Positions 1 through 64,000 of a DNA stretch of 64,000 nt are shown here, piece by piece. The stretch spans positions 25,410 through 89,409 of the forward strand of contig SCQF01000006.1 in NCBI GenBank assembly GCA_004321905.1. The letters are read 5' to 3'. The notes beneath the pieces are model-generated. The model had not been told where the DNA came from, did no database searches, and was given only the letters and a program-made list of their open reading frames with translations. A program made the translations under genes and the position numbers. How positions within the stretch are numbered: position 1 is the first letter of the stretch; each line of letters starts with the position of its first letter. The stretch is from Verrucomicrobiota bacterium (GTDB lineage Bacteria; Verrucomicrobiota; Kiritimatiellia; CAIQIC01).

Positions 1-756
1 TTCGGCATAACCGATGGCTTGGCGCGCGGTGGCGGAAAGCTGCGGGAATTTTTCACGCAAGCGACGGGCTTCGGCGAGCAATCCTTGTGCAAACATCAGT
101 TGCACTCTAGTCCGAATTCGTTCGGCAAGCAACGCCGGCGGGAGACGCAAACCGACGATCGTCCGGCTGACCGCTGACGGCTGACCGCTGACGGCTTCCT
201 CTTCCGAGGCTTGGAAATCGGAACCGTCGCTTTTTCCAAGGCTTGGAACTTCGCGCGCAAGCTCCAGCGCGCGGATCAAGCGGCGCGGATTTTGGCGGTC
301 GGATTCCGTCAGCGCGGCATAGCGCACGGGATCAAGTTGCTGCAATTTTTCTTGAAGTTCGGCGCGGCTCATTTTTACCGCCGTAGCGCGCCACGCGGGA
401 TCGGCGGCGGGCTGCGCCGTCAGCCCGGTCAGCAAACATTTGACGTAGAGGCCGGTGCCGCCGACGATGATGACCGGCTGGTCGGCGGCGCGCGCCGTAG
501 CGAGGAATCCCCGCGCGTGCTCGATCCACGCCGCAACGTGGAACTCTTCGTCCGGGTTGACCAAATCCAGACCGCCATAACGGATGTGGCCACGCTCGGC
601 GGCGGTCGGCTTGGCGGTGCCGATATCCAGGCCACGATAGACGAGCATGGAGTCGGCGGAGAGGATGACGGCGTTCAGTTCCCCGGCCAGTCGCTGGGCG
701 ACCGCGGTTTTGCCGGTAGCCGTCGCGCCGACGAGCATGAAAGCTTCATGTCGCGT
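1..756 (-). CDS. miaA: tRNA dimethylallyltransferase MiaA (partial; C-terminus beyond window edge)
   Basis: Manual minus-strand translation from the ATG at 754-756 gives MAATRHEAFMLVGATATGKTAVAQRLA...ILSADSMLVYRGLDIGTAKP..., with the P-loop and DSMxVYRGxDIGTAKP motifs of MiaA. The frame is open to position 1, so it is absent from the ORF track. It contains an in-frame palindromic element at 202-249. Confidence 0.8.
202..249. repeat. paired palindromic element (TTTCCAA-N4-TTGGAAA core), inside miaA CDS
   Basis: TTCCGAGGCTTGGAAA, 13-bp spacer, then TTTTTCCAAGGCTTGGAAC. In frame in miaA, where it encodes VPSLGKSDGSDFQASEE. Confidence 0.8.
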
Positions 757-1246
757 TGCCGCCATGGGAAGAAGTCTTGAGCGCCTGATCATTTAGCGGA
801 TGCCCGGCCACCCAAAGCGAGGACAGCACGTAGAGGAACACACCGACGCAGATCGCTGAATCCGCAACGTTGAAAACCGGAAAATGGTGACCGTGCCAGA
901 AAAAGTCGAGGAAGTCGGTCACGTAGCCGAGCTTGATGCGGTCGCAGACGTTGCCGAGGATGCCGCCGGCGAGCAGGCCGAGCGCGAGGCGGTGTTCCCA
1001 GCCATCGCTCAAAAATGCGCGGCGGAAAATCACCATCACCGCCAGCACCACCACGGAAAGCGCGGCGAGCCAGAGATTCTGCCCGCCCAACATGCTCCAC
1101 GCGGCACCGGTGTTGCGCAGATAGGTGAAGTGGAAAACCGATGCGATGATGGGCCGTGATTCGCCCAGCGCGAACACGTCGCGCACCCAGTGTTTGCTCG
1201 CCTGGTCGGCCACCGCAATCAGTAAAGCCCATAACCAGACGCGCAT
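746..1246 (-). CDS. lspA: lipoprotein signal peptidase II
   Basis: ORF 746..1444. The internal start MRVWLWALLIAVADQASKHWV...NTGAAWSM...FNVADSAI is LspA-typical; the upstream 66 aa are probably not translated. Confidence 0.8.
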   Translation of the reverse strand: MRVWLWALLIAVADQASKHWVRDVFALGESRPIIASVFHFTYLRNTGAAWSMLGGQNLWLAALSVVVLAVMVIFRRAFLSDGWEHRLALGLLAGGILGNVCDRIKLGYVTDFLDFFWHGHHFPVFNVADSAICVGVFLYVLSSLWVAGHPLNDQALKTSSHGGNAT

Positions 1247-1284
1247 ATTTTGCTTTCCTGCCGCTGTGTTCCGCCACAGCGGGA

Positions 1285-1899
1285 TCAGCTTTCGGACGTC
1301 TCCACCGCTTGGGAAATGGTTTTCCCGAACGGGCGATAGTGGGTCCGCCCGCGCTCGGCTTCGGACTGGCACTTGATGCACATCTTGGCGAACGGCTGGG
1401 CCTTGAGCCGCGGCATGGCGATCATCTCGCCGCAACGTTCGCACGCGCCGTAGACGCCCATTTCGATGCGCCGCATCGCGTCATCAATTTCGTAGAGCGC
1501 ATCTTGTTCGCTGCTGACCAGGTTCAGCGCGAATTCGCGGTCGAAATTATCCGTGCCGTGATCGGCCATGTGGAAGCTGTAACTGGAGAGATCGCCAGAA
1601 GATTCGCGCTGCGAGCGGTTCAGGTTGTCGCCGGCGAGAAAATTGATTTCGTCCACCACGCGGTCACGCAACTTCTGGAGATGCGCACGAAACTCCTTCA
1701 ACTCCGCCACCGGCCATTTGACCCGCTTGGGTTGCACCACTTCGTCGGCCGGCGTCACCTTGGGCTTCGCTACGCTCTTGGCCGGCGGCCGCGCCACGGC
1801 CTTGGTGCGTTTGGCGTGGGGCTTCGCCTGGGTCGCCGGTTTGGCGGCTTTTTTCACGGTCGTCTTGGCTTTTTTTGTGGCCATAAATCCACTCCTCAA
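1285..1899 (-). CDS. DksA/TraR family C4-type zinc-finger protein with Lys/Ala-rich N-terminal extension
   Basis: C-terminal CERCGEMIAMPRLKAQPFAKMCIKCQ zinc finger and a coiled-coil region. The N-terminal KKAKTTVKKAAKPATQAKP tail is low-complexity. Confidence 0.7.
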   Translation of the reverse strand: MRSGFMATKKAKTTVKKAAKPATQAKPHAKRTKAVARPPAKSVAKPKVTPADEVVQPKRVKWPVAELKEFRAHLQKLRDRVVDEINFLAGDNLNRSQRESSGDLSSYSFHMADHGTDNFDREFALNLVSSEQDALYEIDDAMRRIEMGVYGACERCGEMIAMPRLKAQPFAKMCIKCQSEAERGRTHYRPFGKTISQAVETSES

Positions 1900-2034
1900 A
1901 CCTTTTCGTCCGCCGCGCCATAGCTCGCCGAACGAAAAGAGCGGGGGCTTTTACCAGAACCCCCTTACCCTGTCAATGAAATCACAGCCACGCAAAATAA
2001 ATACCGGGAAAAGCGCCGGTTGGCTGCACCTGAG

Positions 2035-2295
2035 CTAGTGTGGGGGCTCAACGACCATCATGTGCGTACTGGCCGGCCGCACATGCTTTTTGTTCTGCTC
2101 CAGATAGTGCCGGACGGTGCGATACGACACCAAACCCAAGGCCAGCATGATGAATAAAATGACCACCGTCCAATGCAATACCGGATGCGGACGGGGCGGA
2201 TTGGTCTGCACCGGTGGTGTTTCCGTCCATTGAAACGTGATCTCCGGCTTGATCGGTTCGCCCTTTTCATCCAACAGGGCAACAAAGGATCCCAC
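2035..2295 (-). CDS. small hypothetical membrane protein
   Basis: 86-aa ORF downstream of pheS with one hydrophobic helix (WTVVILFIMLALGLVSY). No recognisable family. Confidence 0.25.
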   Translation of the reverse strand: MGSFVALLDEKGEPIKPEITFQWTETPPVQTNPPRPHPVLHWTVVILFIMLALGLVSYRTVRHYLEQNKKHVRPASTHMMVVEPPH

Positions 2296-2349
2296 TTTTT
2301 AATCTTTCGTTCCCAGCGCCCGACCTGCCCTCCGCTTGGTCCGCCGACC

Positions 2350-3360
2350 TCACGCAAACTGGGCCAGAAAACGTACATCATTCTCGTAGAGATTACGAAT
2401 GTCGCCGATGCCGAACAGGATCATCGCAATGCGCTCGACGCCCATGCCGAAGGCGTAGCCCTGCCACTCATTGGCGTCAATGCCGACGTGCTCAAAGACC
2501 CGCGGATTGACCAGCCCCGCTCCGGAAATCTCAATCCAGCCGCTTTGCTTGCAAACGCGACAACCTTTGTCGCCGCAGACGTGACACGAGAAATCATATT
2601 CCACGCTCGGCTCCGTGAACGGGAAAAAATGCGGGCGGAAGCGCACCTTGACGTCCGGCCCCATCATCTGCTTGGCGAAATAACTGACGTCGCCCTTGAG
2701 GTCGGCCAGCGAAACCTTGCGATCCACATACAGCCCTTCGACTTGATGGAAGCTGGCGCTGTGCGTCGCATCGGTCGTGTCGCGGCGATAGCAGCGACCG
2801 GGCGCGATGATGCGGATTGGCGGCTTTTGCGCGAGCATCGTTCGCACCTGCACCGGCGAGGTGTGCGTCCGTAAAATCGTGTTTTCCTTGAGATAAAACG
2901 TATCGGTCGGCGCGCGCGAAGGATGATCCTCCGGCGTATTCAGCGCCGTAAAATTGTTGAACACCGTCTCGATGTCCGGCCCGGACGCGACCGTGAAACC
3001 CATCGAGCGGAAAATCGCCGTCGCGCGTTCGATGACCTGCGTAATCGGATGCAGCGAGCCAAGCCCACGCCAGCGACCGGGCAAGGTGACATCGAAGGCG
3101 GAGGCGGAGGTACGCACCGCGGCGGACTCGAACGCAGCCTTGCGCGCATCGAGCGCGGCGGTGACTTCGTTTTTAAGCTCGTTGGCAAGCCGGCCCGCCT
3201 CGCGGCGCGCTTCGGGCGCGAGTGCGCCGAGGCTCTTCATGATCGCCGGCAACTGGCCGCTGCGACCCAGCCATTTGATACGGACGGCTTCCAGCGCCGC
3301 GGCATCGGCCGCGCTTTGCACGTCGTTCAACGCCTGTTTTTTTTGTTCGGCAATGTTCAT
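2350..3360 (-). CDS. pheS: phenylalanine--tRNA ligase alpha subunit
   Basis: 336 aa. Class II aaRS motifs (FRPHFFPFTEPS, GAGLVNPRV, GFAFGMGVERIAM). Confidence 0.9.
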   Translation of the reverse strand: MNIAEQKKQALNDVQSAADAAALEAVRIKWLGRSGQLPAIMKSLGALAPEARREAGRLANELKNEVTAALDARKAAFESAAVRTSASAFDVTLPGRWRGLGSLHPITQVIERATAIFRSMGFTVASGPDIETVFNNFTALNTPEDHPSRAPTDTFYLKENTILRTHTSPVQVRTMLAQKPPIRIIAPGRCYRRDTTDATHSASFHQVEGLYVDRKVSLADLKGDVSYFAKQMMGPDVKVRFRPHFFPFTEPSVEYDFSCHVCGDKGCRVCKQSGWIEISGAGLVNPRVFEHVGIDANEWQGYAFGMGVERIAMILFGIGDIRNLYENDVRFLAQFA

Positions 3361-3411
3361 TTTCCAAGCCTTGGAAAAACTGCACTTTCACTTTTCCAAT
3401 CATTGGAAAAG
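3360..3411. repeat. paired palindromic element, pheS 5-prime region
   Basis: TTTTCCAAGCCTTGGAAAAA, 12-bp spacer, then CTTTTCCAATCATTGGAAAAG. It overlaps the pheS start codon. Confidence 0.8.
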
Positions 3412-3443
3412 CCGGAAGTTTGTAACACGGCGCGGCGCGCTTG

Positions 3444-4265
3444 TCACGCGGGCTTCGGCGCGCCGTTGGTCAGTTTGAGCGCGAGACATTCGTAGAGGAC
3501 GCGGTCGGGGGCGTAGGCAATGGTGTGGCGCGTGAGCACGCGATAGCCGACAGCATCGGCCTGGCTTTGCCGGGCGAGTTGCGTGGGCAAGTCGGCGGCG
3601 GTTTCCAACGCCATGACCAATTCGCGATCCTGCGCAAGGATCAATGGCGACTTGCCGGGCACCATGAGAACGGAAAGCGGCATAATCTGTGCCGGCCAGG
3701 CGACGCCGGCAATCGGCGCGGTGGGCACGGCGGCGACGGCGGCCTGCTTGGCTTCGATGCGCACCATGCGCGCACGCGCTTCGGGCGTATCGGTTTCGAG
3801 CGCGGCGGAAATCACGTCGAGCAGGCGGATGCGGACTTCGTTGAGGTCTTTGGCTTGCTCGATTTGCGGCAAGCCGCCGGCTTTGCCGATCACGCGGGCG
3901 AGTGCGGAGATTTCCTTGAGGTAGGCGTTCTTCTGCGCATCAGGGATGTAATACATCACGACGAGACGAACGGGTAGATTGTCGGGCGCGCCGTAGTCAA
4001 TGCCGGTGGGACTCCAGCCAACGGCACAGAGGAGCTCGCCTTCGGCGGCGGTGCGCGCATGCGGACAGGCCCAGCCCATCCCGAGCGCGGTGTTCGCGGC
4101 GCGCTCGCGCGCGAGCACGGACTCGACCACCTGCGTGCCGGCCTTGAGGCCAGGGATGGCTTCGATCAGGCTGCCAAGAATTTGCAGCGCCTTGTCCTTA
4201 TTATTCTCCGGCAGTTCGATCAACCGGCCTTCTTCCAGCGCAGACAACAGGGTCTTCATGGTCAA
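3444..4265 (-). CDS. PTS EIIA type-2 (PtsN-like) domain protein with C-terminal extension
   Basis: The N-terminal ~150 aa has an EIIA-2-like layout with a GMGWACPHAR active-site-like His. The C-terminal ~120 aa is unassigned. Confidence 0.5.
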   Translation of the reverse strand: MTMKTLLSALEEGRLIELPENNKDKALQILGSLIEAIPGLKAGTQVVESVLARERAANTALGMGWACPHARTAAEGELLCAVGWSPTGIDYGAPDNLPVRLVVMYYIPDAQKNAYLKEISALARVIGKAGGLPQIEQAKDLNEVRIRLLDVISAALETDTPEARARMVRIEAKQAAVAAVPTAPIAGVAWPAQIMPLSVLMVPGKSPLILAQDRELVMALETAADLPTQLARQSQADAVGYRVLTRHTIAYAPDRVLYECLALKLTNGAPKPA

Positions 4266-6925
4266 TCAACTCCGTAACGGTTATGAAACCAGACTTTGAC
4301 GAAGTGCGTCAACACCGCATAGGCCAGCAGGAAACCGGCGAGCCAGGCCCAGTAGATCGCGGGTAGCCGTACGAAACCGAAGAAATGGGCAAACGGCGAA
4401 TAGGGCAGCCACGCGCCGACGGCCATGACGACCAGCGTCGTGAGCAGCATACCACCGCTCGGCCGACTCTGGAAAAATGGGATTTTGCGGGTGCGAATGA
4501 TATAGACGATCATCGTTTGCGTCAGCAACGACTCGACGAACCAGCCGGTATGGAAAAGTTGCTCGTAGTGGTTTTTCATCACCTCGGTTGTGCCGGGCGC
4601 GGAAAACAATTTGCAGTTGAAGAAATAGAGCATGAGGAAAAACGTGGCGTAGTCGAAGATCGAGCTCATCGGCCCGATGAACATCATGAATTTTTTGATG
4701 TTGCCGATGTTCCACTTGCGCGGCTGCTGGAGGAATTCGTCATCCACCCGGTCGGATGGAATGCCGGCCTGCGAAAAATCATAAAGCAGGTTGTTCACCA
4801 AAATCTGGATCGAGGACATCGGCAAAAACGGCAGGAAATAGCTGCCGCCGACCACGCTGAACATGTTGCCGAAGTTCGAACTGGCACCCATGCGGATATA
4901 TTTAATGATATTGCTGAAGACGCGCCGGCCTTCGATGATGCCATCTTCGAGCACGAGCAGATTTTTTTCCAGTAGGATGATATCCGCCGATTCCTTGGCG
5001 ACGTCCACCGCCGAATCCACCGAGATGCCGACGTCGGCGGTTTTGAGCGACGGCGCGTCGTTGATGCCGTCGCCGAGGAAACCGACCACGTGGCCGCGCC
5101 GCTGGAGCGCCTGAATGAGGTCATCCTTTTGCGCCGGCGAAAGACGCGCAAAAACCGAATGCCGCTCGGCCAAATCTTCCAGTTTCGCGCGATCCAAACC
5201 CGCCAACTGATCGCCGGTGACGATTTCGCCAACATCCAAACCGACATCGCGGCAAACCTTGCGCGTGACGAGCGCGTTGTCGCCGGTGAGCACTTTGACG
5301 CCGACGCCGCTCTTGTGCAGCAGTTGAATCGCGCGCGCGGTCGAATCCTTCGGCGGATCGAAAAACGCAATATAGCCGAGCAAAATCATCTGATTTTCGT
5401 CGGCGACGGAGAAAACTTTTTTGTCCTTGGGAAATTCCTTGTAGGCAATGGCCAGCACGCGATAACCATCGGCGCTCAACGACTCGAATTCCTCCATCAG
5501 GTCGTTTTTGATCACGTCGATCAGCGGATTGATTTCCTCGTCCACCTGATAGCGGTCGCACGTCCGATAGACTTCCTCCACCGCGCCCTTGCAGATCAAG
5601 ACGTGCGCGTCTTCGTAGTCAATCACCACGGACATCCGTCGCCGCTGAAAATCGAATGGAATCTCGTCCACCTTCGGGCAACTGCGCTCCACATCGAGGT
5701 CGGAATGCGCCAAAATCGCGCGGTCGAGCAGATTACGCAGACCGGTCTGATAATAGCTGTTCATGTAGGCATAGCGCAGCACGTCCTCGCTCTGCCGGCT
5801 GGTCACATCCACGTATTTTTCCAGCACTACGCGATCCTGCGTCAGCGTACCGGTTTTGTCGGAACACAAAATATCCATCGCGCCGAAGTTCTGGATCGCG
5901 TTGAGCCGCTTGACGATCACCTTCTTGCGGCTCATCGCCAGCGCGCCCTTGGAAAGATTCACCGTGACGATCATCGGCAGCATTTCCGGCGTCAGCCCCA
6001 CCGCCACCGAGAGCGCGAACAACAGCGCCTCCATCCAATTTCCCTTGGTCCCCCCAACAATCAAGAACACCAAGCTGACCATTCCGACCATGGTGTAGAT
6101 CATTAACCACGTGAAACCAGCGATACCGCGATCAAAACTGGTCTGAACTTGCTGACCAGAAAGCCGCGCCGAAATTGCACCGAAATAGGTCCGCGCGCCA
6201 GTCAGCACCACCACCCCGCGCGCCGACCCGCTCAAGACGTTGCTGCCTTGGAAACACGCATTGGGCAACTCAATCGTGCCGCGACCCGCCGTCGCGCACG
6301 GCTCGGCATTTTTTTCCACCGGCATGGATTCACCGGTCAGCGCCGCCTGGCTAACGAAAAAATCTTTCGTGGAAATCAACCGTAAATCCGCCGGAATGAT
6401 CGAGCCGGCGTGCAGCACGACGACGTCGCCCGGCACCAGCTCGGCAAAACTGATTTCGGTCTCGACGCCATCGCGGATCACCACCACGGTCGTCTGCACC
6501 AGCTCGCGCAATTTTTCCACCGCGCGATTCGAGCGGCTCTCCTGCACCTGCGCCAGCACCACACTCAAGAACACCATCACGCCGACGACCACCGCCGAGC
6601 GCACATCGCCCATCGCCAGCGCCACCATGGTGATGACCAGCAGTTGAATCACCAACGGATTACGGAAGCGGCGCAGCAATTCCATCACCGTGCCGGTGTG
6701 CTTTTTGACGCCGATTTCGTTCGGACCATATTCTTCCCGGCGCTCCGCCACCTCGCCCGCGCCCAGCCCGCGCTCGGTCGTCGTCATCCGCGACAGCGCT
6801 TCGGCGACCGGCGCCGCACACACTTCGGCGAGCCGCTGCTCGTGCTCGGAAACGGCGCGCGCGGGGGCCTTCGCTTCCTTGACGATCAACGCCGGCGAAA
6901 TTTTTTGGAACAACGATTTCAGCAT
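4262..6925 (-). CDS. mgtA: Mg2+-importing P-type ATPase
   Basis: 887 aa. DKTGTLT phosphorylation site, TGDN, GDGINDAPSL, and the 10-TM topology of MgtA/MgtB. Confidence 0.85.
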   Translation of the reverse strand: MLKSLFQKISPALIVKEAKAPARAVSEHEQRLAEVCAAPVAEALSRMTTTERGLGAGEVAERREEYGPNEIGVKKHTGTVMELLRRFRNPLVIQLLVITMVALAMGDVRSAVVVGVMVFLSVVLAQVQESRSNRAVEKLRELVQTTVVVIRDGVETEISFAELVPGDVVVLHAGSIIPADLRLISTKDFFVSQAALTGESMPVEKNAEPCATAGRGTIELPNACFQGSNVLSGSARGVVVLTGARTYFGAISARLSGQQVQTSFDRGIAGFTWLMIYTMVGMVSLVFLIVGGTKGNWMEALLFALSVAVGLTPEMLPMIVTVNLSKGALAMSRKKVIVKRLNAIQNFGAMDILCSDKTGTLTQDRVVLEKYVDVTSRQSEDVLRYAYMNSYYQTGLRNLLDRAILAHSDLDVERSCPKVDEIPFDFQRRRMSVVIDYEDAHVLICKGAVEEVYRTCDRYQVDEEINPLIDVIKNDLMEEFESLSADGYRVLAIAYKEFPKDKKVFSVADENQMILLGYIAFFDPPKDSTARAIQLLHKSGVGVKVLTGDNALVTRKVCRDVGLDVGEIVTGDQLAGLDRAKLEDLAERHSVFARLSPAQKDDLIQALQRRGHVVGFLGDGINDAPSLKTADVGISVDSAVDVAKESADIILLEKNLLVLEDGIIEGRRVFSNIIKYIRMGASSNFGNMFSVVGGSYFLPFLPMSSIQILVNNLLYDFSQAGIPSDRVDDEFLQQPRKWNIGNIKKFMMFIGPMSSIFDYATFFLMLYFFNCKLFSAPGTTEVMKNHYEQLFHTGWFVESLLTQTMIVYIIRTRKIPFFQSRPSGGMLLTTLVVMAVGAWLPYSPFAHFFGFVRLPAIYWAWLAGFLLAYAVLTHFVKVWFHNRYGVD

Positions 6926-7007
6926 GTCGGAATTCCTGACTGGCTGGCCGCGACTATAAGTCGCGCCCCACGGGTTTGCACATTATTTTTTCGTGAAGGC
7001 CACACGA

Positions 7008-7057
7008 TTTTCCAAGGCTTGGAAAAATCAGCGTTTTACTTTTCCAAGCCTCGAAAA
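7008..7057. repeat. paired palindromic element, mgtA leader
   Basis: TTTTCCAAGGCTTGGAAAAA, 11-bp spacer, then CTTTTCCAAGCCTCGAAAA. Confidence 0.8.
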
Positions 7058-7269
7058 TCAAAGCCCGCCGGCGGCGCTATGCGGCGTAAATTCGACCGTC
7101 AGACAAAAAAACCATCCCACACGGATTGCAACAGCTTCATCGCGACGCCCTTTCTTCAAAATTCCCGCCCACCGGCAGCCAAGACCGCTTCCGCTTATCA
7201 CTACGCGCAGCGTACCGGGAAAGCGCTAGTGCATCCGTGCTTTTTTTTTTGGGGGGGGGTCGTGCGGCG

Positions 7270-7345
7270 TGGCGCCCCTAACCGGATTCGAACCGATGTT
7301 CCCAGGATGAGAACCTGGTGTCCTAGGCCTCTAGACGATAAGGGC
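7270..7345 (-). tRNA. tRNA-Glu (anticodon CUC)
   Basis: Minus-strand sequence GCCCTTATCGTCTAGAGGCCTAGGACACCAGGTTCTCATCCTGGGAACATCGGTTCGAATCCGGTTAGGGGCGCCA folds as a cloverleaf. Acceptor stem GCCCTTA/TAGGGGC, anticodon stem CCAGG/CCTGG, loop TTCTCAT, T-loop GGTTCGAATCC, encoded CCA. Confidence 0.75.
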
Positions 7346-7405
7346 GTAAAAGCCGGGGCGCAAAATAGCGGCTCATCTGCATCGCGTCAATGGCGAAGTG
7401 CGCGC

Positions 7406-7458
7406 GTTTCCAAGCCTTGGAAAACCCGGCGCGCACTTTTTCCAAGGCTTGGAAAAAC
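7406..7458. repeat. paired palindromic element, upstream of priA
   Basis: GTTTCCAAGCCTTGGAAAAC, 10-bp spacer, then CTTTTTCCAAGGCTTGGAAAAAC. Confidence 0.8.
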
Positions 7459-7502
7459 TCCGCAGGATTGACGCCACGCGGTGCGCCCTGCATCCTCCCC
7501 GC

Positions 7503-9722
7503 ATGGCCGAGTTTGCCAGAGTCATCGTCGAGGTCGCGCGCAACCGGGAGTTCGATTACCGGATACCCGCAGCCTTGCGTGACGCGGTCCACATCGGCTC
7601 GCAGGTGATCGTGCCGTTCGGCAAAAGCGAGGCGCGTGGTTACGTGGTCGCGCTGCCGACGGTCGTCACACGCACAGGGCTGAAAGAAATCCGCGATGCC
7701 GCCGGACGTAAAGCGGTCGTCAGCGAGACGATGCTCAAGCTCGCGCGCTGGATGGCCGACTATTATCTCGCGCCCTACGAAATCGCCGTGCGCACCGTCT
7801 TGCCGAGCGCCGTGCGCAAAAAGGGTGCGGCGTTCGTCGAACGGTTGCAAGTGGTGGTGACGGAAAAAAGTCGCGATCCCGCGGCGGTGCTGGAGTTGCA
7901 CAAGCGCGCACCGAAGCAGGCGGCGGCGCTCGATGTGTTGCTGGGCGGCGGCCCCGCGTTTATGAGCCACCTCGCGCAATCGGCACAGACCACGCCCGCC
8001 GCCATTCGCGGGCTGGAAGCCAAAGGTTTCGTCCAGATCATCAAGGAGAAGATGACGCGCGATCCCATGGCGAACCAGACGATCCTGCGGACCGAAGCAC
8101 CGCCGCTGATGCCGCAGCAGGAGGACGCGCTCAAGATCGTCCGGCAGTCCATTGAAACGCTGACGCCACCGGTCGTACTGCTGTTCGGCGTCACCGGCAG
8201 CGGCAAGACCGAGGTTTATTTGCAGGCGATCAAGCATGTGCTGGCGCGCGGGCAGGGCGCGATCGTGCTGGTGCCGGAGATCGCGCTGACGCCGCAAACC
8301 ATTGAACGCTTCCGCGGACGCTTTGGCGATGATGTGGCGGTATTGCACAGCCGCCTCTCGCAGGGCGAGCGCCACGACGAATGGCATCGCATCCACGACG
8401 GCGTCGCACGCATCGTCGTCGGCCCACGTTCCGCCGTGTTCGCGCCGGTACACAACCTTGGCCTGATCGTCGTAGATGAGGAACACGAGCCTTCCTACAA
8501 ACAGGAGGAAGCGCCGCGCTATAATGCACGCGACGTTGCCGTGGTGCGCGGCAAACTGGAGAAGTGCGCGGTCGTGCTCGGCTCGGCGACGCCCGCGTTG
8601 GAGTCGTTCGCCAACGTGCGGCGCGGCAAATATGCGCTGGCGGAGATGCTCGTGCGCGTGGATCACCGCCAGATGCCGGTGGTGCGCGTGGTGGATATGC
8701 GCATCGAGGCCGAGCGCGAGGGGCGCGTCAACGTCTTCTCGCGCGACCTGATCGAGGCGATCCGTACGCGCATCGAGCGCGCGGAACAGACGATGCTGTT
8801 TCTCAATCGGCGCGGCTACGCCTCACAACTGATTTGCCCGAAGTGCGGCTATGTGGCGCAGTGTCGCTCGTGTAGCGTCGCACTGACCTATCACAAGTCC
8901 ACCGACGAATTGCTTTGCCACATCTGCGGCGCGCGCCAGCGCGTACCGGAACGCTGCCCCGCACCCAAGTGCGGCGACCCGGCGTTCAAGTACGCGGGGC
9001 TTGGCACGCAGCGCGTCGAGACCATTCTGAACAAGCTCTTCCCCATCGCGCGCGTCACGCGGATGGATTCGGACACGACCACGCAGAAAGGCTCACATCG
9101 CCGGATTCTGAGCGACTTTCGCGGTGGTAAAATTGATGTGCTGATCGGCACACAGATGATCGCGAAGGGCCTCGATTTTCCGAACGTCACGCTGGTCGGC
9201 GTCGTTTTCGCCGATATGAGCCTGCACAAGCCGGACTTCCGTGCCTCCGAGCGCACGTTCCAACTGCTGACGCAGGTCGCGGGCCGCGCCGGGCGCGGCG
9301 ATTTGAAAGGCGAGGTGATTGTGCAAACCTTCACGCCGTATCATCCGGCGATCCAAGCCGCACGGCGGCTCGACTACACCGGCTTCATGGATCAAGAACT
9401 CGAAGGGCGCCGCGAGTTGAGTTACCCGCCGTTCACGCACCTCGTCGTGCTGACGCTGAAAGGTGCGTCGGAGCAGCGCATTCAATTCGCAGGCGAACAG
9501 TTTGTGAAGCAACTCCAGCCACGGCTTGGCCCGCAAGTGATGCTGACCGGGCCGATGCCTGCGCCGCTCGCCCGCGCCAAAGGCCTCTACCGCTACCAGC
9601 TTCTCCTGCGCGCGCCACTGACCAAGCAGATCACTGACCCGCTGCGGCAAGTGTTGGTGGAATTCAAATGGCCCAATGACATCGAATGCAGCGTGGATGT
9701 GGATGCGCTGCAAATGCTTTGA
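7503..9722 (+). CDS. priA: primosomal protein N' (replication restart helicase)
   Basis: Walker A GVTGSGKT, DEEH, and a Cys4 zinc-binding region (CPKCG...CRSC...CHICG...CPAPKCG). The track ORF starts at 7398 only because it reads through the repeat element; the likely start is MAEFARV at 7503. Confidence 0.85.
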   Translation: MAEFARVIVEVARNREFDYRIPAALRDAVHIGSQVIVPFGKSEARGYVVALPTVVTRTGLKEIRDAAGRKAVVSETMLKLARWMADYYLAPYEIAVRTVLPSAVRKKGAAFVERLQVVVTEKSRDPAAVLELHKRAPKQAAALDVLLGGGPAFMSHLAQSAQTTPAAIRGLEAKGFVQIIKEKMTRDPMANQTILRTEAPPLMPQQEDALKIVRQSIETLTPPVVLLFGVTGSGKTEVYLQAIKHVLARGQGAIVLVPEIALTPQTIERFRGRFGDDVAVLHSRLSQGERHDEWHRIHDGVARIVVGPRSAVFAPVHNLGLIVVDEEHEPSYKQEEAPRYNARDVAVVRGKLEKCAVVLGSATPALESFANVRRGKYALAEMLVRVDHRQMPVVRVVDMRIEAEREGRVNVFSRDLIEAIRTRIERAEQTMLFLNRRGYASQLICPKCGYVAQCRSCSVALTYHKSTDELLCHICGARQRVPERCPAPKCGDPAFKYAGLGTQRVETILNKLFPIARVTRMDSDTTTQKGSHRRILSDFRGGKIDVLIGTQMIAKGLDFPNVTLVGVVFADMSLHKPDFRASERTFQLLTQVAGRAGRGDLKGEVIVQTFTPYHPAIQAARRLDYTGFMDQELEGRRELSYPPFTHLVVLTLKGASEQRIQFAGEQFVKQLQPRLGPQVMLTGPMPAPLARAKGLYRYQLLLRAPLTKQITDPLRQVLVEFKWPNDIECSVDVDALQML

Positions 9723-9790
9723 AAGGAACAGCCACAAAGAAGCACAAGAAACACAAACCTGTGAAGGTTGCGCCCCTTTGCGGCTAAAAA

Positions 9791-10882
9791 ATGGAAGCAA
9801 AAATCGTCAGAGTATTTCGGCATGATTTACTGGCGTGGTTTCGGCGGCATCGGCGGGCGTTGCCGTGGCGGACGCGGCGCACGCCCTATCGCGTCTGGAT
9901 TTCCGAGCTGATGCTTCAGCAGACCCGCGTCGAGCAGGCGCGCGATTATTTTCTGCGCTTTATGAAGCGGTTTCCAAATCTGAAAGCGCTGGCGGCGGCG
10001 AGTCAGCAGGACGTGCTCAAGCTCTGGGAGGGTCTCGGTTATTATTCCCGTGCTCGCCGTGCGCATCAGACGGCGCAATGGCTGATCGAAAAATGTAATG
10101 GGAAATTTCCGCGAACATTCGAGGGCCTGCTCGCGCTCCCGGGCATTGGGCCCTATACCGCGGCGGCGGTCGGCAGCCTCGCGTTCAACCTCGATGTGGC
10201 GGTGGTGGATGGCAACGTGGCGCGCGTGCTTTGCCGCGTGTTCGCCTTTGACGGCGATCCGCGCGGCGGGGCTGGCAAAAAAAAGTTGCAGGCCTGGGTG
10301 GATGAACTGCTGCCGCACGGTAGGGCCGGGGCATTCAACGAGTCGCTGATGGAACTTGGGGCACTCTGCTGTACGCCGCGCAAACCGGACTGCCCAAAAT
10401 GTCCACTGCTGAAAACATGCCAAGCCTATGCCGAAGGCCGACCGGAAAATTTTCCGACAAAAACTGCGAAGAAAAAGCTGCCGCACAAAATTGTCGGCGC
10501 GGGCGTGATCGTGAACCGGCACGGCGAATTTTTGATCGCGCAGCGGCACGAACACGAGATGCTCGGCGGGCTGTGGGAATTTCCGGGCGGCAAGCAGGAG
10601 CCGGGCGAAACGATGGAGCAGTGCATTGCCCGCGAATTACGCGAGGAACTTGGGATTCATGTCCGCGTCGGCCCGTGCCTGACAGTGGTGCACCACGCTT
10701 ACAGCCACTTTACGATTGCGCTGCACGCGCATTGGTGCCGGATCGAACGCGGGCGACCGCGGAATTTCCAATGCCTGGAAAACGCGTGGGTGCCCTTTTC
10801 CAAGCTTTGGAAAAAACCATTTTCCCGGGCGGATCTGCACATCATCACCGCGCTCCGCGGCGTGAAACCGCCGAAATTCTAA
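9791..10882 (+). CDS. mutY: A/G-specific adenine glycosylase MutY with C-terminal NUDIX (MutT-like) domain
   Basis: HhH-GPD region (LPGIGPYTAAAV), FeS cluster loop CxxxxxxCxxCxxxxxC, and a NUDIX box (GLWEFPGGKQEPGETMEQCIARELREELG). A degenerate palindromic element lies in frame at 10765-10818. Confidence 0.8.
   Translation: MEAKIVRVFRHDLLAWFRRHRRALPWRTRRTPYRVWISELMLQQTRVEQARDYFLRFMKRFPNLKALAAASQQDVLKLWEGLGYYSRARRAHQTAQWLIEKCNGKFPRTFEGLLALPGIGPYTAAAVGSLAFNLDVAVVDGNVARVLCRVFAFDGDPRGGAGKKKLQAWVDELLPHGRAGAFNESLMELGALCCTPRKPDCPKCPLLKTCQAYAEGRPENFPTKTAKKKLPHKIVGAGVIVNRHGEFLIAQRHEHEMLGGLWEFPGGKQEPGETMEQCIARELREELGIHVRVGPCLTVVHHAYSHFTIALHAHWCRIERGRPRNFQCLENAWVPFSKLWKKPFSRADLHIITALRGVKPPKF
10765..10818. 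repeat. degenerate paired palindromic element inside mutY CDS
   Basis: TTTCCAATGCCTGGAAAAC, 12-bp spacer, then CTTTTCCAAGCTTTGGAAAAAACC. In frame, where it encodes NFQCLENAWVPFSKLWKK. Confidence 0.65.
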
Positions 10883-10906
10883 GCCGACCCCCGGTTATAA
10901 CAGCGG

Positions 10907-11623
10907 TTAGAAGTGGTAGCGTGCGCTGATGCCGAAGCTCGCCTGATCGAAGTAGGTGAGCTGGCCGCCGAGTGAAAGGTTGTGCGAAAGATAGAGGTCC
11001 ACGCCGCCGACAGCACCGAGAAGTTTGTCTTCGCTGAAATCCGCGCTACCGGCGTGTCCGCTAAGTTTGGAAACCGCCGGGCCGCCATAGAGCACGAGGC
11101 TATAGGGATAGCTCTTGATGTCCTTCATTTTCTCAACGAAAAGTTCGTAGTTCAGCGTCAGGTCGGCATAGCCTTCGTTCCAGCGCCAGTCGTCGCCGGA
11201 GCGATACTGCGCGAACTCGGCGACGGTCTGGAAGCTCAAACGGCCTTCCATGAATTCCGGGTCGGTGATGTCGGTGTGCCACCAGTTGAGGCGTGTGCCG
11301 GCGGACCATTTGGCTTTGCCGGTGCCATAGTCGCCGCCGTCCCAACCGGCTTCGCTGCGGCCAAATGTGCCAAACACCATGCACCACGGTGTCAAATCCA
11401 CACCGAGTTGGGCCGAATAAACTTTGGTTTGTAACTGCGCGGTGCCGCCGCCATCGAGCGACACCTTGCGTTTGAGCATTTGATAGTCCACGCCGGCGCT
11501 GACGGGGCCGAGGCTCTCGGCTTCCGTGAGTGAATCGCGCATACCCGCACCGCCCAACGTGGCCGCCGAAGCCCAACCCGTGCTGCCGATTACCAACGCC
11601 GCCAAGAGCAATTTGCTTTTCAT
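10907..11623 (-). CDS. outer-membrane beta-barrel protein (signal peptide, C-terminal Phe)
   Basis: Start MKSKLLLAALVIGSTGWASA. Alternating amphipathic strands and a terminal ...ISARYHF. Confidence 0.45.
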   Translation of the reverse strand: MKSKLLLAALVIGSTGWASAATLGGAGMRDSLTEAESLGPVSAGVDYQMLKRKVSLDGGGTAQLQTKVYSAQLGVDLTPWCMVFGTFGRSEAGWDGGDYGTGKAKWSAGTRLNWWHTDITDPEFMEGRLSFQTVAEFAQYRSGDDWRWNEGYADLTLNYELFVEKMKDIKSYPYSLVLYGGPAVSKLSGHAGSADFSEDKLLGAVGGVDLYLSHNLSLGGQLTYFDQASFGISARYHF

Positions 11624-11706
11624 CGTTGCCTCCGTGTTTCGTCGCCAAGCATGACGGTTAATTTCATAATCCATCTGCGGGGCAAAGTCAATCACGTGTG
11701 CCGCCG

Positions 11707-12057
11707 TCATCCCGTGACCGCATCCGTCTCAGCGCGATAACTGATGACGCGGACTTTTTCTAGCGTCACCAAGCCTGCGCCCATCATTTTGTCGAGTATA
11801 GGTAAGAAGCTCTGAATCTTTTCCTCGCTATCCACGATCTCGATAATCAGCGGAAGGTCCATGGAAAGGCGCAGGATTTTGGCCGTATGCAGGCGGCTCG
11901 ATTTGCCGAAGCCCATCGGGCCGCGCAGTACGGTCGCACCGGCCAAATGCAGTTCGCGCGCCTTGAGGACGATCGCCTCGAAGAGCGGGCGATGTTCCCA
12001 ACGATCGCTTTCGCCGATGAAGATGCGCAGCAACGTCGCGTCATGCGGAATATGCAT
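11707..12057 (-). CDS. DUF190 (PII-like) protein, frequently paired with fluoride exporters
   Basis: 116 aa. The MHIPHDATLLRIFIGESDRWEHRPLFEAIV pattern is typical of DUF190. It lies immediately downstream of crcB. Confidence 0.55.
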   Translation of the reverse strand: MHIPHDATLLRIFIGESDRWEHRPLFEAIVLKARELHLAGATVLRGPMGFGKSSRLHTAKILRLSMDLPLIIEIVDSEEKIQSFLPILDKMMGAGLVTLEKVRVISYRAETDAVTG

Positions 12058-12058
12058 A

Positions 12059-12454
12059 TCAACTCCCTTTCATTGCACCGAGGTTGGCGGCCAGTAGATG
12101 ACCCAGCCAGACGCCCAGCAGGCAGAGCATCACTGAGAGGAGGATGTTGGCACCAGCGCGGAACCATTCGCCGTCCTGCAACTGCGCCAACGTTTGCAGG
12201 CTGAAGGCGGAGAACGTGGTGTAGCCGCCGCAAATGCCGATCATGAAAAATGTACGGAACGAAGGCCCGACGAACCAACGGCCATCGGGGCCGGTGTAGG
12301 TGGCGAAGAAGCCGATGATGAACGAGCCACTGACGTTGACGAGTAGCGTGCCCCACGGGAACGTTTCGCCGACATGGCGGACGATGACGCCCGACAGAAT
12401 ATAACGCAGGATGCTGCCGAGGCCGCCGCCAAAAAATACCCAGAGATAATTCAT
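12059..12454 (-). CDS. crcB: fluoride ion channel CrcB/Fluc
   Basis: Start MNYLWVFFGGGLGSILRY, four TM helices, and the GGxTTFSxF motif (GGYTTFSAFS). Confidence 0.8.
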   Translation of the reverse strand: MNYLWVFFGGGLGSILRYILSGVIVRHVGETFPWGTLLVNVSGSFIIGFFATYTGPDGRWFVGPSFRTFFMIGICGGYTTFSAFSLQTLAQLQDGEWFRAGANILLSVMLCLLGVWLGHLLAANLGAMKGS

Positions 12455-12516
12455 AAAACCCGCTGCGGCGCTACCGTAGCGGGCGCGAGCACAGACGTCA
12501 ACGCTGCGGCGCGGCG

Positions 12517-12538
12517 GGTTTTCCAAGGCTTGGAAAAA
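12517..12538. repeat. single palindromic element, upstream of crcB
   Basis: GGTTTTCCAAGGCTTGGAAAAA, between the M48 peptidase stop and the crcB start. Confidence 0.75.
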
Positions 12539-12542
12539 TCAT

Positions 12543-13409
12543 TCAACGCACCGGTGCATCAGCCGGCGGAGCGTAATCAGCCGGATAGCCGCCGTGGACT
12601 TTCGCGTATTCGGCCATCGCGGCGGGCAGCAGTTTTTGCAGCGCCTCGTAGCGCGCTTTGTCGGACGGATGATCGGAGAAAAACGCGTTGAAACCACCGC
12701 CGATGGCGTCGCCATGATTCCCGTTCTGTTGCATGGCGCGCTGCCAGATGCGCGGTGCGGCGCGCGGATCGTAGCCGGCTTTGGCCATATACATCAGCCC
12801 GACGGCGTCGGCCTGCGCCTCATCCTTGCGCGAATAGGCCGGCAGCAGCAAGGCACCGCTGACGGTAAAGCCGGCTGCGAGGACTTGCGCCCAATCCTGT
12901 TGATCCTTTGCTTCCAACACCGCCACGCCAATTTCGGCAATGACCACGACCGGCGTCACGACGCTCATTCGCCGCGTGGTGTGACGACAGTTGACATGCG
13001 CGAGTTCGTGCCCCATGACAGCGGCCAGTTCATCTTCATCGCGCACGAGGCCTTTCTTCCGATCATAGAGGCCCTCGAAAACCATCATCGGCCCACCGGG
13101 AAACGCGGCGGCGTTGACGATGTTGGTGTGGAAGAGCGTCACGCTGTAGGGCAAATTGGGATAGTGGGTGACCGCGCCTAATCTCCGGATGATTCCGTTC
13201 AGTTGCGCCGTTTTTTCAGGGTCGGCATTGAGACGCACGTGCTGCTTCTGCATTTGTTTGACGTTCGCAGCCATGCCTTGTGTGCCGATTTTGATATCGT
13301 CATCAAGGGTATAAATGTTGTAGGCCGACTTGCCCGTCACCGGATCCGTCGCACAGCCGGTCAAACTGACGAGTACCAGCAGTAAAATGTATTGAAGTAA
13401 TCTCTTCAC
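12543..13409 (-). CDS. M48 family zinc metallopeptidase lipoprotein
   Basis: Signal peptide with lipobox (LVSLTGC) and HExxH (GHELAHV). Confidence 0.7.
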   Translation of the reverse strand: MKRLLQYILLLVLVSLTGCATDPVTGKSAYNIYTLDDDIKIGTQGMAANVKQMQKQHVRLNADPEKTAQLNGIIRRLGAVTHYPNLPYSVTLFHTNIVNAAAFPGGPMMVFEGLYDRKKGLVRDEDELAAVMGHELAHVNCRHTTRRMSVVTPVVVIAEIGVAVLEAKDQQDWAQVLAAGFTVSGALLLPAYSRKDEAQADAVGLMYMAKAGYDPRAAPRIWQRAMQQNGNHGDAIGGGFNAFFSDHPSDKARYEALQKLLPAAMAEYAKVHGGYPADYAPPADAPVR

Positions 13410-14860
13410 GGTACGGACTTGAAGACCAAATCCATATTTTTCGCGGCGGCAACTTCGTCGAGGCGCCCGACCGGCGTGGTCACCGGCGCGTGATGCAAAG
13501 CGTCAGGATCACGTTTGGCAAGCTCCAGCACTTCGCTGACGGACCGCGCAAAACCGTCGAGCGTCTCGCGGCTCTCGCTCTCGGTCGGCTCGACCATGAA
13601 CGCTTCGGAGACGTTGAGCGGGAAGTAGATCGTCGGTGGATGAATGCCGCGGTCAATCAGCGCCTTGGCCAAGTCCAAGGTGTGGACGCCGTGTGCCTTG
13701 AGCGGCTCGCCGGAGAACACGCACTCGTGCATACACCGCCCCGGCGCGACGGCCTTCAGCCATGGCCGCAGCTTTTCCTGGAGATAATTGGCGTTAAGCA
13801 CCGCAGCGTCGCTGGTCTCGCGCAAGCCCTCCCGTCCGAGCATGAGCAGATAGGCATAGGCGCGAATGATGATGCCAAAATTACCGTAGAACGGCGCAAT
13901 GTAACCGATGCTCCTGGGTTCGTCGTAGTTCAGAGAAAAGGTGCCATCGGAACGTTTGACGATGCGCGAAACCGGCAGGAAAGGGCGCAATTTTTCGACC
14001 ACGCCGACCGGCCCGGAGCCGGGCCCACCACCGCCATGCGGTGTGGAAAAACTTTTGTGTAAATTGAGTTGGCAAAGATCAAAGCCGATCTTACCGGGTT
14101 TCACGCGTCCGAGGATCGCGTTGAGATTCGCGCCGTCGTAATACATCAGCCCATCCACGCCATGGATGATTTCGGCAATTTCCTTGAGATGATCCACGAA
14201 CAGGCCGAGCGTCGAGGGACAAGTCAGCATCAGGCCGGCGGTTTCCGCATTCACCGCCTTGCGGAGCGCATCCAAGTGCATATTGCCCTGCGCGTCGGAG
14301 GGCACGGTGCATACGTCATAGCCGGCAATCGCGGCGCTCGCCGGGTTGGTGCCGTGGGCCGAATCGGGGATCAGAATATGCGTTTTCTTATTGCCCCGAT
14401 CGCGGTGATAGGCCGCCATAATCATGCAGCCGGTCAGCTCGCCATGCGCGCCGGCGAGCGGCTGGAGCGTGAACTCCGCCATGCCGCAAATCTCGACCAA
14501 CAGACGTTCGGTTTCGTAAAGCAGTTGCAGCGCGCCCTGCGTCAACAGACCGCCGTGCCGAAGCTGCGGCCAGAGCGGATGCAGGCCGGCGAGGCCCGGC
14601 AGCGCGGCGGCAGTTTCGCACGCCTTCGGATTATATTTCATCGTGCAGGAACCGAGCGGATAGAAATGCGTATCCACCGAAAAATTGCGGCGGCTGAGCG
14701 CTGTGTAATGCCGTACGACATCCAGCTCGCTCAACTCCGGCAGTTCCGCAGCTTGCGCACGGAGCAGTTGCCGGTTGATGCGCGGTTGGGCGTCGTCGCG
14801 CCGCGTCGGCAATTGCACCGCCCGCCGACCCGCCACGCTTTTTTCATAAATCAATTGCAT
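13406..14860 (-). CDS. gcvPB: glycine dehydrogenase (decarboxylating) subunit 2
   Basis: PLP-dependent P-protein C-terminal half (...NLHKSFSTPHGGGGPG...). Start probably MQLIYEK. Confidence 0.85.
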   Translation of the reverse strand: MQLIYEKSVAGRRAVQLPTRRDDAQPRINRQLLRAQAAELPELSELDVVRHYTALSRRNFSVDTHFYPLGSCTMKYNPKACETAAALPGLAGLHPLWPQLRHGGLLTQGALQLLYETERLLVEICGMAEFTLQPLAGAHGELTGCMIMAAYHRDRGNKKTHILIPDSAHGTNPASAAIAGYDVCTVPSDAQGNMHLDALRKAVNAETAGLMLTCPSTLGLFVDHLKEIAEIIHGVDGLMYYDGANLNAILGRVKPGKIGFDLCQLNLHKSFSTPHGGGGPGSGPVGVVEKLRPFLPVSRIVKRSDGTFSLNYDEPRSIGYIAPFYGNFGIIIRAYAYLLMLGREGLRETSDAAVLNANYLQEKLRPWLKAVAPGRCMHECVFSGEPLKAHGVHTLDLAKALIDRGIHPPTIYFPLNVSEAFMVEPTESESRETLDGFARSVSEVLELAKRDPDALHHAPVTTPVGRLDEVAAAKNMDLVFKSVP

Positions 14861-14903
14861 GTTCACCTCAAATTTTTGAACAAAAGTTAACAAAGAAACA
14901 AAG

Positions 14904-15290
14904 TTATGCTTGGTTGGCTCCCGGAAGTATCAGGCGGTTCAAACCCGCAGTAAGCATCGGCTCATGAAAGTTAATCAGTAAACCCAAGGGGACATCCATC
15001 ATTTTCATATAACTCAACACAACGGCTTTATGCACCGGCAAGATCGTCTCTACCGCCTTGAGCTCCACCAAAATATCCAACCGTAGCGCCTCCTCGAAAA
15101 CGCAGCCCTTGTATTCCAACGGAACTACAACTTGCTTTTCCGTAGGAATCTTCTGGAGTTCCAATTCTCGCAACAGACACTTCTCGTAGACGCTCTCCAA
15201 CAATCCGGGACCTACCGTTTTATGCACTTCGATGGCCGCACCAATTACCGCATGGCTCCATTGATCGGCCTTTTGGAACTTCGAATGCAT
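14904..15290 (-). CDS. GxxExxY family protein (PD-(D/E)xK-like)
   Basis: 128 aa with HAVIGAAIEVHKTVGPGLLESVYEKCL, the GxxExxY signature. Local GC is about 48% against about 63% in the flanks. Confidence 0.7.
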   Translation of the reverse strand: MHSKFQKADQWSHAVIGAAIEVHKTVGPGLLESVYEKCLLRELELQKIPTEKQVVVPLEYKGCVFEEALRLDILVELKAVETILPVHKAVVLSYMKMMDVPLGLLINFHEPMLTAGLNRLILPGANQA

Positions 15291-15324
15291 CTCTTCTTCG
15301 TTCCTTCGTTACCTTCTGTTCCAA

Positions 15325-16665
15325 TCAGAGCGTATTTTCCAGTTTTGCCGCGAGGATATCCACTTCGGCCTTGGTGCGCTGCTCGGTGCAGGCCACTAGC
15401 AGCACGTTCTGCATACCGGCATAATAGCGGCCCACCGGAAATCCGGCGGCAATGCCCTGATCAATCAGCGCGCTGACGACTTCGGCGGCGTCGCGCGACA
15501 ACGCGAGCGCGAACTCATTGAAGAAATAACGGCCCGGAAAAGCCGGATGCACGCCGGGAATGTTATGCAGCCGCTCATAGGCGTAGGCGGCGCGCACCGC
15601 ACACTGGCGCGCCGCTTCGACAAAACCTTGCTTACCCATCAGCGCCAGATAAATCGTCGCCCGCAAGGCGCACAGCGACTCGTTCGTACAAATGTTACTC
15701 ATCGCCTTCTCGCGGCGGATGTGCTGCTCGCGCGCTTGGAGCGTGAGCACAAAGCCGCGCCGCCCCTGCGCGTCGTGCGTCGCGCCGACGATCCGGCCCG
15801 GCATTTTGCGCACGTGGGCCTTGCGCGTGGCCATAAAGCCGAGATAAGGCCCGCCGAACGAGAGCGGCAGGCCGAGGCTCTGGCCTTCGCCGGTGACCAC
15901 GTCCGCACCCATCACGCCCGGCGTCTTGACAATGCCGAGCGACATTGGATAGACGGAAAACACCGCCAGCGCGCCGACGCCGTGTGCGGCTTCCACCAGA
16001 TCGGTCAAGTCATCAAGACAGCCGAAGAAATTCGGATTTTGTACCAGCACCGCCGCAATAGATTTATCGAGCTTCTGTCGAAATGTGGCGCGGTCAGCCA
16101 AACCGTCAGCCAGCGGAATTTCCTCATAGGCAATGGAGAGGTTGCGGGTGTAGCAACGCAACATCGTGCGGTAGATTGGATTGACGCCTTCATCCACCAG
16201 CACCTTGTTGCGACCCGTGATGCGCAGCGCCATCATCAACCCCTCGAACAGCGCCGTGCCGCCGTCATAGAGCGACGCGTTCGCCGCCTCCATATCGGTC
16301 AGCCGCGCAATAGCGGTCTGGAACTCATAGATTGACTGCAAGGTGCCCTGCGACGCCTCCGGCTGATACGGCGTGTAGGCCGTGAAAAATTCGCCGCGGC
16401 TCGTGAGCGCGTCCACCGCCGACGGGATGAAATGGTCATAGAAACCGCCGCCGCAAAAATTGGTCAGCGTAGAATTCTTTGCCGCCAACGCGCGCAACGT
16501 TTGGAGCATTTCCAACTCCGAACGGCCCTCCGGCACGTTGAAATCTGCGGTCTGATATTCCACCGGCACGTCGGCAAATAATTCATCGAAGCCCCTGGCT
16601 CCGATCCCCGCCAACATGGCCTGCTGCTCTTCACGACCTGAACCCAAAAACGTAGTATGTGACAT
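15325..16665 (-). CDS. gcvPA: glycine dehydrogenase (decarboxylating) subunit 1
   Basis: P-protein N-terminal half. Likely start MSHTTFLGSG; the upstream residues of the track ORF run into the repeat element at 16724. Confidence 0.85.
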   Translation of the reverse strand: MSHTTFLGSGREEQQAMLAGIGARGFDELFADVPVEYQTADFNVPEGRSELEMLQTLRALAAKNSTLTNFCGGGFYDHFIPSAVDALTSRGEFFTAYTPYQPEASQGTLQSIYEFQTAIARLTDMEAANASLYDGGTALFEGLMMALRITGRNKVLVDEGVNPIYRTMLRCYTRNLSIAYEEIPLADGLADRATFRQKLDKSIAAVLVQNPNFFGCLDDLTDLVEAAHGVGALAVFSVYPMSLGIVKTPGVMGADVVTGEGQSLGLPLSFGGPYLGFMATRKAHVRKMPGRIVGATHDAQGRRGFVLTLQAREQHIRREKAMSNICTNESLCALRATIYLALMGKQGFVEAARQCAVRAAYAYERLHNIPGVHPAFPGRYFFNEFALALSRDAAEVVSALIDQGIAAGFPVGRYYAGMQNVLLVACTEQRTKAEVDILAAKLENTL

Positions 16666-16723
16666 GGTGTGCTCCCGCGCAACGCGGCGGAAGTTTACAC
16701 CACGCCCTCCTAAAAATCGAACA

Positions 16724-16743
16724 GTTTCCAAGGCTTGGAAAAG
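16724..16743. repeat. single palindromic element, upstream of gcvPA
   Basis: GTTTCCAAGGCTTGGAAAAG. Confidence 0.75.
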
Positions 16744-16755
16744 CGGCCGCTGCGC

Positions 16756-19299
16756 TCAGTCGAATTGCAAAAAGAGTTCCTTCGGCAGGTTGAGCGGGCG
16801 CCAGCGCGGGTCGTCGAGCGTGCCCAGCAGCTTGAGTTCCAGCAGCTTGGTCACCGGGAAGGTGACGGCCCGCAGGATTTCGGCCAGCGCGCCGCTCCGC
16901 AAAAGCTGGAGCTGCGCTTGAAAATCCAATTCGTTGTTGAAGCGATATTCGCCGCGGCCGGTGAGGCTAAGGACGGCACCTTTGATATTGATATCCTCGG
17001 AGCGCAACCGGCCATCGCCAATGGTGAAGGGCAGGTGGAGTTCGGTTTGCGAGAGATAGCCCAGGCCCGGATAGATTTTGCTGAGGAGCTTGGAGAGTCC
17101 GCCAAACAGTCGCACTTGGAAGATCGAGCCGTTGTGGATATAGACCTCGCCTGCGCCCGTCACGGACTGCCACGGCTCCAGCGAACCGGCGAAATGCGCC
17201 TGCCCGATCAGCGAGCCAGTCATGGTGCCGTTGGTCGGCGCGCTTCCACCCGTCGCGGGACGTAACAAGTCGCAGACGCGGGCGAAATCAGCGTTCGTGA
17301 GCACTACCGTGGCGGTGTAGTGGCAATTGGTCAGCGTTTCCACATCGCTGAAATCTGCCGCGCCGTGGAACGGCCCGCCACAAAAAACGCCATGAACGTT
17401 GGTGAAGGTGAAGTGCGCGCCGACGGCCAGCAGGTCAAAGCTGGCATGATCTGCCACCAACCGTCGCCACCCCATGCGTTCGCCTTCGGCGTTGACGTGG
17501 AGATCGGTGCCGGCGAGCGTAGGCCCCACCGACACCCGGCCGTTGACGGCCACCCGCACTGGCCCTTGGAAAACAAATTTCCGTATGATTTTCTCCAACG
17601 CCGGCGCAATCATATGCGCCACCGCGTAGGGTGAAGCGACCCCGTTGGCGTCCAGTTCGATCAGGTCGTCGTCCATGTTATACGTCACATGTCCCCGCGC
17701 ATAACCGTCTTCCCGAATCACCTGGGCGTCGGGCAAATCAAGCACCCCGTGAGCCTCCTGAAAAGCGGAAGTGGCCAGCACCACCCGTTCGTCGCGGAAC
17801 GTGAAATCGGTGGCGGCGATACGACCGGTGACCACCAGTTGGTTGGGATCACTCAACGTACCCTTCACACCGACATCGGTGACCGGTGGCTGGCTGTTGA
17901 ATTGCATCAAGGCGATCACATTGGAAAGACCGGCGCCCATCACGGGAAAAAGCGCGTGGGGGTCAAAAGTGGTATGCGCCTGCCCCGAGAAGGCCTGCGT
18001 TTGAAGGTGCAAAGCGAAGTGACCATCCAATTTGCCGCGCTGCCGGCCCTCGCCAACTTCCGCGACGACATTGGTGAGCGTCACGGCATCGCCGTCACGG
18101 TGGAATTGCAGGCGCAGCTGGGGTAGCGGCACGCCGGACGCAACCATGTTTTTGGCGCGGCAGGAGCCCGCGATGTGTTCCACCAGATGTTCCACCGGCG
18201 CAGGGCCGAGGTTGAGCGTCATGCTCGCGGGCCCGTGCACCAACACACCACTATTCGTGTAGGCCTGCTGCCAGGCGGAGGGTAATACGGCCAGCACCTG
18301 ACTCACCGGCAGATCGCAATACACATGGGCCCAAGCTTGACGTGGTAGATCGAGATTGATCCCGCCACGAGCGACCAAACGTTGCTGATCCTGCTGCACG
18401 GTTGCGGCGGCCTGAATCACCGCGCCGGTGGTGCTGACCTCAGCCTGCCACGGGGAAAAACGTACACCACGAAATTCCGCCGCATTACCACGCCAGACGG
18501 CATGGATGATATTGGACGTTGACGCCGCGCGGCACAGCATGAAATCAAAATCGAGCGTCGGCACGTCGGCCATCACCACGGATTGCCGGAACTCCAACAC
18601 CGGCGCGAGCCACGCCGGTTCCTGACGGCGCAAGGGGTCCAGCGCTTGGGCCAAATCCACTTTTTGCGGAGAAACCGTCGGCCCGGTGAACGCATCGCGA
18701 ACCAAGCCGTGCCCGCGCCACGAGACACCGAACGTGTCGCAAACCCAGTCGCTCAAGCGCAGATTGCCACCTTCCACACGCAATCGCGCATGGATATTGC
18801 TCACGGTCAAACAGGGCAGATGCGGATAACCAAGGATCAAACAGGCCGTGCCATTTCGAATGCTGACGGAACGGATACCATGTTCACCGCGCCGCCAATC
18901 GCGTGGATCGAAAAAGATGCGCAGCTTTTCCGCCGCGAGCAGCGGTTGCGCAGCCTTGGGCAATTCATAGAGCGCCACGTCCTCGAAAGCGAGACCGTTG
19001 AAAATATCCAGCCGCGCCTGGCCGACGCGCAGATAGATGCCGTGTTGGCCCAGTTCATCCAGCGCGCGATTGAGCCAGGGACGCGGCAACCCCCACACGC
19101 TCAGCCAGATGATAGCCAGCACGAGCAGGATGGCGGCCCATTTCAGGACAAAGATGGCCGCATGAAACAGACAACCGCAGGTGGCACAAAAGCGATGAAA
19201 GCGCCAGCGCAGCAAAAAAAAGCGGCCGGAGAGCGAGCGCTTAGCGCCCTGCTCCGGTTCCGGCGGCGTTGGTTGTGGTGGTGGCACGCACGGCCTCAT
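16756..19299 (-). CDS. AsmA-like / TamB-like large envelope protein with N-terminal TM anchor
   Basis: 847 aa. N-terminal hydrophobic anchor (AAIFVLKWAAILLVLAIIWLSVW) followed by a long beta-rich periplasmic region. The 5-prime end is uncertain because it overlaps the DUF4340 gene. Confidence 0.4.
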   Translation of the reverse strand: MRPCVPPPQPTPPEPEQGAKRSLSGRFFLLRWRFHRFCATCGCLFHAAIFVLKWAAILLVLAIIWLSVWGLPRPWLNRALDELGQHGIYLRVGQARLDIFNGLAFEDVALYELPKAAQPLLAAEKLRIFFDPRDWRRGEHGIRSVSIRNGTACLILGYPHLPCLTVSNIHARLRVEGGNLRLSDWVCDTFGVSWRGHGLVRDAFTGPTVSPQKVDLAQALDPLRRQEPAWLAPVLEFRQSVVMADVPTLDFDFMLCRAASTSNIIHAVWRGNAAEFRGVRFSPWQAEVSTTGAVIQAAATVQQDQQRLVARGGINLDLPRQAWAHVYCDLPVSQVLAVLPSAWQQAYTNSGVLVHGPASMTLNLGPAPVEHLVEHIAGSCRAKNMVASGVPLPQLRLQFHRDGDAVTLTNVVAEVGEGRQRGKLDGHFALHLQTQAFSGQAHTTFDPHALFPVMGAGLSNVIALMQFNSQPPVTDVGVKGTLSDPNQLVVTGRIAATDFTFRDERVVLATSAFQEAHGVLDLPDAQVIREDGYARGHVTYNMDDDLIELDANGVASPYAVAHMIAPALEKIIRKFVFQGPVRVAVNGRVSVGPTLAGTDLHVNAEGERMGWRRLVADHASFDLLAVGAHFTFTNVHGVFCGGPFHGAADFSDVETLTNCHYTATVVLTNADFARVCDLLRPATGGSAPTNGTMTGSLIGQAHFAGSLEPWQSVTGAGEVYIHNGSIFQVRLFGGLSKLLSKIYPGLGYLSQTELHLPFTIGDGRLRSEDINIKGAVLSLTGRGEYRFNNELDFQAQLQLLRSGALAEILRAVTFPVTKLLELKLLGTLDDPRWRPLNLPKELFLQFD

Positions 19300-21136
19300 T
19301 CGTGGCCGCCGGCATCGGTACCGGCTTAAGCCAGCCCTTAGTCAGCAGCATTGCAGCCTCGGCGTCCAGCACAAAAACAAGATCCTGCCCTCGCACCATC
19401 GCATAGTGCCCACCCGCCACCACTGCGCCAATCACGACGGTTTTGGACAAGCTAGCGTCGCCCTTGACGCCAAGTGTCAGGGAAAATTCCGGCTGTGCCA
19501 ACCCGAATGGGACAAGGTCTTTGGCGTCCTCAGCCACCAACCGCTGCGCTTGGAGATTACAGAAAGCGTTCAACACGGCATGGATCTGTTCCTTGTCGGC
19601 GATACCCTTGACCGGCGCTACGACCGCAAAATCGTTGGTGACAGTCGCACGCTCCACGACCTGCGTCACACCCTCATGCGCCAACGCCAGCTTCAGGACG
19701 TCGCCGCTATAAAGATTCAGAATCTCGCGCCCACGGAAGGCTAACGGATCCACCGTCAGATTGGTGATGGCAGCACCGGGAATTTCATACGGCGTGGCTT
19801 CATGCTCCAGCCGGACGGCGACGTGACCACCAGTACGCGTCAAGCCGCTCACCAGTATCGTTTGTTCCTTCTCGCCGGGCGCAACAGCCTTTTGCATACC
19901 GCCGCCAACAGACTCCGTGCCCGCTTTGAGCAACGTCACCCGCCAAGCTGGTTCCGCCAAGCCCAGTGCCACCGGATTGGCCGTGGCCTGATCAAGAAAA
20001 TCTTCGATTTTCACACCTGTGATCTGCGTCAGAAAATCCTGCACGCGCTGACTATCGGCCTTGGACGGACGCGGCTGCACAATACTCCAGTTGCCGTTGG
20101 CCGCCTTTTTTAACTCCAGCGTTTTCTCGCCCTGCTGTAGTTTCAACCCGGCCACATCATAGGACGAAAACGTGAGCAACCGGCGGTCGCGCAGCTCGTT
20201 GAGCTTGATGCTCACCTTGGCCAGCGTCACAGTGCTGACCGCATACACAGATTTTTCCGGCGGCGTGGCGGCATAGACCAGCGCCGCATTGATGCCAGCC
20301 GGCTTGCCAATGAGCAACACTTGCTCGCTGATTTTGTCACCGGCATTGACGGTGATCTTGGTGGCGTTTTCATCAAGTCCATACGCCGTAAAATCCGCCA
20401 CGCCGTCACGGGCAAACTGGTCAACCTTCCAATCGAAGAGGGCATCGAGCACGCCTTGCACGGCCGGGCGGTCGGCGCGCGCCAGCAAGGGCTGTTGAAT
20501 TTGCCAGTCGCCCTTGTCATTTTTGGCGAGTTGAACCAATCGCCCACCGCCGCGCAGATCAAGCCGCTTCACGTCGAACGCGGAGCCGCTGAACAGCGCA
20601 CGATCACGCAACGCCACCGCATTCGTCGGAAAACTGTTGGTCACCGCCGCATCGGTCGCCACGATGTCGGCATGCGCGTTGTCTTTGACGTAAAGGGCGT
20701 CGCCCACCGGGGCGGTGCGGCCAAACAACACCGTTTGCTTGCGTCCACCAAGCTCGAGCGCCAGCGCGCAACGTGCCGGCTCCAACCCATAATCCGCAAG
20801 CTGCGCGTTCCGTTGAGTCCGATCCTGCGCGCTGATGATCTCACCACGTTTCATTTCGGCCAGCCCGGAAAGCAGCCGATCCACGGCCGCGGCATCGGCG
20901 CGCGCGGCAACCGGCGCCGTGATGCGCCACTTGTCGTTTTGCTTCGCGCAGGTCACCACCGGATTCGTACCCGCCACAAACGTGAAGCCCGTCACCTGCC
21001 CCTGCTCAATTTTCAACGCCTTGCGCGCAGCCTCTTCGCGCTGCTTGGTCGTCTCGCCTTTCCGCTCGACCCCCACAATCCAAGCGCCCAGCCCCAAGGC
21101 CACCAGCAACAAAATTACCGTTGTACGTGGATTCAT
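19241..21136 (-). CDS. DUF4340 domain protein (partner of GldG-like ABC auxiliary component)
   Basis: Signal/TM sequence MNPRTTVILLLVALGLGAW and repeated beta-rich domains. Its ATG overlaps the stop of the upstream GldG-like gene, typical of the GldG-DUF4340 pairing. Confidence 0.5.
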   Translation of the reverse strand: MNPRTTVILLLVALGLGAWIVGVERKGETTKQREEAARKALKIEQGQVTGFTFVAGTNPVVTCAKQNDKWRITAPVAARADAAAVDRLLSGLAEMKRGEIISAQDRTQRNAQLADYGLEPARCALALELGGRKQTVLFGRTAPVGDALYVKDNAHADIVATDAAVTNSFPTNAVALRDRALFSGSAFDVKRLDLRGGGRLVQLAKNDKGDWQIQQPLLARADRPAVQGVLDALFDWKVDQFARDGVADFTAYGLDENATKITVNAGDKISEQVLLIGKPAGINAALVYAATPPEKSVYAVSTVTLAKVSIKLNELRDRRLLTFSSYDVAGLKLQQGEKTLELKKAANGNWSIVQPRPSKADSQRVQDFLTQITGVKIEDFLDQATANPVALGLAEPAWRVTLLKAGTESVGGGMQKAVAPGEKEQTILVSGLTRTGGHVAVRLEHEATPYEIPGAAITNLTVDPLAFRGREILNLYSGDVLKLALAHEGVTQVVERATVTNDFAVVAPVKGIADKEQIHAVLNAFCNLQAQRLVAEDAKDLVPFGLAQPEFSLTLGVKGDASLSKTVVIGAVVAGGHYAMVRGQDLVFVLDAEAAMLLTKGWLKPVPMPAATNEAVRATTTTNAAGTGAGR

Positions 21137-21137
21137 C

Positions 21138-22688
21138 TCAAGCCCTCCTCCGCAGCCAAACCAAAAAGCCCAACACCGCCACCAACGCCGGCAGGCCGCC
21201 AATGGTGACCCACCCCAGCAAGCGCAGTTGGCTTTGATCCAACACCAAGCGATACTCCTCGACCGCCTTGGGCGCAATGGCCATCAATTCTTTGCGATCG
21301 AGCAGCCAATTCAGTGCGCTTTGCACCAGATCGGCGTTGCCGCCAATCAGCGCGCCATTGGCCAGAAAACTGGAATCGCCAAACACCACGAGCCGCATCG
21401 GCTTGATCTGCGTATCCAGCGCGCCCGGCGCCCCACCCTTCTCCACGGCCACCGCCACGCCCACCGGCCCTTTGTGATCCACGCCCGGATCGAAACGCAG
21501 CGGATTCTCGTTCGGATCAGTCTCGCCCCAGCCCTGCTCGGTACATTTGATGAGCGTCGTGACACGCGGCTTGTCCGGCGTGGCGTCCGCCCCCGGCGTC
21601 GCCTCCTCGATCGCCTCAACCGACCGCGGCAAATAAAGGATGGACGAAACACCGGTCAGCTTCTCAGTGATCGGATGGCGCTCATATTGCGTCACAAATA
21701 ATTCATTGCCGCTTAGCGTACGCGTCGGGTCCACCACCACATCGTCACCGACCTGCACGCCCCATTCCTTGAGTAACGGGGCCAGACCGGTGTCTGTCAG
21801 TGAGTCCAGCAGGAACAACACACGGCCGTTTTTGGTGATGAACTGCTTGACTTGCTCGACCTCCGCCGGCGCGAACCGCTTCTGCGGCCCGGCGATGACG
21901 AGCACATCGGCATCGGCGGGAATCGCTTTCTGCTCGCCCAGCGTCACTTTCGTGACCGTGGCATTATCGCGTTTGATCTCGCGGACCAGCGCGGAATAGC
22001 CCTTCGCCCGATCATAGCTCTCCGGATCGCGCTCACCATGGCCTTGCAGGAAATACACGGTGGGCACCTTCGCCTGCGTGATATTCAAGAGCGCCGAGGA
22101 GAACGCCTGCTCGCCCTTGAATCCGGTCTTGCGCGGCGGCGCGCCCATCTGCATCCCGGAATAATCCAGCTCCACGATGTCATCCGCCGTAACAAATTTA
22201 CTCCGCCCATTAGACTCGAACACCACCACGTTGGGCTTGCTGACCTGATACTTCTTCGCCAGCATTTCCGTTCGCGCCAAATCGCGGTCGGGGTCCACCT
22301 TCTGCACACGAATCAGCTTTGAAGCATCCTGATATTCCTTCAGCAGGTTATCCACATCCTCATAGATATCCTGTCCCGGCTGGAAGAACACGATGACGTC
22401 CACCGCGTTCGTCAAGCTTTTGAGCAAACCCTGCGTTTTGTCCGAAAGCTGATAGAGCTTGTTCCGGCTCACGTCGGTGTGCTGGTAGTGTCGGAAACTC
22501 ATGTAGTTGATCATCCCGAAGATCACGACCGCCAGCGTCAACGCGACACCGGTGTTCAGCGAGATGGCAAATTTGAGTTTACGGCTCTGGCGCGTGGATT
22601 TTTCGGCCGCCGATGCGCCGGGTTTCCCAGGGTTGGAAACCGTATCGCTCTGTTTTTCCAAGGCTTGGAAATTTTTGTTTTCCGTCAT
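21138..22688 (-). CDS. GldG-like ABC transport auxiliary component
   Basis: 516 aa with N- and C-terminal TM helices and the position directly after an ABC-2 permease and ABC ATPase. The N-terminal 30 codons (MTENKNFQALEKQSDTVSNPGKP) translate the palindromic element, so the true start is uncertain. Confidence 0.55.
   Translation of the reverse strand: MTENKNFQALEKQSDTVSNPGKPGASAAEKSTRQSRKLKFAISLNTGVALTLAVVIFGMINYMSFRHYQHTDVSRNKLYQLSDKTQGLLKSLTNAVDVIVFFQPGQDIYEDVDNLLKEYQDASKLIRVQKVDPDRDLARTEMLAKKYQVSKPNVVVFESNGRSKFVTADDIVELDYSGMQMGAPPRKTGFKGEQAFSSALLNITQAKVPTVYFLQGHGERDPESYDRAKGYSALVREIKRDNATVTKVTLGEQKAIPADADVLVIAGPQKRFAPAEVEQVKQFITKNGRVLFLLDSLTDTGLAPLLKEWGVQVGDDVVVDPTRTLSGNELFVTQYERHPITEKLTGVSSILYLPRSVEAIEEATPGADATPDKPRVTTLIKCTEQGWGETDPNENPLRFDPGVDHKGPVGVAVAVEKGGAPGALDTQIKPMRLVVFGDSSFLANGALIGGNADLVQSALNWLLDRKELMAIAPKAVEEYRLVLDQSQLRLLGWVTIGGLPALVAVLGFLVWLRRRA
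22621..22676. repeat. paired palindromic element at 5-prime end of GldG-like gene
   Basis: GGTTTCCCAGGGTTGGAAACC, 11-bp spacer, then TTTTTCCAAGGCTTGGAAATTTTT. Confidence 0.8.
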
Positions 22689-22698
22689 GGTTTTTTCC

Positions 22699-23445
22699 TC
22701 ATTTCCACTTGCGGGCTTCGACGAGTTTGATGGCGAGGAACAACATCAGCGCCGCACCGCTGAGATAGAACACCACCGGTCGCGTATCCACCACGCCGCG
22801 CACAAAATCACGCATATGCGCGAGCGAGCAGAAGTAATTGGCGATCTCGCGCACCGTGTCCACGCGCGCAATGAAAGCGATGAAGCCGCCGAAGAACAGC
22901 ACGCACAACAACGCAAAACAGACGATTGCCGCGACGATCTGATTGCGCGTCATCGCCGAACACATCAGGCCGATGGCGAGATAGAACGCGCCGATGAGCA
23001 GCGTGCCGAGGTAACTGGCCGCAATCGGGCCGAGGTCCGGCGGTGCAGCCAGCGGACTGAAGGCGCGTAAAACCACCACATAGAGGATGGTCGGCGCCCA
23101 AATCATCATGTAGAAGGAGAGCGCACCAAAATATTTGGCCAGCACGACGGCGGCATCGCTCACCGGCGCGGTCATCAGCGTCTCAATGGTGCCGCTGCGC
23201 TTTTCCTCGGCGAAGAGCCGCATGGTCAGCACCGGCACGAGCGTCAGCGTGGTTATCCAAAAAAAGAAGCTGTCGAACAACTCCCGCATGATCGAAACAC
23301 CCGCAACGCCCTGCGCCAGGACGTTGGCCAGCAGCCAGAAGCTGAAACCCATGATGACGAGAAAAAACATCATCATCACATAGGCGATGGGCGAGAGGAA
23401 ATAGGCGGCGATTTCCCGCCGCCACAAAGTGAAAAATGCGCTCAT
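22699..23445 (-). CDS. ABC-2 family transporter permease (GldF-like)
   Basis: 248 aa, six TM helices. Confidence 0.65.
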   Translation of the reverse strand: MSAFFTLWRREIAAYFLSPIAYVMMMFFLVIMGFSFWLLANVLAQGVAGVSIMRELFDSFFFWITTLTLVPVLTMRLFAEEKRSGTIETLMTAPVSDAAVVLAKYFGALSFYMMIWAPTILYVVVLRAFSPLAAPPDLGPIAASYLGTLLIGAFYLAIGLMCSAMTRNQIVAAIVCFALLCVLFFGGFIAFIARVDTVREIANYFCSLAHMRDFVRGVVDTRPVVFYLSGAALMLFLAIKLVEARKWK

Positions 23446-24389
23446 TTGACCTCCTGTTCCACGCGCGTCAGCGCCACGAAAATATCTTCCAGACTTTGCT
23501 TCTCCTGCCGCAACTCACGCAGCGTCCAGCCACTGCGCGCCGCCGCCTCGAACACCAGCGGACGGACGTCCTCGGCGCCACATTCCATGCGAAAGCGCGT
23601 CCAACCATCCTCGGCCTCCGTCGTCACGCGCGTGACGCCCGGCAATTTATAAAGTTCCTGTGCCACATTATTTTTGGCGCCACGCATTTCGGCGACAATC
23701 TCGCGCCCGCCTTGCAACCGCGTGCGTAACTTGTCGGGCGTGTCCGACGCCACGATTTTGCCGCGGTTGATGATCAGCACACGCTGGCAGGTCATCTCCA
23801 CTTCCGGCAGGATGTGCGTCGAAAGCAAGACCGTGTGACGCGCCGCCAGGTTTTTGATCACATCACGTACGTGCCGGATTTGGTTGGGATCGAGACCAAT
23901 GGTCGGCTCGTCGAGAATAACAAGTTCCGGATCGTGCACCAACGCATCGGCCATACCGACGCGCTGGCGATAACCCTTGGAAAGCTGACCCACGATGCGC
24001 CGGCCGACGTCCGTCAGCCCGCACAATTCCTTGACCTCGTTGACGCGCTGACGCCGCCGCTGGCCACCGACGCCCTTGAGCGCGGCACGATAGCTGAGAT
24101 ATTCATCCACGCGCATTTCAGGATAGAGCGGTGTGCTTTCCGGCAGATAGCCGATGCGCCGCCGCACTTCCAGCGAATGTCGGAAGACGTCGAAGCCGGC
24201 GACTTTCGCCGCGCCACCCGACGCCGGCAGATAGCACGACAAAATACGCAACGTCGTGGATTTCCCCGCTCCGTTCGGGCCAAGAAAGCCGACAATCTCG
24301 CCTTTCTTGACCTCAAAAGAAACATCGTCCACCGCCGTACAACCGGCGTAACGCTTGGTCAGATTCTTCACTTCAATCATGTTGTCCAT
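23442..24389 (-). CDS. ABC transporter ATP-binding protein (GldA-like)
   Basis: Walker A GPNGAGKST, signature LSKGYRQRV, Walker B ILDEPT. Confidence 0.85.
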   Translation of the reverse strand: MDNMIEVKNLTKRYAGCTAVDDVSFEVKKGEIVGFLGPNGAGKSTTLRILSCYLPASGGAAKVAGFDVFRHSLEVRRRIGYLPESTPLYPEMRVDEYLSYRAALKGVGGQRRRQRVNEVKELCGLTDVGRRIVGQLSKGYRQRVGMADALVHDPELVILDEPTIGLDPNQIRHVRDVIKNLAARHTVLLSTHILPEVEMTCQRVLIINRGKIVASDTPDKLRTRLQGGREIVAEMRGAKNNVAQELYKLPGVTRVTTEAEDGWTRFRMECGAEDVRPLVFEAAARSGWTLRELRQEKQSLEDIFVALTRVEQEVK

Positions 24390-24407
24390 GACATTCCCAC
24401 CTCCAGC

Positions 24408-25796
24408 TTACTTTCCACTTTGCACCGTCACCACTGCGCTCTGCGTAATCAAAAAGCCTTGCTGCTCACGCACGCTTACCACACCCAACGTCACCGGCGC
24501 ACCCCGCGCCACATTTTCCAAGGCCGCACCAACGTCATCCAACGTTGCCACGTCCACATTGTTGATCCGCTCGACAATCAGTCCCGGCGGCAACCCGGCG
24601 CGCTGGGCCGGACCATTCGTGCTGGTGAGCGTAATCGCCAGACCATGCCGCGCCAGCACTGCCGCGCCCGGAATCTCCGCGAGCGGCTTCAGTTCCAAGC
24701 CCAACAACGACCGCGCGAGCTTCATGCCGTCAGGCTTGGGCAACATGACCAGACGCGCGATGACTTCGTTCGTCACATTACCGTGCGCCACGCCCAACCG
24801 CACCGGATAACCCGCCTGGAGTGCCAGCAGCGCATGATGGTAACCAAACAGCGTCGCCACCGGCTTGCGGTTGACAGTCGTGACGACGTCGCCCTCAGCC
24901 ACCATGCCCTGCGACAGTTTCAAATCCGGTGCCACCTGCGTCACCAGCAATTTTTCGTCGCGCGGCGCAACCTCAAAACCGAGCGTCGCCTTCTTGAGCA
25001 ATCGTGGCGCGAGCCAGCGCCCCAGCAATTCCCGCGCACGCTTCACCGGTAAAGCAAATCCGATATTCTGCGCTTCTTGATAAATCGCCACATTCAGCCC
25101 CATCAACTGCCCGTCCAGATTCAGCAGCGGACCGCCAGAGCTGCCGGGATTCACCGCGGCATCGGTCTGGAGAATGTCCTTATACAGCACCTTGTCGCCA
25201 TAACGCGCCTCGCGGTTCTTCGCCGAAAGCACGCCCACCGTCACCGAATGCCCCAGCCCGAACGGATTACCGAGCGCGATCACCGTTTCGCCGAGTAGCG
25301 CATCGTCATCAGCCGCAAATTCCACCGCCGTCAGTGGTGCGGCCGGCTCAATTTTGATCAACGCCAGATCGTTGATCGGATCGCCCGCCAGAAATACCGC
25401 CGGATACGCATGTCCATCGGCCAGCGTCACCTGAATCTTCGACGCGCGCTCGATCACGTGGAAGTTGGTCAGGATATAACCCAGCGGATCAATGATCACG
25501 CCCGACCCCAGTGAATGACTCAACCGATATTCTGGCTGCATCTGCCGTTCATAGAAGTCGCGAAAGAACTGATCGAACATCTCGCCTCGAAACTGCTGCA
25601 GCGGATCGGCGTGCTGCACCTTGACCAATTTTTCGGTACCGATATTGACGACGCTCGGCAGCGCTTTTTCCACCGCCTCGACCACCGGCGTACGGCGATT
25701 CGCCGCCACAGCCGACCACGCGACGCACAAACTCAATAGCCAAAGAACACAGAGCCTACGGCTCCACACCTGGACAAATTGGACACGACTTTTCAT
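24408..25796 (-). CDS. htrA: Do/DegP/HtrA family serine endoprotease with PDZ domains
   Basis: Signal peptide, catalytic His/Asp, GNSGGPL-type active site (VNPGSSGGPLLNLDGQLMGLN), and two PDZ-like regions. Confidence 0.85.
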   Translation of the reverse strand: MKSRVQFVQVWSRRLCVLWLLSLCVAWSAVAANRRTPVVEAVEKALPSVVNIGTEKLVKVQHADPLQQFRGEMFDQFFRDFYERQMQPEYRLSHSLGSGVIIDPLGYILTNFHVIERASKIQVTLADGHAYPAVFLAGDPINDLALIKIEPAAPLTAVEFAADDDALLGETVIALGNPFGLGHSVTVGVLSAKNREARYGDKVLYKDILQTDAAVNPGSSGGPLLNLDGQLMGLNVAIYQEAQNIGFALPVKRARELLGRWLAPRLLKKATLGFEVAPRDEKLLVTQVAPDLKLSQGMVAEGDVVTTVNRKPVATLFGYHHALLALQAGYPVRLGVAHGNVTNEVIARLVMLPKPDGMKLARSLLGLELKPLAEIPGAAVLARHGLAITLTSTNGPAQRAGLPPGLIVERINNVDVATLDDVGAALENVARGAPVTLGVVSVREQQGFLITQSAVVTVQSGK

Positions 25797-25878
25797 TTTG
25801 CGTTCAAAAATATTTTTTGCGTTCTCAACCGCCGCGGGGCTGGTATTATGCTGGTGAAGTTCAGGGAGTCAAGGGGCG

Positions 25879-27363
25879 ATGCGTGCCAAACACGAAGCAA
25901 AAATAGTGTCAGCCAAGGCTGTTCCAAGCCTTGGAAAAACCACCCTTCCCGTTTTCCAACCCTTGGAAAACAAAAAGGATTCTTGTGGGCGGGAGTTCCA
26001 ACTCCCGCGCCGAGAAGAACGAATCTTCTCTGAGCGACATCTACAATGTGTCTGGTTCGACGCCGAGCTGCGTCCGCCGAATCTCGTCACCGCGCAGGGC
26101 GAAGCGATTGAGGTCGAATCGCCCGGCGTCTGGAACCTCGAAGCCGGCCCGGATTTTCTCGGCGCGGCGTTGCGCCTTGGCCCGGAGCGCCGCCGCGTCA
26201 CCGGCGATGTCGAAATCCACATTCACCCCGCCGACTGGCAGGCGCACGGCCATAGCACCGAGCCGCGCTATGACCGCGTCCGCTTCCACGTCACGTTTTT
26301 TCCCGGCATCGCCGACTTACCGCCGAACGTCACGCACATTGCCTTACGCGACGCACTGGCCGCCCAACCACGCTTTGCTTTCGAGAGTATTGACCTGACC
26401 GCCTATCCGTATGGCGTGCGCTCGCCTGCCCCGCCCTGCGGTGTGGCGTTGCAAAACTGGACGCCCGACGACCGTGAAGCGTGGCTCGCTTCCGCAGGCG
26501 AAACTCGACTCCGCCAACGTGCCGAGCGAATCGCGCGCGCCATCGCGAAACGCGGGCCCGACCAAGTCATCTACGAAGAAGTCATGGCCGCACTCGGCTA
26601 CAAACAAAATCAGGGCGCGTTCCGACGCCTCGCCGAAGCGGTGCCGCTGGCGACGTTGCGCGCCGAAGCCAACGGCCAAGCCGACATCGCCTACGCCCTG
26701 CTCGCTGGCGTGGCCGGTCTGTTGCCCAGCCAACTCGCCGCCCGCATGGACGAGGAATCGCGCACGTTTGTGCGCGGCTTGTGGGATGCGTGGTGGAAAC
26801 GACGCGAGCGTTTTACCGGCGCTATACTCGCCGCCGATGCGTGGCGACTTTCCGGCCTGCGTCCGCTGAATCATCCACTGCGCCGGCTGGCCGCCGCGGC
26901 GGTACTTTTCACCGCACCGCGTTCGCTCGCCGAAGTCTGGACCGAACTGGCCGCAAAATTTCCCAACGATTGCCTGGCCCCTGCACACGCGCATCTGCTT
27001 GCCATGCGCCATCCGTTCTGGGATTACCACCTGACGCTGACCGGCAAGCGCACCGCTAAACCCACCGCGTTGCTTGGCGAAGCGCGCGCCGACGCGATTC
27101 TGATCAACGACTTTGTGCCGTTCCTCGCCGCACAACACAGCCGCGCAACGTTCGCCCCGGAACTGCTCGCACAGTTGCCAACGGAGCAAGATAACGCCGT
27201 GCTACGCGAAACCGCCTTCGCCCTGTTTGGTCGCGACGCACCAAACTCGCTCCTCCGCGACGGCCTCCGCCGCCAAGGCCTGCTCCACATCTTCCACACC
27301 TACTGCCTGAACGACCGCTCCCGCTGCGCCACCTGTCCTTTGCCGGACATGTTGCAGAAATGA
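25879..27363 (+). CDS. DUF2851 family protein
   Basis: 494 aa. ERHLQCVWFD...NLEAGPDFLGA... is characteristic of DUF2851. The N-terminal ~30 codons translate the palindromic element, so the start is uncertain. Confidence 0.5.
   Translation: MRAKHEAKIVSAKAVPSLGKTTLPVFQPLENKKDSCGREFQLPRREERIFSERHLQCVWFDAELRPPNLVTAQGEAIEVESPGVWNLEAGPDFLGAALRLGPERRRVTGDVEIHIHPADWQAHGHSTEPRYDRVRFHVTFFPGIADLPPNVTHIALRDALAAQPRFAFESIDLTAYPYGVRSPAPPCGVALQNWTPDDREAWLASAGETRLRQRAERIARAIAKRGPDQVIYEEVMAALGYKQNQGAFRRLAEAVPLATLRAEANGQADIAYALLAGVAGLLPSQLAARMDEESRTFVRGLWDAWWKRRERFTGAILAADAWRLSGLRPLNHPLRRLAAAAVLFTAPRSLAEVWTELAAKFPNDCLAPAHAHLLAMRHPFWDYHLTLTGKRTAKPTALLGEARADAILINDFVPFLAAQHSRATFAPELLAQLPTEQDNAVLRETAFALFGRDAPNSLLRDGLRRQGLLHIFHTYCLNDRSRCATCPLPDMLQK
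25920..25970. repeat. paired palindromic element, htrA / DUF2851 intergenic
   Basis: GTTCCAAGCCTTGGAAAAACC, 10-bp spacer, then TTTTCCAACCCTTGGAAAAC. Confidence 0.8.
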
Positions 27364-27372
27364 GGCTTTAGA

Positions 27373-27391
27373 TTTCCGAGACTTGGAAATT
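27373..27391. repeat. single degenerate palindromic element downstream of DUF2851 gene
   Basis: TTTCCGAGACTTGGAAATT. Confidence 0.5.
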
Positions 27392-27419
27392 CGACGCGCG
27401 AAAGGATTTTACTTCTGCT

Positions 27420-27447
27420 GTGGGCGGGGCTGGAAAGCCCCGCCCAC
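27420..27447. terminator. perfect GC-rich hairpin downstream of DUF2851 gene
   Basis: GTGGGCGGGGCT-GGAA-AGCCCCGCCCAC is a 12-bp perfect stem with a GGAA loop. No strong U-tract follows. Confidence 0.4.
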
Positions 27448-27616
27448 CAAGAGTACTGCTCATCAAGTCGGGCCACATTTTACCGGGATACTTATCACCA
27501 CAACCGGGGATTCTTTTGGGCGCGCCGCCACATTTCTTCAAGCAACAACTCGATCTACCCACACCTGCCTTGACCCGCTTATAAAGACGGCGCATTTTCT
27601 CCGCGGTAAATGAGAC

Positions 27617-27796
27617 ATGCGCGCATTTTTTTATAGTTTGACGATTCTCATAGCGCTACTCGCCGGGTGTCGCAATAATACGCCGGTGACGCCACTCTCA
27701 ATTTATATCGTGAGCCAAGAAAAAGCAGAAAACGTCCGATTCATTGACACGCCGGATTTCCCAAAATGGGTTACATCCATCCGACACCAGACTTAG
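27617..27796 (+). CDS. small putative lipoprotein (59 aa) in AT-rich island
   Basis: Manual translation gives MRAFFYSLTILIALLAGCRNNTPVTPLSIYIVSQEKAENVRFIDTPDFPKWVTSIRHQT, with a signal peptide plus LAGC lipobox. Below the ORF-track size cutoff; local GC about 45%. Confidence 0.3.
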   Translation: MRAFFYSLTILIALLAGCRNNTPVTPLSIYIVSQEKAENVRFIDTPDFPKWVTSIRHQT

Positions 27797-27920
27797 TTAT
27801 CACCAGATTGGAAGCAGTCGAAACGAATCCTGCTGGACAGATAGGGCAGGCGGATCGCCCGGGAGTTGTCATCATGTTGCGCCTAGAAGACGCCTAGAAA
27901 TTTGCGGCATTGCCTGAACA

Positions 27921-28166
27921 TTAGTTTTCCTGTTCGGGATCGAAGGGGATGGTGGAGACTTGGCCGTCTTTGGTCAGCAATAGCTCGATTTTCTTTTCCA
28001 CTTCGTTGAGTTTGGTCGAGCAGAATTTGACCAGCTTGGAGCCTTCCTCGAAATGGCTGATCATTTTTTCGAGCGTCAGCTTGCCACTCTCCATCTCGGC
28101 AACGATCTGTTCCACCCGCTCCAGCGCCTTCTCGAAGCTTTGGGTGGGTTCTGCGGTTTTGTCTGC
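27921..28166 (-). CDS. xseB: exodeoxyribonuclease VII small subunit
   Basis: Start MADKTAEPTQSFEKALERVEQIVAEMESGKLTLE... is XseB-typical. Confidence 0.75.
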   Translation of the reverse strand, partial: ADKTAEPTQSFEKALERVEQIVAEMESGKLTLEKMISHFEEGSKLVKFCSTKLNEVEKKIELLLTKDGQVSTIPFDPEQEN

Positions 28167-28284
28167 CATGATTATTCTCCTTTTGATGACGTCGTAGATG
28201 CGGCCTCCGGCCACATTCAGTCAAGCGACCGGAGGTCGCTTCTACGGTAGGGCGCGTTCTCTGAACGTGCCGAAAATTTTGTCT

Positions 28285-29589
28285 CTATCGAACATTCTCC
28301 TTCTTTGAAGCCGTCACTTCCGATTCCAAGCTACCGTGTGCCAAGCGGGTTTCCAGTTTCGTGCCGACCGGTGCCTCTGCGGCATCGCGAATGATCTTGC
28401 CATCCGCCGTGCGCGTTAAACTGAATCCGCGCTCCAGCACCGCCAGCGGGCTAAGCGCGCGCAGATGATCTTCCAGACGCCGGACATCCTGCGTACGCGC
28501 ACCGCGCCACAACTCCAACCGATGGGTCAAGCGCAGGCCGAATTCATCCACCTGCTGGCTGCGTTGCTGCACGATGTCGCGCAAGTCGTTGGCCATCGCC
28601 GTGCGGAGCGCCTCCAAGCGGTCGCGTAGACGACGGATAATATTCTGCGGTTCGCGGAACACATAACTGCCGGCGACGGCAGTCAGGCGGTTACGCAATT
28701 CCAGCATCTGCGTTTTGAGTGCACGCGCCAACCGCGCGCCGCTCTGCCGCAATTGCTCCTCAAATGCCTCTTTATTGCCCACGAGTAGTTCTGCCGCCGC
28801 GCTCGGCGTCGGCGCGCGTAGATCGGCGACGAAGTCGCTGATCGTGAAATCAATTTCGTGGCCGACCGCCGAAATCACCGGAATTCGCGAACGCGCGATG
28901 GCGCGGGCGACGACTTCTTCGTTGAAGCACCACAAATCTTCCAAGCTACCGCCGCCGCGCCCGATGATCAGCACATCTAATCCGCCGCGCGCATTGAGCA
29001 GGTCAATCGCAGCGGCAATTTCCTGTCCCGCATCGTCGCCTTGGACACGAACCGGCGCGATGAGGATGTGTAAATTAGGAAAACGACGGTTGAGAATGTT
29101 CAGAATGTCGCGGATCGCCGCGCCGCTCGGGCTGGTGACAATGCCGATGTGCTGTGGCAGCAATGGCAGCGGCTTTTTGCGCTCCGGCGCAAAGAGGCCC
29201 TCGGCGGCGAGCTTCTTCCTCAGCACCTCGAACTGCTCCTGCAAACTGCCCTTCCCCGCTTCCTCGACGCGGCGGACGATGATCTGGCACTGGCCGGATT
29301 TTTCGTAGGCGGTGATCTGCCCATAGGCGCGGATTTTCAGGCCATCGCGCAAGTCCAAACGCAAACCAAGCTGGCTGCCACGAAACAGGACGGCGGCAAG
29401 TTGCGCCTCGGCGTCTTTAAGCGTGAAGTAAAGATGCCCGGAGGTCGGTTTCCGAAGGTTGGAAAGCTCGCCTTCGATCCAAACCATGCCGAACTCGTTT
29501 TCGAGCGCGGCCTTGATCATCCGGGTGAGTTCGGAAACCTGATAAATCTTCCGGCTGTCCGCGACGGTAGATGTGATTTCGCTCTTCAT
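28285..29589 (-). CDS. xseA: exodeoxyribonuclease VII large subunit
   Basis: OB-fold N-terminus (YQVSELTRMIKAALENEFGMVWIEGELSN) and central catalytic region. Start likely MKSEITST. Confidence 0.8.
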   Translation of the reverse strand: MKSEITSTVADSRKIYQVSELTRMIKAALENEFGMVWIEGELSNLRKPTSGHLYFTLKDAEAQLAAVLFRGSQLGLRLDLRDGLKIRAYGQITAYEKSGQCQIIVRRVEEAGKGSLQEQFEVLRKKLAAEGLFAPERKKPLPLLPQHIGIVTSPSGAAIRDILNILNRRFPNLHILIAPVRVQGDDAGQEIAAAIDLLNARGGLDVLIIGRGGGSLEDLWCFNEEVVARAIARSRIPVISAVGHEIDFTISDFVADLRAPTPSAAAELLVGNKEAFEEQLRQSGARLARALKTQMLELRNRLTAVAGSYVFREPQNIIRRLRDRLEALRTAMANDLRDIVQQRSQQVDEFGLRLTHRLELWRGARTQDVRRLEDHLRALSPLAVLERGFSLTRTADGKIIRDAAEAPVGTKLETRLAHGSLESEVTASKKENVR

Positions 29590-29600
29590 GGAATTCGCCA

Positions 29601-29662
29601 GGTAGGAGCCCGGCCCCGCCGGGCGATAACCCCCCAATCGCCCAGCGGGGCTGGGCTCCTAC
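29601..29662. repeat. GTAG-type REP-like long imperfect hairpin (left flank of RAYT)
   Basis: GTAGGAGCCCGGCCCCGCCGGGCGAT..ATCGCCCAGCGGGGCTGGGCTCCTAC is a near-perfect ~26-bp inverted repeat that begins with GTAG. Confidence 0.5.
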
Positions 29663-29714
29663 AAAGATTTGCTCTATTTCTCATCCCACCGTTCATAACC
29701 CAAAAAATTTCTGT

Positions 29715-30173
29715 CTAATTGATCATGGAAAGCAACGTCCGCACTTGACCAAGCCCATTCTGTTGCCTAACGACTAATTGTTTCCGCACGGGATTGTTTT
29801 CGATATAGCGAACAATGTCCACCACGGATTCTCCGGAGCGCACCTTGTGATCGTGAAAGCCGGTTTGCCATAGCAAACGGCCCAGTTTCCGGGAATTGAA
29901 AGAGGCGTGACGACAGAGGGCGAGGACAACCTGCGGCAAAGTTTTCTTCGCCTGTAAGGAAAGTAAGGCGTGCCAGTGGTCCGGCATCACCACAAAAGCG
30001 TGCAATAGCAGCCAACCTTGTGCGCGCCCATACAAAAAGGCCTTAACGACATCATCGCGTTGTACAGTTGTTAATTGGGAAGGAGTCTGGACACACTTGG
30101 TAACATAATAGAGACCCCACGCTTGCGAAAAACGTCCACGCCGTAATGCGCGTTGATGGGCCTCTAAGTTCAT
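29715..30173 (-). CDS. REP-associated tyrosine transposase (RAYT; IS200/IS605-like HuH transposase)
   Basis: 152 aa with the HuH motif (PDHWHALLS) and a downstream Tyr region. It is flanked on both sides by GTAGGAG... hairpins. Confidence 0.65.
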   Translation of the reverse strand: MNLEAHQRALRRGRFSQAWGLYYVTKCVQTPSQLTTVQRDDVVKAFLYGRAQGWLLLHAFVVMPDHWHALLSLQAKKTLPQVVLALCRHASFNSRKLGRLLWQTGFHDHKVRSGESVVDIVRYIENNPVRKQLVVRQQNGLGQVRTLLSMIN

Positions 30174-30183
30174 AGCCTAGTTT

Positions 30184-30262
30184 GTAGGAGTCCTGCCCCG
30201 CAGGACGAACAGCAAAGATAACGCAAGCATATCGCCCGGCGGAGCCGGGCTCCTACCCAAAC
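30184..30262. repeat. GTAG-type REP-like hairpin (right flank of RAYT)
   Basis: GTAGGAGTCCTGCCCCGCAGGAC...ATCGCCCGGCGGAGCCGGGCTCCTAC shares the GTAGGAG/CTCCTAC termini with the 29601-29662 element. Confidence 0.45.
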
Positions 30263-30272
30263 ATATTCAATC

Positions 30273-31055
30273 CTAACTAATCTTCTCCTGGATACGTTTA
30301 ACCTTTGTGGCGAAGCCGGTCTTTTCGTCCACGGTCACCAGCAGGCCCTCGAAGCGCACATCGCCGGTGGCAACCTCGAATTGCTGCGGCATACCGGTCA
30401 GGAATTTTTTCAGTACCGCACCGACGTCGCGGCCCAGTACTGAATCTTTCGGACCGGTCATCCCGAGATCGGTCAGGTAGGCGGTGCCTTTGGGCAAAAT
30501 GGCGTCGTCAGCGGTTTGCACATGGGTGTGTGTGCCAACGACGACACTGACACGACCATCGAGATAGCGGCCCATCGCGATTTTTTCCGAGGTTGCTTCG
30601 GCATGCATATCCACAACAATGATTTTGCCGAGATCGGCGCTGCCGCGCTGCAAAATCGCGTCGGCGGCGCGAAACGGGCAGTCGCTGGGCGGCATAAACG
30701 TACGGCCTTGGAGCGACATGACGGTGACTTTACCGAGCGGCGTCTCGAACGTGCTCCAACCGCGCCCGGGACAGGTCGGCGCATAGTTGGCGGGACGCAC
30801 GAGGCGTGGCTCGCGGTCGAGCGCCTTGACGATTTCCCGTTGATCCCAAACGTGATCACCAAGTGTGAGCGCATCAGCGCCGGCGGCGAAGAGCGCCTCG
30901 GCGAGCGGCATGGTGATACCGCGGCCACCGGCGGCATTTTCGGCATTACCGATGACAAAGTCTACCTGGCCCGCCTGTTTCATCCGTCCAGCAACGGCAG
31001 CAAAGGCGAGCCGCCCCGGCCCGCCGACAATATCGCCTGCAATCAAAATGTTCAT
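30273..31055 (-). CDS. ymdB: YmdB-like metallophosphoesterase (2',3'-cyclic-nucleotide phosphodiesterase family)
   Basis: MNILIAGDIVGGPGR...GNAENAAGGRGIT...GDHVWDQ...GTHTHVQTAD is the calcineurin-like fold of the TIGR00282/YmdB family. It lies directly downstream of rny, as in Bacillus. Confidence 0.7.
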   Translation of the reverse strand: MNILIAGDIVGGPGRLAFAAVAGRMKQAGQVDFVIGNAENAAGGRGITMPLAEALFAAGADALTLGDHVWDQREIVKALDREPRLVRPANYAPTCPGRGWSTFETPLGKVTVMSLQGRTFMPPSDCPFRAADAILQRGSADLGKIIVVDMHAEATSEKIAMGRYLDGRVSVVVGTHTHVQTADDAILPKGTAYLTDLGMTGPKDSVLGRDVGAVLKKFLTGMPQQFEVATGDVRFEGLLVTVDEKTGFATKVKRIQEKIS

Positions 31056-31070
31056 CTGGTTCCTTTAAGT

Positions 31071-32642
31071 TCAGTGTGCGTATTCCACAAAACGCGTCTC
31101 GCGCACCACGACGACGCGAATTTGCCCTGGATATTTCAGTTCGTACTCGATTTGACGGGTTAGTTCGCGGGCCAGCTTGAGCGCGGCAGCATCGTCCACC
31201 ATGCGCGGCTCAACAAACACGCGGATTTCTCGGCCCGCTTGAAAGGCAAAGGCTTTTTCCACGCCGGGTTGACGCATGGCCAGCGCTTCCAATTCCGCCA
31301 AACGTTGAATAAACAACTCGGTATTCTCCGCGCGTGCCCCAGGCCGGGCCGCCGTGATGGCGTCCGCCGCGCTGGCCAGCGCCGAATAGAGATTGTCGCC
31401 CTCGGTTTCGTGGTGATGCGCCGCGACCGCGCTATAGACCACCGCGGCTTCGCCATGCCGTTTGAGAAAATCCGCACCAATGACCGCATGATTACCTTCG
31501 ACTTCATGATCGAGCGCCTTGCCAATATCGTGAAACAATCCGACGCGTTTGGCGAGGGCCGGATCAAGCCCGAGATCGGGGGCCATCAACCCCATCAGGC
31601 GCGCGGTTTCTACGGAATGTGCGAGCACATTTTGAGCGTAGCTCTGCCGAAATTTCAGACGCCCGAGTAGCCGCGTGATTTCTGGCACAACAGGCTGAAG
31701 CCCCAGCTCCGTCACAGCCTGTTCAGCGGCCTTTAGCATGATGTCGTCGAGTTCCGTTCGGACTTTGGTGGATATTTCCTCGATACGCGCAGGTTGAATG
31801 CGCCCGTCGGCAACCAGTTGCTCCAGCGTCTGCCGCGCCACTTCGCGCCGGATCGGATCGAAACTCGAAACCTGCACCACGCCCGGCGTGTCATCAATAA
31901 TGATTTGCACGCCGCACACCTGCTCGATGGTGCGGATATTGCGCCCCTCACGCCCAATGATGCGTCCTTTCATTTCCTCGCCCGGCAGGGTGACGCTACA
32001 CACCGCCGCCTCGTTCACCACCGGCGCGGCATAGCGCTCAATCGCCTGCAAAATGATCGTCCGCGCCTCAGCGACGGCCGTCGCGTGAGCTTCCTGCTGA
32101 CTGCGACGAATGATCTGGTTGGTTTCGCCACGCAGTTCTTCTTCCATCTGCTGCAGCAACAGACGCCGTGCTTCCTCGCGGGGCAACGTCGCCCGTTCCT
32201 CCAATCTGGTCTGAAGGGCAGCGTTCAACTTTTGCGCCTCTACCTCCGCGTTTTTTAACGCCGACTGCTGTTGCTCCACGTTGTCCATTTTCTCATCAAG
32301 CGTCTGTTCCTTCCGATCCACCACCCCCACGCGCCGGTCGAGGTTGATCTCGCGCTGCATCAAGCGTTCTTCCGTCACCGCGATTTCCTTCCGGCGGGTC
32401 TGCATCTCGTGCTCAAACACCTCGCGGGCCTTCATGATTTCATTGCGCGCCAGAATTTCGGCTTCGCGCGCCACGTTGCCGGCGTCACGCTGTGCTTGCT
32501 CCTGGATAACCTTCGCTTGATGTACCGCCGCGCTACCGCGCGCCCGGTCATAGATCATGTGGAGTAGCACGCCGAACAGGATCCCGACGAAAGCGATGCC
32601 GGCCGGCACCCACCAGATAACGTCCACAACCAGATTTTGCAT
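31071..32642 (-). CDS. rny: ribonuclease Y
   Basis: 523 aa with an N-terminal TM helix, coiled coil, KH domain (GRIIGREGRNIRTIEQVCGV) and HD domain (HSVETARLMG...LFHDIGKA). Confidence 0.85.
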   Translation of the reverse strand: MQNLVVDVIWWVPAGIAFVGILFGVLLHMIYDRARGSAAVHQAKVIQEQAQRDAGNVAREAEILARNEIMKAREVFEHEMQTRRKEIAVTEERLMQREINLDRRVGVVDRKEQTLDEKMDNVEQQQSALKNAEVEAQKLNAALQTRLEERATLPREEARRLLLQQMEEELRGETNQIIRRSQQEAHATAVAEARTIILQAIERYAAPVVNEAAVCSVTLPGEEMKGRIIGREGRNIRTIEQVCGVQIIIDDTPGVVQVSSFDPIRREVARQTLEQLVADGRIQPARIEEISTKVRTELDDIMLKAAEQAVTELGLQPVVPEITRLLGRLKFRQSYAQNVLAHSVETARLMGLMAPDLGLDPALAKRVGLFHDIGKALDHEVEGNHAVIGADFLKRHGEAAVVYSAVAAHHHETEGDNLYSALASAADAITAARPGARAENTELFIQRLAELEALAMRQPGVEKAFAFQAGREIRVFVEPRMVDDAAALKLARELTRQIEYELKYPGQIRVVVVRETRFVEYAH

Positions 32643-32716
32643 GGTTCACCTCCGGCGTCCACCGCCGGGCTTGTTCCGTCCGTTTTTAGTTGCACCGCCG
32701 CCGGGTGTTGCGCCGG

Positions 32717-32770
32717 TCTTCCAAGGCTTGGAAAACCCGGACGGTCGTTTTTCCAACCCTTGGAACTTTT
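32717..32770. repeat. paired palindromic element, rny / MTHFS intergenic
   Basis: TCTTCCAAGGCTTGGAAAAC, 10-bp spacer, then GTTTTTCCAACCCTTGGAACTTTT. Confidence 0.8.
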
Positions 32771-32792
32771 AGTTTCACGTCCGCGCACCCCG

Positions 32793-33398
32793 TCATGCGC
32801 GGAGATAAATTTCTTTTTCCGTCACCACGGCATCCATCAGCACATCGTGGGCTGCCACCGGCACGCGCGCCACAATCTGTACCGCAAAACCCAAGCCGAT
32901 TTTATAGGCAGCGAGACTTTCCAGCAAACGATCCAGCCACCCGCGACCGTGGCCGAGCCGGTGGCCCTTCGCATCAAACGCCAAGCCCGGAACCAGCGCC
33001 ACGTCCACGGTTTCCGGTTGTGCAACCCAGACCGGCTCGGCCGGTTCTGGAATCTGCAAACGGCCGGCCGCCAATATATCGTTGGCCGTCAGCCAGGCCA
33101 GCCGATAGCAGCCCGCGCGGTTGTCGAAGGCCGGCACGCACACCCGCTGGCCCAGCCGGTGGCAAGCGGTCAGGATCGGCGCGGTCTGCACTTCGCCCGG
33201 CAACGCCAGATAGAGCGCGATCACTTTTGCGCGGCGGAATTTTTCCAAGCCTTGGACGCGCTCCGCGATTTGCGCGCTCCACACCGCCACGTCGTCCAAA
33301 TTCAGTTGGGCACGAAGCGCGCGTGCCTCCGCCCGGACGGTCTTTTTTAACTGCTCTGTTCGGTTTGTTTTCGTGGTGTTTTCCTTAATGACTCCCAA
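32793..33398 (-). CDS. 5-formyltetrahydrofolate cyclo-ligase
   Basis: 201 aa, MTHFS-like (KVIALYLALPGEVQT, VPGLAFDAKGHRLGHGRGWLDR). Confidence 0.65.
   Translation of the reverse strand: MGVIKENTTKTNRTEQLKKTVRAEARALRAQLNLDDVAVWSAQIAERVQGLEKFRRAKVIALYLALPGEVQTAPILTACHRLGQRVCVPAFDNRAGCYRLAWLTANDILAAGRLQIPEPAEPVWVAQPETVDVALVPGLAFDAKGHRLGHGRGWLDRLLESLAAYKIGLGFAVQIVARVPVAAHDVLMDAVVTEKEIYLRA
33238..33257. repeat. single palindromic half-element inside MTHFS CDS
   Basis: AATTTTTCCAAGCCTTGGAC. In frame, where it encodes VQGLEKF. Confidence 0.6.
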
Positions 33399-34678
33399 TG
33401 TGCCATACGCTTGGCGATGGTGTCTTCGTAGCCTTGATCGGTCGGCACGTAATAGACTTTGCTCGTCGGCACATATTCTTGGTCCACAAAATGGCCTGCG
33501 CCATTGTGGGCATATGTGTAACCGGTATGACCGAAGGCCTTGGCCGCCTTCTTCGAGCCGGTGCTGCGCAGCGGACGCGGCACCGGCAGCACGCGGCCTT
33601 CCTTGACATCGCTCATCGCGGCATCAATCGCAAGATAGGACGCGTTGCTCTTCGGCGCGGTCGCCAGATAGGTCGTCGCCTGCGCGAGGATGATGCGCGC
33701 CTCCGGCATGCCGACGAACTCGACACCCGCGAGCGCGCTCGTCGCCACGGTCAGCGCGCGCGGATCGGCATTGCCAATATCCTCGCTCGCCAAGATGATC
33801 AGGCGGCGTGCGACGAAACGCGGGTCCTCGCCCGCGTAGAGCATTTTCGCCAGCCAGTAAACCGCCGCATGCGGATCGCTACCGCGGACACTCTTGATGA
33901 ACGCGGAAATCGTGTCGTAGTGACCATCCTCGTCGTGGTCATAGACAACGGCTTTTTTCTGAATGGATTCTTCGGTCACGGCGCGCGTCAGATGGATGAC
34001 GCCATCCGCGCCCGGCGGCGTGGTCAACGCGGCGATTTCCAAGGCGTTGAGCGCGCGGCGCGCGTCGCCCTCGCAAACGCGGGCGAGATGTTCGAGCGCA
34101 TCACGGTCGGCCCGCACCTTCAGCGCGCCAAGTCCCTCCGTGCTGGTCGTGGCGCGCTCCAGCAACGTGACCACCGCGGCCTCGTTCAATGGTTCGAGTT
34201 CAAAAATTTGCGAACGGGAAGTCAACGGGCTGTTGATGAAAAAAAACGGATTGTGTGTCGTCGCGCCGATCAACGTACAGGCCCCTTCTTCAAGATAAGG
34301 CAACAGCACGTCTTGCTGCGACTTATTGAAGCGGTGGATTTCGTCAATAAAAAGGATCGTCTCGCGGCCGCGGTGCGCTTTTTCCACCTGCGCTTTTTTC
34401 AGCAAATCGCGCAACACCTCGACGCCGGCGAGCACGCCGCTGGTGCGCTCAAAGATGCGGTGCGTGACGTTGGCGATGACCTCGGCCAGCGAGGTCTTAC
34501 CGCAGCCCGGCGGACCATAAAGGATGACGCTGCCGAGCCGGTCAGCTTCGATCGCGCGCCGGAGCAATTTGCCGGGGCCAAGGATATGCTCCTGCCCGAC
34601 CACGTCCTCCAGCGTACGCGGACGCATCCGCGCCGCCAGCGGCTGTCGCCCACTTTTTTGTTCGCCGAACAACTCCAT
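33347..34678 (-). CDS. rarA: replication-associated recombination protein A (AAA+ ATPase)
   Basis: Walker A GPPGCGKTS, Walker B LFIDEIHRFNKSQQD, and the MgsA C-terminal domain. Confidence 0.85.
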   Translation of the reverse strand: MELFGEQKSGRQPLAARMRPRTLEDVVGQEHILGPGKLLRRAIEADRLGSVILYGPPGCGKTSLAEVIANVTHRIFERTSGVLAGVEVLRDLLKKAQVEKAHRGRETILFIDEIHRFNKSQQDVLLPYLEEGACTLIGATTHNPFFFINSPLTSRSQIFELEPLNEAAVVTLLERATTSTEGLGALKVRADRDALEHLARVCEGDARRALNALEIAALTTPPGADGVIHLTRAVTEESIQKKAVVYDHDEDGHYDTISAFIKSVRGSDPHAAVYWLAKMLYAGEDPRFVARRLIILASEDIGNADPRALTVATSALAGVEFVGMPEARIILAQATTYLATAPKSNASYLAIDAAMSDVKEGRVLPVPRPLRSTGSKKAAKAFGHTGYTYAHNGAGHFVDQEYVPTSKVYYVPTDQGYEDTIAKRMAHWESLRKTPRKQTEQSS

Positions 34679-34694
34679 CGCCTACTCCGCAAAG

Positions 34695-34905
34695 AAAAAA
34701 CCCCGCCTTGCCGTCAAGGGCATTGTCTTCTGAACCTCGAATATCGAGGTGGGTGCTCTACCGCTGGTTAAGGCAAGCAATGCAGCTTGCCGCCGCCACC
34801 GGATGCCGAGCTCCCAATGGAGTTAACCATGTAGGGTCAGAAGAATCGGCCCCGTCACGCACAAGGCAGGGTATCTTCGCCCAGAAGCCGCAACTTCAGG
34901 GAGAA
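34695..34905 (-). ncRNA. candidate structured ncRNA (possibly 6S/SsrS-like); identity unproven
   Basis: In the 490-bp non-coding gap between rarA and pheT, a ~36-nt imperfect long-range helix (34702-34737 with 34838-34875) encloses two perfect local hairpins (CCTCGAATATCGAGG and GGCAAGCAATGCAGCTTGCC). An MTHFS gene lies downstream on the same strand, the classic ssrS-ygfA linkage. Confidence 0.3.
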
Positions 34906-35140
34906 TCAAAGCCCCTCTGAAAAAGAACCACGGCCATAGGCCTCGCCCCAACGCTCCCGCAACCGGCGCTGACGCAACGCCCGCCGACCGGTGATGAACC
35001 GGCCCTCCGCTACGCACACGCGTGGATGCAAACCCCACGCCAGCACTGTCGCCAACAGGAACGCCAGCGGAACCATCATTTCAATCCATGTCATCAGCAT
35101 GGGACTTGTCTGCCTTGTAAATTTAACTTTTCCATACCGC

Positions 35141-35160
35141 CTTCCCACCCTTGGAAACCC
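35141..35160. repeat. degenerate palindromic element downstream of pheT
   Basis: CTTCCCACCCTTGGAAACCC. A weak match; only the TTGGAAA arm is intact. Confidence 0.3.
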
Positions 35161-35165
35161 TTGTT

Positions 35166-37577
35166 TCAACCTTCGCGGATTTCCACGCCCAGTTCCCGCT
35201 TCACGGCTTCCTTGACCCCCACATGATACCGGTTGGCGTCTTCATCTGTCAAGGTGCGATCCGCGGCGCGGTACGTGCAGGCGTAAGCCATGCTTTTCCG
35301 ACCCGCGCCCAAATTCCCACCATGGAATATATCGAATAATTCGACGTTTTCCAGTTCCGCCGGCGCGGCTTGGCGAACCACCCGCACCACATCTTCATGC
35401 TTGAGCGCATCGCTGGCGACCAGCGCCATGTCGCGGCGTATGGCAGGGAATTGCGCGATGGGCACCGCACGCGGCACGGCGAACACGTTCGCCAGTAACG
35501 GCGCGAGTTGCGCTTCGAGCACCGCCACCGGTGCGGTCAGCCGCCATTCACACGCAATACCGTGTTTGACGACGCCTAGCGCGCCAACTCCCACCCCATT
35601 CACCAACAACGCGACGGTGCAGCCCGGCTCGCCCCACGGCCGCTCCGCGACGCGGCATTCAGCTTTTTTCAATCCAAGCGCGACGGCGAGCGCTTCCCAG
35701 ACACCTTTGAGCCACAAGAAAATTTCATCGCTCTTGATCGGCAAATGCTTGTCGAGACCGGTACGACCAACCGGCCCCATCAGACCAATCGCCAAACGAT
35801 CCTCCTCGATCATCGCGCCGCTGGCGTCGAGCGCGAACACGCGACCGATTTCGAACAGCGCAGCCTCGGCGACCTGCCGCGCGTGGTTGCGACCCAGCGT
35901 CTCGACCATCTGCGGCACGAGCGAGTCGCGGAGGATCGCTTGATCGGCGCTGACCGGATTCGGAATCACCACACGGCGTGGCGCCGCCGCCGGATCGAAA
36001 AGATTGAGCAACCTCTCGGAAAGAAAACTATAGTTCAGCGTCTCGCGCAGGCCGAGACCGACAAGCGCACGCCGGCCCCATGCAATAGCTTGGGCCGGAC
36101 GATCATCCACGCCGGGCACGAGAATCGCGCGCGGCGCCGGCGCGGGGATTTGATCGAGGCCATGAATGCGCGCGACTTCTTCAACGAGGTCAATCTCACG
36201 CTCCAGATCGCGGCGAAACGTCGGTATACCCACCGCATACGCACCATTTTCCAAGCTTTGGACGGACATTTCCAAGCCTTGGAAAATCGCCCGAATCTGT
36301 TCGTCGGAAATTTCCAAACCCGTCCGGTCACGGATGTAATCGCCGCGACAATGCAACACGCGCGGCGGCGCCGGCTGGGCATAAAGATCGAGGACACCCG
36401 GCGCACACGTCGCACCGGCCAATTCCGTCATCAGCATCACGGCACGGCGGCTCGCCCAATCAACTGTGGCCGGGTTCACCCCGCGCTCAAACCGATAAGA
36501 CGATTCCGTGGAAAGGCCCAAGCTACGCGCCGTGGTGCGAACATCGGAGGGCTTGAACGCGGCACCCTCCAAGAGCACCGTCGTGGTCGCAGGGCGAATT
36601 TCGCTGTTGCCGCCACCCATCACACCAGCAACGGCGACCGCTTGCCGGGCATCGGCAATGACGAGCGTCGTTGGGTTCAATTCGCGTTCGACGCCATCAA
36701 GCGTTTTCATCTTCTCACCGGCGCGCGCACGACGAACAACAATCCGGCCTTCCGCGAGTAGCGTCTGATCGAACGCGTGCAGCGGGTGTCCGCACTCGAG
36801 CATGACGTAATTGGTGATATCCACGACGTTGTTGATCGCACGAATACCGGCGAGTTCCAGCCGCTTTTGCATCCACGTGGGCGATGCCCCCATCTTCACG
36901 CCATGCAGAATGCGTGCGGTGTAACGCGGACAGCCTTCGGCCTCTTCAACCACGACATGCGTCAACTCGGCCACCGGTTTGCCGGATTCGGCGAGCTTGA
37001 TCTCCGGTATGCGAAGTTTCGTGCCGTAGAGCGCGGCGACTTCGCGTGCGATGCCGATCAGACTCAAACAGTCGGGCCGATTCGGCGTCACTTCCAGTTC
37101 GAGTACGGTTTCCGGCGCGCCGAGGACTTCGGCAATCGGTGTGCCGGGGGCCCACTTGGCATCGAGTTCCAACAGGCCGGCATGATCCTTCGAGAGGCCG
37201 AGTTCGTCCGGCGCGCAAAGCATACCTTCGGAAAAAACACCGCGAATCTTGGCTTTTTTCAGTGTCAGCCCATTCGGCAGCGTCACGCCCGACGGCGCAA
37301 ACAGCGCCTTCAGGCCGACGCGCGCATTCGGCGCGCCGCACACCACCACGAGTTGGCCCGCGCCATGATTGACGGTGCACAGCGTCAGTTTGTCGGCGTT
37401 CGGATGACGCTCCACTTGGAGAATTTCGCCAACGACGATGCCCTTCGCATCGCAGCCGATGGTTTCGAGGTGCTCGACCTCCAAGCCGGAAAAGGTCAGC
37501 TTCGCCGCCAACCCTTGGGGCGTATCGGCAAAATCCACATAATCCTTCAGCCAACTGATCGGTACACGCATGTCCAT
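35166..37577 (-). CDS. pheT: phenylalanine--tRNA ligase beta subunit
   Basis: 803 aa with tRNA-binding OB, B3/B4, B5 and FDX-ACB domains (MDMRVPISWLKDYVD...). Two adjacent palindromic half-sites lie in frame at 36247-36288. Confidence 0.9.
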   Translation of the reverse strand: MDMRVPISWLKDYVDFADTPQGLAAKLTFSGLEVEHLETIGCDAKGIVVGEILQVERHPNADKLTLCTVNHGAGQLVVVCGAPNARVGLKALFAPSGVTLPNGLTLKKAKIRGVFSEGMLCAPDELGLSKDHAGLLELDAKWAPGTPIAEVLGAPETVLELEVTPNRPDCLSLIGIAREVAALYGTKLRIPEIKLAESGKPVAELTHVVVEEAEGCPRYTARILHGVKMGASPTWMQKRLELAGIRAINNVVDITNYVMLECGHPLHAFDQTLLAEGRIVVRRARAGEKMKTLDGVERELNPTTLVIADARQAVAVAGVMGGGNSEIRPATTTVLLEGAAFKPSDVRTTARSLGLSTESSYRFERGVNPATVDWASRRAVMLMTELAGATCAPGVLDLYAQPAPPRVLHCRGDYIRDRTGLEISDEQIRAIFQGLEMSVQSLENGAYAVGIPTFRRDLEREIDLVEEVARIHGLDQIPAPAPRAILVPGVDDRPAQAIAWGRRALVGLGLRETLNYSFLSERLLNLFDPAAAPRRVVIPNPVSADQAILRDSLVPQMVETLGRNHARQVAEAALFEIGRVFALDASGAMIEEDRLAIGLMGPVGRTGLDKHLPIKSDEIFLWLKGVWEALAVALGLKKAECRVAERPWGEPGCTVALLVNGVGVGALGVVKHGIACEWRLTAPVAVLEAQLAPLLANVFAVPRAVPIAQFPAIRRDMALVASDALKHEDVVRVVRQAAPAELENVELFDIFHGGNLGAGRKSMAYACTYRAADRTLTDEDANRYHVGVKEAVKRELGVEIREG
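36247..36288. repeat. two abutting palindromic half-elements inside pheT CDS
   Basis: TTTTCCAAGCTTTGGAC and ATTTCCAAGCCTTGGAAAATC with no spacer between them. In frame, where they encode FQGLEMSVQSLENG. Confidence 0.7.
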
Positions 37578-37582
37578 TCCTC

Positions 37583-39043
37583 GTGAAAAAGCGGCGGCAG
37601 TCTAACGGCTTTCCGCGCCAGATTCAATCGCGGCGCAAATCCGCTGACATCCGACGCTGTTCCCGCTATCTTCGGCCTGTGCCCGAACCACTTCAGCCAC
37701 CTACGCCACTGCTCACCAAAGGCAGCTTGCTGCGCTCGCTGCATCGGCTGGCGATGCCGATGCTGATTGGCGCGGTGCTTAGTAATCTGCAAAGCGTCAT
37801 CAACCTATTTTGGGTGGGGCATCTCGGCGCGAATGCCATCGCGGCGGTCGCGGTAGGCGGCACCATTTTGATGTTGCTGTTCCCGGCGCTGATGGGACTT
37901 TCCACCGGCACGGTAGCGCTGGTGTCGCGCGCCATTGGCGGCGGGCAGCGCGCGGATGCTTCGGCCGCGGCAGGCCAATCGCTGCTGCTCGCGTTGATCT
38001 TCGGCGGCCTGTCCGGCGCGATCGGCTGGCACTATGCCGACACCCTCGCGCGCCTGCTCGGCGTGGAAGCGGCGGTGTTGCCGGACGCCGAAGCCTATCT
38101 GCGGATCAACATGGTTTTCAGCTTCACGCTCTACCTGCAAGTCATCGGTGCGGCCGCCTTGCAAGGCGCGGGCGACGCACGCACGCCGATGTGGGCGGGC
38201 GTCACCGAAAACATTCTTAACATCGTGCTCGACCCACTGCTGATCTACGGCCTCGGCGGCTTCCCGCGGCTCGGCGTCCCCGGCGCGGCGTGGGCTTCGA
38301 TGCTCGCGCAGACCGTCGCCGCAACGATGGTGGTGCGCGGGCTGTTCGCCGAGCGCGCCGCCGTACGCATCGGCTGGCACGAATGGCGCCCCAACCTGAA
38401 ACTAGCCTGGCGCATTCTACGCATCGGCCTGCCCGGCTCCGGCCAAATGCTCACGCGCAGCGTGATGGGCGCGGTGCTGATGCGCATCGTCGCCGGTTGC
38501 GGCACGGCCGCGGTGGCGGCCTATGGTACCGGCCTACGCATCCACATGATCGTGCTCATGCCGGCCTTTTCGCTCGGCGGTGCGGCAGCGACACTTGTCG
38601 GTCAAAATCTCGGCGCGGGCAAACCGGGGCGCGCCCGCGCCGCCGCCTGGCTCGCCACCGGCCTCGACCTGATCTTCATGTTCATCGCGATTTTCGTGAT
38701 GATGACGTTCGCGCCGCATCTCATGCGCCTGTTCAATCACGACCCGGACGTGATCCAAATTGGCGTCGGCTACATGCGCACCGTTTCACCTTTTTATGTT
38801 TTCGCGGCGCTTGGCATCGTGCTCGGACGCGGACTGAACGGCGCAGGCGATACGTTCGGCCCAATGGTCTGTACGATCCTCGCGCTCTGGGGTCTGCAAG
38901 TACCGCTCGCAATCTGGCTGGCGAAAATCGTGCTACCGGCGACGCAAGGCATTTGGTGGGCCATCGGCGCCGCCAGCCTCGCGCACGGCTTGATGATCAC
39001 CGCGTGGTTCGAGGTTGGCCGTTGGAAAAACAGGAAAGTTTGA
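37583..39043 (+). CDS. MATE family efflux transporter
   Basis: 12 TM helices, LRSLHRLAMPMLIGAVLSNLQ... The true start is probably downstream (TTG at 37727 or ATG at 37751), because the first codons overlap the divergent pheT start. Confidence 0.8.
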   Translation: MKKRRQSNGFPRQIQSRRKSADIRRCSRYLRPVPEPLQPPTPLLTKGSLLRSLHRLAMPMLIGAVLSNLQSVINLFWVGHLGANAIAAVAVGGTILMLLFPALMGLSTGTVALVSRAIGGGQRADASAAAGQSLLLALIFGGLSGAIGWHYADTLARLLGVEAAVLPDAEAYLRINMVFSFTLYLQVIGAAALQGAGDARTPMWAGVTENILNIVLDPLLIYGLGGFPRLGVPGAAWASMLAQTVAATMVVRGLFAERAAVRIGWHEWRPNLKLAWRILRIGLPGSGQMLTRSVMGAVLMRIVAGCGTAAVAAYGTGLRIHMIVLMPAFSLGGAAATLVGQNLGAGKPGRARAAAWLATGLDLIFMFIAIFVMMTFAPHLMRLFNHDPDVIQIGVGYMRTVSPFYVFAALGIVLGRGLNGAGDTFGPMVCTILALWGLQVPLAIWLAKIVLPATQGIWWAIGAASLAHGLMITAWFEVGRWKNRKV

Positions 39044-39046
39044 GGC

Positions 39047-39100
39047 TTTTCCAAGGCTTGGAAAATCAATCGGCTATCTTTTCCAACGCTTGGAAAAACC
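39047..39100. repeat. paired palindromic element, MATE / prepilin convergent intergenic
   Basis: CTTTTCCAAGGCTTGGAAAATC, 10-bp spacer, then TCTTTTCCAACGCTTGGAAAAACC. It lies immediately before the bidirectional terminator. Confidence 0.8.
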
Positions 39101-39123
39101 GGCACAGGGGACACCGCACAACA

Positions 39124-39156
39124 CAAAAAAAGCCCCGCACGATTGCGGGGCTTTTC
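39124..39156. terminator. bidirectional intrinsic terminator
   Basis: AAAAAAAGCCCCGCacgattGCGGGGCTTTT: a 7-bp GC stem flanked by an A-run and a T-run, between the convergent MATE and prepilin genes. Confidence 0.55.
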
Positions 39157-39176
39157 AAACCTAATTTATGACGAGA

Positions 39177-39503
39177 TTAGTTCGCCGTACCATGAGTAGT
39201 GCAGGACGGCTTCTCACCCAAGGTCCATGGCCCGTTATAACTGCCGCCCCCCTTACACACCGGCGTTTCCTTGATATAGGGGCCCACCAAGTCCGAGAGT
39301 TGGGTGGGCGCAGCGTTGGAATGATCCAATGCGTACTGATCCTTCGCCCCGTCAATCAGGCGCAAGTTATTGAAGCACGAATTCTTCATGGAGTTGGAGC
39401 GCGCGTTCATGAACGACGGCACCGCGATCGCCGCGAGCAATCCGATGATCGCCACGACAATCATGATTTCTACCAGGGTGAACCCCTTTTTCTGCTTTTT
39501 CAT
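39177..39503 (-). CDS. prepilin-type N-terminal cleavage/methylation domain protein (type IV pilin / T2SS pseudopilin-like)
   Basis: MKKQKKGFTLVEIMIVVAIIGLLAAIAVP is a class III signal peptide with the G/FTLVE motif. Confidence 0.65.
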   Translation of the reverse strand: MKKQKKGFTLVEIMIVVAIIGLLAAIAVPSFMNARSNSMKNSCFNNLRLIDGAKDQYALDHSNAAPTQLSDLVGPYIKETPVCKGGGSYNGPWTLGEKPSCTTHGTAN

Positions 39504-39593
39504 TTCTTCCTCTTATTTTCTATTTAATCGGTCACCCGCATCTCAGTAACACACCGAGTCACGCCGGTAACCATTTATGGTGAAAGGTTAATA

Positions 39594-39611
39594 AGCAGAA
39601 CATATGCCAGT
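39594..39611 (-). promoter_or_regulatory. putative sigma-54 (-24/-12) promoter upstream of prepilin gene
   Basis: The minus strand reads cTGGCATatgttcTGCt, with GG and GC separated by 10 nt as in the TGGCAC-N5-TTGC consensus. It lies about 90 bp upstream of the pilin start, downstream of the NtrC-like activator gene. Confidence 0.3.
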
Positions 39612-39717
39612 CAATAAATATTCGATCTGACCACGAGAAAAAGAACTTAAAGCGTAAAAACTGCTGTTTTGGACCGTCTGAACCGCAAAACCGTCTAACT
39701 TTAGAGAATTTGAGGTT

Positions 39718-41091
39718 TCATTCCTCATCCAGAGGTATTTTGCGATAGAGCGTAGCTAGGCTGATTTTCAGGGCTTTGGCAGCTTTTTCCTTGTCGCCCC
39801 CCATCGAGCTGATGACCGAACCAAGATATTCTTGCTCTTTTTTGCGCAAAAACGATTTGAGCGATTTACCCCGGAAATCCTCAAAGGGCAGGGCGGGACC
39901 AACCGGAGTTGCGCCGTGGATTGATACATCGGCAATTTTAGCCGGCAAAACATCTTTGGTAATTTGATTGCTACCCGCGAACGTAAGCGCGTGCCGGATG
40001 GCATTTTCCAATTCACGCACATTGCCAGGCCACGGATAGGACTCCAAGATACGTTGCACATCCGGATCCAACGTGGGCAAGGGTTTATCTTTGCCCAGCT
40101 CACGCCGCAAGATGTGTTTGACCAGCGGCAAGACATCCTCCGGCCGTTCACGGAGCGGAGGAATTTGAATGGTGATTACGCTGAACCGGTAATACAAATC
40201 CTCGCGAAACCTTCCTTTCGCAATCAAATCCTCCAAACGGTCATTGGTCGCCGCCAACACACGCACATTGACCGGAATATTTTCCGTGCTGCCCACACGC
40301 CGTACTTCCTTGTCTTGTAATACACGCAGCAATTTGGCCTGAATGCTCAGCGGCATGGAGCCGATTTCGTCCAGAAAAATGGTGCCGCCGTTCGCCGCTT
40401 CAAATAACCCCTCTTTATTCACCGTGGCTCCGGTAAAAGCGCCTTTCACATGGCCAAACATTTCGGACTCCAGCAACGGCTCCGGCAGTGCGGCGCAATT
40501 GATCGGCAGGAAATTCTTGGTCTTGCGCGTACTATGCGCATGAATCGCTTTGGCCACCAATTCCTTGCCTGTTCCACTTTCCCCCAGCACCAACACCGTC
40601 GTATCGGTGGGGGCCACACGTTCAATCATTTCGCACACCTTGCGCATCCCCACGCTCTCGGCCACGATATTTTCAAACTGATAACGCCCCGCCAATTCCT
40701 CCTTCAACGCCACGTTTTCACTGAGCAGATTCTGGTATTGCAACGCCCGTTGCACCGTGATGAGCAATTCATCCACCTTGAACGGCTTGGTCACATAATC
40801 AAACGCGCCTTCCTTCATGGCTTCAACGGCCGTCTCCACCGTGCCATAGGCCGTCAACAAAATCACAGCCATGTTGGGATGCTCACGCCGCACCTGGCGC
40901 AGCAACTGCATACCATCCATCGCGCCCATGCGGATGTCGGAGATCAACAGATCAAATGACTGTTGTTGCATGAGGGCGAGGGCCGCTTCGCCGCTACGTG
41001 CGGGTGTCACTTCATGGCTTTGCGCTTTTAACAACGTCCCCAGCACGCTGAGAATACTGGGCTCATCGTCAACCACAAGAACTCGCGGCAT
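39718..41091 (-). CDS. sigma-54-dependent Fis-family response regulator (NtrC-like)
   Basis: Receiver domain (VLVVDDEPSI...DLLISDIRM), AAA+ sigma-54 interaction domain (GESGTGKE, GAFTGA, ESELFGH) and a C-terminal HTH. Confidence 0.85.
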   Translation of the reverse strand: MPRVLVVDDEPSILSVLGTLLKAQSHEVTPARSGEAALALMQQQSFDLLISDIRMGAMDGMQLLRQVRREHPNMAVILLTAYGTVETAVEAMKEGAFDYVTKPFKVDELLITVQRALQYQNLLSENVALKEELAGRYQFENIVAESVGMRKVCEMIERVAPTDTTVLVLGESGTGKELVAKAIHAHSTRKTKNFLPINCAALPEPLLESEMFGHVKGAFTGATVNKEGLFEAANGGTIFLDEIGSMPLSIQAKLLRVLQDKEVRRVGSTENIPVNVRVLAATNDRLEDLIAKGRFREDLYYRFSVITIQIPPLRERPEDVLPLVKHILRRELGKDKPLPTLDPDVQRILESYPWPGNVRELENAIRHALTFAGSNQITKDVLPAKIADVSIHGATPVGPALPFEDFRGKSLKSFLRKKEQEYLGSVISSMGGDKEKAAKALKISLATLYRKIPLDEE

Positions 41092-41183
41092 AGTTTTATC
41101 TTCCCCTTCGGTTACGTCCATCAGAACAAGAACAGGAGATTAAACCTTGTTCTCATTTTTTCAATCTTGATTTTTCTTCTGGC

Positions 41184-42221
41184 TTGACCGCCGCACGTAG
41201 CCCTTCATACTTTGCCGCCATGCATACGCCCTTGCGACACATCGGACTGCTGGCGATCCTCTTGGCGCTCTGGAGCGCCATAGCAGCGCCCGCCGCGACG
41301 CCCTACGAAGAAACAGCCACCCGCCGCCACTGGTATAATTCCTTTATCCGCCCGGCCAAGGGTAATCCGCAGGACCAACTCGTCTATGCGGAAAGTCTGC
41401 GCGCCGCCGGCAAATTGCGTGCCGCCGGAAAACAATACCGCCTGCTAACCGTTTTCTGGCCGGAGGCTGCCGAAGCCCCGCAAGCGCAACTGGCCTACGC
41501 TCGCATCCTCGATGAGCAGCGCAGGTGGCAGGATGCTTTTGATGAATACACCTATCTCGTCGAACATTACTCCGGCACCTTCCCCTACAACGACATTTTG
41601 CAGCGCCAATTTGAAATCGCCGAAACCTTGATGAATACGCCGAAAGGCAAGTTTCTATTTCTCCCTGGATTCATGTCGCCGGAACGCGCCGTGCCGCTGT
41701 TCGAAAAGATTTTGGAACATGGCCCCGAATGGGAAAAAGCGCCCGAAGTTCAGTACCTCATGGGCTTGGCCAACGAACTCAGTCAGCAATATGAGTTGGC
41801 CGTGGCCGCCTATTTGACCACGCAAGTACGCTACCCCGAAACGCCTTTCGCCGAAAAAGCGTCTTACAACCGCGCCATCTGCTTGGAACATCTCGCCCAC
41901 GAAGAGCCGAACAACGAAGCCGCACTCGACGAGGCCTGGAGCGCGGCGCATCAATTCGTCACCCGCTATCCGAATGCCGAAAAAACGCCCGCGATGCTCA
42001 CCTTGCGCGACGAGCTCCTCAATCGGCGCGCGCGCCTCGCCTATGATCGCGCCGCCTACTACGACACCATCGCACACCAGCCCAAGGCCGCGCTGATGGA
42101 ATATCAGGATTTTGTCCGTCTCTTTCCGCATTCAGACTGGACGCCGCAGGCGCAAAAACGTATAGAAGCGCTCACCCATCTTGTGGAGCCAACGAATGAA
42201 CATGCACATGCCGGCTCATAA
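41184..42221 (+). CDS. tetratricopeptide-repeat protein with signal peptide
   Basis: Signal peptide followed by multiple TPR-like helical repeats. BamD-like architecture but no lipobox Cys. Confidence 0.45.
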   Translation: MTAARSPSYFAAMHTPLRHIGLLAILLALWSAIAAPAATPYEETATRRHWYNSFIRPAKGNPQDQLVYAESLRAAGKLRAAGKQYRLLTVFWPEAAEAPQAQLAYARILDEQRRWQDAFDEYTYLVEHYSGTFPYNDILQRQFEIAETLMNTPKGKFLFLPGFMSPERAVPLFEKILEHGPEWEKAPEVQYLMGLANELSQQYELAVAAYLTTQVRYPETPFAEKASYNRAICLEHLAHEEPNNEAALDEAWSAAHQFVTRYPNAEKTPAMLTLRDELLNRRARLAYDRAAYYDTIAHQPKAALMEYQDFVRLFPHSDWTPQAQKRIEALTHLVEPTNEHAHAGS

Positions 42222-42729
42222 AGCCTTGCTCATGACGGCGAGCCTCGCGCTGGCCGCGACCCTGCTGCTACCCGGTTGCGCGGGTTATCGCCTCGGGTCC
42301 ATGTTGCCGCCGGACATCAAAACGGTGTACGTACCCGCCTTCATCAACAAAACGGCCGAACCACAAATCGAAATGGAGGCGACGCGTTCGGCGCTGGCGG
42401 AATTCCAGCGCGATGGCTCGTTGAAAATCGTCGCGGAAGAAGATGCCGACGCCACCTTGCAGGTCAAACTCACCGACTACCGTCTCACGCCACTGCAATA
42501 CGACAACTCGCGCCTGACGGCCGCCACCGAATATCGCATCACGCTCTACGCCTCCATCATGCTCACGCGCAAGAGCGACCGCAAAGTCATCGTCGAGCAC
42601 CCGCGTTGCTACGGCGAAAGCACGTTCCCCGTCATCGGCGACCTCTCTTCCTCCAAACGCGTCGGCCTGCCCAAAGCCGCGAAGGACCTCGCGCACGACA
42701 TCGTGCAAAAAGTCACCGAAGTCTGGTGA
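42208..42729 (+). CDS. LptE-like LPS-assembly lipoprotein
   Basis: Lipobox LLLPGCAGYRLG followed by ...IKTVYVPAFINKTAEPQIE..., the LptE pattern. Start likely MPAHKALLM. Confidence 0.45.
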   Translation: MPAHKALLMTASLALAATLLLPGCAGYRLGSMLPPDIKTVYVPAFINKTAEPQIEMEATRSALAEFQRDGSLKIVAEEDADATLQVKLTDYRLTPLQYDNSRLTAATEYRITLYASIMLTRKSDRKVIVEHPRCYGESTFPVIGDLSSSKRVGLPKAAKDLAHDIVQKVTEVW

Positions 42730-42740
42730 GACCGCAGAAG

Positions 42741-42793
42741 TTTTCCAAGGCTTGGAAAGGCTGATCGCTCGTTTTTCCAACCCTTGGAAAAAG
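42741..42793. repeat. paired palindromic element, LptE-like / hydG convergent intergenic
   Basis: TTTTCCAAGGCTTGGAAAGG, 10-bp spacer, then GTTTTTCCAACCCTTGGAAAAAG. Confidence 0.8.
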
Positions 42794-42797
42794 CTGT

Positions 42798-44360
42798 TCA
42801 AAAATACAAATCGCGCTCACCTTGGCAAATCCGTTCGTAGGATTTCATAAACTCGTCAAAGGCGCGCGGCATCTTCTGGCGAACTTCCTCAATTTCCTTT
42901 TTGAGGAGTGGCTCGCCGGCGGCGCGGGTCGCATCGCTGGCAAAATCGTCGAGCCATTCACGGAATGTCAAAATCGCGTTCAACTTGCAGAACTTGCCTT
43001 CCGCACCGCTACGCAGCAAATCCATGATGCAGTGGCCGGTGCGCCCGCAACGGTAGCCCGCCGTGCAAAAACTGGTGATGTTACCCATCGCCGCGAGGTC
43101 GCGAACGACCTCATCCAGCGTGCGCGTGTCGGCCAGCAAAAACTGCTGGCGGTCGCCGTGCTGTTCTTCATCCTGATAACCGCCGACGCCGATATTCGAG
43201 GACGCGTCCGTCTGCGTGCAGCCCAGCGGCAGCAGGCGCCGACGCATGCCGGGATTCTCACGACAGGTGACGATCATGCCGGCATAGGGCACGGCCAACC
43301 GCAGCACGACGACAACTTTCTCAAAATCTTCGTCGCTGACCTGCCAGCGTAACGACTCATTGAACGGCGTATTCGCCGCCGGCTCAAGCCGTGGAAAACT
43401 GACCGTATGCGGACCGATGCCGAGCGCACGCTCCAACTCCAGCGCATGCGCCACCAACCCCATGACCTCGAAGCGCCAGTCATAAAGTCCAAACAGTGCG
43501 CCGATGCCCACATCCTCAATACCCGCTTCCAACGCGCGGTGCATCGTGTAGAGCCGCCAGCGGTAGTCACTCTTGAGCGTGCCCGCCGGATGCACGGCAC
43601 GATAGGTCGCTTTATGATAGGTCTCTTGGAAAACCTGATAAGTCCCCACCCCGATCGCCGGCAGTTCGCGCAATTCCTCGGTCGGCATTGGTGCGGCGTT
43701 GATGTTGACGCGCCGAATTTGGCCGTGACCACGCCGCGCCGGCACCTTAACACCGTAGACCGCGCGAATGGACTCCTGCATATACTTCAAATCGCTGCGC
43801 GGATGTTCGCCATACACCACAATCAACCGCTTGTGGCCAATCTTACCGGCGAGCACCTCGGTCTCGGCGCGGATTTCGTCCATCGTCAACGTTCGCCGCT
43901 CCACCACGTCATTTTCGCAGCGCAGGCCACAATAGAGGCAGTTATTGACGCACGCGTTGCTCAAGTAAAGTGGCGCAAACGTGACGATGCGGTTGTCGTA
44001 TACCGTGTGCTTGATCTCCGCCGCCGCCTGCCGCATCTCGGCCCAGAGTTCCGGGTCTTTGACGGCCAACAGCGCCGCCGTTTCATCGAGGTCGAGCGAC
44101 TGGATCGCCTTGGCCTTCGCAATGATCTCACGAACTCGCGCCGCGTCTGGTTGCGCGGTCATCCGAATTTTGGAATCAATCAGCTCATCGTCAATAAAGT
44201 CGCGTCCGTTCTGCAGATACTTCTCCATCTGCTCCGGTACAATCCGGCGCTCCCGCCACTCATGAGCGCTCTGTTTCTCCACAATCGCCGTCATATTTCC
44301 GTGTCCTTCCGTGTGTTCCGTGGTTTCAAATTCAATTTTGTTGTGCACGCTCATAGGCAT
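42798..44360 (-). CDS. hydG: [FeFe]-hydrogenase maturase HydG (radical SAM tyrosine lyase)
   Basis: Radical-SAM CxxxCxxC (CVNNCLYCG) in a ThiH/HydG-like N-domain, plus a C-terminal Cys-rich extension (FCTAGYRCGRTGHC...FCK) absent from ThiH. Adjacent to hydF. The start is ambiguous (ATG at 44429, 44360 or 44294); 44360 is used here. Confidence 0.7.
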   Translation of the reverse strand: MPMSVHNKIEFETTEHTEGHGNMTAIVEKQSAHEWRERRIVPEQMEKYLQNGRDFIDDELIDSKIRMTAQPDAARVREIIAKAKAIQSLDLDETAALLAVKDPELWAEMRQAAAEIKHTVYDNRIVTFAPLYLSNACVNNCLYCGLRCENDVVERRTLTMDEIRAETEVLAGKIGHKRLIVVYGEHPRSDLKYMQESIRAVYGVKVPARRGHGQIRRVNINAAPMPTEELRELPAIGVGTYQVFQETYHKATYRAVHPAGTLKSDYRWRLYTMHRALEAGIEDVGIGALFGLYDWRFEVMGLVAHALELERALGIGPHTVSFPRLEPAANTPFNESLRWQVSDEDFEKVVVVLRLAVPYAGMIVTCRENPGMRRRLLPLGCTQTDASSNIGVGGYQDEEQHGDRQQFLLADTRTLDEVVRDLAAMGNITSFCTAGYRCGRTGHCIMDLLRSGAEGKFCKLNAILTFREWLDDFASDATRAAGEPLLKKEIEEVRQKMPRAFDEFMKSYERICQGERDLYF

Positions 44361-45582
44361 CGCGCGCCGCCGGAAACGGCGAAAGCGCCCGCTGGAGCAC
44401 GCCCTGCGTCGCCGAAATCGCCAGCCCATAGTTTGTGATCGCCACGCCCTGCGCCTGTGCGCGCTGAATGTGCGCGAGCATCTCGCGCCGCGTTAGCATG
44501 CACGAACCGCAGTGCACCACTAACTTGTAGCCGGTCAGGTCCTGCGGAAAATCGCGGCCCGCGCTCACGTCAATCTGTACGTCGAGGCCGGTGTATTGCC
44601 GCAGCCAGCGCGGAATTTTCACCCGCCCGATGTCATCCTCCAGCGCATGATGGCTGCACGACTCGGCCACGAGCACGCGGTCGCCCGCGCGTAGTCGGTC
44701 AATCATCGCCGCGCCACGCGCCAACTCCTGCAAGTCGCCCTTATAGCGCGCGAACAGGATCGAAAACGTGGTGCACTTCACATCGTTCGGTGTATCGGCG
44801 ACCATCTTCAGCACGACCTGCGAATCACAGACGACCAAATCCGGCGGGCAGTTCAGGCGACCGAGCAGCGCCGCATATTCGCGTTCCTTGACCACGAGCG
44901 CGGCGGCATCGCCATCGAGCGCGTCGCGGAGCGCCTGCACCTGTGGCAAAATCAGCCGGCCTTTTGGCGCCTGCAAATCAATCGGCACCACCATCACCAT
45001 CAGCCCACCCGGCGGCAACAGATCGGCGACCAGCGCCGGCGGATTCACATAATCATCCGGGCACGCCTTGAGCAGCAGTTCCTTGAACCGACAGACCACG
45101 CGCTCGCGCCGCGCCGCATCCAGACACGAACATTCCAGCCAGCCGGCGCACTTTTCCAAGGCCTGGAAAAAGGCCGGGACCGGTTTTCCAAGGCTTGGAA
45201 GATCGGTTTTGTTCACCACGACGATCACCGGCTGTTTGCGCTGCGCAGCCGCGGCCACGACGCGCTCCTCGAACTCGCCCCACTGGCCCGGCTCGGTCAG
45301 CAGCGCGACAATATCGGCGCGGTCGAGTGCGGCGGCCGTTTTTTGCAGGCGGCGTTCGGCCAATTCAGATTGGTCGTCAAGTCCAGCGGTGTCGAGGAAC
45401 GTCACCGGCCCGATAGGCAACAGCTCCATCGCTTTCTCGACTACATCGGTCGTCGTGCCCGGTACCGGCGAGGTCACCGCGACATCCTGCCCGGCAACGT
45501 AATTCAGGAAGCTGGACTTCCCGACGTTCGTCCGCCCGACGAGGCCAATTTGCAACCGCAAAGCTTTAGGCGTCGTCAGCAT
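44332..45582 (-). CDS. hydF: [FeFe]-hydrogenase maturation GTPase HydF
   Basis: N-terminal GTPase (GRTNVGKSSFLNYV, DTAGL, NKTD) and a C-terminal FeS-binding signature CxH...HCxxC (ESCSHH ... VVHCGSCML). An in-frame paired palindromic element at 45151-45204 encodes PSLGKPVPAFFQALEK. Confidence 0.8.
   Translation of the reverse strand: MLTTPKALRLQIGLVGRTNVGKSSFLNYVAGQDVAVTSPVPGTTTDVVEKAMELLPIGPVTFLDTAGLDDQSELAERRLQKTAAALDRADIVALLTEPGQWGEFEERVVAAAAQRKQPVIVVVNKTDLPSLGKPVPAFFQALEKCAGWLECSCLDAARRERVVCRFKELLLKACPDDYVNPPALVADLLPPGGLMVMVVPIDLQAPKGRLILPQVQALRDALDGDAAALVVKEREYAALLGRLNCPPDLVVCDSQVVLKMVADTPNDVKCTTFSILFARYKGDLQELARGAAMIDRLRAGDRVLVAESCSHHALEDDIGRVKIPRWLRQYTGLDVQIDVSAGRDFPQDLTGYKLVVHCGSCMLTRREMLAHIQRAQAQGVAITNYGLAISATQGVLQRALSPFPAARDAYERAQQN
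45151..45204. repeat. paired palindromic element inside hydF CDS
   Basis: CTTTTCCAAGGCCTGGAAAAAGG, 9-bp spacer, then GTTTTCCAAGGCTTGGAAGATC. In frame, where it encodes PSLGKPVPAFFQALEK between the GTPase and FeS domains. Confidence 0.8.
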
Positions 45583-46964
45583 CTTTCTTTTTCCCGATAG
45601 CCCAGCGCCGTCAGATTTTCCGGCGAGAGCGTCTGCTCCACAATGGCGCGGCCCAATTTCCCGATCAAAAATGCTCGCAAGTCGTTCCCACCGTCAGCAT
45701 TGAATTCGCCGAACCACCGCTGCGCCTGCTCGTAGCCGATGCGCGGCAGAAACGCATTGATTAACGCGCGGCTGTGATCGAGATGGCGGCGGCAGGCAGC
45801 GGCAGCGGCGGTGATGCCGGCCACATGCGACGCGAGCATTTCTGCCGCGTTCTTGAGCAACGCAATTTGATCGAGCAGCGACGCGGCCAGTAGCGGCAGG
45901 TACTCGTTGATCTGGAGTGTGCCGCTTGCGGCGACCTCGGCCACGAGTGCACCCGCGGCCCGGGCCTGCATGCCGGCCTGTACCGTGGCCTCGGCGATCA
46001 CCGGGTTGATCTTACCGGGCATGAGGCTTGAACCGGCCTGCACCGGCGGCAGGCGAATTTCGCCGAGCATGTGTAGCAGCCGCAAGTCACGCGCGATCTT
46101 GATGAAGTTCGCGGCACAGGCGTTCAGAATACCGGCAACCTCGGCAAAGCAATCGGCATTCGCGGTCGCATCCACTAGATTTTCCGCGCGCGTCAGACCG
46201 AGCCCGCTGACCTCGCGGAGTTTTTCGATGACGAGAAAGATATAACTACGCGACGCGGTCAGCCCGGTACCAAGGGCGGTGCCGCCAAGGTTGACCACGC
46301 GCAGGCGTTCCTCGGCCTTGAAGGTGCGCCAGCGGTCGCGCGCGAACGCCTCGGCGAAAGCGGAGAACTCCGCGCCCATCGTCATCGGCACCGCGTCCTG
46401 CATTTCCGTACGGCCCAATTTGACGATACCCGAAAATTCTTTTTCCTTTTTCTGAAATGCGCCCTGGAGCGTCGCCAGCGCTGCACTCAATTCACGCAGC
46501 CCGAAAATCGCTGCGACTTTGAGCGCGGTCGGATAAACGTCGTTCGTGGACTGGTGCAGATTGACATCCTCGATCGGATGCAATTTTGCGTAGTCGCCAC
46601 GCATCGCGCCCAACAGTTCCAGCGCGCGATTGGCGATGACCTCGTTGAGGTTCATGTTCGTCGAGGTGCCCGCCCCACCCTGCAAAGCGTCGAGCGGAAA
46701 TTGGTCGGCGTGCTGGCCGGCGACGATCTCGTCACACGCACGGCAGATCGCGTCACACTTTTCCAAACCTTGGAAACCGAGTTCGCGGTTGGCCAGTGCA
46801 CAGGCTTTCTTCACCTGCGCCAGCGCACGAACCAGCGCCGGCGATACCACGCGACCGCTAATCCGGAAGTTAGCCAGCGCTCGCGCGGTATGGATGCCGT
46901 AAAGCGCATCGGACGGTATGGCGAGTTCGCCCAATAAATCGTGTTCTGTGCGGAAATTAGCCAT
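45576..46964 (-). CDS. aspartate ammonia-lyase / class II fumarase family protein
   Basis: 462 aa with the GSSxMPxKxN lyase signature (GSSLMPGKINP). The N-terminus aligns with AspA. An in-frame single palindromic half-element lies at 46758-46779 (GFQGLEK). Confidence 0.8.
   Translation of the reverse strand: MANFRTEHDLLGELAIPSDALYGIHTARALANFRISGRVVSPALVRALAQVKKACALANRELGFQGLEKCDAICRACDEIVAGQHADQFPLDALQGGAGTSTNMNLNEVIANRALELLGAMRGDYAKLHPIEDVNLHQSTNDVYPTALKVAAIFGLRELSAALATLQGAFQKKEKEFSGIVKLGRTEMQDAVPMTMGAEFSAFAEAFARDRWRTFKAEERLRVVNLGGTALGTGLTASRSYIFLVIEKLREVSGLGLTRAENLVDATANADCFAEVAGILNACAANFIKIARDLRLLHMLGEIRLPPVQAGSSLMPGKINPVIAEATVQAGMQARAAGALVAEVAASGTLQINEYLPLLAASLLDQIALLKNAAEMLASHVAGITAAAAACRRHLDHSRALINAFLPRIGYEQAQRWFGEFNADGGNDLRAFLIGKLGRAIVEQTLSPENLTALGYREKERC
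46758..46779. repeat. single palindromic element inside AspA-like CDS
   Basis: CTTTTCCAAACCTTGGAAACCG. In frame, where it encodes GFQGLEK. Confidence 0.7.
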
Positions 46965-46965
46965 G

Positions 46966-47217
46966 TCATTTGCCTTTGCTCAACGCTGACTTGACCGAAA
47001 TGCCCGGCAATTTTCCGAGGCGACCAGTCAACTCGCCGACTTGGTCGGTGGTGGCGTCCACGATCAGCGTAATAACACAGCAGTGCTTGCTCTCGTAAGG
47101 AATGCCGGTGCGCGCAACGATGCAAGCGCCGAACGTCGTCAGCACTTCGTTCACCAGCGGCGCCGCACGCTGCCGATCCTCAATAATGATACCTACAAAG
47201 CCCAGTCGCTTGTCCAT
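46966..47217 (-). CDS. TM1266-like small ACT-fold protein (putative iron-only hydrogenase system regulator)
   Basis: An 84-aa product from MDKRLGFVGIIIEDRQ... In size, pattern and position next to hydG/hydF it matches the TM1266 family. The longer track ORF (139 aa) is probably over-extended. Confidence 0.45.
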   Translation of the reverse strand: MDKRLGFVGIIIEDRQRAAPLVNEVLTTFGACIVARTGIPYESKHCCVITLIVDATTDQVGELTGRLGKLPGISVKSALSKGK

Positions 47218-47384
47218 AGTCCATCTCCACAAAATAAAAACCCCACCGCCAAAAGCGATGGGGCTGCCGGAACCGCGACGGCCTTGTTCGCCCTTGGCTG
47301 CAGAGCCATCGCTCCTGACCGCAGGTCGGAAGATATGTAGCAAAATTCGCTGTGGGCGGCAATCGCCCGTAGGAACAAAGACCA

Positions 47385-48071
47385 TTAGACCAAGCTGAGC
47401 ATCAGTTGCATCAGCGCTTGTGATGCGGCCGAGCGGCCTTCATCCATACGCTCGGGATGCCACTGCACGGCGATGATCGGGGAGGCGACGCCCTCGCCTT
47501 CCACCACCGCCTCCGGGATGCCTGCGGGTGATTGGGCCGCTACGCGCAAACCACGACCAATATGCTTGGGATCGGCGGCTTGATGGTGATGGCTGTTGAC
47601 CTCCGTCACACCGCGCAGGGCTTGGCCGAGCCGCGTACGCCCAGTCCACTTGATTTTGTGAATGGCATCGCCGCTCGGCGGAGAATGAACTTCCTTGCCC
47701 CCGTTTTTCTTCAGCCAATCCGGCACGTGCTGAATGAGCTTGCCACCCATGGCCACATTCAAAAACTGGATGCCGCGGCAGATACCGAAGACCGGTCGCC
47801 CCATGGCCAGGAATTTTTCGATGAGCTTGCCTTCCAGCGCGTCGCGTTGCGGTAGGATGTCGCCGGTCTTGGCATGCGGCTTCGCGCCGTAGCACGCGGG
47901 GTCCACGTCACCACCACCGGTGAGCAGCAGTGCGCGGAAGGCGCCAAAGTGTTCCGGTAATTCGTCATCTGGCCCTACAAAAACAGGTTCAACACCATTG
48001 GCCCGCAGCCAGCGGTCATAGGTTTCCGGCACGTCATAGTCCACCAACGTTTTTGTCGCCAACCATTTCAT
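47385..48071 (-). CDS. class I glutamine amidotransferase-like (gamma-glutamyl hydrolase / peptidase C26 family)
   Basis: GICRGIQFLNVAMGG contains the catalytic Cys, and ...VQWHPE... the His/Glu. Confidence 0.65.
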   Translation of the reverse strand: MKWLATKTLVDYDVPETYDRWLRANGVEPVFVGPDDELPEHFGAFRALLLTGGGDVDPACYGAKPHAKTGDILPQRDALEGKLIEKFLAMGRPVFGICRGIQFLNVAMGGKLIQHVPDWLKKNGGKEVHSPPSGDAIHKIKWTGRTRLGQALRGVTEVNSHHHQAADPKHIGRGLRVAAQSPAGIPEAVVEGEGVASPIIAVQWHPERMDEGRSAASQALMQLMLSLV

Positions 48072-48126
48072 GTTGTTTTTCCTTTGTCGCCCTCAACGGT
48101 GCGCGGAACATACCACCGGTGGAGCG

Positions 48127-48180
48127 ATTTTTCCAAAGGTTGGAAAAAAGCAACGGGCCGGTTTCCAAGGGTTGGAAATC
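48127..48180. repeat. paired palindromic element, GATase start / rplQ end
   Basis: ATTTTTCCAAAGGTTGGAAAAAAG, 10-bp spacer, then GTTTCCAAGGGTTGGAAATC. Confidence 0.8.
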
Positions 48181-48210
48181 GGCCCGTCGGCACACGCTTA
48201 TGATCTGCGC

Positions 48211-48711
48211 TTACTTCGTCGCCGCTTTTTCGGTCTTCTTGCCGGCGGCTTTGGCTTTACCCTTGTCTTCGGGCTTGGCCTTGGGCGCTTGCGGAACGTA
48301 GCTGACCCACTCGATCAGCGCTTCTTCGGCGCCGTCGCCGCCACGCTTGGCCAGACGCATGATGCGCGTATAGCCGCCTTGGCGATCCTTGAACACCGGC
48401 GCGATTTCCGCGAACAGCTTGCGGAGCACGTCGTGTTCTTTGTGCCACTGCTCCAACGCCTCTTTATCGCTGGAACGCTCCACGCCGGGACCAACCACTT
48501 TGAGGCGGCTGGCCACCACGCGGCGCGCGGCGAGATCACCACGCTTGGCCAGCGTCACCAACTTCTCGGCAAAAGGCCGGACGGCCTTGGCTTTGGAGAT
48601 GGTCGTCTGAATACGGCCACGCTTGATGAGGTTGGTGGCAAGGCTGGCCAGCAGCGCGTCGCGGTGCTCGCTGGTCCGCCCAAGTTTAATAGTTTTTTTA
48701 CGATGACGCAT
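48211..48711 (-). CDS. rplQ: 50S ribosomal protein L17 (with Lys/Ala-rich C-terminal extension)
   Basis: MRHRKKTIKLGRTSEHRDALLASLATNLIKRGRIQTT... followed by a C-terminal PKAKPEDKGKAKAAGKK tail. Confidence 0.85.
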   Translation of the reverse strand: MRHRKKTIKLGRTSEHRDALLASLATNLIKRGRIQTTISKAKAVRPFAEKLVTLAKRGDLAARRVVASRLKVVGPGVERSSDKEALEQWHKEHDVLRKLFAEIAPVFKDRQGGYTRIMRLAKRGGDGAEEALIEWVSYVPQAPKAKPEDKGKAKAAGKKTEKAATK

Positions 48712-48740
48712 GATGCAAATCCTTCGTGAGAATCAGCCGA

Positions 48741-49832
48741 TTATTCGTCTTTGTCGGCCTTGGACTTTTTCTTGCCTTCGGTTTCGTCTTCGACTTCGAT
48801 TTCGTCCTCGACCACCGGCACCATGGCGCTCGGCGGCGGCGGACGCAGGAGTTCGGCGTCGAAGCTCATACCCAGCGAGAGACCCAACTCGGCGAGTTTG
48901 TCCTTGATCTCGTTGAGCGACTTCTTGCCGAAGTTGCGGTACTTGAGCATCTCGGCTTCGCTCTTCATCGCCAGCTCGCCTACCGTGGTGATGTTGGCGT
49001 TGTTCAGGCAGTTGGCCGCGCGGACGCTCAATTCAATTTCGTTGACGCTGACCGCCAGCTTCTTGCGCAATTCCTCGCGCTGCGGATCCATCGGCTTTTC
49101 GCCTTCCTCGAATTCGACGATTTCCTGCTCGGGCTTGATGAAGACATCCAAGTGCCGGCGCAAGATCGCGGCGGAAAGACCAATCGCTTCGTCCGGCGAG
49201 ATGCGACCATCGCTCCAGATTTCGATAACGAGTTTGTCGTAGTCCGTACGGCGACCCACACGGGTTTGCTCGACGTTGAACTTGACGCGACCGACCGGCG
49301 AGAACAGTGAATCCATCGGGATCAGGCCGATTTCCTGGCCTTCGCGACGGTTCCAATCGGCCGGGCAATAGCCGCGGCCAATACGCACTTCAAGCTCGGC
49401 CTCGAACTTGCCATCTTTGTCGAGTGTGCAGATATGGTGATCGGGATTGACGACTTCGACGAGGTTATCGCCGGTGATATCGCCAGCCGTGACTTCGCCC
49501 GCGCCCTTCTTGCTGATGCGTACCTTGCGTGATTCGCGGCTGTACATTTTGAGCAAAACGCCCTTGAGGTTGAGGATGATGTCGGTGACATCTTCCACCA
49601 CACCCGGCAAGTGGCAGAATTCATGCGGCGCACCCTCAATTTTGATGGTGGCGATGGCCGCGCCTTCCAGCGAGGAGAGCAGCACACGGCGGAGTGAGTT
49701 GCCGATCGTGCGGCCATAACCGGCCTCGAACGGCTCCACGATGTATTTCCCGTAGTTGGCGGTGGCGGAAGCCTCGTCCTTGACGAGCTTCCGCGGCATT
49801 TCGAAACGACCTAGACGTACTGGCATGTTCAT
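48741..49832 (-). CDS. rpoA: DNA-directed RNA polymerase subunit alpha
   Basis: 363 aa with an N-terminal dimerisation domain and a C-terminal alpha-CTD (ELSVRAANCLNNANITTVGEL). Confidence 0.9.
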   Translation of the reverse strand: MNMPVRLGRFEMPRKLVKDEASATANYGKYIVEPFEAGYGRTIGNSLRRVLLSSLEGAAIATIKIEGAPHEFCHLPGVVEDVTDIILNLKGVLLKMYSRESRKVRISKKGAGEVTAGDITGDNLVEVVNPDHHICTLDKDGKFEAELEVRIGRGYCPADWNRREGQEIGLIPMDSLFSPVGRVKFNVEQTRVGRRTDYDKLVIEIWSDGRISPDEAIGLSAAILRRHLDVFIKPEQEIVEFEEGEKPMDPQREELRKKLAVSVNEIELSVRAANCLNNANITTVGELAMKSEAEMLKYRNFGKKSLNEIKDKLAELGLSLGMSFDAELLRPPPPSAMVPVVEDEIEVEDETEGKKKSKADKDE

Positions 49833-49884
49833 TCCTCCCAGGGCCGGAAGTTACCCGGCCCCTATGGTGTTGTTTACCGGCGGC

Positions 49885-50511
49885 TTACTTCGAGTACAAC
49901 TCGACGATGAGCTGCTCACTGATTTCCGGAGCGATCTCATCACGCGAAGGCACGTGCAACACGGCACCTTCAAAATTAGATTTGTCCAGCGCGACCCACT
50001 TGACGAGGCCGCGGCTTTCGGCAATGTCCATGAACTTGGCCGCATATTCGCGCGCCTGTTTCTGGTCGCGCACCTGCACCTTGTCGCCGGACTTGAGCGT
50101 CATCGAGGCAATCGTGGCTTTGTGGCCGTTGACGGCGATGTGGCCGTGGTTGACCATCTGGCGCGCGGCACGGCGGCTCGGCGCGAAGCCGAGGCGATAC
50201 ACCAAATTGTCCAGCCGCAGTTCCAAACTCTGGAGCAACTTTTCGCCGGTAACACCACGGGCACGCTGCGCGCGTTCGAAGAACACGCGGAATTGCGCCT
50301 CCTGCATCCCGTAGGTTTTGCGCAGCCGCTGCTTCTCGCGCAACTGCGTACCATAATCGGAAAGTTTGCTGCGCCGCGCGCCGTGCTGACCGGGCGCCGG
50401 ACGACCGGTCTCGATCGGGCACTTGGCCATATAGCAGCGATCGCCCTTGAGGAAGAGCTTCATCGCAACGCGGCGGCAAATCTTACAAGCTGGACCTGTA
50501 TAACGACCCAT
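49885..50511 (-). CDS. rpsD: 30S ribosomal protein S4
   Basis: MGRYTGPACKICRR... with an S4 domain. Confidence 0.9.
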   Translation of the reverse strand: MGRYTGPACKICRRVAMKLFLKGDRCYMAKCPIETGRPAPGQHGARRSKLSDYGTQLREKQRLRKTYGMQEAQFRVFFERAQRARGVTGEKLLQSLELRLDNLVYRLGFAPSRRAARQMVNHGHIAVNGHKATIASMTLKSGDKVQVRDQKQAREYAAKFMDIAESRGLVKWVALDKSNFEGAVLHVPSRDEIAPEISEQLIVELYSK

Positions 50512-50534
50512 ACATTTCTCCTGATAAAAATAGC

Positions 50535-51089
50535 TTAAACGCGACGCGCCTTCGCCGGACGGCAACCATTATGTGGAATCGGCGTAATATCCTTGATACA
50601 GGTGACGGCAATACCCGCCGATTGAATCGCGCGGATCGCGGACTCCCGGCCCGCACCCGGCCCTTGCACATGCACTTCGGCCTCGCGCAAGCCATGGCCA
50701 ACGGCCATCTTCGCGGCTTCCTGCGCGACCACGGTGGCGGCATAGGCCGTGCTCTTGCGCGAGCCTTTGAACTGGCAGCGACCCGCGCTGCTCCACGCGA
50801 CCACGGCACCCTTCATGTCGGTGATCGTGACGATGGTATTATTGAAACTGGCACGAATGAACACGATGCCCACCGGCACCACACGACCGCCCTTGACCTT
50901 CTTCACCTTGGCGGCCTTGGCCGCATCACCCTCGGCCGGTGCGGCGGCGCCTTCGGCGACCGGCGCCGGCGCAGCCGCTTCTGCTACGGGCGCCGCCGTC
51001 TTGGCCGTTTTCTCCGCCTTGGGAGCCTTTTCGGCTTTAGCGGGTTTTGCCGTTTCTTTCTTTTCCTTCTGCTCTTTTTCTTCAGCCAT
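50535..51089 (-). CDS. rpsK: 30S ribosomal protein S11 with ~55-aa low-complexity N-terminal extension
   Basis: S11 core ([18 protein letters not shown]...) preceded by [27 protein letters not shown]... Confidence 0.85.
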
Positions 51090-51122
51090 ACTTGAACCTC
51101 AATCTTAAATTTTCCTGACGCT

Positions 51123-51177
51123 CTTTTTCCAAACCTTGGAAACGGTTACGCGGTTGTTTTCCAAGCCTTGGAAAAGC
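51123..51177. repeat. paired palindromic element between rpsM and rpsK (intra-operon)
   Basis: CTTTTTCCAAACCTTGGAAACGG, 10-bp spacer, then GTTTTCCAAGCCTTGGAAAAGC. Confidence 0.8.
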
Positions 51178-51188
51178 GCCGCCCGCCC

Positions 51189-51584
51189 TTACGCTTTCTT
51201 GGCTTCGGCGCGATTCTCCTTGCCGCGGACCGTACCGACGGTCTTGCGCGGGCCCTTGCGGGTACGCGCGTTGGTGCTCGTCCGCTGGCCACGCACCGGC
51301 AGACCTTTACGGTGCCGGCTCCCACGGTAGCAACTGATGGAAATCAAACGGCGAATGTTGCCCTGCACTTCGCGGCGCAAATCGCCTTCCAACGTGTAGG
51401 CCTGCAACAACGTCGCAATGCGCGTGACTTCGTCGTCGGTCAAATCGTCGGCCTTTTTGAGCGGATCAATATGGGCCTGCTCCACGATAGCGGCGGCGCG
51501 CGCCGGACCGACACCGTGGATATAGCGCAACGAATATTCGACGCGCTTTTTGCCGGGTATATCAACACCCATCACTCGAGGCAT
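51189..51584 (-). CDS. rpsM: 30S ribosomal protein S13
   Basis: MPRVMGVDIPGKKRVEYSLRYIHGVGP... Confidence 0.9.
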   Translation of the reverse strand: MPRVMGVDIPGKKRVEYSLRYIHGVGPARAAAIVEQAHIDPLKKADDLTDDEVTRIATLLQAYTLEGDLRREVQGNIRRLISISCYRGSRHRKGLPVRGQRTSTNARTRKGPRKTVGTVRGKENRAEAKKA

Positions 51585-51597
51585 GTGCTTTTCTCCC

Positions 51598-51710
51598 TAT
51601 CCCTGTTTCTGCTTGTGACGCGGGTTGGTGCAAATCACCCGCACAGTTCCCTTGCGGCGAATGATTTTGCACTGCTCGCAAATCCGTTTAACACTGCTGC
51701 GTACTTTCAT
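51598..51710 (-). CDS. rpmJ: 50S ribosomal protein L36
   Basis: Manual translation gives [37 protein letters not shown], the Zn-ribbon of L36. Below the ORF-track size cutoff. Confidence 0.7.
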
Positions 51711-51937
51711 GTTTTCGCCTTCTCTTCAAAAAGTATCCGCCCGCGACTCATGTCGTAGGGCGACATTTCCACTCGTACTCGCGCGCCGGGGACCAAACCC
51801 GCGGCCCGCGGCTCATCATCACGCCCGGCAAAGGCCGTAAACGCGTGCCCATTGGCCAACTCGGCACGAAAGGCCGTGTTGTTTAGCACAGCCGTCAGCC
51901 GGGCGTCCAGCGCAAAGTTCTCCGTCACTCCACGCAT
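51707..51937 (-). CDS. infA: translation initiation factor IF-1
   Basis: ...[20 protein letters not shown]...[17 protein letters not shown] is the S1-like fold. Confidence 0.8.
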
Positions 51938-52674
51938 GTCAGCACCACCGCGGCACCATCACGCACCGCAATCGAATGCTCAAAATGCACCGAGGGTTTC
52001 CGATCCCGCGTCACCACCGTCCAGCCATCGCCCAGCACTTCCACCTCCGAACCACCTTGGTTAAGCATCGGCTCAATCGCCAAGGTCATCCCCGGTCGCA
52101 ATTTGGGGCCGTGCCCCGGCGGACCAAAATTCGGGATCTGCGGATCCTCGTGCAACCGCCGCCCCACCCCGTGGCCCACAAAATCGCGCACCACGGCGAA
52201 ACCTGCCGTCACCGCCGTTTGCTCAATGGCGTGCGAGACATCCGAAAGCCGCTGACCGGCGCGCGCTTTTTCAATCGCGGCGATCAAAGCTTGCTGTCCC
52301 GTCGCCACCAAACGCATCACATCGGGATCAGCCACACCGACCATCACCGTCGTGGCGGTATCACCGACAAACCCGTGATATTCAACGCCGACATCTATGC
52401 TCACGATATCGCCGAGTTGAATTACGCGCGGCCCCGGTATGCCATGCACGACTTCTTCGTTGACCGAAACGCAGATGTGCCCCGGATAGCCACGGTAGCC
52501 CAAAAACGCGCTCTTGGCACCCGAGGCGCGGATGAGCCGCTCGGCCAACTCATCCAACTCGTGCGTGGTCACACCGGGCCGCACACTCCGCGCCACACTG
52601 GCCAGCACATCGGCGGCCAGCCGCCCACTGGCGCGCATGGCATCAAGTTCTTCAGCCGTTTTGACAATGATCAT
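51925..52674 (-). CDS. map: type I methionyl aminopeptidase
   Basis: Start MIIVKTAEEL. Metal-binding residues in ...HGIP...DVG..., HEH and EPM context. Confidence 0.85.
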   Translation of the reverse strand: MIIVKTAEELDAMRASGRLAADVLASVARSVRPGVTTHELDELAERLIRASGAKSAFLGYRGYPGHICVSVNEEVVHGIPGPRVIQLGDIVSIDVGVEYHGFVGDTATTVMVGVADPDVMRLVATGQQALIAAIEKARAGQRLSDVSHAIEQTAVTAGFAVVRDFVGHGVGRRLHEDPQIPNFGPPGHGPKLRPGMTLAIEPMLNQGGSEVEVLGDGWTVVTRDRKPSVHFEHSIAVRDGAAVVLTCVE

Positions 52675-52684
52675 GGAAACGAGA

Positions 52685-53335
52685 TCACGCTGGTAGCGCG
52701 GCCAGAATCTCCGCCAACGCCTTGTCGCGATGCTGGCCGGCATTAATCTTGGCCAATACGCCGAGTTCAGCGTAGTGCTTGATCAGGCCCGCGGTCTGCT
52801 TTTGAAAGACCTCAAGCCGGTTCAACACGGTCTGTTCGTTATCGTCCGGACGCTGATAGAGTACGCCGCCGCATTGATCGCATATGCCTTCCTTTTTTGA
52901 AGGAATATTACGCACGTGATATACGGCGCCGCACTGCTGGCACACCCGGCGACCCGCGATGCGATCCACGACCACCTCGCGCGCCACGTCGAACAGAAAA
53001 ACTTTCGCGATCTTACCGTTCCGCTTGGAGAAGATTTCTGCGAGCCCCTTGGCCTGCTCCATCGTGCGCGGAAAACCATCGAACATATAACGCGCGGTTT
53101 GCGGACCAGCGTCGAGACGCACAGCGATCATCTGGAGAATAAGCGCATCCGGGACCAAGGCCCCCGACGCCATGAAACGCTTGGCTTCGAGACCTAATTG
53201 GCTGCCGGCCTTCACTTCAGCGCGCAACATATCGCCCGTCGAAACATGGACAAAATCCGTCTTGGCTTTGAGCCCCTCGGCCAAAGTGCCTTTGCCGGCG
53301 CCGGGCGCACCCAAAAGAATGATCGCTTGAATCAT
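52685..53335 (-). CDS. adk: adenylate kinase
   Basis: P-loop GAPGAGKGT and a zinc-lid CQQCGAVYH...CDQCGG. Confidence 0.9.
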   Translation of the reverse strand: MIQAIILLGAPGAGKGTLAEGLKAKTDFVHVSTGDMLRAEVKAGSQLGLEAKRFMASGALVPDALILQMIAVRLDAGPQTARYMFDGFPRTMEQAKGLAEIFSKRNGKIAKVFLFDVAREVVVDRIAGRRVCQQCGAVYHVRNIPSKKEGICDQCGGVLYQRPDDNEQTVLNRLEVFQKQTAGLIKHYAELGVLAKINAGQHRDKALAEILAALPA

Positions 53336-53337
53336 GA

Positions 53338-54690
53338 TTATCTCCGCGAACGCAGTTTGCCTTTGGTCAGGAACCCATCATAGTGCCGCATGATGAGTTG
53401 GCTTTCCACCTGCCGCATCGTGTCGAGCATAACGCCGACGATGATCAGCAAGCTGGTGCCGCCGAAGAATGACGACACGACCCACGGAATCCTGAAGTAC
53501 TGCCCCATGAACTGGGGGATGACCGCAATGATTGTCAGAAAAATGGCACCCGCCAGCGTGATGCGCGTCATGCCGCGATCCAGAAATTCCGCCGTGGGTG
53601 TGCCGGGCCGAATACCGGGGACATAGCCGCCATATTTCTTGAGATCATCGGCGATCTGCACCGGATTGAACTGCGTGGCCACCCAGAAATAGGAGAAGAA
53701 GAGAATCATCAGGGCATAGAGCGTGGTGTAGAGCGGCGTACCGATGTACAACGCATGCGCCAAGCTCTGGAAGAAGTCCATCTTGATCATACTGAAAATT
53801 TTCGACGGAAACATCAGAATGGCCTGTGCGAAAATGATCGGCATGACACCGGAATAATTCACCCGCAACGGCATGTAGGTGCTTTGACCGCCATAGACTT
53901 TGCGCCCAATGACGCGCTTGGCGTACTGCACCGGAATGCGCCGCTGCGCTTGCGTCAGGGCCACCACCGCCGCGATCACCGCAAACAACATGGCAAACAG
54001 GAAGACCGCGTGAATGATCGAGAACTGCGCCACGCCACCTTCCGGCGCGCGAAACATATTCGCGGCCTGACGGAAAGCGGTTGGCAGGCGACTCACGATA
54101 CTGATCGTGATGATTAATGAAATACCATTACCAATACCGCGGTCGGTGATTTGTTCGCCGAGCCACATCAGCAACATGGTACCGGTGGTCATGGTGAGGA
54201 TGGTCATCAACCGGAACGACCAACCGGGGTTATGCACGATGTCCGCATGAATGCCGAGCAATCCTTCCGGATGCTCCAACATCGCTGCCCATGCATAGCC
54301 CTGAACGACGCACAGGGCCACGGTGAGATAACGACCGTATTGGATGATCTGTTGCCGGCCCGCATCGCCTTCGCGCGCCAGCCGTTCCAAACTTGGCACC
54401 ACCGCGGTGAGCAACTGCAAAATAATCGAAGCACTGATCGAAGGCATGATGCCCAGCGCGCCAATCGCGCACTGCTCGATCGCGCCACCGGTGAACAAGT
54501 CAAACAGCCCCAAGAAACTGCCACCCGCAGAAGCCTGTACCTGCGTCAGCAACGTGCGCACGGCCACGGCATCCACGCCCGGCGTCGGAATCGCCGCAAT
54601 AATGCGGCAGATGACGATCAGGCCGAGCGTGAATAGAATCCGCTGACGTAGTTCGGGGACTTTGAAGCTGTTAGTAAACGCAGAAAACAT
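53338..54690 (-). CDS. secY: preprotein translocase subunit SecY
   Basis: 450 aa with 10 TM helices and the SecY plug/ring patterns. Confidence 0.9.
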   Translation of the reverse strand: MFSAFTNSFKVPELRQRILFTLGLIVICRIIAAIPTPGVDAVAVRTLLTQVQASAGGSFLGLFDLFTGGAIEQCAIGALGIMPSISASIILQLLTAVVPSLERLAREGDAGRQQIIQYGRYLTVALCVVQGYAWAAMLEHPEGLLGIHADIVHNPGWSFRLMTILTMTTGTMLLMWLGEQITDRGIGNGISLIITISIVSRLPTAFRQAANMFRAPEGGVAQFSIIHAVFLFAMLFAVIAAVVALTQAQRRIPVQYAKRVIGRKVYGGQSTYMPLRVNYSGVMPIIFAQAILMFPSKIFSMIKMDFFQSLAHALYIGTPLYTTLYALMILFFSYFWVATQFNPVQIADDLKKYGGYVPGIRPGTPTAEFLDRGMTRITLAGAIFLTIIAVIPQFMGQYFRIPWVVSSFFGGTSLLIIVGVMLDTMRQVESQLIMRHYDGFLTKGKLRSRR

Positions 54691-54705
54691 GGCATCCGTT
54701 CACAA

Positions 54706-55158
54706 TCAGGGTTTGACCACTTCGCACGCGCCGCCCGCGGCTTCAATTTTCGCCTTGGCACCAGCGCTAAAAGCATTGGCTTTCACAGTCAACTTTACGG
54801 TCAGGTCACCATCGCCCAGAATTTTGACACCAAAGCCGTTGCCTTTGGCCAAGCCGACGGCACGGAGCATCACCGGCGTAACTTCCGTACCGGCTTCGAA
54901 CTGCGCCAGATCACCGACGTTGACCGGAATGAATTGTTTGTGCGCCGGATTGGTGAAGCCCATCTTGGGAATACGACGGACCAACCGCATCTGACCGCCT
55001 TCAAAGGTCGGTTTATGCTTGTGGCCGCTACGGGACATCTGACCTTTGTTACCCTTACCGGCGGTGCGACCTTTGCCGGACGATTCGCCACGACCCACGC
55101 GCATCCGGGGCTTACGGGCGCCGGGCGTACTCTTCAACGAATGCAAATTCATGCTCAT
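54706..55158 (-). CDS. rplO: 50S ribosomal protein L15
   Basis: Start MSMNLHSLKSTPGARKPRMRVGRGESSGKG. The longer track ORF is upstream over-extension. Confidence 0.8.
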   Translation of the reverse strand: MSMNLHSLKSTPGARKPRMRVGRGESSGKGRTAGKGNKGQMSRSGHKHKPTFEGGQMRLVRRIPKMGFTNPAHKQFIPVNVGDLAQFEAGTEVTPVMLRAVGLAKGNGFGVKILGDGDLTVKLTVKANAFSAGAKAKIEAAGGACEVVKP

Positions 55159-55171
55159 CTCAATTACCTTC

Positions 55172-55681
55172 CTACGCTTCCACCGCGCGTGCGGCCTTGA
55201 TTTCTTCGCGTGAGCGCAACTGACCGAGGGCTTCCATCGTAGCCTTGACCACATTCCCGGCGTTACGCGCGCCGAGCGATTTGGCGAGCACATCCCGGAT
55301 GCCGGAAAGTTCCAGCACCGCGCGCGCACCACCACCAGCGATGACACCCGTACCGGGCGACGCCGGCTTGAGCAGCACCTTGGCCGCCTCAAATTTTCCG
55401 ATCACTTCATGCGGGATGGTTTGATCCTTCATGCACACGCTGACCATGTTGCGCTTGGCCTGCTCCGTGCCTTTGCGAATGGCATCGGCCACTTCGTTGG
55501 CCTTGCCCAAGGCATAACCGACCTGGCCCTTGTGATTGCCGACCACCACCAGTGCGCTAAAGCTGAAGCGGCGTCCGCCTTTGACCACCTTGGCGCAGCG
55601 GTTGATCGCCACTACGCGTTCAGCGATGTCCGACTTTTCCCTGTCGTCTTGCGAGAAATCCCGTTTTTTCATGGCAGCCAT
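55172..55681 (-). CDS. rpsE: 30S ribosomal protein S5
   Basis: ...[18 protein letters not shown].. S5 dsRBD fold. No L30 gene lies between rpsE and rplO. Confidence 0.9.
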
Positions 55682-55695
55682 GTGTCTAGTCCTGG

Positions 55696-56046
55696 TTAGA
55701 ATTTAAGCCCGGCTTCACGCGCGGCATCAGCCAGCGCCTTGAGCCGCGCCTTATAGGCGAACCCGCCGCGATCGAAAACCACCTGTTCGATACCTTTGGC
55801 CTTGGCCGCCACGGCCGCCGCCTGTCCCAATTGTTTGGCCATGGCCAGGGTCAACTTCACATCGCCCAAGGCCGCGGAGGAGGTGGCGACCAAGGTCTTG
55901 CCCGCCACGTCGTCCACGAATTGCACGTAGATATGGCGGTTGGAGACATAAACCGACATCCGCGGTTTGGCCGCCGTGCCCGCCACCTTGCCGCGCACAC
56001 GAAAGTGCCGGCGTTGCCGAAATTCTTGTTTTGTTTTGACTTTCAT
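55696..56046 (-). CDS. rplR: 50S ribosomal protein L18
   Basis: 116 aa; ...[20 protein letters not shown]... Confidence 0.85.
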
Positions 56047-56048
56047 GA

Positions 56049-56585
56049 TTACGCCACCGTCTTGCCCGCTTTGCGGCGGACGTGTTCACCTTTGTAACGG
56101 ACGCCCTTGCCTTTATAGGGTTCCGCCGGATAGAACGAGCGCAGGTGCGCGGCCACTTCGCCCACTTGCTGCTTGTTCACACCACTCACATTGATCTGGG
56201 TATTCTCCGCCACCTTGACCGTGATTCCTTCCGGAACCTCGAACTCGATCGGGTGCGAGAAGCCCAGCGACATCGTCAGCTTCTTGCCCTGCAACGCCGC
56301 GCGAAAACCGACGCCTTGAATTTCCAAATCTTTCGCATAGCCCTGCGTCACCCCCACGACCATGCCCGCCAACAGACTGCGTATCGTGCCGTGCATGGAC
56401 TTGGCGACCTTGCCATCATCGGCGCGCGCCACGAGCAACTGCCCCTGCTCGGCCGTCACCGTGATCGGGGGCTTGACCGCCAACGCGACCTCCCCTTTCG
56501 GTCCTTTGATGCTCACCTTGGCCCCCTGCACATTGGCGGTGACGCCTGCAGGCAGCAAAACCGGTTTTTTACCTAATCGCGACAT
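56049..56585 (-). CDS. rplF: 50S ribosomal protein L6
   Basis: MSRLGKKPV.LP.GV... Confidence 0.9.
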   Translation of the reverse strand: MSRLGKKPVLLPAGVTANVQGAKVSIKGPKGEVALAVKPPITVTAEQGQLLVARADDGKVAKSMHGTIRSLLAGMVVGVTQGYAKDLEIQGVGFRAALQGKKLTMSLGFSHPIEFEVPEGITVKVAENTQINVSGVNKQQVGEVAAHLRSFYPAEPYKGKGVRYKGEHVRRKAGKTVA

Positions 56586-56601
56586 AGCTCAACCTTTTCG
56601 T

Positions 56602-57000
56602 TTACCAGACATAGCACAACACTTCGCCGCCGACGTTCTGCTTGCGCGCCTCACGGCCCGTCATCAGACCTTTGGAGGTGCTCAGGATCGCCGTGCCCAT
56701 CCCGCCCAGCACGCGCGGAACTTCCGCCGCGCCCGTATAACGCCGCAGCCCCGACTTCGAGACGCGTTTCAAACCTTGGATGACCGGCTTATCATTCACG
56801 CCGTAACGCAGTACAACTTGAATCGTCTTTTTGACGCCCGTGCCTTCAACCACATAATTTTTGATGTAGCCTTCCTGCTTCAGGAGGCGGGCCAGTTCGC
56901 TTTTCAGCACCGAATGCGGCACCGCGACCTGTTCCAGCCCGGCGGTGGCGCCGTTGCGCACCCGCGTCAACATATCGGCAATTGGATCACACAAACTCAT
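56602..57000 (-). CDS. rpsH: 30S ribosomal protein S8
   Basis: MSLCDPIADMLTRVRNG... Confidence 0.9.
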   Translation of the reverse strand: MSLCDPIADMLTRVRNGATAGLEQVAVPHSVLKSELARLLKQEGYIKNYVVEGTGVKKTIQVVLRYGVNDKPVIQGLKRVSKSGLRRYTGAAEVPRVLGGMGTAILSTSKGLMTGREARKQNVGGEVLCYVW

Positions 57001-57021
57001 GCTTTCTTCCTCTCCGCTGGC

Positions 57022-57207
57022 TTACCAGCTCGCCTTGGTCACGCCCGGCAGTTTCCCTTCCAGCGCCAGTTCGCGGAAGCAAATACGGCACAGTTGGAAC
57101 TTGCGCATATGCGCGTGACGCCGCCCGCAACGCTTACAACGGTTGTACCGCCGCGCGCTGAATTTCGGCTTCCGTTCCGCCTTCACCATCCATGAAATCT
57201 TGGCCAA
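57022..57207 (-). CDS. rpsN: 30S ribosomal protein S14 type Z (zinc-binding, 61 aa)
   Basis: [47 protein letters not shown] contains the CxxC...CxxC motif. Confidence 0.8.
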
Positions 57208-57230
57208 AGTCGTCTCCTTCCTTTACCCTA

Positions 57231-57773
57231 TCACGCCGCCGCAAACGGCATTCCGAGCAGCTTAAGCAGCTCCTTCATTTCCGCATCCGTCTTCGCCGTC
57301 GAGACGAACGTGACATCCATGCCCTGCGTCTTCTTCACCTGATCGGGCCGGATTTCCGGGAACAACGTCTGTTCCTTCAAGCCTAACGAATAATTTCCGC
57401 GCCCGTCGAAGCCGCGTAACGGAATGCCACGAAAGTCGCGAATACGCGGCAGCGCCGCGGCAATGAGCCGCTCCAAAAAGTCATACATCCGGGGACCGCG
57501 CAACGTCACCCGCGCGCCGATCGGCATGTTCTCGCGCAGCTTGAAGTTCGAGATGCTCTTGCGCGCCTTGCGGATTTGCGCCCGCTGACCGGAAATCTTC
57601 GTCAGATCCTCAGCTACGTTTTTGATCACGTCGCGCTCGGCATCCGCATGCACCGCCATGTTGATCACAATCTTGGTCAACTTCGGCACCTGCATGACGT
57701 TTTTATAGTGCCCCGAGGCGACCAGCGCCTTGACCACATCCGTTTTATACTTCTCTTTCAATTGCCCTGCCAT
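57231..57773 (-). CDS. rplE: 50S ribosomal protein L5
   Basis: MAGQLKEKYKTDVVKAL... Confidence 0.9.
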   Translation of the reverse strand: MAGQLKEKYKTDVVKALVASGHYKNVMQVPKLTKIVINMAVHADAERDVIKNVAEDLTKISGQRAQIRKARKSISNFKLRENMPIGARVTLRGPRMYDFLERLIAAALPRIRDFRGIPLRGFDGRGNYSLGLKEQTLFPEIRPDQVKKTQGMDVTFVSTAKTDAEMKELLKLLGMPFAAA

Positions 57774-57795
57774 GGAATCATCTCTCCTGCGCGCC

Positions 57796-64000: not shown

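Follow-up and report, generated by a model that had tools for sequence, protein, structure and literature searches.

The palindrome and its genomic setting

The stretch of DNA analysed (64 kb, called the window in the following) belongs to the genome of a freshwater, Kiritimatiellota-like bacterium of the PVC group, throughout which a palindrome of 15-19 bp is scattered. The core unit is TTCCAAGSCTTGGAA and the extended form is TTTTCCAAGSCTTGGAAAA; with up to two mismatches allowed, TTCCAAGNCTTGGAA is matched 36 times in the 64 kb against 0.16 matches expected from shuffles (shuffle maximum 3), i.e. at a density of ~0.56 per kb. Of 277 units, 274 have G or C at the centre. Besides being over-represented, the units are strictly phased: in all 14 pairs of the window the second unit starts exactly 32 bp after the first, a separate doublet in pheT being spaced at 21 bp. 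As an earlier reading of this DNA (the sequence-only reading) had stated, the pair unit spans 51 bp when its members extend to the flank-extended form. Close spacings in 286 kb of motif-bearing contigs are solely of 31 bp (32 cases) or 32 bp (118 cases); arrays in related contigs reach five units and have no periods other than these two. Within the window the pairs recur roughly every 3.2 kb, a regularity absent from the other contigs examined.

The palindrome is ~12 times denser in non-coding than in coding DNA, and is present in every type of intergenic region, ribosomal protein operons included. Intergenic pairs are found between the PTS_EIIA2 stop and the pheS start (3362..3408, a half-site adjoining the pheS ATG), in the divergent region between a P-type ATPase gene and priA (7010..7056), between MTHFS and rny (32719..32765), 3' of the MatE stop (39049..39095), between the convergent lptE and hydG (42743..42789), between rplQ and a C26 peptidase gene (48131..48177), between the rpsM and rpsK cistrons (51127..51173) and, within a ribosomal protein operon, upstream of rplE (57799..57845). 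A further pair (7408..7454) falls within the longest priA ORF, yet is non-coding, lying 5' of the true start (ATG 7503) indicated by alignment with the N-terminus of PriA from the relative L087. Single units lie between the M48 peptidase stop and the crcB start (12521..12535), immediately upstream of gcvPA (16726..16740), 3' of the DUF2851 stop (27374..27388) and, in degenerate form, directly 3' of the pheT stop (35142..35156). The arrangement is not that of a CRISPR locus: the sites are dispersed, no array exceeds five units, the repeats are of 15-19 bp with spacers of ~13-17 bp, and a Pfam scan of the window ORFs returned no cas domains.

Copies read in frame within genes

Pfam confirmed the identity of the host genes, namely miaA (1-792, minus strand), mutY (9791-10882, plus), GldG-like (21138-22688, minus), DUF2851 (25879-27363, plus), MTHFS (32793-33398, minus), pheT (35166-37577, minus), hydF (44332-45582, minus) and the HydF-linked Lyase_1 (45576-46964, minus). 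The copies noticed in frame by the sequence-only reading lie in real genes, and the peptides it quoted (VPSLGK..FQASE, FQCLE..FSKLWK, LPSLGK..FQALE, FQGLE/VQSLE, FQGLE and VQGLE) are correct; of the hosts that it called essential, pheT alone clearly deserves the term.

Complete 32-bp pairs are found in miaA (202..248; residues ~181-197 of a hypervariable linker, reading VPSLGKSDGSDFQASE), in mutY (10766..10812; residues 325-342 of the NUDIX-like domain, reading FQCLENAWVPFSKLWK) and in hydF (45154..45200; residues 128-144, reading LPSLGKPVPAFFQALEK). The earlier placement of the hydF pair in the GTPase-FeS linker is wrong: the pair lies inside the GTPase domain, between G4 (NKTD, 124-127) and G5 (C151/S152). 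In pheT, the two units 21 bp apart (36249..36284) encode residues 432-443 of the B5 domain, FQGLEMSVQSLE; single units encode VQGLEK at residues 48-53 of MTHFS (33243..33257, in the window lineage only) and FQGLEK at residue 64 of the lyase of the hyd cluster (46761..46775).

Two N-terminal pairs were suspected of lying outside the true genes. For the pair of the GldG-like gene (22624..22670), which corresponds to residues 7-22 of a tail preceding the transmembrane helix, the suspicion is probably unfounded: there is a Shine-Dalgarno sequence (GAGG) for ATG 22688, and the transmembrane helix begins at ~residue 40, so that the pair is probably translated. For the DUF2851 pair (25922..25968), located at the 5' end of its ORF, the start is ambiguous, being either ATG 25879 or a TTG in half-site 2, and in L002 the equivalent array falls outside the ORF.

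The palindrome is read in three different frames across the host genes. The single units in coding sequence are all in the FQxLE frame, which requires the commonest codons; rare ones (CCA 9%, CTT 8%, GGA 5%) are needed for PSLGK.

Substitution versus insertion

The sequence-only reading had compared the copies with the in-frame insertions of RPE and Correia type, attributing to them a gain of about 16-17 residues in hydF and miaA, and length-neutral conversion in pheT and in the lyase (there called AspA-like). The alignment with orthologs that it had proposed as a check bears out the second statement, with 0 indels in pheT across 28 sequences and 0 indels in Lyase_1. The length-neutral class is wider than had been thought: MTHFS also has 0 indels, and mutY has 0 indels against 25 orthologs though it holds a complete 32-bp pair, inside which C328 and W333 are invariant. 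In hydF, the difference is +3/-1 residues relative to orthologs at 65-72% identity, for a net excess of ~2-3, and the length is identical to that in the nearest motif-poor relative, L083, so the predicted gain did not materialize there. In miaA the result is ambiguous: the linker, hypervariable in all lineages, indeed exceeds that of distant orthologs by ~15 residues, but only ~4-5 residues go with the pair, 11 more deriving from an unrelated 14-bp tandem duplication, and pair-bearing MiaA orthologs lacking this duplication are only ~4-5 residues longer.

That a ~51-bp element of the RPE/Correia type was inserted as a MITE in the hydF and miaA loops, adding ~17 residues, is very improbable. 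The extra length of the miaA linker and the likeness of its pair spacer to the canonical array spacer (PWM score 11.8) speak for such an origin, as does the fact that relatives carry genuine in-frame inserts at the same hydF and miaA hot spots; those inserts, however, are a GTAG-type REP, a 36-bp insert and tandem duplications, and not the palindrome. The defining sign of an RPE-like insertion, a host longer by the length of the element, is missing from mutY, pheT, Lyase_1, MTHFS and hydF, and MITE insertion is refuted for these five, the first four having no indels and hydF being near length-neutral. Nor is there whole-length similarity with terminal inverted repeats and target-site duplication: across the 14 pairs of the window no target-site duplication was found, and spacers and flanks are not conserved. 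Mapped onto predicted structures, the pair spans a loop and a helix between G4 and G5 in hydF, and an ordered strand and helix (pLDDT 87-92) in mutY. On the ortholog alignments, the copies of mutY, pheT, the lyase and MTHFS arose by substitution, as in essence did that of hydF.

Changes among relatives and pressure on the DNA sequence

Distant relatives differ from the motif at 7-10 positions; the number drops to 5-7 and eventually, in close relatives, to 0-2, through synonymous steps (CAG>CAA, CTG>TTG/CTT, TTC>TTT, AAG>AAA) alongside conservative replacements. In pheT the motif occupies identical codons in L001-L003 and in L020/L021. Orthologs of the MTHFS/rny pair (32719..32765) are present in L001, at 32 bp, and in L002, at 31 bp; in L003 the pair is decayed. 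The word has been lost from close relatives (L083/L085 and L003), and there are lineage-specific variants (TTCCAATSATTGGAA in L004; 31-bp versus 32-bp periods). These comparisons show that sites have been both gained and lost among relatives.

The bias towards the motif at synonymous sites, for which a test had been suggested, is present at the DNA level. There are 10 matches in 51 kb of firm coding sequence; shuffling synonymous codons with unchanged proteins predicts 1.45, none of 300 shuffles attaining 10, and shuffling codon order predicts 0.29. Site identity (82%) is not clearly elevated over that of the flanks (79%) in 17 site-by-relative comparisons, and purifying selection on the sites is therefore not demonstrated.

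Directional changes at synonymous and non-synonymous positions, and a palindrome centre that is strictly G/C, might also be produced by biased mismatch repair or methyltransferase-linked conversion of near-cognate sequences, with no selection on site function. Such processes have been discussed for the cyanobacterial word HIP1, biased DNA repair being named as a candidate neutral process (PMC5861425) and a methyltransferase link being described (PMC4390886). We nevertheless consider it most improbable here, as it leaves the strict 31/32-bp phasing, the arrays and the 12-fold intergenic enrichment unexplained. In addition, a specificity extending over 14 positions far exceeds what is known of very-short-patch repair. 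No methyltransferase is encoded among the 48 window ORFs, according to the Pfam scan.

Hairpins, spacers and the resident RAYT

Each pair can fold as a long RNA hairpin (-17 to -27 kcal/mol) with stems of 15-19 bp. This capacity, together with the strong intergenic bias and the vertical inheritance of orthologous copies, as reported for REPINs (PMC3116915), would agree with a selfish REPIN/BIME-like hairpin element copied by a domesticated transposase, the coding copies being rare by-products. Four-unit arrays show A-B-A' spacer symmetry, overall dyad symmetry and position-specific spacer types, and spacers have a weak family resemblance (identity at 8 or more of 11 bases in 3.7% of spacer pairs, versus 0.35% in the null). 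The resemblance and the dyad symmetry hint that intergenic copies may spread as units and not arise independently.

Indeed, the window contains a RAYT-type gene (29715-30173), but this is flanked by GTAGGAGCCCGGCCCCGCCGGGCGA doublets, which are a different, classical GTAG-type REP, and the palindrome does not flank it anywhere in the 64 kb. The unit centre is the only freely variable position; there, 80 adjacent pairs are complementary and 85 identical (P=0.76), which gives no sign of hairpin covariation or of a preference for complementarity at that position. With no target-site duplications or conserved flanks at the 14 pairs, with 10 units well inside six genes, at odds with the extragenic location of REPs and REPINs, and with transposition being unable to yield the zero-indel copies of mutY, pheT, the lyase and MTHFS, this origin seems improbable.

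Comparison with known systems

The sequence-only reading took a mixture of insertion and conversion to be undescribed, overlooking, as regards conversion, DNA uptake sequences (PMC2817400) and HIP1 (PMC5861425), two cases of a DNA word building up inside coding regions. The palindrome is best read as a variant of this kind of phenomenon and not as an RPE-like insertion. The uptake sequences of Pasteurellaceae (USS) and Neisseriaceae (DUS) are likewise short words present in hundreds to thousands of copies per genome, at densities from about one per kb down to one in a few kb, a range that includes the palindrome, and related lineages likewise have variants of the word or lack it. Their coding copies alter peptide composition at poorly conserved residues in a frame that follows codon preference (PMC2817400), as do those of the palindrome, which share the substitution origin, the peptide shift and the common-codon frame (FQxLE).

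An uptake-signal-like molecular drive is the model proposed for USS/DUS: a DNA-uptake or recombination machinery would prefer the palindrome, and site-improving mutations would spread through biased transformation while the cell gains nothing. We regard it as unlikely here, though not negligible. It would account for this coding footprint and for the density of ~0.56 per kb, as well as for the lineage-specific variants and the losses in close relatives. However, known uptake sequences are asymmetric and do not form strictly phased arrays, whereas here there is a perfect palindrome in pairs and arrays of 31-32-bp register, and the 12-fold intergenic bias exceeds that of USS, 34.5-65% of uptake sequences being in ORFs (PMC2817400).

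HIP1 (GCGATCGC) is also a palindromic word of very high abundance, both within ORFs and between them, and PMC5861425 describes its maintenance at the DNA level, the conservation of its sites within ORFs and a proposed role in chromosome structure. It differs in being of 8 bp, without phased arrays, and abundant inside genes; for the palindrome, sites are not clearly more conserved than their flanks. RPEs and Correia/NEMIS MITEs are palindromic repeats that can likewise be read in frame in protein-coding genes (PMC10969869), but RPEs are ~150-bp insertions adding a conserved peptide, whereas palindrome copies add 0 (mutY, pheT, lyase, MTHFS) or 2-3 residues (hydF), with spacers barely conserved and no target duplications found. 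With REP/BIME/REPIN-RAYT systems, a canonical example of which co-exists in the window, the palindrome shares units in doublets, a mostly intergenic location and vertical inheritance (PMC3116915 and PMC5581495), and it may share mosaic arrays with linker types. Unlike them, it has no 5' GTAG, each of its units is a perfect palindrome, its period is fixed at three helical turns, and its in-gene copies are attributable to substitution.

A probable phased site for a putative DNA-binding factor

NrdR boxes were reportedly described by Rodionov & Gelfand in 2005 as tandem palindromic operators three helical turns apart. The geometry is the same as here, two palindromes 31-32 bp centre-to-centre, as would be anticipated if binding were cooperative and confined to one helical face; such operators are, however, limited to a few promoters, whereas the palindrome is found in all genomic contexts, at ~0.5 sites per kb.

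On balance, the palindromes are probably phased double-stranded-DNA sites for a putative factor, assimilated into genes by directional substitution. The palindrome would be a cis site recognized as double-stranded DNA by a sequence-specific, probably dimeric factor, presumably a DNA-binding protein; no candidate for it was identified in this analysis. The 31-32-bp register corresponds to three helical turns, placing neighbouring units on the same side of the helix, so that cooperative binding as pairs or short arrays would be possible. Sites are mostly intergenic and, where genes are tightly packed, would be built inside them by stepwise point substitution, with synonymous positions recruited first and tolerant amino-acid positions altered, while constrained residues would be retained and the motif would deviate there instead. 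Selection for binding, and not a drive process, would fix the changes.

More tentatively, the palindrome may represent an undescribed genome-wide system of phased palindromes with a three-turn period, in which freshwater Kiritimatiellota-like bacteria would employ a cooperative DNA-binding or -processing factor, with codons rewritten as a result. If so, the pressure to retain the sites would suffice to rewrite codons, complete 32-bp pairs included, in conserved structured parts of MutY, PheT and HydF, and the palindrome would be the third independent DNA word co-evolving with the proteome, after USS/DUS and HIP1, and the first with an array geometry.

Abundance, form and spacing of the palindromic unit

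With up to 2 mismatches allowed, TTCCAAGNCTTGGAA is matched 36 times in the 64-kb window, whereas dinucleotide-preserving shuffles yield a mean of 0.16 matches and a maximum of 3. Runs of T and A beside the unit extend it to the 19-bp palindrome TTTTCCAAGSCTTGGAAAA, the central base being G or C in nearly all copies. In 14 pairs the start-to-start distance is exactly 32 bp and, with 19-bp extended units, each pair covers 51 bp, in agreement with the sequence-only reading; the pheT doublet is instead spaced by 21 bp. Neither the spacers nor the outer flanks of these 14 pairs are visibly conserved, and target-site duplications were not found at them. The pairs recur regularly, at about 3.2 kb (10/14 gaps between pairs at 2.4-3.7 kb and two more at ~6.7 kb), which is far from random placement, but 15 further contigs with the motif did not show this regularity (coefficient of variation 0.86 vs 0.89 for random placement). 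A literature search for the motif string returned no description of the motif, the sole string match being an unrelated miR-145 cancer paper, and an Rfam scan found no family at the elements, its sole finds being a 6S RNA gene (34696-34875, minus strand, 85 bits) between mgsA/rarA and pheT, and a tRNA gene (7273-7345, minus strand) in the divergent region between an ATPase gene and priA, flanked by two palindrome pairs.

Genomic context

According to Pfam, the host genes are miaA, mutY, hydF, pheT, Lyase_1 (a member of a conserved TM1266-like–lyase–HydF–HydG cluster), MTHFS, a GldG-like gene and a DUF2851 gene, and the peptides quoted for them in the sequence-only reading are correct. Six genes have units well within them, ten in total: two each in miaA, mutY, hydF and pheT, and one each in Lyase_1 and MTHFS. 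Twenty units are intergenic, in co-directional, divergent and convergent settings, and also within ribosomal protein operons (between rpsM and rpsK, and 5' of rplE); overall, non-coding DNA is ~12x denser in units than coding DNA. Terminator and promoter readings were rejected, pairs being found alike inside ribosomal protein operons and in intergenic regions of all three orientations.

Some pairs lie at gene borders. That at 7408-7454 is upstream of the true priA start, placed at ATG 7503 because of the alignment with the ortholog in L087, a relative's contig. The GldG-like pair is probably translated, since GAGG, a Shine-Dalgarno sequence, precedes ATG 22688 and the region up to the transmembrane helix offers no alternative plausible start. 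For the DUF2851 pair translation is less certain, the equivalent array in the relative L002 falling outside the open reading frame. A half-site lies immediately next to the start codon of pheS (3358-3376, TTGGAAAATG), and the GGA of this palindrome may act as the ribosome-binding site. Elsewhere in the window, a gene of the PD-(D/E)XK nuclease family (PDDEXK_3, 14904-15290) is found between gcvPB and gcvPA, the genes for the glycine-cleavage P-protein subunits.

Insertion and substitution in the host genes

Gene-internal copies could originate from insertion, as in RPE or Correia-like elements, or from substitution of resident codons. The mutY pair, which contains the invariant C328 and W333, is aligned with no gap anywhere in a set of 25 sequences extending down to 57% identity, with GRPRNFQCLENAWVPFSKLWKKPFSRADL in the window and, for example, GRPRAIHCADFAWVKPAELRKYPFSRADL in an ortholog. 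The pheT alignment (28 sequences) also has zero gaps, IFQGLEMSVQSLE lining up with VFEALELSVVSPG and ILESLGL, and the word is found in identical codons in the relatives' loci L001-L003 and as FQTLE in Pontiellaceae. In Lyase_1, ELGFQGLEKCDAI lines up gap-free with ELGFLPIEKCDAI, ELGFQTAAKADAI and ELGHLPADKAAAI, and these gap-free alignments bear out the length-neutral conversion that had been proposed for pheT and the AspA-like lyase. In MTHFS, the window has GTC CAA GGC TTG GAA AAA where L001 and L003 have GTC CAG ACG CTG GAC GCT, and the alignment contains no true gap. The gain of 16-17 residues earlier attributed to hydF does not hold: NKTDLPSLGKPVPAFFQALEKCAGWLECSC of the window differs by +3/-1 from NKTDLKA---PSEDFLxxIxxxxxxVILCSS of orthologs (65-72% identity), the HydF of the motif-poor relative L083 (DLLHDGKEAAIFSKSLEKTA) is exactly equal in length to that of the window, and the net difference from Thermotoga HydF structures is 5 residues over ~400.

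The miaA pair lies in a linker of ~16 to >50 residues among orthologs, and MiaA orthologs with the pair but without a second insert are ~4-5 residues longer than pair-less ones. The other 11 extra residues of the window protein (AVSGQPSAVSR) correspond to a 14-bp tandem duplication, ggctgaccgctgac, the two copies of which (window ~165-195) adjoin the palindrome pair, and other orthologs carry different repeat-derived inserts in the same linker (e.g. ...GVLECWSNGKE...). Compared with the canonical array spacer, the miaA spacer scores 11.8 (null 95th percentile 10.5), ranking first among gene-internal pairs and second among all window spacers. With the spacer profile derived from metagenome arrays, 4/14 window spacers exceed the null 90th percentile, a signal too weak to assign origin save as a hint that the miaA pair may be a real unit insertion. 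From the alignments as a whole, conversion is the rule for the gene-internal copies.

Relatives do have genuine in-frame insertions at the hot spots in hydF and miaA, but these consist of sequences other than the palindrome. In the HydF of L082 (10383-10465) and of the ortholog proteins P0006 and P0009, a 36-bp in-frame insert is found at the exact centre of half-site 2 (FFQ|PSLARRAALGCQ|PLEK), and P0006 and P0008 carry a GTAG-REP-like insert, SPDGGRRPPLQK, just downstream. Breaks may occur preferentially at the palindrome centre.

Pressure of the DNA word on codons

When mismatches are counted codon by codon over the 14 specified positions of the unit, they drop from distant to close relatives. 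Ordered from the most distant to the closest, the counts are 7, 6, 5 and 1 for mutY half 1 (2 in the window), 8, 8, 7, 2 and 1 for mutY half 2, 7, 7 and 0 for hydF half 1, and 8 and 6, then 1, for MTHFS. The changes toward the word are both synonymous (CAG>CAA, CTG>TTG or CTT, TTC>TTT, AAG>AAA) and replacements, which include L>F, D>E, A>S, R>W and A>K; at constrained protein positions it is the motif that deviates, as at the centre of mutY half 1, where TGC keeps the invariant Cys. Across 51 kb of firm coding sequence, 10 matches with up to 2 mismatches are found, compared with a mean of 1.45 and a maximum of 5 when synonymous codons are shuffled with the proteins fixed (0/300 shuffles reach 10), and with 0.29 when codon order is shuffled. 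Therefore, synonymous choice and amino-acid sequence are both bent toward the word, and the synonymous-site bias raised in the sequence-only reading is present (10 vs 1.45).

Three reading frames are used, namely FQxLE, PSLGK and FSKxWK, and, 32 mod 3 being 2, the halves of a pair are necessarily in different frames. The PSLGK frame makes use of rare codons (CCA 9%, CTT 8%, GGA 5%). The use of three frames and of rare codons excludes selection on the peptides as such. Single units and doublet halves within genes are in the common-codon frame, FQxLE or VQxLE, in 4/4 cases; a common-codon frame preference is likewise reported for uptake sequences (PMC2817400).

Position in protein structures

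In AlphaFold models built from ortholog alignments, the mutY pair covers a loop, strand 328-335 and helix 336-341 of the NUDIX-like domain (pLDDT 87-92), and the hydF pair a loop and helix 136-142 (pLDDT 80-84). The latter is modelled between G4 (NKTD) and G5 of HydF rather than, as initially thought, between the GTPase and FeS domains. As modelled, neither site is a disordered linker; a location in loops applies to a portion of each pair, strand or helix being covered as well.

Arrays, hairpins and the REPIN-RAYT system

Searching metagenomes for three perfect units in a row gave 41 contigs, most of which derive from the hypolimnion of Trout Bog Lake. In these contigs and the window (286 kb), close spacings are of 31 bp (n=32) or 32 bp (n=118), with no others, and the largest arrays have 5 units; a CRISPR reading was rejected on array size. 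Long ORFs through the metagenome arrays represent, for the most part, non-coding frames or junctions between genes. Spacers are weakly akin, 3.7% of spacer pairs sharing at least 8/11 core bases vs 0.35% in the null. Four-unit arrays are often symmetric, P-A-P-B-P-A'-P, with position-specific spacers (L090, L091, L100, L117, L125 and other Trout Bog contigs), and the whole ~111-bp stretch is therefore a long imperfect palindrome. The array layout hints that intergenic arrays may be propagated as whole units.

Pairs can be folded into long RNA hairpins (-17 to -27 kcal/mol). Covariation between neighbouring units was sought at the unit centre, the sole freely variable position, and none was found (complementary n=80, identical n=85, P=0.76), so that there is no detectable selection on inter-unit pairing.

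The window also encodes a RAYT-type Y1 transposase (Y1_Tnp, 152 aa; 29715-30173, minus strand), with inverted doublets of the classical GTAG-type REP GTAGGAGCCCGGCCCCGCCGGGCGA on either side (module 29602-30256), in a block of ~720 bp absent at the syntenic position in L001-L003. As mobiliser of the palindrome this RAYT was rejected, its flanking REP being a different one; judged from its flanks, Y1_Tnp with GTAGGAGCCCGGCCCCGCCGGGCGA is a separate, canonical REPIN-RAYT system.

Distribution among relatives

A protein from a MAG labelled "Verrucomicrobia bacterium" matches the window MutY at 100% identity. The closest PheT loci (79-85% identity) belong to lake MAGs labelled Lentisphaerae, followed by a second tier at 52-58%, labelled Kiritimatiellia, Verrucomicrobiota or Spartobacteria, and by Pontiellaceae at ~51%; synteny with L001-L003 extends over 24436-37619. 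The motif is found in L001, L081, L082 and L086, and in L002, where the period is 31 bp and arrays of 4 occur. The more distant L004 has 31-bp arrays of the variant TTCCAATSATTGGAA, and Pontiellaceae L020/L021 have single TTCCAANNNTTGGAA words. In L088, which belongs to a distant Kiritimatiellia genome (MutY identity 64%), a 4-unit array of 31-bp period overlaps the mutY 3' end (11069-11176); its MutY ends in ...IVQCLEKWSGDFPSIGKN, a C-terminal extension from reading into the array. L083 and L085, of the same assembly, contain 1 motif match in 25.8 kb while being 86% (HydF) and 80% (MutY) identical to the window, and the motif is also nearly absent from L003, L084 and L087. L087 (MutY 77% identical) has a 342-aa Y1_Tnp gene (1-1030) directly upstream of priA, at the place of two palindrome pairs in the window, the contig itself being without palindrome copies.

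Proposed recognition of the word, and significance

The perfect palindrome with a G/C centre, the period of three helical turns, the lack of hairpin covariation and the occurrence in every genomic context point to double-stranded-DNA recognition. A putative dimeric factor would recognise the palindrome in this form and, the unit period being three helical turns, would bind cooperatively on one helix face. NrdR boxes are tandem operators three helical turns apart, and the geometry of the palindrome is similar. Selection for binding affinity would predict the stepwise improvement of partial matches, as well as the rise of another half-site at a distance of precisely 32 bp, as in mutY and hydF; an uptake-like drive, by which words are fixed without benefit to the cell, predicts the same pattern. 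Conservation in relatives is 82% at sites vs 79% in flanks, with no clear difference. Sites are found in genes where intergenic room is lacking; cases in point are hydG–hydF–lyase–TM1266–C26, an overlapping block of 5.3 kb, and mutY, which is followed by a gap of 24 bp.

The behaviour of the palindrome in coding sequence matches that of USS/DUS (PMC2817400) and HIP1 (PMC5861425; PMC4390886). It differs from RPE/Correia insertions (PMC10969869). In array architecture there is a likeness to BIMEs/REPINs (PMC3116915; PMC5581495), but their defining features, namely a flanking RAYT, extragenic restriction and GTAG, are missing.

In MAG annotation, these repeats give rise to 'conserved peptides' that are spurious (FQALEK, PSLGK, FSKxWK) and to start codons called at the wrong place. 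The three-turn phasing predicts a cooperative binder, and tracing the responsible gene by phylogenetic profiling could draw on the natural contrast with close relatives in which the word has been lost (L083/L085, L003). If the proposed reading is true, a second palindromic system, independent of cyanobacteria, would be available for asking about the role of hyper-abundant DNA words, and a non-coding DNA signal would be able, through nothing but substitution, to overwrite ordered regions of housekeeping proteins.

Follow-up and report, generated by a model that had tools for sequence, protein, structure and literature searches.

ORF-bearing intervening sequences (IVSs) of 23S rRNA are known in Coxiella burnetii and Leptospira (PMC4990558). 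The Coxiella IVS measures 428-444 nt and is closed by a helix of 28 bp formed by its terminal inverted repeats; two or three tandem GACAGAT heptamers stand just before the start codon of an ORF of ∼125 amino acids, and RNase III removes the IVS, cutting within the helix (PMC4990558). Another very small element with inverted repeats is found in phages, the 439 bp mycobacteriophage mobile elements MPME1/2 (PMC3029335). The protein family termed GxxExxY (TIGR04256), or PDDEXK_3 (PF13366), is listed with unknown function (PMC3424549). In the literature searched, neither a dedicated study of this family nor a biochemical report on nuclease activity of its members was found, and no description of the cassette architecture presented here was found in the literature that names the family.

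The locus analysed lies in a 64,000-nucleotide stretch of contig SCQF01000006.1 of a Verrucomicrobiota bacterium, termed the window. A GxxExxY ORF separates gcvPA and gcvPB on the same strand, as the original prediction had stated; both HMM families and the gene calls bear this out. The two host genes are normally adjacent, which also holds: the spacer is empty, with a gap of 0-60 nt, at ∼70 loci from many phyla. The features of the locus are as follows.

13406..14860, minus strand: gcvPB, the downstream host gene (NF003346, E=2e-205)
14876..15323, minus strand: whole cassette of 448 nt, from terminus TGGAACAGAAG to terminus CTTTTGTTCAA (terminal-motif pairing scan, pattern search, sequence)
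14876..14903, minus strand: 3′ inverted-repeat arm CTTTGTTTCTTTGTTAACTTTTGTTCAA, which starts at the base right after the TAA stop codon
14904..15290, minus strand: GxxExxY / PDDEXK_3 ORF of 128 amino acids, ATG to TAA, a predicted minimal PD-(D/E)xK nuclease
15057..15077, minus strand: putative catalytic D...ExK segment, D72-I-L-V-E76-L-K78, with a deletion junction (alignments A1/A2, DNA comparison, spacing census)
15296..15323, minus strand: 5′ inverted-repeat arm TG-GAACAGAAG-GTAACGAAG-GAACGAAG, made of tandem 8-9-nt units (pattern search)
15325..16668, minus strand: gcvPA, the upstream host gene (NF001696, E=5e-178)

The ORF matches Pfam PF13366 with E=1.1e-32 and 113 bits (cut-off 22) and NCBIfam TIGR04256 with E=1.3e-33 and 116 bits (cut-off 35). 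The family motif is present in the window protein as G29-LL-E32-SV-Y35; in alignment A2 the G and E are invariant and the Y is at least 90% conserved. GC content is 0.488 in the ORF, 0.603-0.606 in gcvPA and gcvPB and 0.593 over the whole window. The original prediction of a low-GC insert is thus correct for the ORF, and its value of about 63% for the flanks is slightly high, the actual figure being ∼60%. GC at the three codon positions is 0.57/0.30/0.60 in the ORF and 0.62/0.45/0.74 in gcvPA. Further GxxExxY copies, for which a search had been proposed with the original prediction, were sought by tblastn, and the gene is present as a single copy in the 64 kb.

The ORF region is the second-lowest 300-nt GC island of the window, with a minimum of 0.43. 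The lowest island, with a minimum of 0.40, is a small gene at 39177..39503 (minus strand) with a prepilin-type N-terminal methylation motif (MKKQKKGFTLVEIMIVVAIIGLLAAIA...). Low-GC islands at 39.2-40.0 kb and 27.4-28.2 kb were considered as cassettes and rejected; judged from translations only, they hold prepilin-like and xseB-like genes.

Inverted repeats of 26-28 nt enclose the ORF and abut its start and stop codons, a feature that the original prediction did not include. The arms are built from tandem 8-9-nt units (AACGAAGG), and the termini read T(T/G)GAACAGAAG...CTTYTGTTCAA. The gcvPA stop codon (TGA, 15327-15325) precedes the cassette by 1 nt, and the gcvPB ATG (14860) follows it by 15 nt, with the gcvPB ribosome-binding site GAGGTG positioned 6 nt past the cassette end; an M48 peptidase gene comes next after gcvPB with a 4-nt overlap. 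Removal of the cassette leaves a spacer of 16 nt that includes the gcvPB ribosome-binding site, and empty sites of relatives measure 18-29 nt. The 5′ arm ends 5 nt ahead of the cassette ATG, and the purine-rich AAGAG between them is a probable Shine-Dalgarno region. A pattern search across the window, in which chance would give 0.00 matches, found the arm pattern here alone and no further arm copies.

Of 26 positions, 25 pair between the two arms, and five of these pairs are G-U on the sense strand; in the minimum-free-energy fold of the sense RNA the arm stem closes the whole ORF (z=-3.3). Over four loci of the gcv lineage the arm mismatches amount to 10 G-U and 0 A-C, representing about four independent events, and this G-U excess is suggestive only. 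Family-wide there is no excess of sense-strand G-U over A-C in arm mismatches (161 vs 186), and selection on the RNA helix therefore gains no demonstration.

The 448-nt unit contains no partner ORF, and PDDEXK_3 is the sole domain found in the cassette; a recognised transposase or integrase (DDE, Y1, serine or other) was not found. A sigma-70-like promoter was sought for the cassette and not found. The arms have no Rfam match, either in the window region (E<=10) or in 12 related loci at gathering thresholds. With respect to target-site duplication, no direct repeat was seen outside the termini in the window, in the three same-type relatives described below or in units of the Bacteroidetes type, judged from the occupied sites themselves.

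Of the known designs, the ORF-bearing 23S rRNA IVS is the closest to the gcv cassette. The sizes are similar (428-444 vs 448 nt), as are the enclosing helix and the arms (∼28 bp vs 26-28 nt), and both have a single ORF of ∼125 amino acids in sense to the host transcript. Tandem repeats of 7-9 nt, variable in number between strains, are found between terminus and start codon in the IVS and in GxxExxY cassettes alike; in the gcv cassette, GTAACGAAG-GAACGAAG ahead of the ATG would be the counterpart of the Coxiella GACAGAT repeats. Both are distributed sporadically, and both show ORF decay in some lineages. They differ in host site, which is helix 25 or 45 of 23S rRNA for the IVS and the gcvPA-gcvPB mRNA spacer for the cassette, and in the ORF, which encodes a four-helix-bundle S23p protein (PF05635) in the IVS but a PD-(D/E)xK protein, with PDDEXK_3 as its sole Pfam match, in the cassette. 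RNase III excision has been shown for the IVS, whereas for the GxxExxY cassette it is inferred.

Other small elements share part of this design. MPMEs are likewise ultra-small (∼440 bp) with short inverted repeats, are variably present between near-identical genomes and reportedly carry one ORF of ∼123 codons. They are unrelated to the cassette in sequence, with no PHROGs match, and their copies are identical, evidently active and phage-borne, whereas GxxExxY cassettes are diverged and reside in chromosomes, each fixed at a site of its own. MITEs of the Correia/NEMIS type and REP/REPIN sequences are also small inverted-repeat elements co-transcribed with their neighbours, and the ORF-less mini-cassettes described below resemble MITEs; the terminal repeats of Correia elements are said to form RNase III substrates. 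Correia and REP elements are non-coding and mobilised in trans by a known transposase class, in contrast to the full cassette with its own small nuclease gene. The cassette has the terminal inverted repeats and ORF-less derivatives of transposons and MITEs, but it does not have a recognised transposase. Homing endonuclease genes, free-standing or intron-borne, including the PD-(D/E)xK enzyme I-Ssp6803I, are comparable as small nuclease genes placed between or within conserved genes, and the occupied, decayed and empty states of the gcv site fit a homing cycle. They do not have flanking inverted repeats of tandem units, unlike GxxExxY cassettes. Compared with Cas4/RecB-like nucleases, the GxxExxY protein is half the size and without Fe-S cluster cysteines, extra domains or a CRISPR context.

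At least three diverged cassette lineages, and one decayed copy, occur in the gcvPA|gcvPB spacer among relatives. The following states are found, with identities given relative to the window.

L001-L003: gcvPB 87-92%, gcvPA 90%; the window's cassette type
L183/L184: gcvPB 88%; cassette protein 63-69% identical to the window/L001-L003 type
L185: gcvPB 79%; cassette of a third type (67% identical)
L186 and L182, the two closest relatives: gcvPB 94% and 90%; no cassette, a spacer of 117-121 nt
L005: gcvPB 70%; a GxxExxY gene from another subfamily, internally deleted but still with arms of its own, CACGAAGGACACGAAG / CTTCGTGCCCTTCGTG

The L001-L003 cassettes encode proteins 81-84% identical to the window protein and are colinear with the window at ∼80% nucleotide identity. 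For L183, the host gcvPB is 88-94% identical, and the cassette 63-69%. In L004 and L006 the spacer is empty. Thus occupied, empty and decayed alleles of the gcv spacer all occur among relatives; within the group of close relatives, cassettes have entered the spacer, been lost and been replaced by cassettes of other lineages. A mobile or homing element behaves in this way, and a fixed host gene does not. Uniform presence in relatives at native GC, which the original prediction had set against mobility, is not what is observed: the two closest relatives do not have the gene, and a relative at 88% has a cassette of a different lineage.

In L186 and L182 the spacer is filled by a REP-like palindrome doublet, TTTCCAAGGNTTGGAAAA. 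The same palindrome is abundant in the window as an 18-nt sequence, TTTCCAAGSCTTGGAAAA, with 73 occurrences on both strands (0.1 expected) at ∼37 sites, for example 3360/3392, 7008/7040, 7406/7438, 10764/10796, 12519, 16724, 39047/39079 and 51125/51157. The palindromes are mostly intergenic and frequently form doublets 32 nt apart; one copy is just 5′ of gcvPA and another just 3′ of the M48 peptidase gene. In this verrucomicrobial lineage the palindrome is either a REP-like repeat or a regulatory site. The gcvPA|gcvPB spacer of a Smithellaceae MAG (L050:5785-6001) holds an unrelated 216-nt element with a near-perfect helix of ∼28 bp (GTCATTCCCGCGCAGGCGGGAATCCAG...; -80.6 kcal/mol), so a different MITE-like insert occupies the spacer there. 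A 126-nt spacer with a hairpin is found in a member of Pirellulales (L009).

We favour, with moderate confidence, the reading that a 448-nt inverted-repeat cassette, selfish and IVS-like, sits in the gcv spacer with the ORF as its single gene and is an old resident in decay. The original prediction had instead suggested recent acquisition, that is, horizontal transfer from a low-GC donor with amelioration incomplete. The contrast between the ORF at 48.8% GC and its flanks agrees with that suggestion, as does the lack of the gene in the nearest relatives by gcvPB (94% and 90%). However, the same-site cassettes of L001-L003 are equally low in GC (0.48-0.50 vs 0.62-0.69), synonymous sites between same-type orthologs are saturated (pS 0.43-0.78), and dN/dS is 0.02-0.09. 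Throughout the family, moreover, 73 of 76 cassettes have an ORF whose GC is below that of the flanks, with a mean deficit of 7.5 points, and ORF GC tracks host GC over a range of 26%-57% (r=0.91). About half of the GC deficit comes from GC2, i.e., from amino-acid composition. Given the low GC of the same-site orthologs and the family-wide offset, low GC is no evidence for recent transfer. Recent acquisition is therefore improbable, though transfer from an unsampled donor within the clade retains a small probability.

The family was surveyed in 80 metagenomic loci carrying relatives 45-63% identical, which gave 79 usable cassettes. Duplex formation between the flanks of each ORF (70 nt upstream, 90 nt downstream) was assessed against shuffled controls. 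The flanks of one and the same ORF form a duplex with z<-3 in 46 of the 79 cassettes, and the median energy is -41.5 kcal/mol. The inverted-repeat cassette design is accordingly displayed by ∼60% of these family members, from several phyla. The arms lie 0-10 nt from the start and stop codons and consist of two to four 7-9-nt units in tandem. Among the unit types are CACATAG, CACGAAG, CACTAAG, CACAGAG and CATTAAG, with termini such as TTGAACC...GGTTCAA. The units vary between lineages but always agree between the arms of one cassette. Full units span 448-546 nt. ORF-less units of 77-105 nt with the same termini are found next to full units or within arrays, and tandem arrays differ in copy number between strains.

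The settings of these cassettes are also of a kind. Where both neighbours are visible, 27 of 31 cassettes share the strand of the upstream gene, and 24 of 31 are in sense between co-directional genes. The contexts include fumC|sdhC, hemE|hemN, hemA|hemC, etfB|etfA and the two halves of a split metH, in agreement with the original prediction that the family turns up inside conserved operons of many phyla. One cassette (L141:1831-6154) is placed exactly between the halves of a split methionine synthase, the homocysteine-binding domain on one side and the pterin/B12/activation domains on the other; another (L160:1910-4221) is exactly between etfB and etfA. As with gcvPA|gcvPB, both sites are junctions between partners of one enzyme. 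The selfish-cassette behaviour that had been predicted is likewise seen, in discrete inverted-repeat ends, patchy same-site presence in close relatives, decayed copies and ORF-less derivatives.

The family comprises 16,030 clusters at 50% identity. It is found in none of 50,697 phage genomes, and a scan of IMG/VR with the family alignment gave no confirmed relative. Among plasmids it is present in 7 of 72,556 records, all non-mobilizable and mostly megaplasmids. With this near-absence from phages and plasmids, no transfer vehicle is evident. Near-identical copies at different loci were not seen; two exact proteins, P0110 and P0115, were sought across many contigs as signs of recent transposition, and each has one context. 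A scan of all loci for other small ORFs flanked by inverted repeats was swamped by spurious GC-rich ORFs.

One locus, L151, has two GxxExxY genes, at 2980-3357 (+) and 901-1278 in coordinates of the reverse-complemented locus. The two are diverged, with 44-46% identity to the query, and their arms are of the CGCAGAGGGCGCCGAGG type and the CAATGAGACAATGAGAC type, respectively; from this difference, the within-genome paralogs appear old and individually distinct.

The protein is under strong purifying selection: its ORF is as constrained as gcvPA and gcvPB, which have a dN/dS of 0.06-0.10. Strong and long purifying selection on single fixed copies would be unusual for a purely selfish gene, and for this reason a domesticated cis-acting role remains a serious rival. 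By this rival, the protein and stem form an operon module that is no longer mobile and does a local cis-acting job for the host, candidate jobs being to process or insulate the polycistronic mRNA or to set the ratio of upstream to downstream product. Such a module would explain a dN/dS as tight as that of the host genes over saturated synonymous divergence, the single conserved context of each exact protein, the preference for sense orientation between linked genes (including gcvPA/PB, etfB/A and split metH) and an arm complementarity that is maintained, with G-U-only decay in the gcv lineage. It is less easily reconciled with the absence of the cassette from the two closest relatives (L186, L182) and ∼70 other genomes, with the decayed copies (L005, a truncated copy in L155 and the window deletion), with the replacement of one cassette lineage by another at one site, and with the lack of a family-wide sense-strand wobble bias. 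On balance, we regard domestication as unlikely, though more probable than recent acquisition.

A predicted structure was obtained for the intact same-site ortholog P0002 (pLDDT 95.6). The model has the order helix-helix-strand-strand-strand-helix-strand, with D72 on beta2 and E82 and K84 on beta3, and it points to a minimal Cas4-like PD-(D/E)xK nuclease fold for the GxxExxY protein. A PDB sequence search gave no match. The AlphaFold model of the window copy (pLDDT 48, shallow alignment) is uninformative on the folding of the shortened hairpin.

The window copy is a clear member of the family by sequence, but six residues are missing from its otherwise invariant D-x9-ExK hairpin. The loss is an 18-nt in-frame deletion between TGGTGGA direct repeats, which has the form of a classic slippage product. 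With it, the beta2-beta3 hairpin loses its tip and, within this, a nearly invariant Cys. D72, E76 and K78 are kept, yet the deletion changes the spacing to D-x3-ExK, which is found in the window copy only; all other members checked, including same-site P0002-P0004, have D-x9-ExK. As three hairpin rungs are lost, the register of D relative to E and K could in principle survive. Nevertheless, loss of activity in the window copy is likely.

The predicted fold, close to that of Cas4 and restriction enzymes, might also suggest a stand-alone defence or toxin gene, an abortive-infection nuclease or toxin-antitoxin component that sits in the operon by chance. PADLOC and PHROGs, the defence and phage protein models, gave 0 matches each; there is no partner gene and no defence island, and neither the housekeeping-operon setting nor the arms tight on both ends of the ORF fits such a gene. 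This explanation is highly improbable.

For the favoured selfish, IVS-like cassette, a mode of residence can be proposed. The cassette would be promoterless and co-transcribed with the operon, and the purine-rich end of the 5′ arm would direct its translation. Read-through expression, part of the original prediction, is plausible, as 27 of 31 cassettes share the upstream gene's strand and the search for a sigma-70-like promoter was negative. Pairing of the arms in the transcript would form a helix of ∼26 bp and loop the cassette out, which would bring the gcvPA stop codon and the gcvPB ribosome-binding site to within ∼20 nt of each other. By the precedent of the Coxiella IVS, we infer that the 26 bp helix in the gcv transcript may be an RNase III substrate, or may at least loop the insert out. 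At the DNA level the nuclease might aid spread or retention, through cleavage of empty sites (homing) or through action on the repeat ends. The window copy is probably old and vertically inherited and has begun to decay, as the shortened catalytic hairpin and the arm mismatches in the form of G-U suggest.

A broader and more tentative hypothesis, which we hold to be possible but doubtful, is that GxxExxY cassettes and ORF-bearing 23S rRNA IVSs are two cargo versions of one ancient element class. Members of this class would be units of ∼450 nt with inverted-repeat ends of tandem units that colonise transcribed DNA, be it operon spacers or rRNA helices. Harm to the host would be avoided through pairing of the arms in the transcript, with the insert looped or cut out. 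The PD-(D/E)xK protein would then be the missing mobility or homing enzyme. A more radical version would make it an RNA-level excision or maturase-like factor, and such a role would account for purifying selection on each fixed copy. The origin of rRNA intervening sequences has been open since 1990; the hypothesis, if true, would give this question a testable answer and would define a very large class of bacterial mobile elements (16,030 protein clusters) without description in the literature searched.

With these findings the GxxExxY family becomes a concrete experimental target, as the cargo of a discrete inverted-repeat cassette built like rRNA intervening sequences, placed in sense in housekeeping operons of several phyla, and with one spacer taken in turn by different lineages. 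In annotation, the unit should be given as arm, ORF and arm (∼450-550 nt), together with mini-cassettes of 77-105 nt, and the low GC of such an insert must not be taken as recent horizontal transfer. In the window, the gcv operon would be interrupted by an old, probably decaying selfish element and not by a newly acquired gene.

Several arrangements beyond the single cassette were observed. In L155:2630-3500 the order is hairpin (3′ arm-loop-5′ arm), truncated ORF, hairpin, full ORF, hairpin and host gene, and similar cassette arrays are found in L152, L150 and L096. The junction hairpins resemble the attC sites of integron cassettes superficially. An integron reading of the L155 junctions was rejected: there is no integrase or attI context, and single cassettes have half-sites at both ends.

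A number of proteins, P0249, P0251, P0260 and P0264-P0266 among them, are 260-295 amino acids long and have two GxxExxY domains each; these are presumably fusions of tandem cassettes. In Luteolibacter (L164-L173; for example L170:4411-5828) the cassette is part of a MoxR - GxxExxY - DUF58 operon. It is followed downstream by a 186-nt unit that holds an ORF-less mini-cassette of 87-92 nt and is present in one to ∼8 tandem copies, depending on the strain. The last mini-cassette has the DUF58 start codon in its loop, and its 3′ arm therefore encodes the N-terminus of DUF58.

Follow-up and report, generated by a model that had tools for sequence, protein, structure and literature searches.

Between xseA and the ymdB-rny pair of this Verrucomicrobiota sequence lies a small open reading frame (ORF) resembling a HuH transposase and bracketed by two hairpins. 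The initial annotation took it for a REP-associated tyrosine transposase (RAYT) with GTAG-type REP hairpins, treated the gene as the cognate enzyme of these repeats, and named an inactive IS200 remnant as the alternative. Two questions follow: to which of the two families does the locus belong, and is its enzyme still intact? Both were addressed in the window (the whole 64-kb stretch of DNA analyzed here) and in related genomes.

Family assignment of the HUH protein

The ORF was found where it had been described, at positions 29715–30173 of the reverse strand, and encodes 152 amino acids including the PDHWHALLS sequence; the last 16 residues are out of frame and unrelated to those of its homologues. 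The HUH motif is formed by H66-W-H68, and the catalytic Tyr is Y123 within RYIENNPVRK. Residues H66/H68, Y123 and N127-P128 align with H59/H61, Y115 and N119 of the E. coli protein, and the HUH motif and the Tyr are conserved in 39 of the 40 aligned homologues. The ORF as encoded matched the Pfam family Y1_Tnp with 25.9 bits (cutoff 23). With the NCBIfam model NF047646 (REP_Tyr_transpos), the score was 76.5 bits as encoded and 83.5 bits when the frame was restored, as compared with a cutoff of 80 and a range of 71.8–90 among the orthologues. An NCBIfam search with the window protein at E <= 1 returned this RAYT model alone; the IS200 model (NF033573), on which a Pseudomonas RAYT reaches only 22.9 bits (cutoff 55), was not returned.

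The best sequence match in the PDB was 4ER8, TnpArep, aligned across the Tyr helix and the W-x-F/W-S motif. An AlphaFold model (pLDDT 90.2) was made for the intact orthologue P0003, which is 74% identical to the window RAYT. The fold closest to this model was again 4ER8 (E = 7e-9, TM 0.69 over 158 columns), whereas the IS200/IS605 transposases of IS608 and ISDra2 gave TM values of 0.41–0.52.

Gene order, selection and base composition

The conserved downstream neighbor of the RAYT gene is xseA (exonuclease VII large subunit; 28285–29592, reverse strand), as evidenced by Pfam (Exonuc_VII_L, 2.6e-100), the ORF list and synteny. On the upstream side lies ymdB (30273–31055, reverse strand; Pfam, 6.1e-100, and synteny), which is also conserved, and further upstream rny (31071–32642). 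The Pfam profile search identified rny and xseB as well among the neighbors, and the five genes rny, ymdB, RAYT, xseA and xseB share one strand with short gaps between them. The same search placed ymdB and xseA, and no tnpB, beside the RAYT gene, of which the window holds a single copy. The listed TTG start of xseA at 29637 falls within the downstream repeat doublet and is probably an artefact, the ATG at 29592 being likelier; start calls of xseA that reach into the doublet should be treated as such in annotation.

The order rny-ymdB-RAYT-xseA-xseB, together with the flanking repeat doublets, recurs in four related lineages, the RAYT proteins of which are 74–79% identical. The dN/dS value for RAYT was about 0.13, and dS was 0.9–1.1, like that of the neighboring genes. 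The locus is thus chromosomally fixed, vertically inherited and under long-term purifying selection. The lower GC content reported earlier was confirmed: it is about 0.53 compared with about 0.60 in the surroundings, but the xseB region is low as well. The GC3 value of RAYT (0.56 vs. 0.68–0.72) is reduced to a degree that is common to the RAYT orthologues of all relatives. Since this deficit occurs in every syntenic orthologue, the low GC is no evidence of foreign origin, reading it as a mark of recent horizontal transfer was rejected, and the composition is a trait of the gene family rather than a sign of recent arrival.

REP units and REPINs at the RAYT locus

Both hairpins reported at the flanks, with their GTAGGAG...CTCCTAC ends, were recovered as strong folds carrying both ends. 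They had been described as long and imperfect; each is actually a doublet of inverted 25-nt REP units (a REPIN) with perfect 7-bp stems. The downstream REPIN (29602–29662) consists of unit 1 (29602–29626, forward strand; GTAGGAG-CCCGGC-CCC-GCCGGG-CGA), an 11-nt spacer and the inverted partner of this unit, unit 2 (29638–29662, reverse strand; GTAGGAG-CCCAGC-CCC-GCTGGG-CGA). The upstream REPIN (30184–30256) is made up of unit 3 (30184–30208, forward strand; GTAGGAG-TCCTGC-CCC-GCAGGA-CGA) and unit 4 (30232–30256, reverse strand; GTAGGAG-CCCGGC-TCC-GCCGGG-CGA) separated by 23 nt. Unit 1 is an exact copy of the 25-mer, and all units share the same anatomy: a GTAGGAG head, a 7-bp stem, a 3-nt loop and a CGA tail. 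The stems are perfect in all four, with compensatory changes separating the units. Unit 2 differs from unit 1 by one compensatory pair (G>A / C>T), and unit 3 by two altered base pairs, both fully compensated.

Folded as single-stranded DNA, the downstream REPIN reached -32.2 kcal/mol (z = -7.8) and the upstream one -19.3 kcal/mol (z = -4.2), each arm of the latter forming a separate hairpin; none of 200 shuffled sequences folded as well in either case. The upstream palindrome, previously given as 30184–30262, ends at 30256, and a few extra flanking pairs continue to about 30263. The downstream REPIN is located 11 nt past the ancestral RAYT stop and 9 nt ahead of the xseA ATG; the upstream REPIN is located 16 nt past the ymdB stop and 10 nt ahead of the RAYT ATG. 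An Rfam match on the hairpin, to a plant miRNA precursor, was below threshold and was set aside as chance. The GTAGGAG-REP written as a single-stranded DNA oligonucleotide reads GTAGGAGCCCGGCCCCGCCGGGCGA.

GTAGGAG occurs four times in the 64-kb window, each time at the RAYT locus, and a search for the 25-mer with up to three mismatches yielded three matches vs. 0.00 expected. The covariance model R1 scored units 1 to 4 at 46.3, 44.7, 40.8 and 44.0 bits, and no further hit in the window exceeded 10.5 bits; as R1 was partly built from these four units, the informative part of this result is that nothing else matches. The covariance-model scan detected no REP unit beyond the RAYT locus in the 64 kb or in 2.1 kb past the window end, so that four units at one site are all that this stretch contains. 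The earlier view that the GTAGGAG repeat has no relation to the TTTCCAA element was upheld; as a second palindromic system, however, it amounts in the window to these four units only.

REP units in related genomes

Related Verrucomicrobiota genomes contain this REP class in dispersed form. The metagenome-assembled genome (MAG) CAYNBQ01, which has a RAYT 52% identical to that of the window, contains at least 27 REP units on 12 contigs. In the MAG JBAXKQ01, REP units are also found away from the RAYT gene, and Trout Bog contigs with the TTTCCAA doublet signature of the window carry GTAGGAG REPINs at loci without RAYT. Relatives supplied 36 distinct units, all with a constant GTAGGAG head, closing G-C pair and GA tail, the variation being in the inner stem. 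Because this set was preselected for the GTAGGAG head and for perfect stems, part of the constancy of the head and of the pairing follows from the selection, and stem covariation across the set would be circular as a test. The informative observation is how diverse the stems are beside the invariant CGA tail, for which no selection was made. The nearest relative, P0001, which was seen in four samples, has Asn in place of the catalytic Tyr, and degeneration of its flanking REPINs is already under way.

These data also bear on the possibility that the locus represents an insertion sequence of the IS200/IS605 type, or the remnant of one, with the hairpins as its left and right subterminal ends. 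Such elements (IS608, ISDra2) share with RAYTs the Y1 HUH fold, the Pfam family and the catalytic chemistry, and they too have subterminal hairpins that are recognized as single-stranded DNA; within the window the hairpins have no dispersed copies, and the GenBank entry at the locus, TAN38951.1, is a 90-aa product named "IS200/IS605 family transposase". However, IS200/IS605 elements move as whole units and are multicopy, their left and right ends differ from each other, and tnpB is often part of them. The window RAYT gene is single, with no near-identical copies elsewhere in the window, lacks an adjacent tnpB, and is fixed at an identical site in four lineages with dS as in its housekeeping neighbors; the doublets on its two sides belong to one REP family, and relatives carry the same REP units alone at many loci. 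Together with the return of the RAYT model alone and a fold nearer to TnpArep, this makes an insertion sequence extremely unlikely, and an inactive IS200 remnant is at odds with a gene that is syntenic and under purifying selection. Based on profile, structure, synteny and the REP populations of relatives, the locus is identified as a RAYT with GTAG-type REPs on both sides; the original RAYT-REP call is borne out by the NF047646 match, by 4ER8 in both sequence and fold, and by the dN/dS value.

A single-nucleotide deletion in the RAYT gene

Alignment of the DNA with that of the orthologues revealed a 1-nt deletion in the window gene at 29767–29768 (reverse strand; GTCGTTA-GGCAACAG vs. GTCGCAACGCCGGCAG), by which the conserved C-terminal 30 amino acids are exchanged for 16 unrelated ones. 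Restoring the frame uncovered the ancestral C-terminus (ATEWAWSSADVAFHDQLDRNFLGYERWDEK, followed by a stop; 29674–29766, reverse strand), which is out of frame yet still open over 31 codons, highly similar to the orthologues and in agreement with the clade-wide EWxWSSA...LDRxFLGHERW motif. The lost segment is conserved across the clade and is predicted to be ordered, as evidenced by pLDDT values of 90–98 for residues 131–160 of the P0003 model. Despite the frameshift, the protein keeps the HUH motif, the Tyr and 139 of the 146 RAYT-profile positions. Because the deletion replaces a conserved and structured C-terminus, the window gene is probably a recent pseudogene or codes for an altered enzyme, and loss of function, or at least a change of it, seems the most likely outcome as judged from the sequence. 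The gene earlier taken for that of the cognate enzyme is therefore not intact, and the score of the protein as it stands is under the NCBIfam cutoff. Any inactivation would be recent, since all four flanking REP units have perfect stems. Programmed frameshifting was also considered and rejected: no slippery heptamer is present, the conserved frame could be reached only by a -1 shift placed precisely behind the AGG of GUU-AGG-C, and one codon upstream the target frame contains a TAG.

One may ask whether the deletion exists in vivo at all. Were it an error of sequencing or of the consensus, or a variant carried by a minority of the sampled population, the RAYT would be intact and the RAYT-REPIN system fully functional. 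The sequence does come from a metagenome-assembled genome, and the open, well-preserved remnant, the four perfect stems and the long-term purifying selection all speak for a working gene. On the other hand, a Logan contig (L001), an independent assembly made with a different assembler although probably from the same reads, is 100% identical over 2585 nt with the deletion included. The deletion context (GTTA|GGCA) contains no homopolymer run, where indel errors concentrate, and the GenBank product of only 90 aa fits a disrupted gene model. We consider an intact gene improbable.

The frameshifted gene might alternatively still yield an active nuclease that is deregulated or hyperactive after losing an autoinhibitory tail. 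In E. coli, the tail-less TnpArep delta152 showed increased cleavage activity and still recombined strands, and natural truncated forms were raised as a possibility by the authors (PMC3479197). The lost tail of the window protein (EWxWSS plus LDRxFLGxERW) is probably the counterpart of the C-terminus that is autoinhibitory and contacts the metal in E. coli TnpArep, and N127 is retained together with the HUH motif and the Tyr. However, the truncation at residue 136 (about E. coli 128) is 24 residues upstream of that in delta152 and removes a predicted ordered part of the fold, including the EWxWSS motif, whose conservation extends from E. coli (DWPFST) via Pseudomonas (DYPLWDA) to the clade; moreover, REP copies nearby are not in excess. 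A hyperactive enzyme is accordingly a quite improbable outcome, and an inactive or otherwise altered product remains the preferred reading of the deletion.

REPINs within the gene cluster

The placement of the REPINs raises the question of whether their present role is mainly that of RNA or transcription elements, i.e. of intercistronic stabilizers or attenuators within a rny-ymdB-rayT-xseA-xseB co-transcript, in which they would uncouple the expression of the RNA-turnover genes from that of the exonuclease VII genes. REP hairpins stabilize upstream mRNA in E. coli operons. In the window, five same-strand genes are separated by short gaps, the REPINs lie 9–16 nt from gene ends, and a sequence scan found no promoter- or terminator-like sites between the genes above shuffled expectation; relatives keep the REPIN positions. 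The hairpins are, however, not followed by a T-tract, and the number and spacing of the REPINs vary among relatives (one or two upstream, none or one downstream). We regard such a main role as unlikely. It would be compatible with the main explanation and does not exclude a RAYT-REPIN origin.

Comparison with known systems

E. coli TnpArep (RayT, YafM; PDB 4ER8) resembles the window RAYT in being a single-domain Y1 HUH nuclease with Tyr-x3-Asn-Pro and W-x-(W/F)-S motifs, in being encoded by a gene flanked by hairpin REPs with a 5' GTAG (REP/BIME; PMC3479197, PMC3333891), and in having a C-terminal extension past the IS200 core, which is found in the intact orthologues of the window protein. 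Sequence identity, however, is only about 21%, the metal ligand H123 corresponds to Lys, and the window gene is frameshifted. The E. coli REP is a long imperfect palindrome, whereas the window units have a short perfect 7-bp stem with a 2-nt GA between GTAG and the stem.

The nearest named homologues are Pseudomonas RAYTs (35% identity, E = 1e-9), which are also the top scorers on NF047646. RAYT-associated REPs of the same architecture as those of the window have been described in P. entomophila (GTAGGAGCCAGCTTGCTGGCGAA) and X. campestris (GTAGGAGCGCGCTCGCGCGCGA) (PMC2817692). Such REPs (GTAGGAGC...CGA(A)) share the GTAGGAG head, the short GC-rich stem-loop and the CGA tail (PMC2817692), and they likewise form inverted doublets (PMC3116915). 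Through these homologues, the window gene can be likened to the single-copy, vertically inherited Group 3 RAYTs of Pseudomonas and Xanthomonas (PMC5581495). It differs in belonging to another phylum, in the conserved tail of about 25 aa (LDRxFLGHERW) of its clade, which Pseudomonas RAYTs do not have, and in having no high local REP density, as compared with the hundreds of copies per genome in Pseudomonas. Within the Verrucomicrobia, GTAG-headed stem-loop repeats have been reported as abundant (Opitutus terrae; Di Nocera 2013, PMC3733652); the repeat in the window is confined to the RAYT flanks. The REP architecture is thus already published, as are GTAG repeats in this phylum, and what is added is a Verrucomicrobiota clade with a distinctive conserved C-terminal tail, which joins the known RAYT/REPIN systems without being a new kind of system.

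Proposed mechanism and fate of the locus

With high confidence, we interpret the locus as a vertically inherited RAYT/TnpArep locus in which a single-domain HUH-Tyr (Y1) gene between two REPINs was recently frameshifted, leaving the enzyme probably inactive or altered. From homology to 4ER8 we infer that the ancestral enzyme would bind the REP hairpin plus 5' GTAG on single-stranded DNA, and would cleave and rejoin it via a 5'-phosphotyrosine intermediate, as in E. coli TnpArep. REP or REPIN units would thereby be copied into further intergenic sites, the gene itself remaining where it is. In the window gene, the recent 1-nt deletion replaces the last 30 residues, to which both the EWxWSS motif and the LDRxFLGxERW tail belong.

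More tentatively, the clade may show RAYT-REPIN systems dying independently in sister lineages with the chromosomal slot kept, a possibility that we do not hold to be the probable one. It draws on the fresh frameshift with perfect REPs in the window and on the Tyr to Asn change with degenerating REPINs in P0001; a truncated enzyme acting as a naturally de-repressed RAYT is ranked below it as less likely. These two independent lesions could serve studies of REPIN decay after RAYT loss and, if whole genomes show REPIN populations shrinking in step, would amount to a natural time series in which the dependence of REPINs on RAYT that has been proposed could be followed. For the public record, the annotation of TAN38951.1 should become frameshifted REP-associated tyrosine transposase.

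A disrupted RAYT gene and its flanking REPINs

The locus is a REP-associated tyrosine transposase (RAYT) with flanking REPINs, whose gene is disrupted. Five genes lie on the minus strand at 27.9–32.6 kb of the window: rny (31071–32642), ymdB (30273–31055), a 152-aa ORF containing PDHWHALLS (29715–30173), xseA (28285–29592) and xseB (27921–28214); the four genes around the ORF all gave strong Pfam matches. Both palindromes bracketing the ORF carry GTAGGAG...CTCCTAC ends and folded strongly as single-stranded DNA (29602–29662, −32.2 kcal/mol, z = −7.8; 30184–30256, −19.3 kcal/mol, z = −4.2; 0 of 200 shuffles as good in either case). Each consists of two inverted 25-nt units made up of GTAGGAG, a 7-bp stem (a count that takes in the head's final G and the C of CGA), a 3-nt loop and CGA. 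Units 1 (29602–29626) and 3 (30184–30208) are on the plus strand and units 2 (29638–29662) and 4 (30232–30256) on the minus strand; the two palindromes contain all four GTAGGAG sites of the window. The stems vary among the units (CCCGGC/GCCGGG, CCCAGC/GCTGGG and TCCTGC/GCAGGA), and all are perfectly paired. This head-stem-tail layout is that of the Pseudomonas and Xanthomonas REPs tabulated as RAYT-associated, e.g. GTAGGAGCCAGCTTGCTGGCGAA and GTAGGAGCGCGCTCGCGCGCGA (PMC2817692), and the paired inverted units flanking RAYT are a REP/REPIN arrangement.

The ORF matched Pfam Y1_Tnp at 25.9 bits (cutoff 23) and, as encoded, the NCBIfam RAYT model NF047646 at 76.5 bits (cutoff 80); in NCBIfam no second family reached E ≤ 1, hence no IS200 model. 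Among 63 homologues the nearest are 166 aa long and 74–79% identical, several carrying the JGI name RayT. By sequence, the top solved structure was 4ER8, E. coli TnpArep with a bound REP hairpin (E = 3e-4), whose H59/H61, Y115 and N119 align with H66, H68, Y123 and N127-P128 of the window protein. 4ER8 was also the best fold match (TM 0.69, 158 columns) to the AlphaFold model of P0003, an intact orthologue (pLDDT 90.2), as against TM 0.41–0.52 for IS200/IS605 transposases. The GTAGGAG...CTCCTAC hairpins initially annotated around the ORF are confirmed; the reading that went with them, a RAYT with GTAG-type REPs as a second repeat system, is supported in part.

In ORF listings and gene callers, xseA was over-extended into the REPIN (window 29593–29637; L002 4464–4520), to a TTG at 29637 in the window and as 507-aa calls in relatives. 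This extension is an annotation artefact of the repeat, and the conserved protein begins at ATG 29592.

A single-base deletion

Past NPVRKQLV, the window RAYT departs from every homologue in the alignment. DNA alignment located a single-base deletion between positions 29768 and 29767 (GTCGTTA-GGCAACAG versus GTCGCAACGCCGGCAG). Out of frame, 29674–29766 still encodes the ancestral C-terminus (ATEWAWSSADVAFHDQLDRNFLGYERWDEK*), with 11 nt between its end and the downstream REPIN. Putting one base back yields a 166-aa protein that scores 83.5 bits with NF047646, over the cutoff. The deletion recurs in a Logan assembly (run SRR8426592) that matches the window at 100% identity across 2585 nt, and the GenBank annotation here is only a 90-aa fragment (TAN38951.1). 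The initial annotation of this gene as the REPs' cognate enzyme overlooked the lesion. The remnant keeps an open, conserved frame and none of the four REP stems has a mismatch, so the lesion is recent. A programmed frameshift is unlikely, since a slippery site is absent and a TAG lies just upstream in the target frame.

The lost segment, EWxWSSA...LDRxFLGHERW, is conserved throughout the clade (~28 members) and is predicted to be ordered (pLDDT 90–98, residues 131–160 of P0003). In E. coli TnpArep the last ~25 aa form an autoinhibitory tail, and delta152, which lacks it, is more active (PMC3479197), so that truncation might have de-repressed the window enzyme. However, the window protein is truncated ~24 residues farther upstream than delta152 and lacks W-x-W-S-S, a widely conserved motif, as well; its function is more likely to be lost or impaired.

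By homology to TnpArep, an intact enzyme would recognise the REP hairpin and its 5' GTAG on single-stranded DNA, and would cut and rejoin DNA through a phosphotyrosine link, thereby spreading REP/REPIN units. Among 36 REP units the CGA tail is invariant and the stems co-vary freely, which fits recognition of hairpin shape plus specific flanking bases. Invariance extends to the GTAGGAG head, but the units had been selected for that.

In the closest orthologue, P0001 (79% identical; four JGI samples: L007 879–1379, L008 4021–4521, L009 and L010), Asn replaces the catalytic Tyr (RNIENNP), the downstream REPIN no longer has its internal stems, and GCAGGAG is the head of one upstream REP. These changes suggest that the gene was inactivated independently in this sister lineage and, with the window frameshift, hint at repeated RAYT decay in the group.

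Inheritance with neighbouring genes

The order rny-ymdB-RAYT-xseA-xseB, with GTAGGAG REPINs adjoining RAYT, is the same in four related lineages (P0003 in L002–L006, P0001 in L007–L010, the orthologue P0002 in L136–L138, and L100/L109). RAYT dN/dS (0.13) and dS (0.9–1.1) resemble those of its neighbours (0.08–0.20 and 0.8–1.4), indicating that the gene was inherited together with them under purifying selection, a pattern described for domesticated RAYTs (PMC5581495). This co-inheritance rules out a mobile IS200-type element and, together with the lack of an IS200-model match at E ≤ 1, speaks against the inactive IS200 remnant first put forward as the alternative.

The RAYT locus is indeed lower in GC than its surroundings. 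As evidence of recent acquisition this is rejected, because RAYT GC3 lies 0.08–0.28 below that of the housekeeping genes beside it in each lineage analysed (window, L002, L007 and L008), despite dS of ~1 since divergence. Low GC is a trait of the RAYT family; low expression or mutational bias are possible causes of the GC3 deficit.

The REPINs lie 9–16 nt from gene ends, and no promoter or terminator signal exceeded chance in a sequence scan between the rny-to-xseB genes. These genes probably form one co-transcript with the REPINs inside, and a secondary RNA-level role of the REPINs is therefore possible.

Dispersal of the REP class

With filters off, a covariance model of 36 REP variants scored the four flanking units at 40.8–46.3 bits and nothing else in the 64-kb window above 10.5 bits; nor were REP units found in 2.1 kb past the window end. 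The proposed second repeat family is thus represented by the four units at RAYT, without a further copy in the window. In the RAYT neighbourhoods of three relatives (~28 kb), all REP units adjoin RAYT. GTDB species representatives, a set not including the source genome, were searched by pattern: the same class is scattered through Verrucomicrobiota MAG CAYNBQ01, with at least 27 units spread over 12 contigs and a RAYT 52% identical (L036), and through several contigs of MAG JBAXKQ01, whose RAYT is 58% identical. In close ecological relatives, eight Trout Bog contigs (JGI metagenomes) sharing the window's TTTCCAAGSCTTGGAAA doublets at 32-nt spacing bear GTAGGAG REPINs at RAYT-free sites, one arm being identical to unit 1. 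Given these MAGs and contigs, the GTAGGAG class is truly dispersed as a family among relatives.

Units that agree with the window REPs at ≥20 of 25 positions also stand beside RAYTs only 33–37% identical in Beta/Gammaproteobacteria-like genomes (L013 4072–4561, Propionivibrio limicola; L074, an Azoarcus MAG; L090, L097 and L115), some sharing 26 identical nt with unit 4, and Halomonas, Thiohalorhabdus and Azoarcus assemblies hold many such units; this likeness is partly built in, the pattern having fixed 18–20 positions.

RAYT-REP/REPIN systems are well described (PMC2817692, PMC3116915, PMC3333891, PMC3479197, PMC5581495), and GTAG repeats in Verrucomicrobia have been reported (PMC3733652). 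To these the locus adds features of its own: LDRxFLGHERW, a conserved tail specific to its clade, and a recent frameshift.

Other repeats

A 168-nt direct tandem duplication (95% identical) occupies 60775–61110, inside a 248-aa ORF (60455–61201, minus strand; no Pfam hit on record) between rpsS and rplV homologues of a ribosomal-protein operon.

The palindrome TTTCCAAGSCTTGGAAA is very abundant in the window (30 loose matches in 64 kb, e.g. 3359–3408, 7405–7454, 25919–25968, 32716–32765, 39046–39095, 42740–42789 and 57796–57845), often doubled at a start-to-start spacing of exactly 32 nt and mostly outside the crude ORF map. It has no GTAG head, no copy flanks RAYT, and the 11-kb locus of L007, the closest RAYT relative, lacks it. 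A contig with the TTTCCAA signature, L127, encodes a second, distant RAYT (30% identical, 9041–9594) flanked by a different REP class, GTAGGCCGGGTCTCCGACCCGGCG, of which the window has none. Both REP classes occur on contig L104 (459–485), and relatives may hold two RAYT/REP systems.

Follow-up and report, generated by a model that had tools for sequence, protein, structure and literature searches.

What kind of element occupies the gap between pheT and rarA on the minus strand of the window, by which we mean the whole stretch of 64,000 nucleotides that was analysed? A sequence-only reading of the locus had proposed a structured non-coding RNA, possibly 6S-like, co-oriented with rarA and the 5-formyltetrahydrofolate cyclo-ligase (MTHFS) gene. 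6S RNA is a bacterial small RNA that mimics an open promoter and thereby restrains RNA polymerase. We searched the full window against the 4227 families of Rfam, applying their gathering thresholds, and obtained two matches, namely, one tRNA at 7273-7345 and one 6S/SsrS RNA. The latter (RF00013) covers 34875..34696 of the minus strand at model positions 1-187 of 187, with a score of 85.2 bits versus a gathering score of 46.4 (E 2e-15 over the 64 kb), and the same match has an E-value of 3.7e-17 in a permissive scan of positions 34300-35400. The SRP, tmRNA and RNase P models, which had been suggested for a cmsearch check together with 6S, gave no match at threshold anywhere in the 64 kb, and besides 6S no Rfam match in the permissive scan was better than E = 0.9. 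The 6S-like proposal is thus borne out over the full length of the model, and the orientation is as claimed, since the match lies on the minus strand and the neighbouring genes are all on that strand too. Neither of the outcomes named beforehand as contrary to the proposal, the lack of an Rfam match or a region that is only the 3' UTR or terminator of pheT, occurred.

We therefore regard 34875..34696 as almost certainly a 6S RNA (ssrS) gene, encoding an RNA of ~180 nt on the minus strand (Table 1). The basis for this identity is covariance-model family membership together with the fold, the covariation and a gene order that is conserved. We see in it a canonical, ordinary 6S RNA gene, already known in kind; a standard pipeline with an Rfam step would annotate it as such, and it matters little beyond correct annotation.

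Table 1. The 6S RNA gene of the window, its parts and neighbouring genes, and co-oriented 6S genes beside rarA in other genomes
Feature	Position	Strand	Basis
6S RNA (ssrS) gene, ~180 nt	34696..34875	-	Full-length Rfam RF00013 match and MFE fold
Closing stem, 5' strand (RNA positions 4-39)	34837..34872	-	MFE structure; helices 1-3 of the covariation count
Central bubble, 5' strand CCCUACAUGGUUAACUCCAUU	34816..34836	-	Rfam alignment; predicted pRNA template
Internal (terminal) stem GGGAGCUC.../...GAGCACCC	34751..34815	-	Rfam alignment, MFE fold
Variable apical hairpin on the internal stem	34772-34791	-	Rfam alignment, MFE fold
Small hairpin CCUCGAUAUUCGAGG in the 3' bubble strand, then conserved GGUUCA	34735..34749	-	Rfam alignment, MFE fold
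Closing stem, 3' strand (RNA positions 143-176)	34700..34733	-	MFE structure; covariation count
U-run directly after the closing stem	34695..34700	-	T-run in relatives; terminator-like scan
Sole sigma70-like match within ~400 nt upstream of 6S, TTGACA-18-TATCAT	35223..35252	-	Consensus match, 11/12
PheT	35166-37577	-	
RarA/MgsA gene	33347-34678	-	Pfam MgsA_C, AAA_assoc_2, RuvB_N
5-formyltetrahydrofolate cyclo-ligase (MTHFS; ygfA/fau equivalent)	32793-33398	-	Pfam 5-FTHF_cyc-lig, 131.6 bits
RNase Y (rny)	31071-32642	-	
6S directly upstream of rarA, co-oriented: L002 (Victivallales); L004 (Kiritimatiellae); L008, L009, L019 (Omnitrophota); L013 (Planctomycetia)			Rfam, gathering level
6S directly upstream of rarA, co-oriented: L075 (Bacillota MAG); L078 (Leptospirillia); L039			Rfam, gathering level

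Secondary structure and covariation

The minus-strand RNA has a minimum free energy (MFE) of -91.1 kcal/mol versus -60.8 +/- 4.5 kcal/mol for 200 dinucleotide shuffles (z = -6.73), none of which folded as well. The plus strand folds well too (z = -5.76), as is expected for a set of helices, and its fold is 7.5 kcal/mol worse than that of the minus strand because the G-U pairs U8-G172, U15-G165 and G23-U159 become A-C mismatches. The centroid structure does not differ from the MFE structure, and both consist of a closing stem, a large single-stranded central bubble and an internal (terminal) stem. This is the layout of the canonical 6S rod of about 180-200 nt, here with one hairpin within the 3' bubble strand and another at the apex of the internal stem, and the Rfam alignment and the MFE fold concur on it. 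The closing stem comprises 29 base pairs in blocks of 12+3+1+5+8. The long-range helix that the sequence-only reading had drawn between 34702-34737 and 34838-34875 is present in this fold with its ends within 2-4 nt, as are both of its local hairpins, CCTCGAATATCGAGG at 34735-34749 and GGCAAGCAATGCAGCTTGCC at 34772-34791. Closure of the bubble by G-C pairs on both sides is a feature of 6S RNAs (PMC4064990). In the MFE fold, the bubble is closed by C36-G146 and G38-C144 on the side of the closing stem, and by G61-G63 with C123-C125 on that of the internal stem. Two mechanical open reading frames (ORFs) overlap the stretch, at 34708-34920 on the plus strand and 34823-35038 on the minus strand, with no Pfam match in either.

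Twelve 6S genes that pass the Rfam threshold were found beside rarA in other genomes, belonging to Victivallales, Kiritimatiellae, Omnitrophota, Planctomycetia, Leptospirillia and Bacillota, and ten of them lie on the rarA strand at most ~210 nt upstream of rarA. The Rfam-identified 6S gene is located about 2 kb upstream of rarA in locus L041, and downstream of rarA and convergent to it in Fictibacillus (L065). A covariance model, R1, built from seven of the related 6S sequences recovers all the 6S genes found by Rfam and adds one in L028; it scores 139 bits on the minus strand of the window versus 12.7 bits on the plus strand.

Around bulges, the MAFFT and R1 alignments misplace the 3' strand of the closing stem, so that RNAalifold recovered only 23-25 pairs from them. 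We therefore mapped the structure to be counted, with 46 pairs, from the MFE fold of the window onto the 13-sequence alignment derived from R1. As this structure comes from the window sequence and the alignment from the related-sequence model, the counts lean towards the structure, and it is the Rfam score that constitutes the independent evidence. Read with this leaning, standard pairs occupy 76.2% of cells versus 40-52% with the 3' partners displaced by 1-3 columns, both sides change in 28 of the 46 pairs (13-19 with displaced partners), and the covariation score is 0.329 versus 0.10-0.17, a value that none of 500 shuffles reached; for four of the five covariation measures, no shuffle out of 500 matched the observed value. 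The covariation analysis across relatives that had been suggested earlier hence supports the helices, which are kept by compensatory change in the 13 sequences, although neither the alignment nor the structure is independent of the window. The best supported elements are the internal stem (helices 4 and 5, 97% and 77% of cells paired), the hairpin in the 3' bubble strand (helix 6, 86% of cells paired, both sides changing in five of six pairs) and the helix next to the bubble. Only 44% of cells are paired in helix 2, the middle of the closing stem, where bulges are probably misaligned since the alignment had been fitted to a 23-pair model. Among the bubble-closing pairs, GGG/CCC are G-C in 11-13 of the 13 sequences, the equivalent of G38-C144 is kept in 10 of the 13, and the equivalent of C36-G146 is U-A in most relatives.

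Gene order and comparison with known 6S loci

The minus-strand gene order in the window is pheT, 6S, rarA, MTHFS and RNase Y, with the 6S gene beginning 290 nt past the pheT stop codon. The 6S gene thus has typical neighbours, 6S-rarA-MTHFS on one strand, which is a supporting rather than a defining argument for its identity. The MTHFS ORF, with its listed TTG start, overlaps the 3' end of rarA by 52 nt (33347-33398); since its Pfam match starts at residue 18, the true start may be further downstream, and the two genes are tightly packed whichever start holds. The RarA protein of the window is 69% identical to that of a Victivallales MAG and 66% to that of Kiritimatiellae, with Lentisphaeraceae in the 66-69% range, and its more distant relatives occur in Omnitrophota, Verrucomicrobia and Planctomycetia. 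The window is therefore DNA of an uncultured PVC-group bacterium.

A tblastn search with the window proteins showed that the order pheT-6S-rarA-MTHFS-rny recurs in L002, and also in L009 and L028, where an additional gene separates rarA from MTHFS. What is mildly new about the locus is only that this order is common to the window, one Victivallales MAG and two Omnitrophota MAGs; the 6S-rarA pair occurs in Kiritimatiellae and Planctomycetia as well, and the added value is modest and comparative. Our literature search found nothing specific on 6S RNA in Planctomycetes or Verrucomicrobia. Many other rarA loci lack a 6S gene within 4 kb, among them the loci of Lachnospiraceae-type, Clostridia and Tissierellia (L023, L026, L030, L032, L033, L035-L038, L044 and L047) and the PVC loci L003, L006, L007, L010, L014-L017 and L020. 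The linkage of 6S and rarA is therefore frequent, not universal. One of these loci, L014 of Omnitrophota, has the same pheT-rarA...MTHFS-rny order with a pheT-rarA gap of only ~33 nt (3967-4001) and no 6S match. 6S is thus lost from, or moved out of, the position between pheT and rarA in some relatives such as L014.

6S RNA of Escherichia coli (ssrS, b2911; zapA-ssrS-fau(ygfA) locus) belongs to the same Rfam family and has the same architecture as the window RNA, with a length of 183 nt versus ~180 nt. Both carry CUGA(G/C)CC at the junction of closing stem and bubble and CACCU-hairpin-GGUUCA in the 3' bubble strand, and the E. coli gene (NC_000913) aligns with the window RNA through CUGAGCCGAU / CUGACCCUAC and CACCU..GGUUCA. 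The NC_000913 annotation places ssrS between zapA and fau/ygfA, and the 6S genes of both genomes are co-oriented upstream of a 5-formyltetrahydrofolate cyclo-ligase gene. However, rarA is inserted between the two genes in the window, and the upstream neighbour is pheT instead of zapA. The classical link of 6S to ygfA/MTHFS, which the sequence-only reading had named, is found in the E. coli annotation, and the ssrS-ygfA linkage has been called conserved (PMC4064990).

Firmicute 6S RNAs (of Lactobacillales, and 6S-1/bsrA of Bacillus subtilis) and the window 6S RNA both neighbour rarA and both carry a 3'-terminal U-run or terminator. The rarA-6S neighbourhood is conserved in Lactobacillales, where rarA precedes 6S and the latter is considered monocistronic, and for B. 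subtilis 6S-1, to which rarA has the opposite orientation (PMC8414754). The Fictibacillus locus has this Bacillus-type arrangement. In contrast, in the window and in the loci of PVC, Omnitrophota, Planctomycetia, Leptospirillia and the Bacillota MAG L075, the 6S gene immediately precedes a co-oriented rarA, and MTHFS and rny come next. The locus therefore joins two published linkages, the γ-proteobacterial ssrS-ygfA and the Firmicute rarA-6S, and the presence of both partners downstream of 6S on one strand is slightly unusual. The shared order hints at a common origin of the two linkages, and these lineages may express 6S, RarA and MTHFS together.

Predicted transcription and function of the locus

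We found no sigma70-like promoter directly before the 5' end of 6S in the window. A candidate for a distal 6S promoter is the strong TTGACA-18-TATCAT match, which sits ~340 nt ahead of 6S within the final pheT codons. E. coli ssrS has a distal promoter, P2, and since the best candidate in the window is distal, 5' processing would be required. Given the lack of a proximal promoter and the distal match, the window RNA, like E. coli 6S, probably arises by processing of a longer precursor. Clear -35 and -10 boxes are located immediately upstream of 6S in the more distant relatives L008, L013, L019 and L065. In the Kiritimatiellae locus L004, TTGACA-17-TATCTT with an upstream TG just past the pheT stop codon is a candidate distal 6S promoter. 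We also considered a sigma54-type reading of the motif TGGTTCTTT, common to the window and L002, and rejected it, as by eye the GG-GC spacing does not fit.

At the 3' end of 6S, the terminator-like scan flags CCTTGACGGCAAGG + CGGGGTTTTT, and 12 of the 13 aligned sequences carry a T-run where the closing stem ends or close to that point; the U-run is a probable 3' end or partial terminator. By comparison, the primary ssrS-ygfA transcript of E. coli ends by Rho-dependent termination inside ygfA (PMC3299989). The GGAG ribosome-binding site of rarA is located at 34685-34688 and its ATG lies 17 nt past the U-run at the 6S 3' end, with no promoter-like site for rarA between 6S and rarA. In L004, the rarA ATG follows immediately after the T-run (3995-4003), and any ribosome-binding sequence would therefore fall inside the 6S closing stem. 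With these start signals so close behind 6S in the window and L004, read-through is the simplest expression route for rarA and MTHFS, and rarA is probably co-transcribed with 6S.

The short distance from the U-run to the rarA start codon in the window and in L004, together with the missing rarA promoter, would also fit a structure that serves the rarA-MTHFS operon solely in cis, as a 5' leader or attenuator controlling read-through at the U-run with no trans-acting RNA accumulating. We consider this very unlikely, as the sequence matches the 6S model from end to end with almost double the gathering score, and as the same RNA has a convergent orientation relative to rarA in Fictibacillus and a distance of 2 kb from it in L041, and therefore need not be a rarA leader. 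Moreover, E. coli 6S is cut from the 5' part of the ssrS-ygfA transcript (PMC3299989), and a leader position is therefore compatible with 6S function. Still more improbable, to the point of being negligible, is that the region amounts to no more than the pheT 3' UTR or terminator, or to an inverted repeat that is mobile or due to chance. Its position downstream of pheT on the same strand and the stable plus-strand fold would suit such a reading, but the region starts well beyond the pheT stop codon, reaches 85 bits on a curated covariance model and is conserved with compensatory changes across several phyla, and R1 finds only one other match in the window, a terminator hairpin at 39123-39159. 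We rejected the latter match, of 26 bits, as a second 6S gene; it is an ordinary intrinsic terminator hairpin of 37 nt on the minus strand (AAAGCCCCGCAATCGTGCGGGGCTTTTTTT), which R1 picks up because it resembles the closing stem followed by the U-run.

For the 6S RNA, sequestration of polymerase and its release by pRNA synthesis, the standard 6S mechanism, are predicted here by analogy with 6S of E. coli and B. subtilis. The RNA would be processed from a longer transcript, which may start within pheT, at the distal promoter-like site, and read-through at the U-run would continue into rarA-MTHFS. The central bubble between the G-C-closed helices would imitate the melted DNA of an open promoter, and 6S would lodge in the active-site channel of the RNA polymerase that carries the housekeeping sigma factor, damping transcription as growth slows. 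Upon a nutrient upshift, the polymerase would copy the 5' bubble strand as a template into a short pRNA, which would unzip the closing stem and release the polymerase. The pRNA start site of E. coli is U44 (PMC3299989), which aligns with C45 of the window RNA (window position 34831). Synthesis is thus predicted to start opposite C45 with the pRNA 5'-GUAGGGUCAGAAGAAUCGG-3'; its beginning, GUAGGGUCAG, is purine-initiated and has GG at positions 4/5, fitting the pattern described for other 6S RNAs. The predicted pRNA would start with G, whereas that of E. coli starts with A opposite U44, and a pRNA with an initial G is also predicted from the CCAACA-type bubble start that most relatives have, a likeness to Firmicute 6S.

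As a tentative and rather speculative proposal, the pheT-6S-rarA-MTHFS-rny order of PVC and Omnitrophota may be ancestral to both ssrS-ygfA of γ-proteobacteria and rarA-6S of Firmicutes. 6S would then be cut from the 5' end of the rarA-MTHFS mRNA, and the closing stem and U-run, together a leaky terminator, would set the output of RarA, a replication-fork rescue ATPase, and of the folate enzyme relative to 6S; in L004, the stem would also bury the ribosome-binding region of rarA.

An ORF of 64 amino acids (MLMTWIEMMVPLAFLLATVLAWGL...) lies between pheT and 6S at 34906-35100 on the minus strand, with one hydrophobic helix and an Arg-rich tail ending in YGRGSFSEGL. It is called as a gene in an identical Logan contig (SRR8426592), which is also its sole tblastn match, and it has no Pfam match. 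An ORF at the same position in L002 (3553-3840), which runs into the L002 6S gene, is weakly similar to it (BLASTP E = 0.023, shared GRF..RR..YG.GSF). The 64-residue ORF may encode a small lineage-specific membrane protein, or may be a non-coding leader of the 6S precursor. Elsewhere in the window, a tRNA-Glu gene (anticodon CUC) was found by both Rfam and ARAGORN at 7270-7345 on the minus strand.
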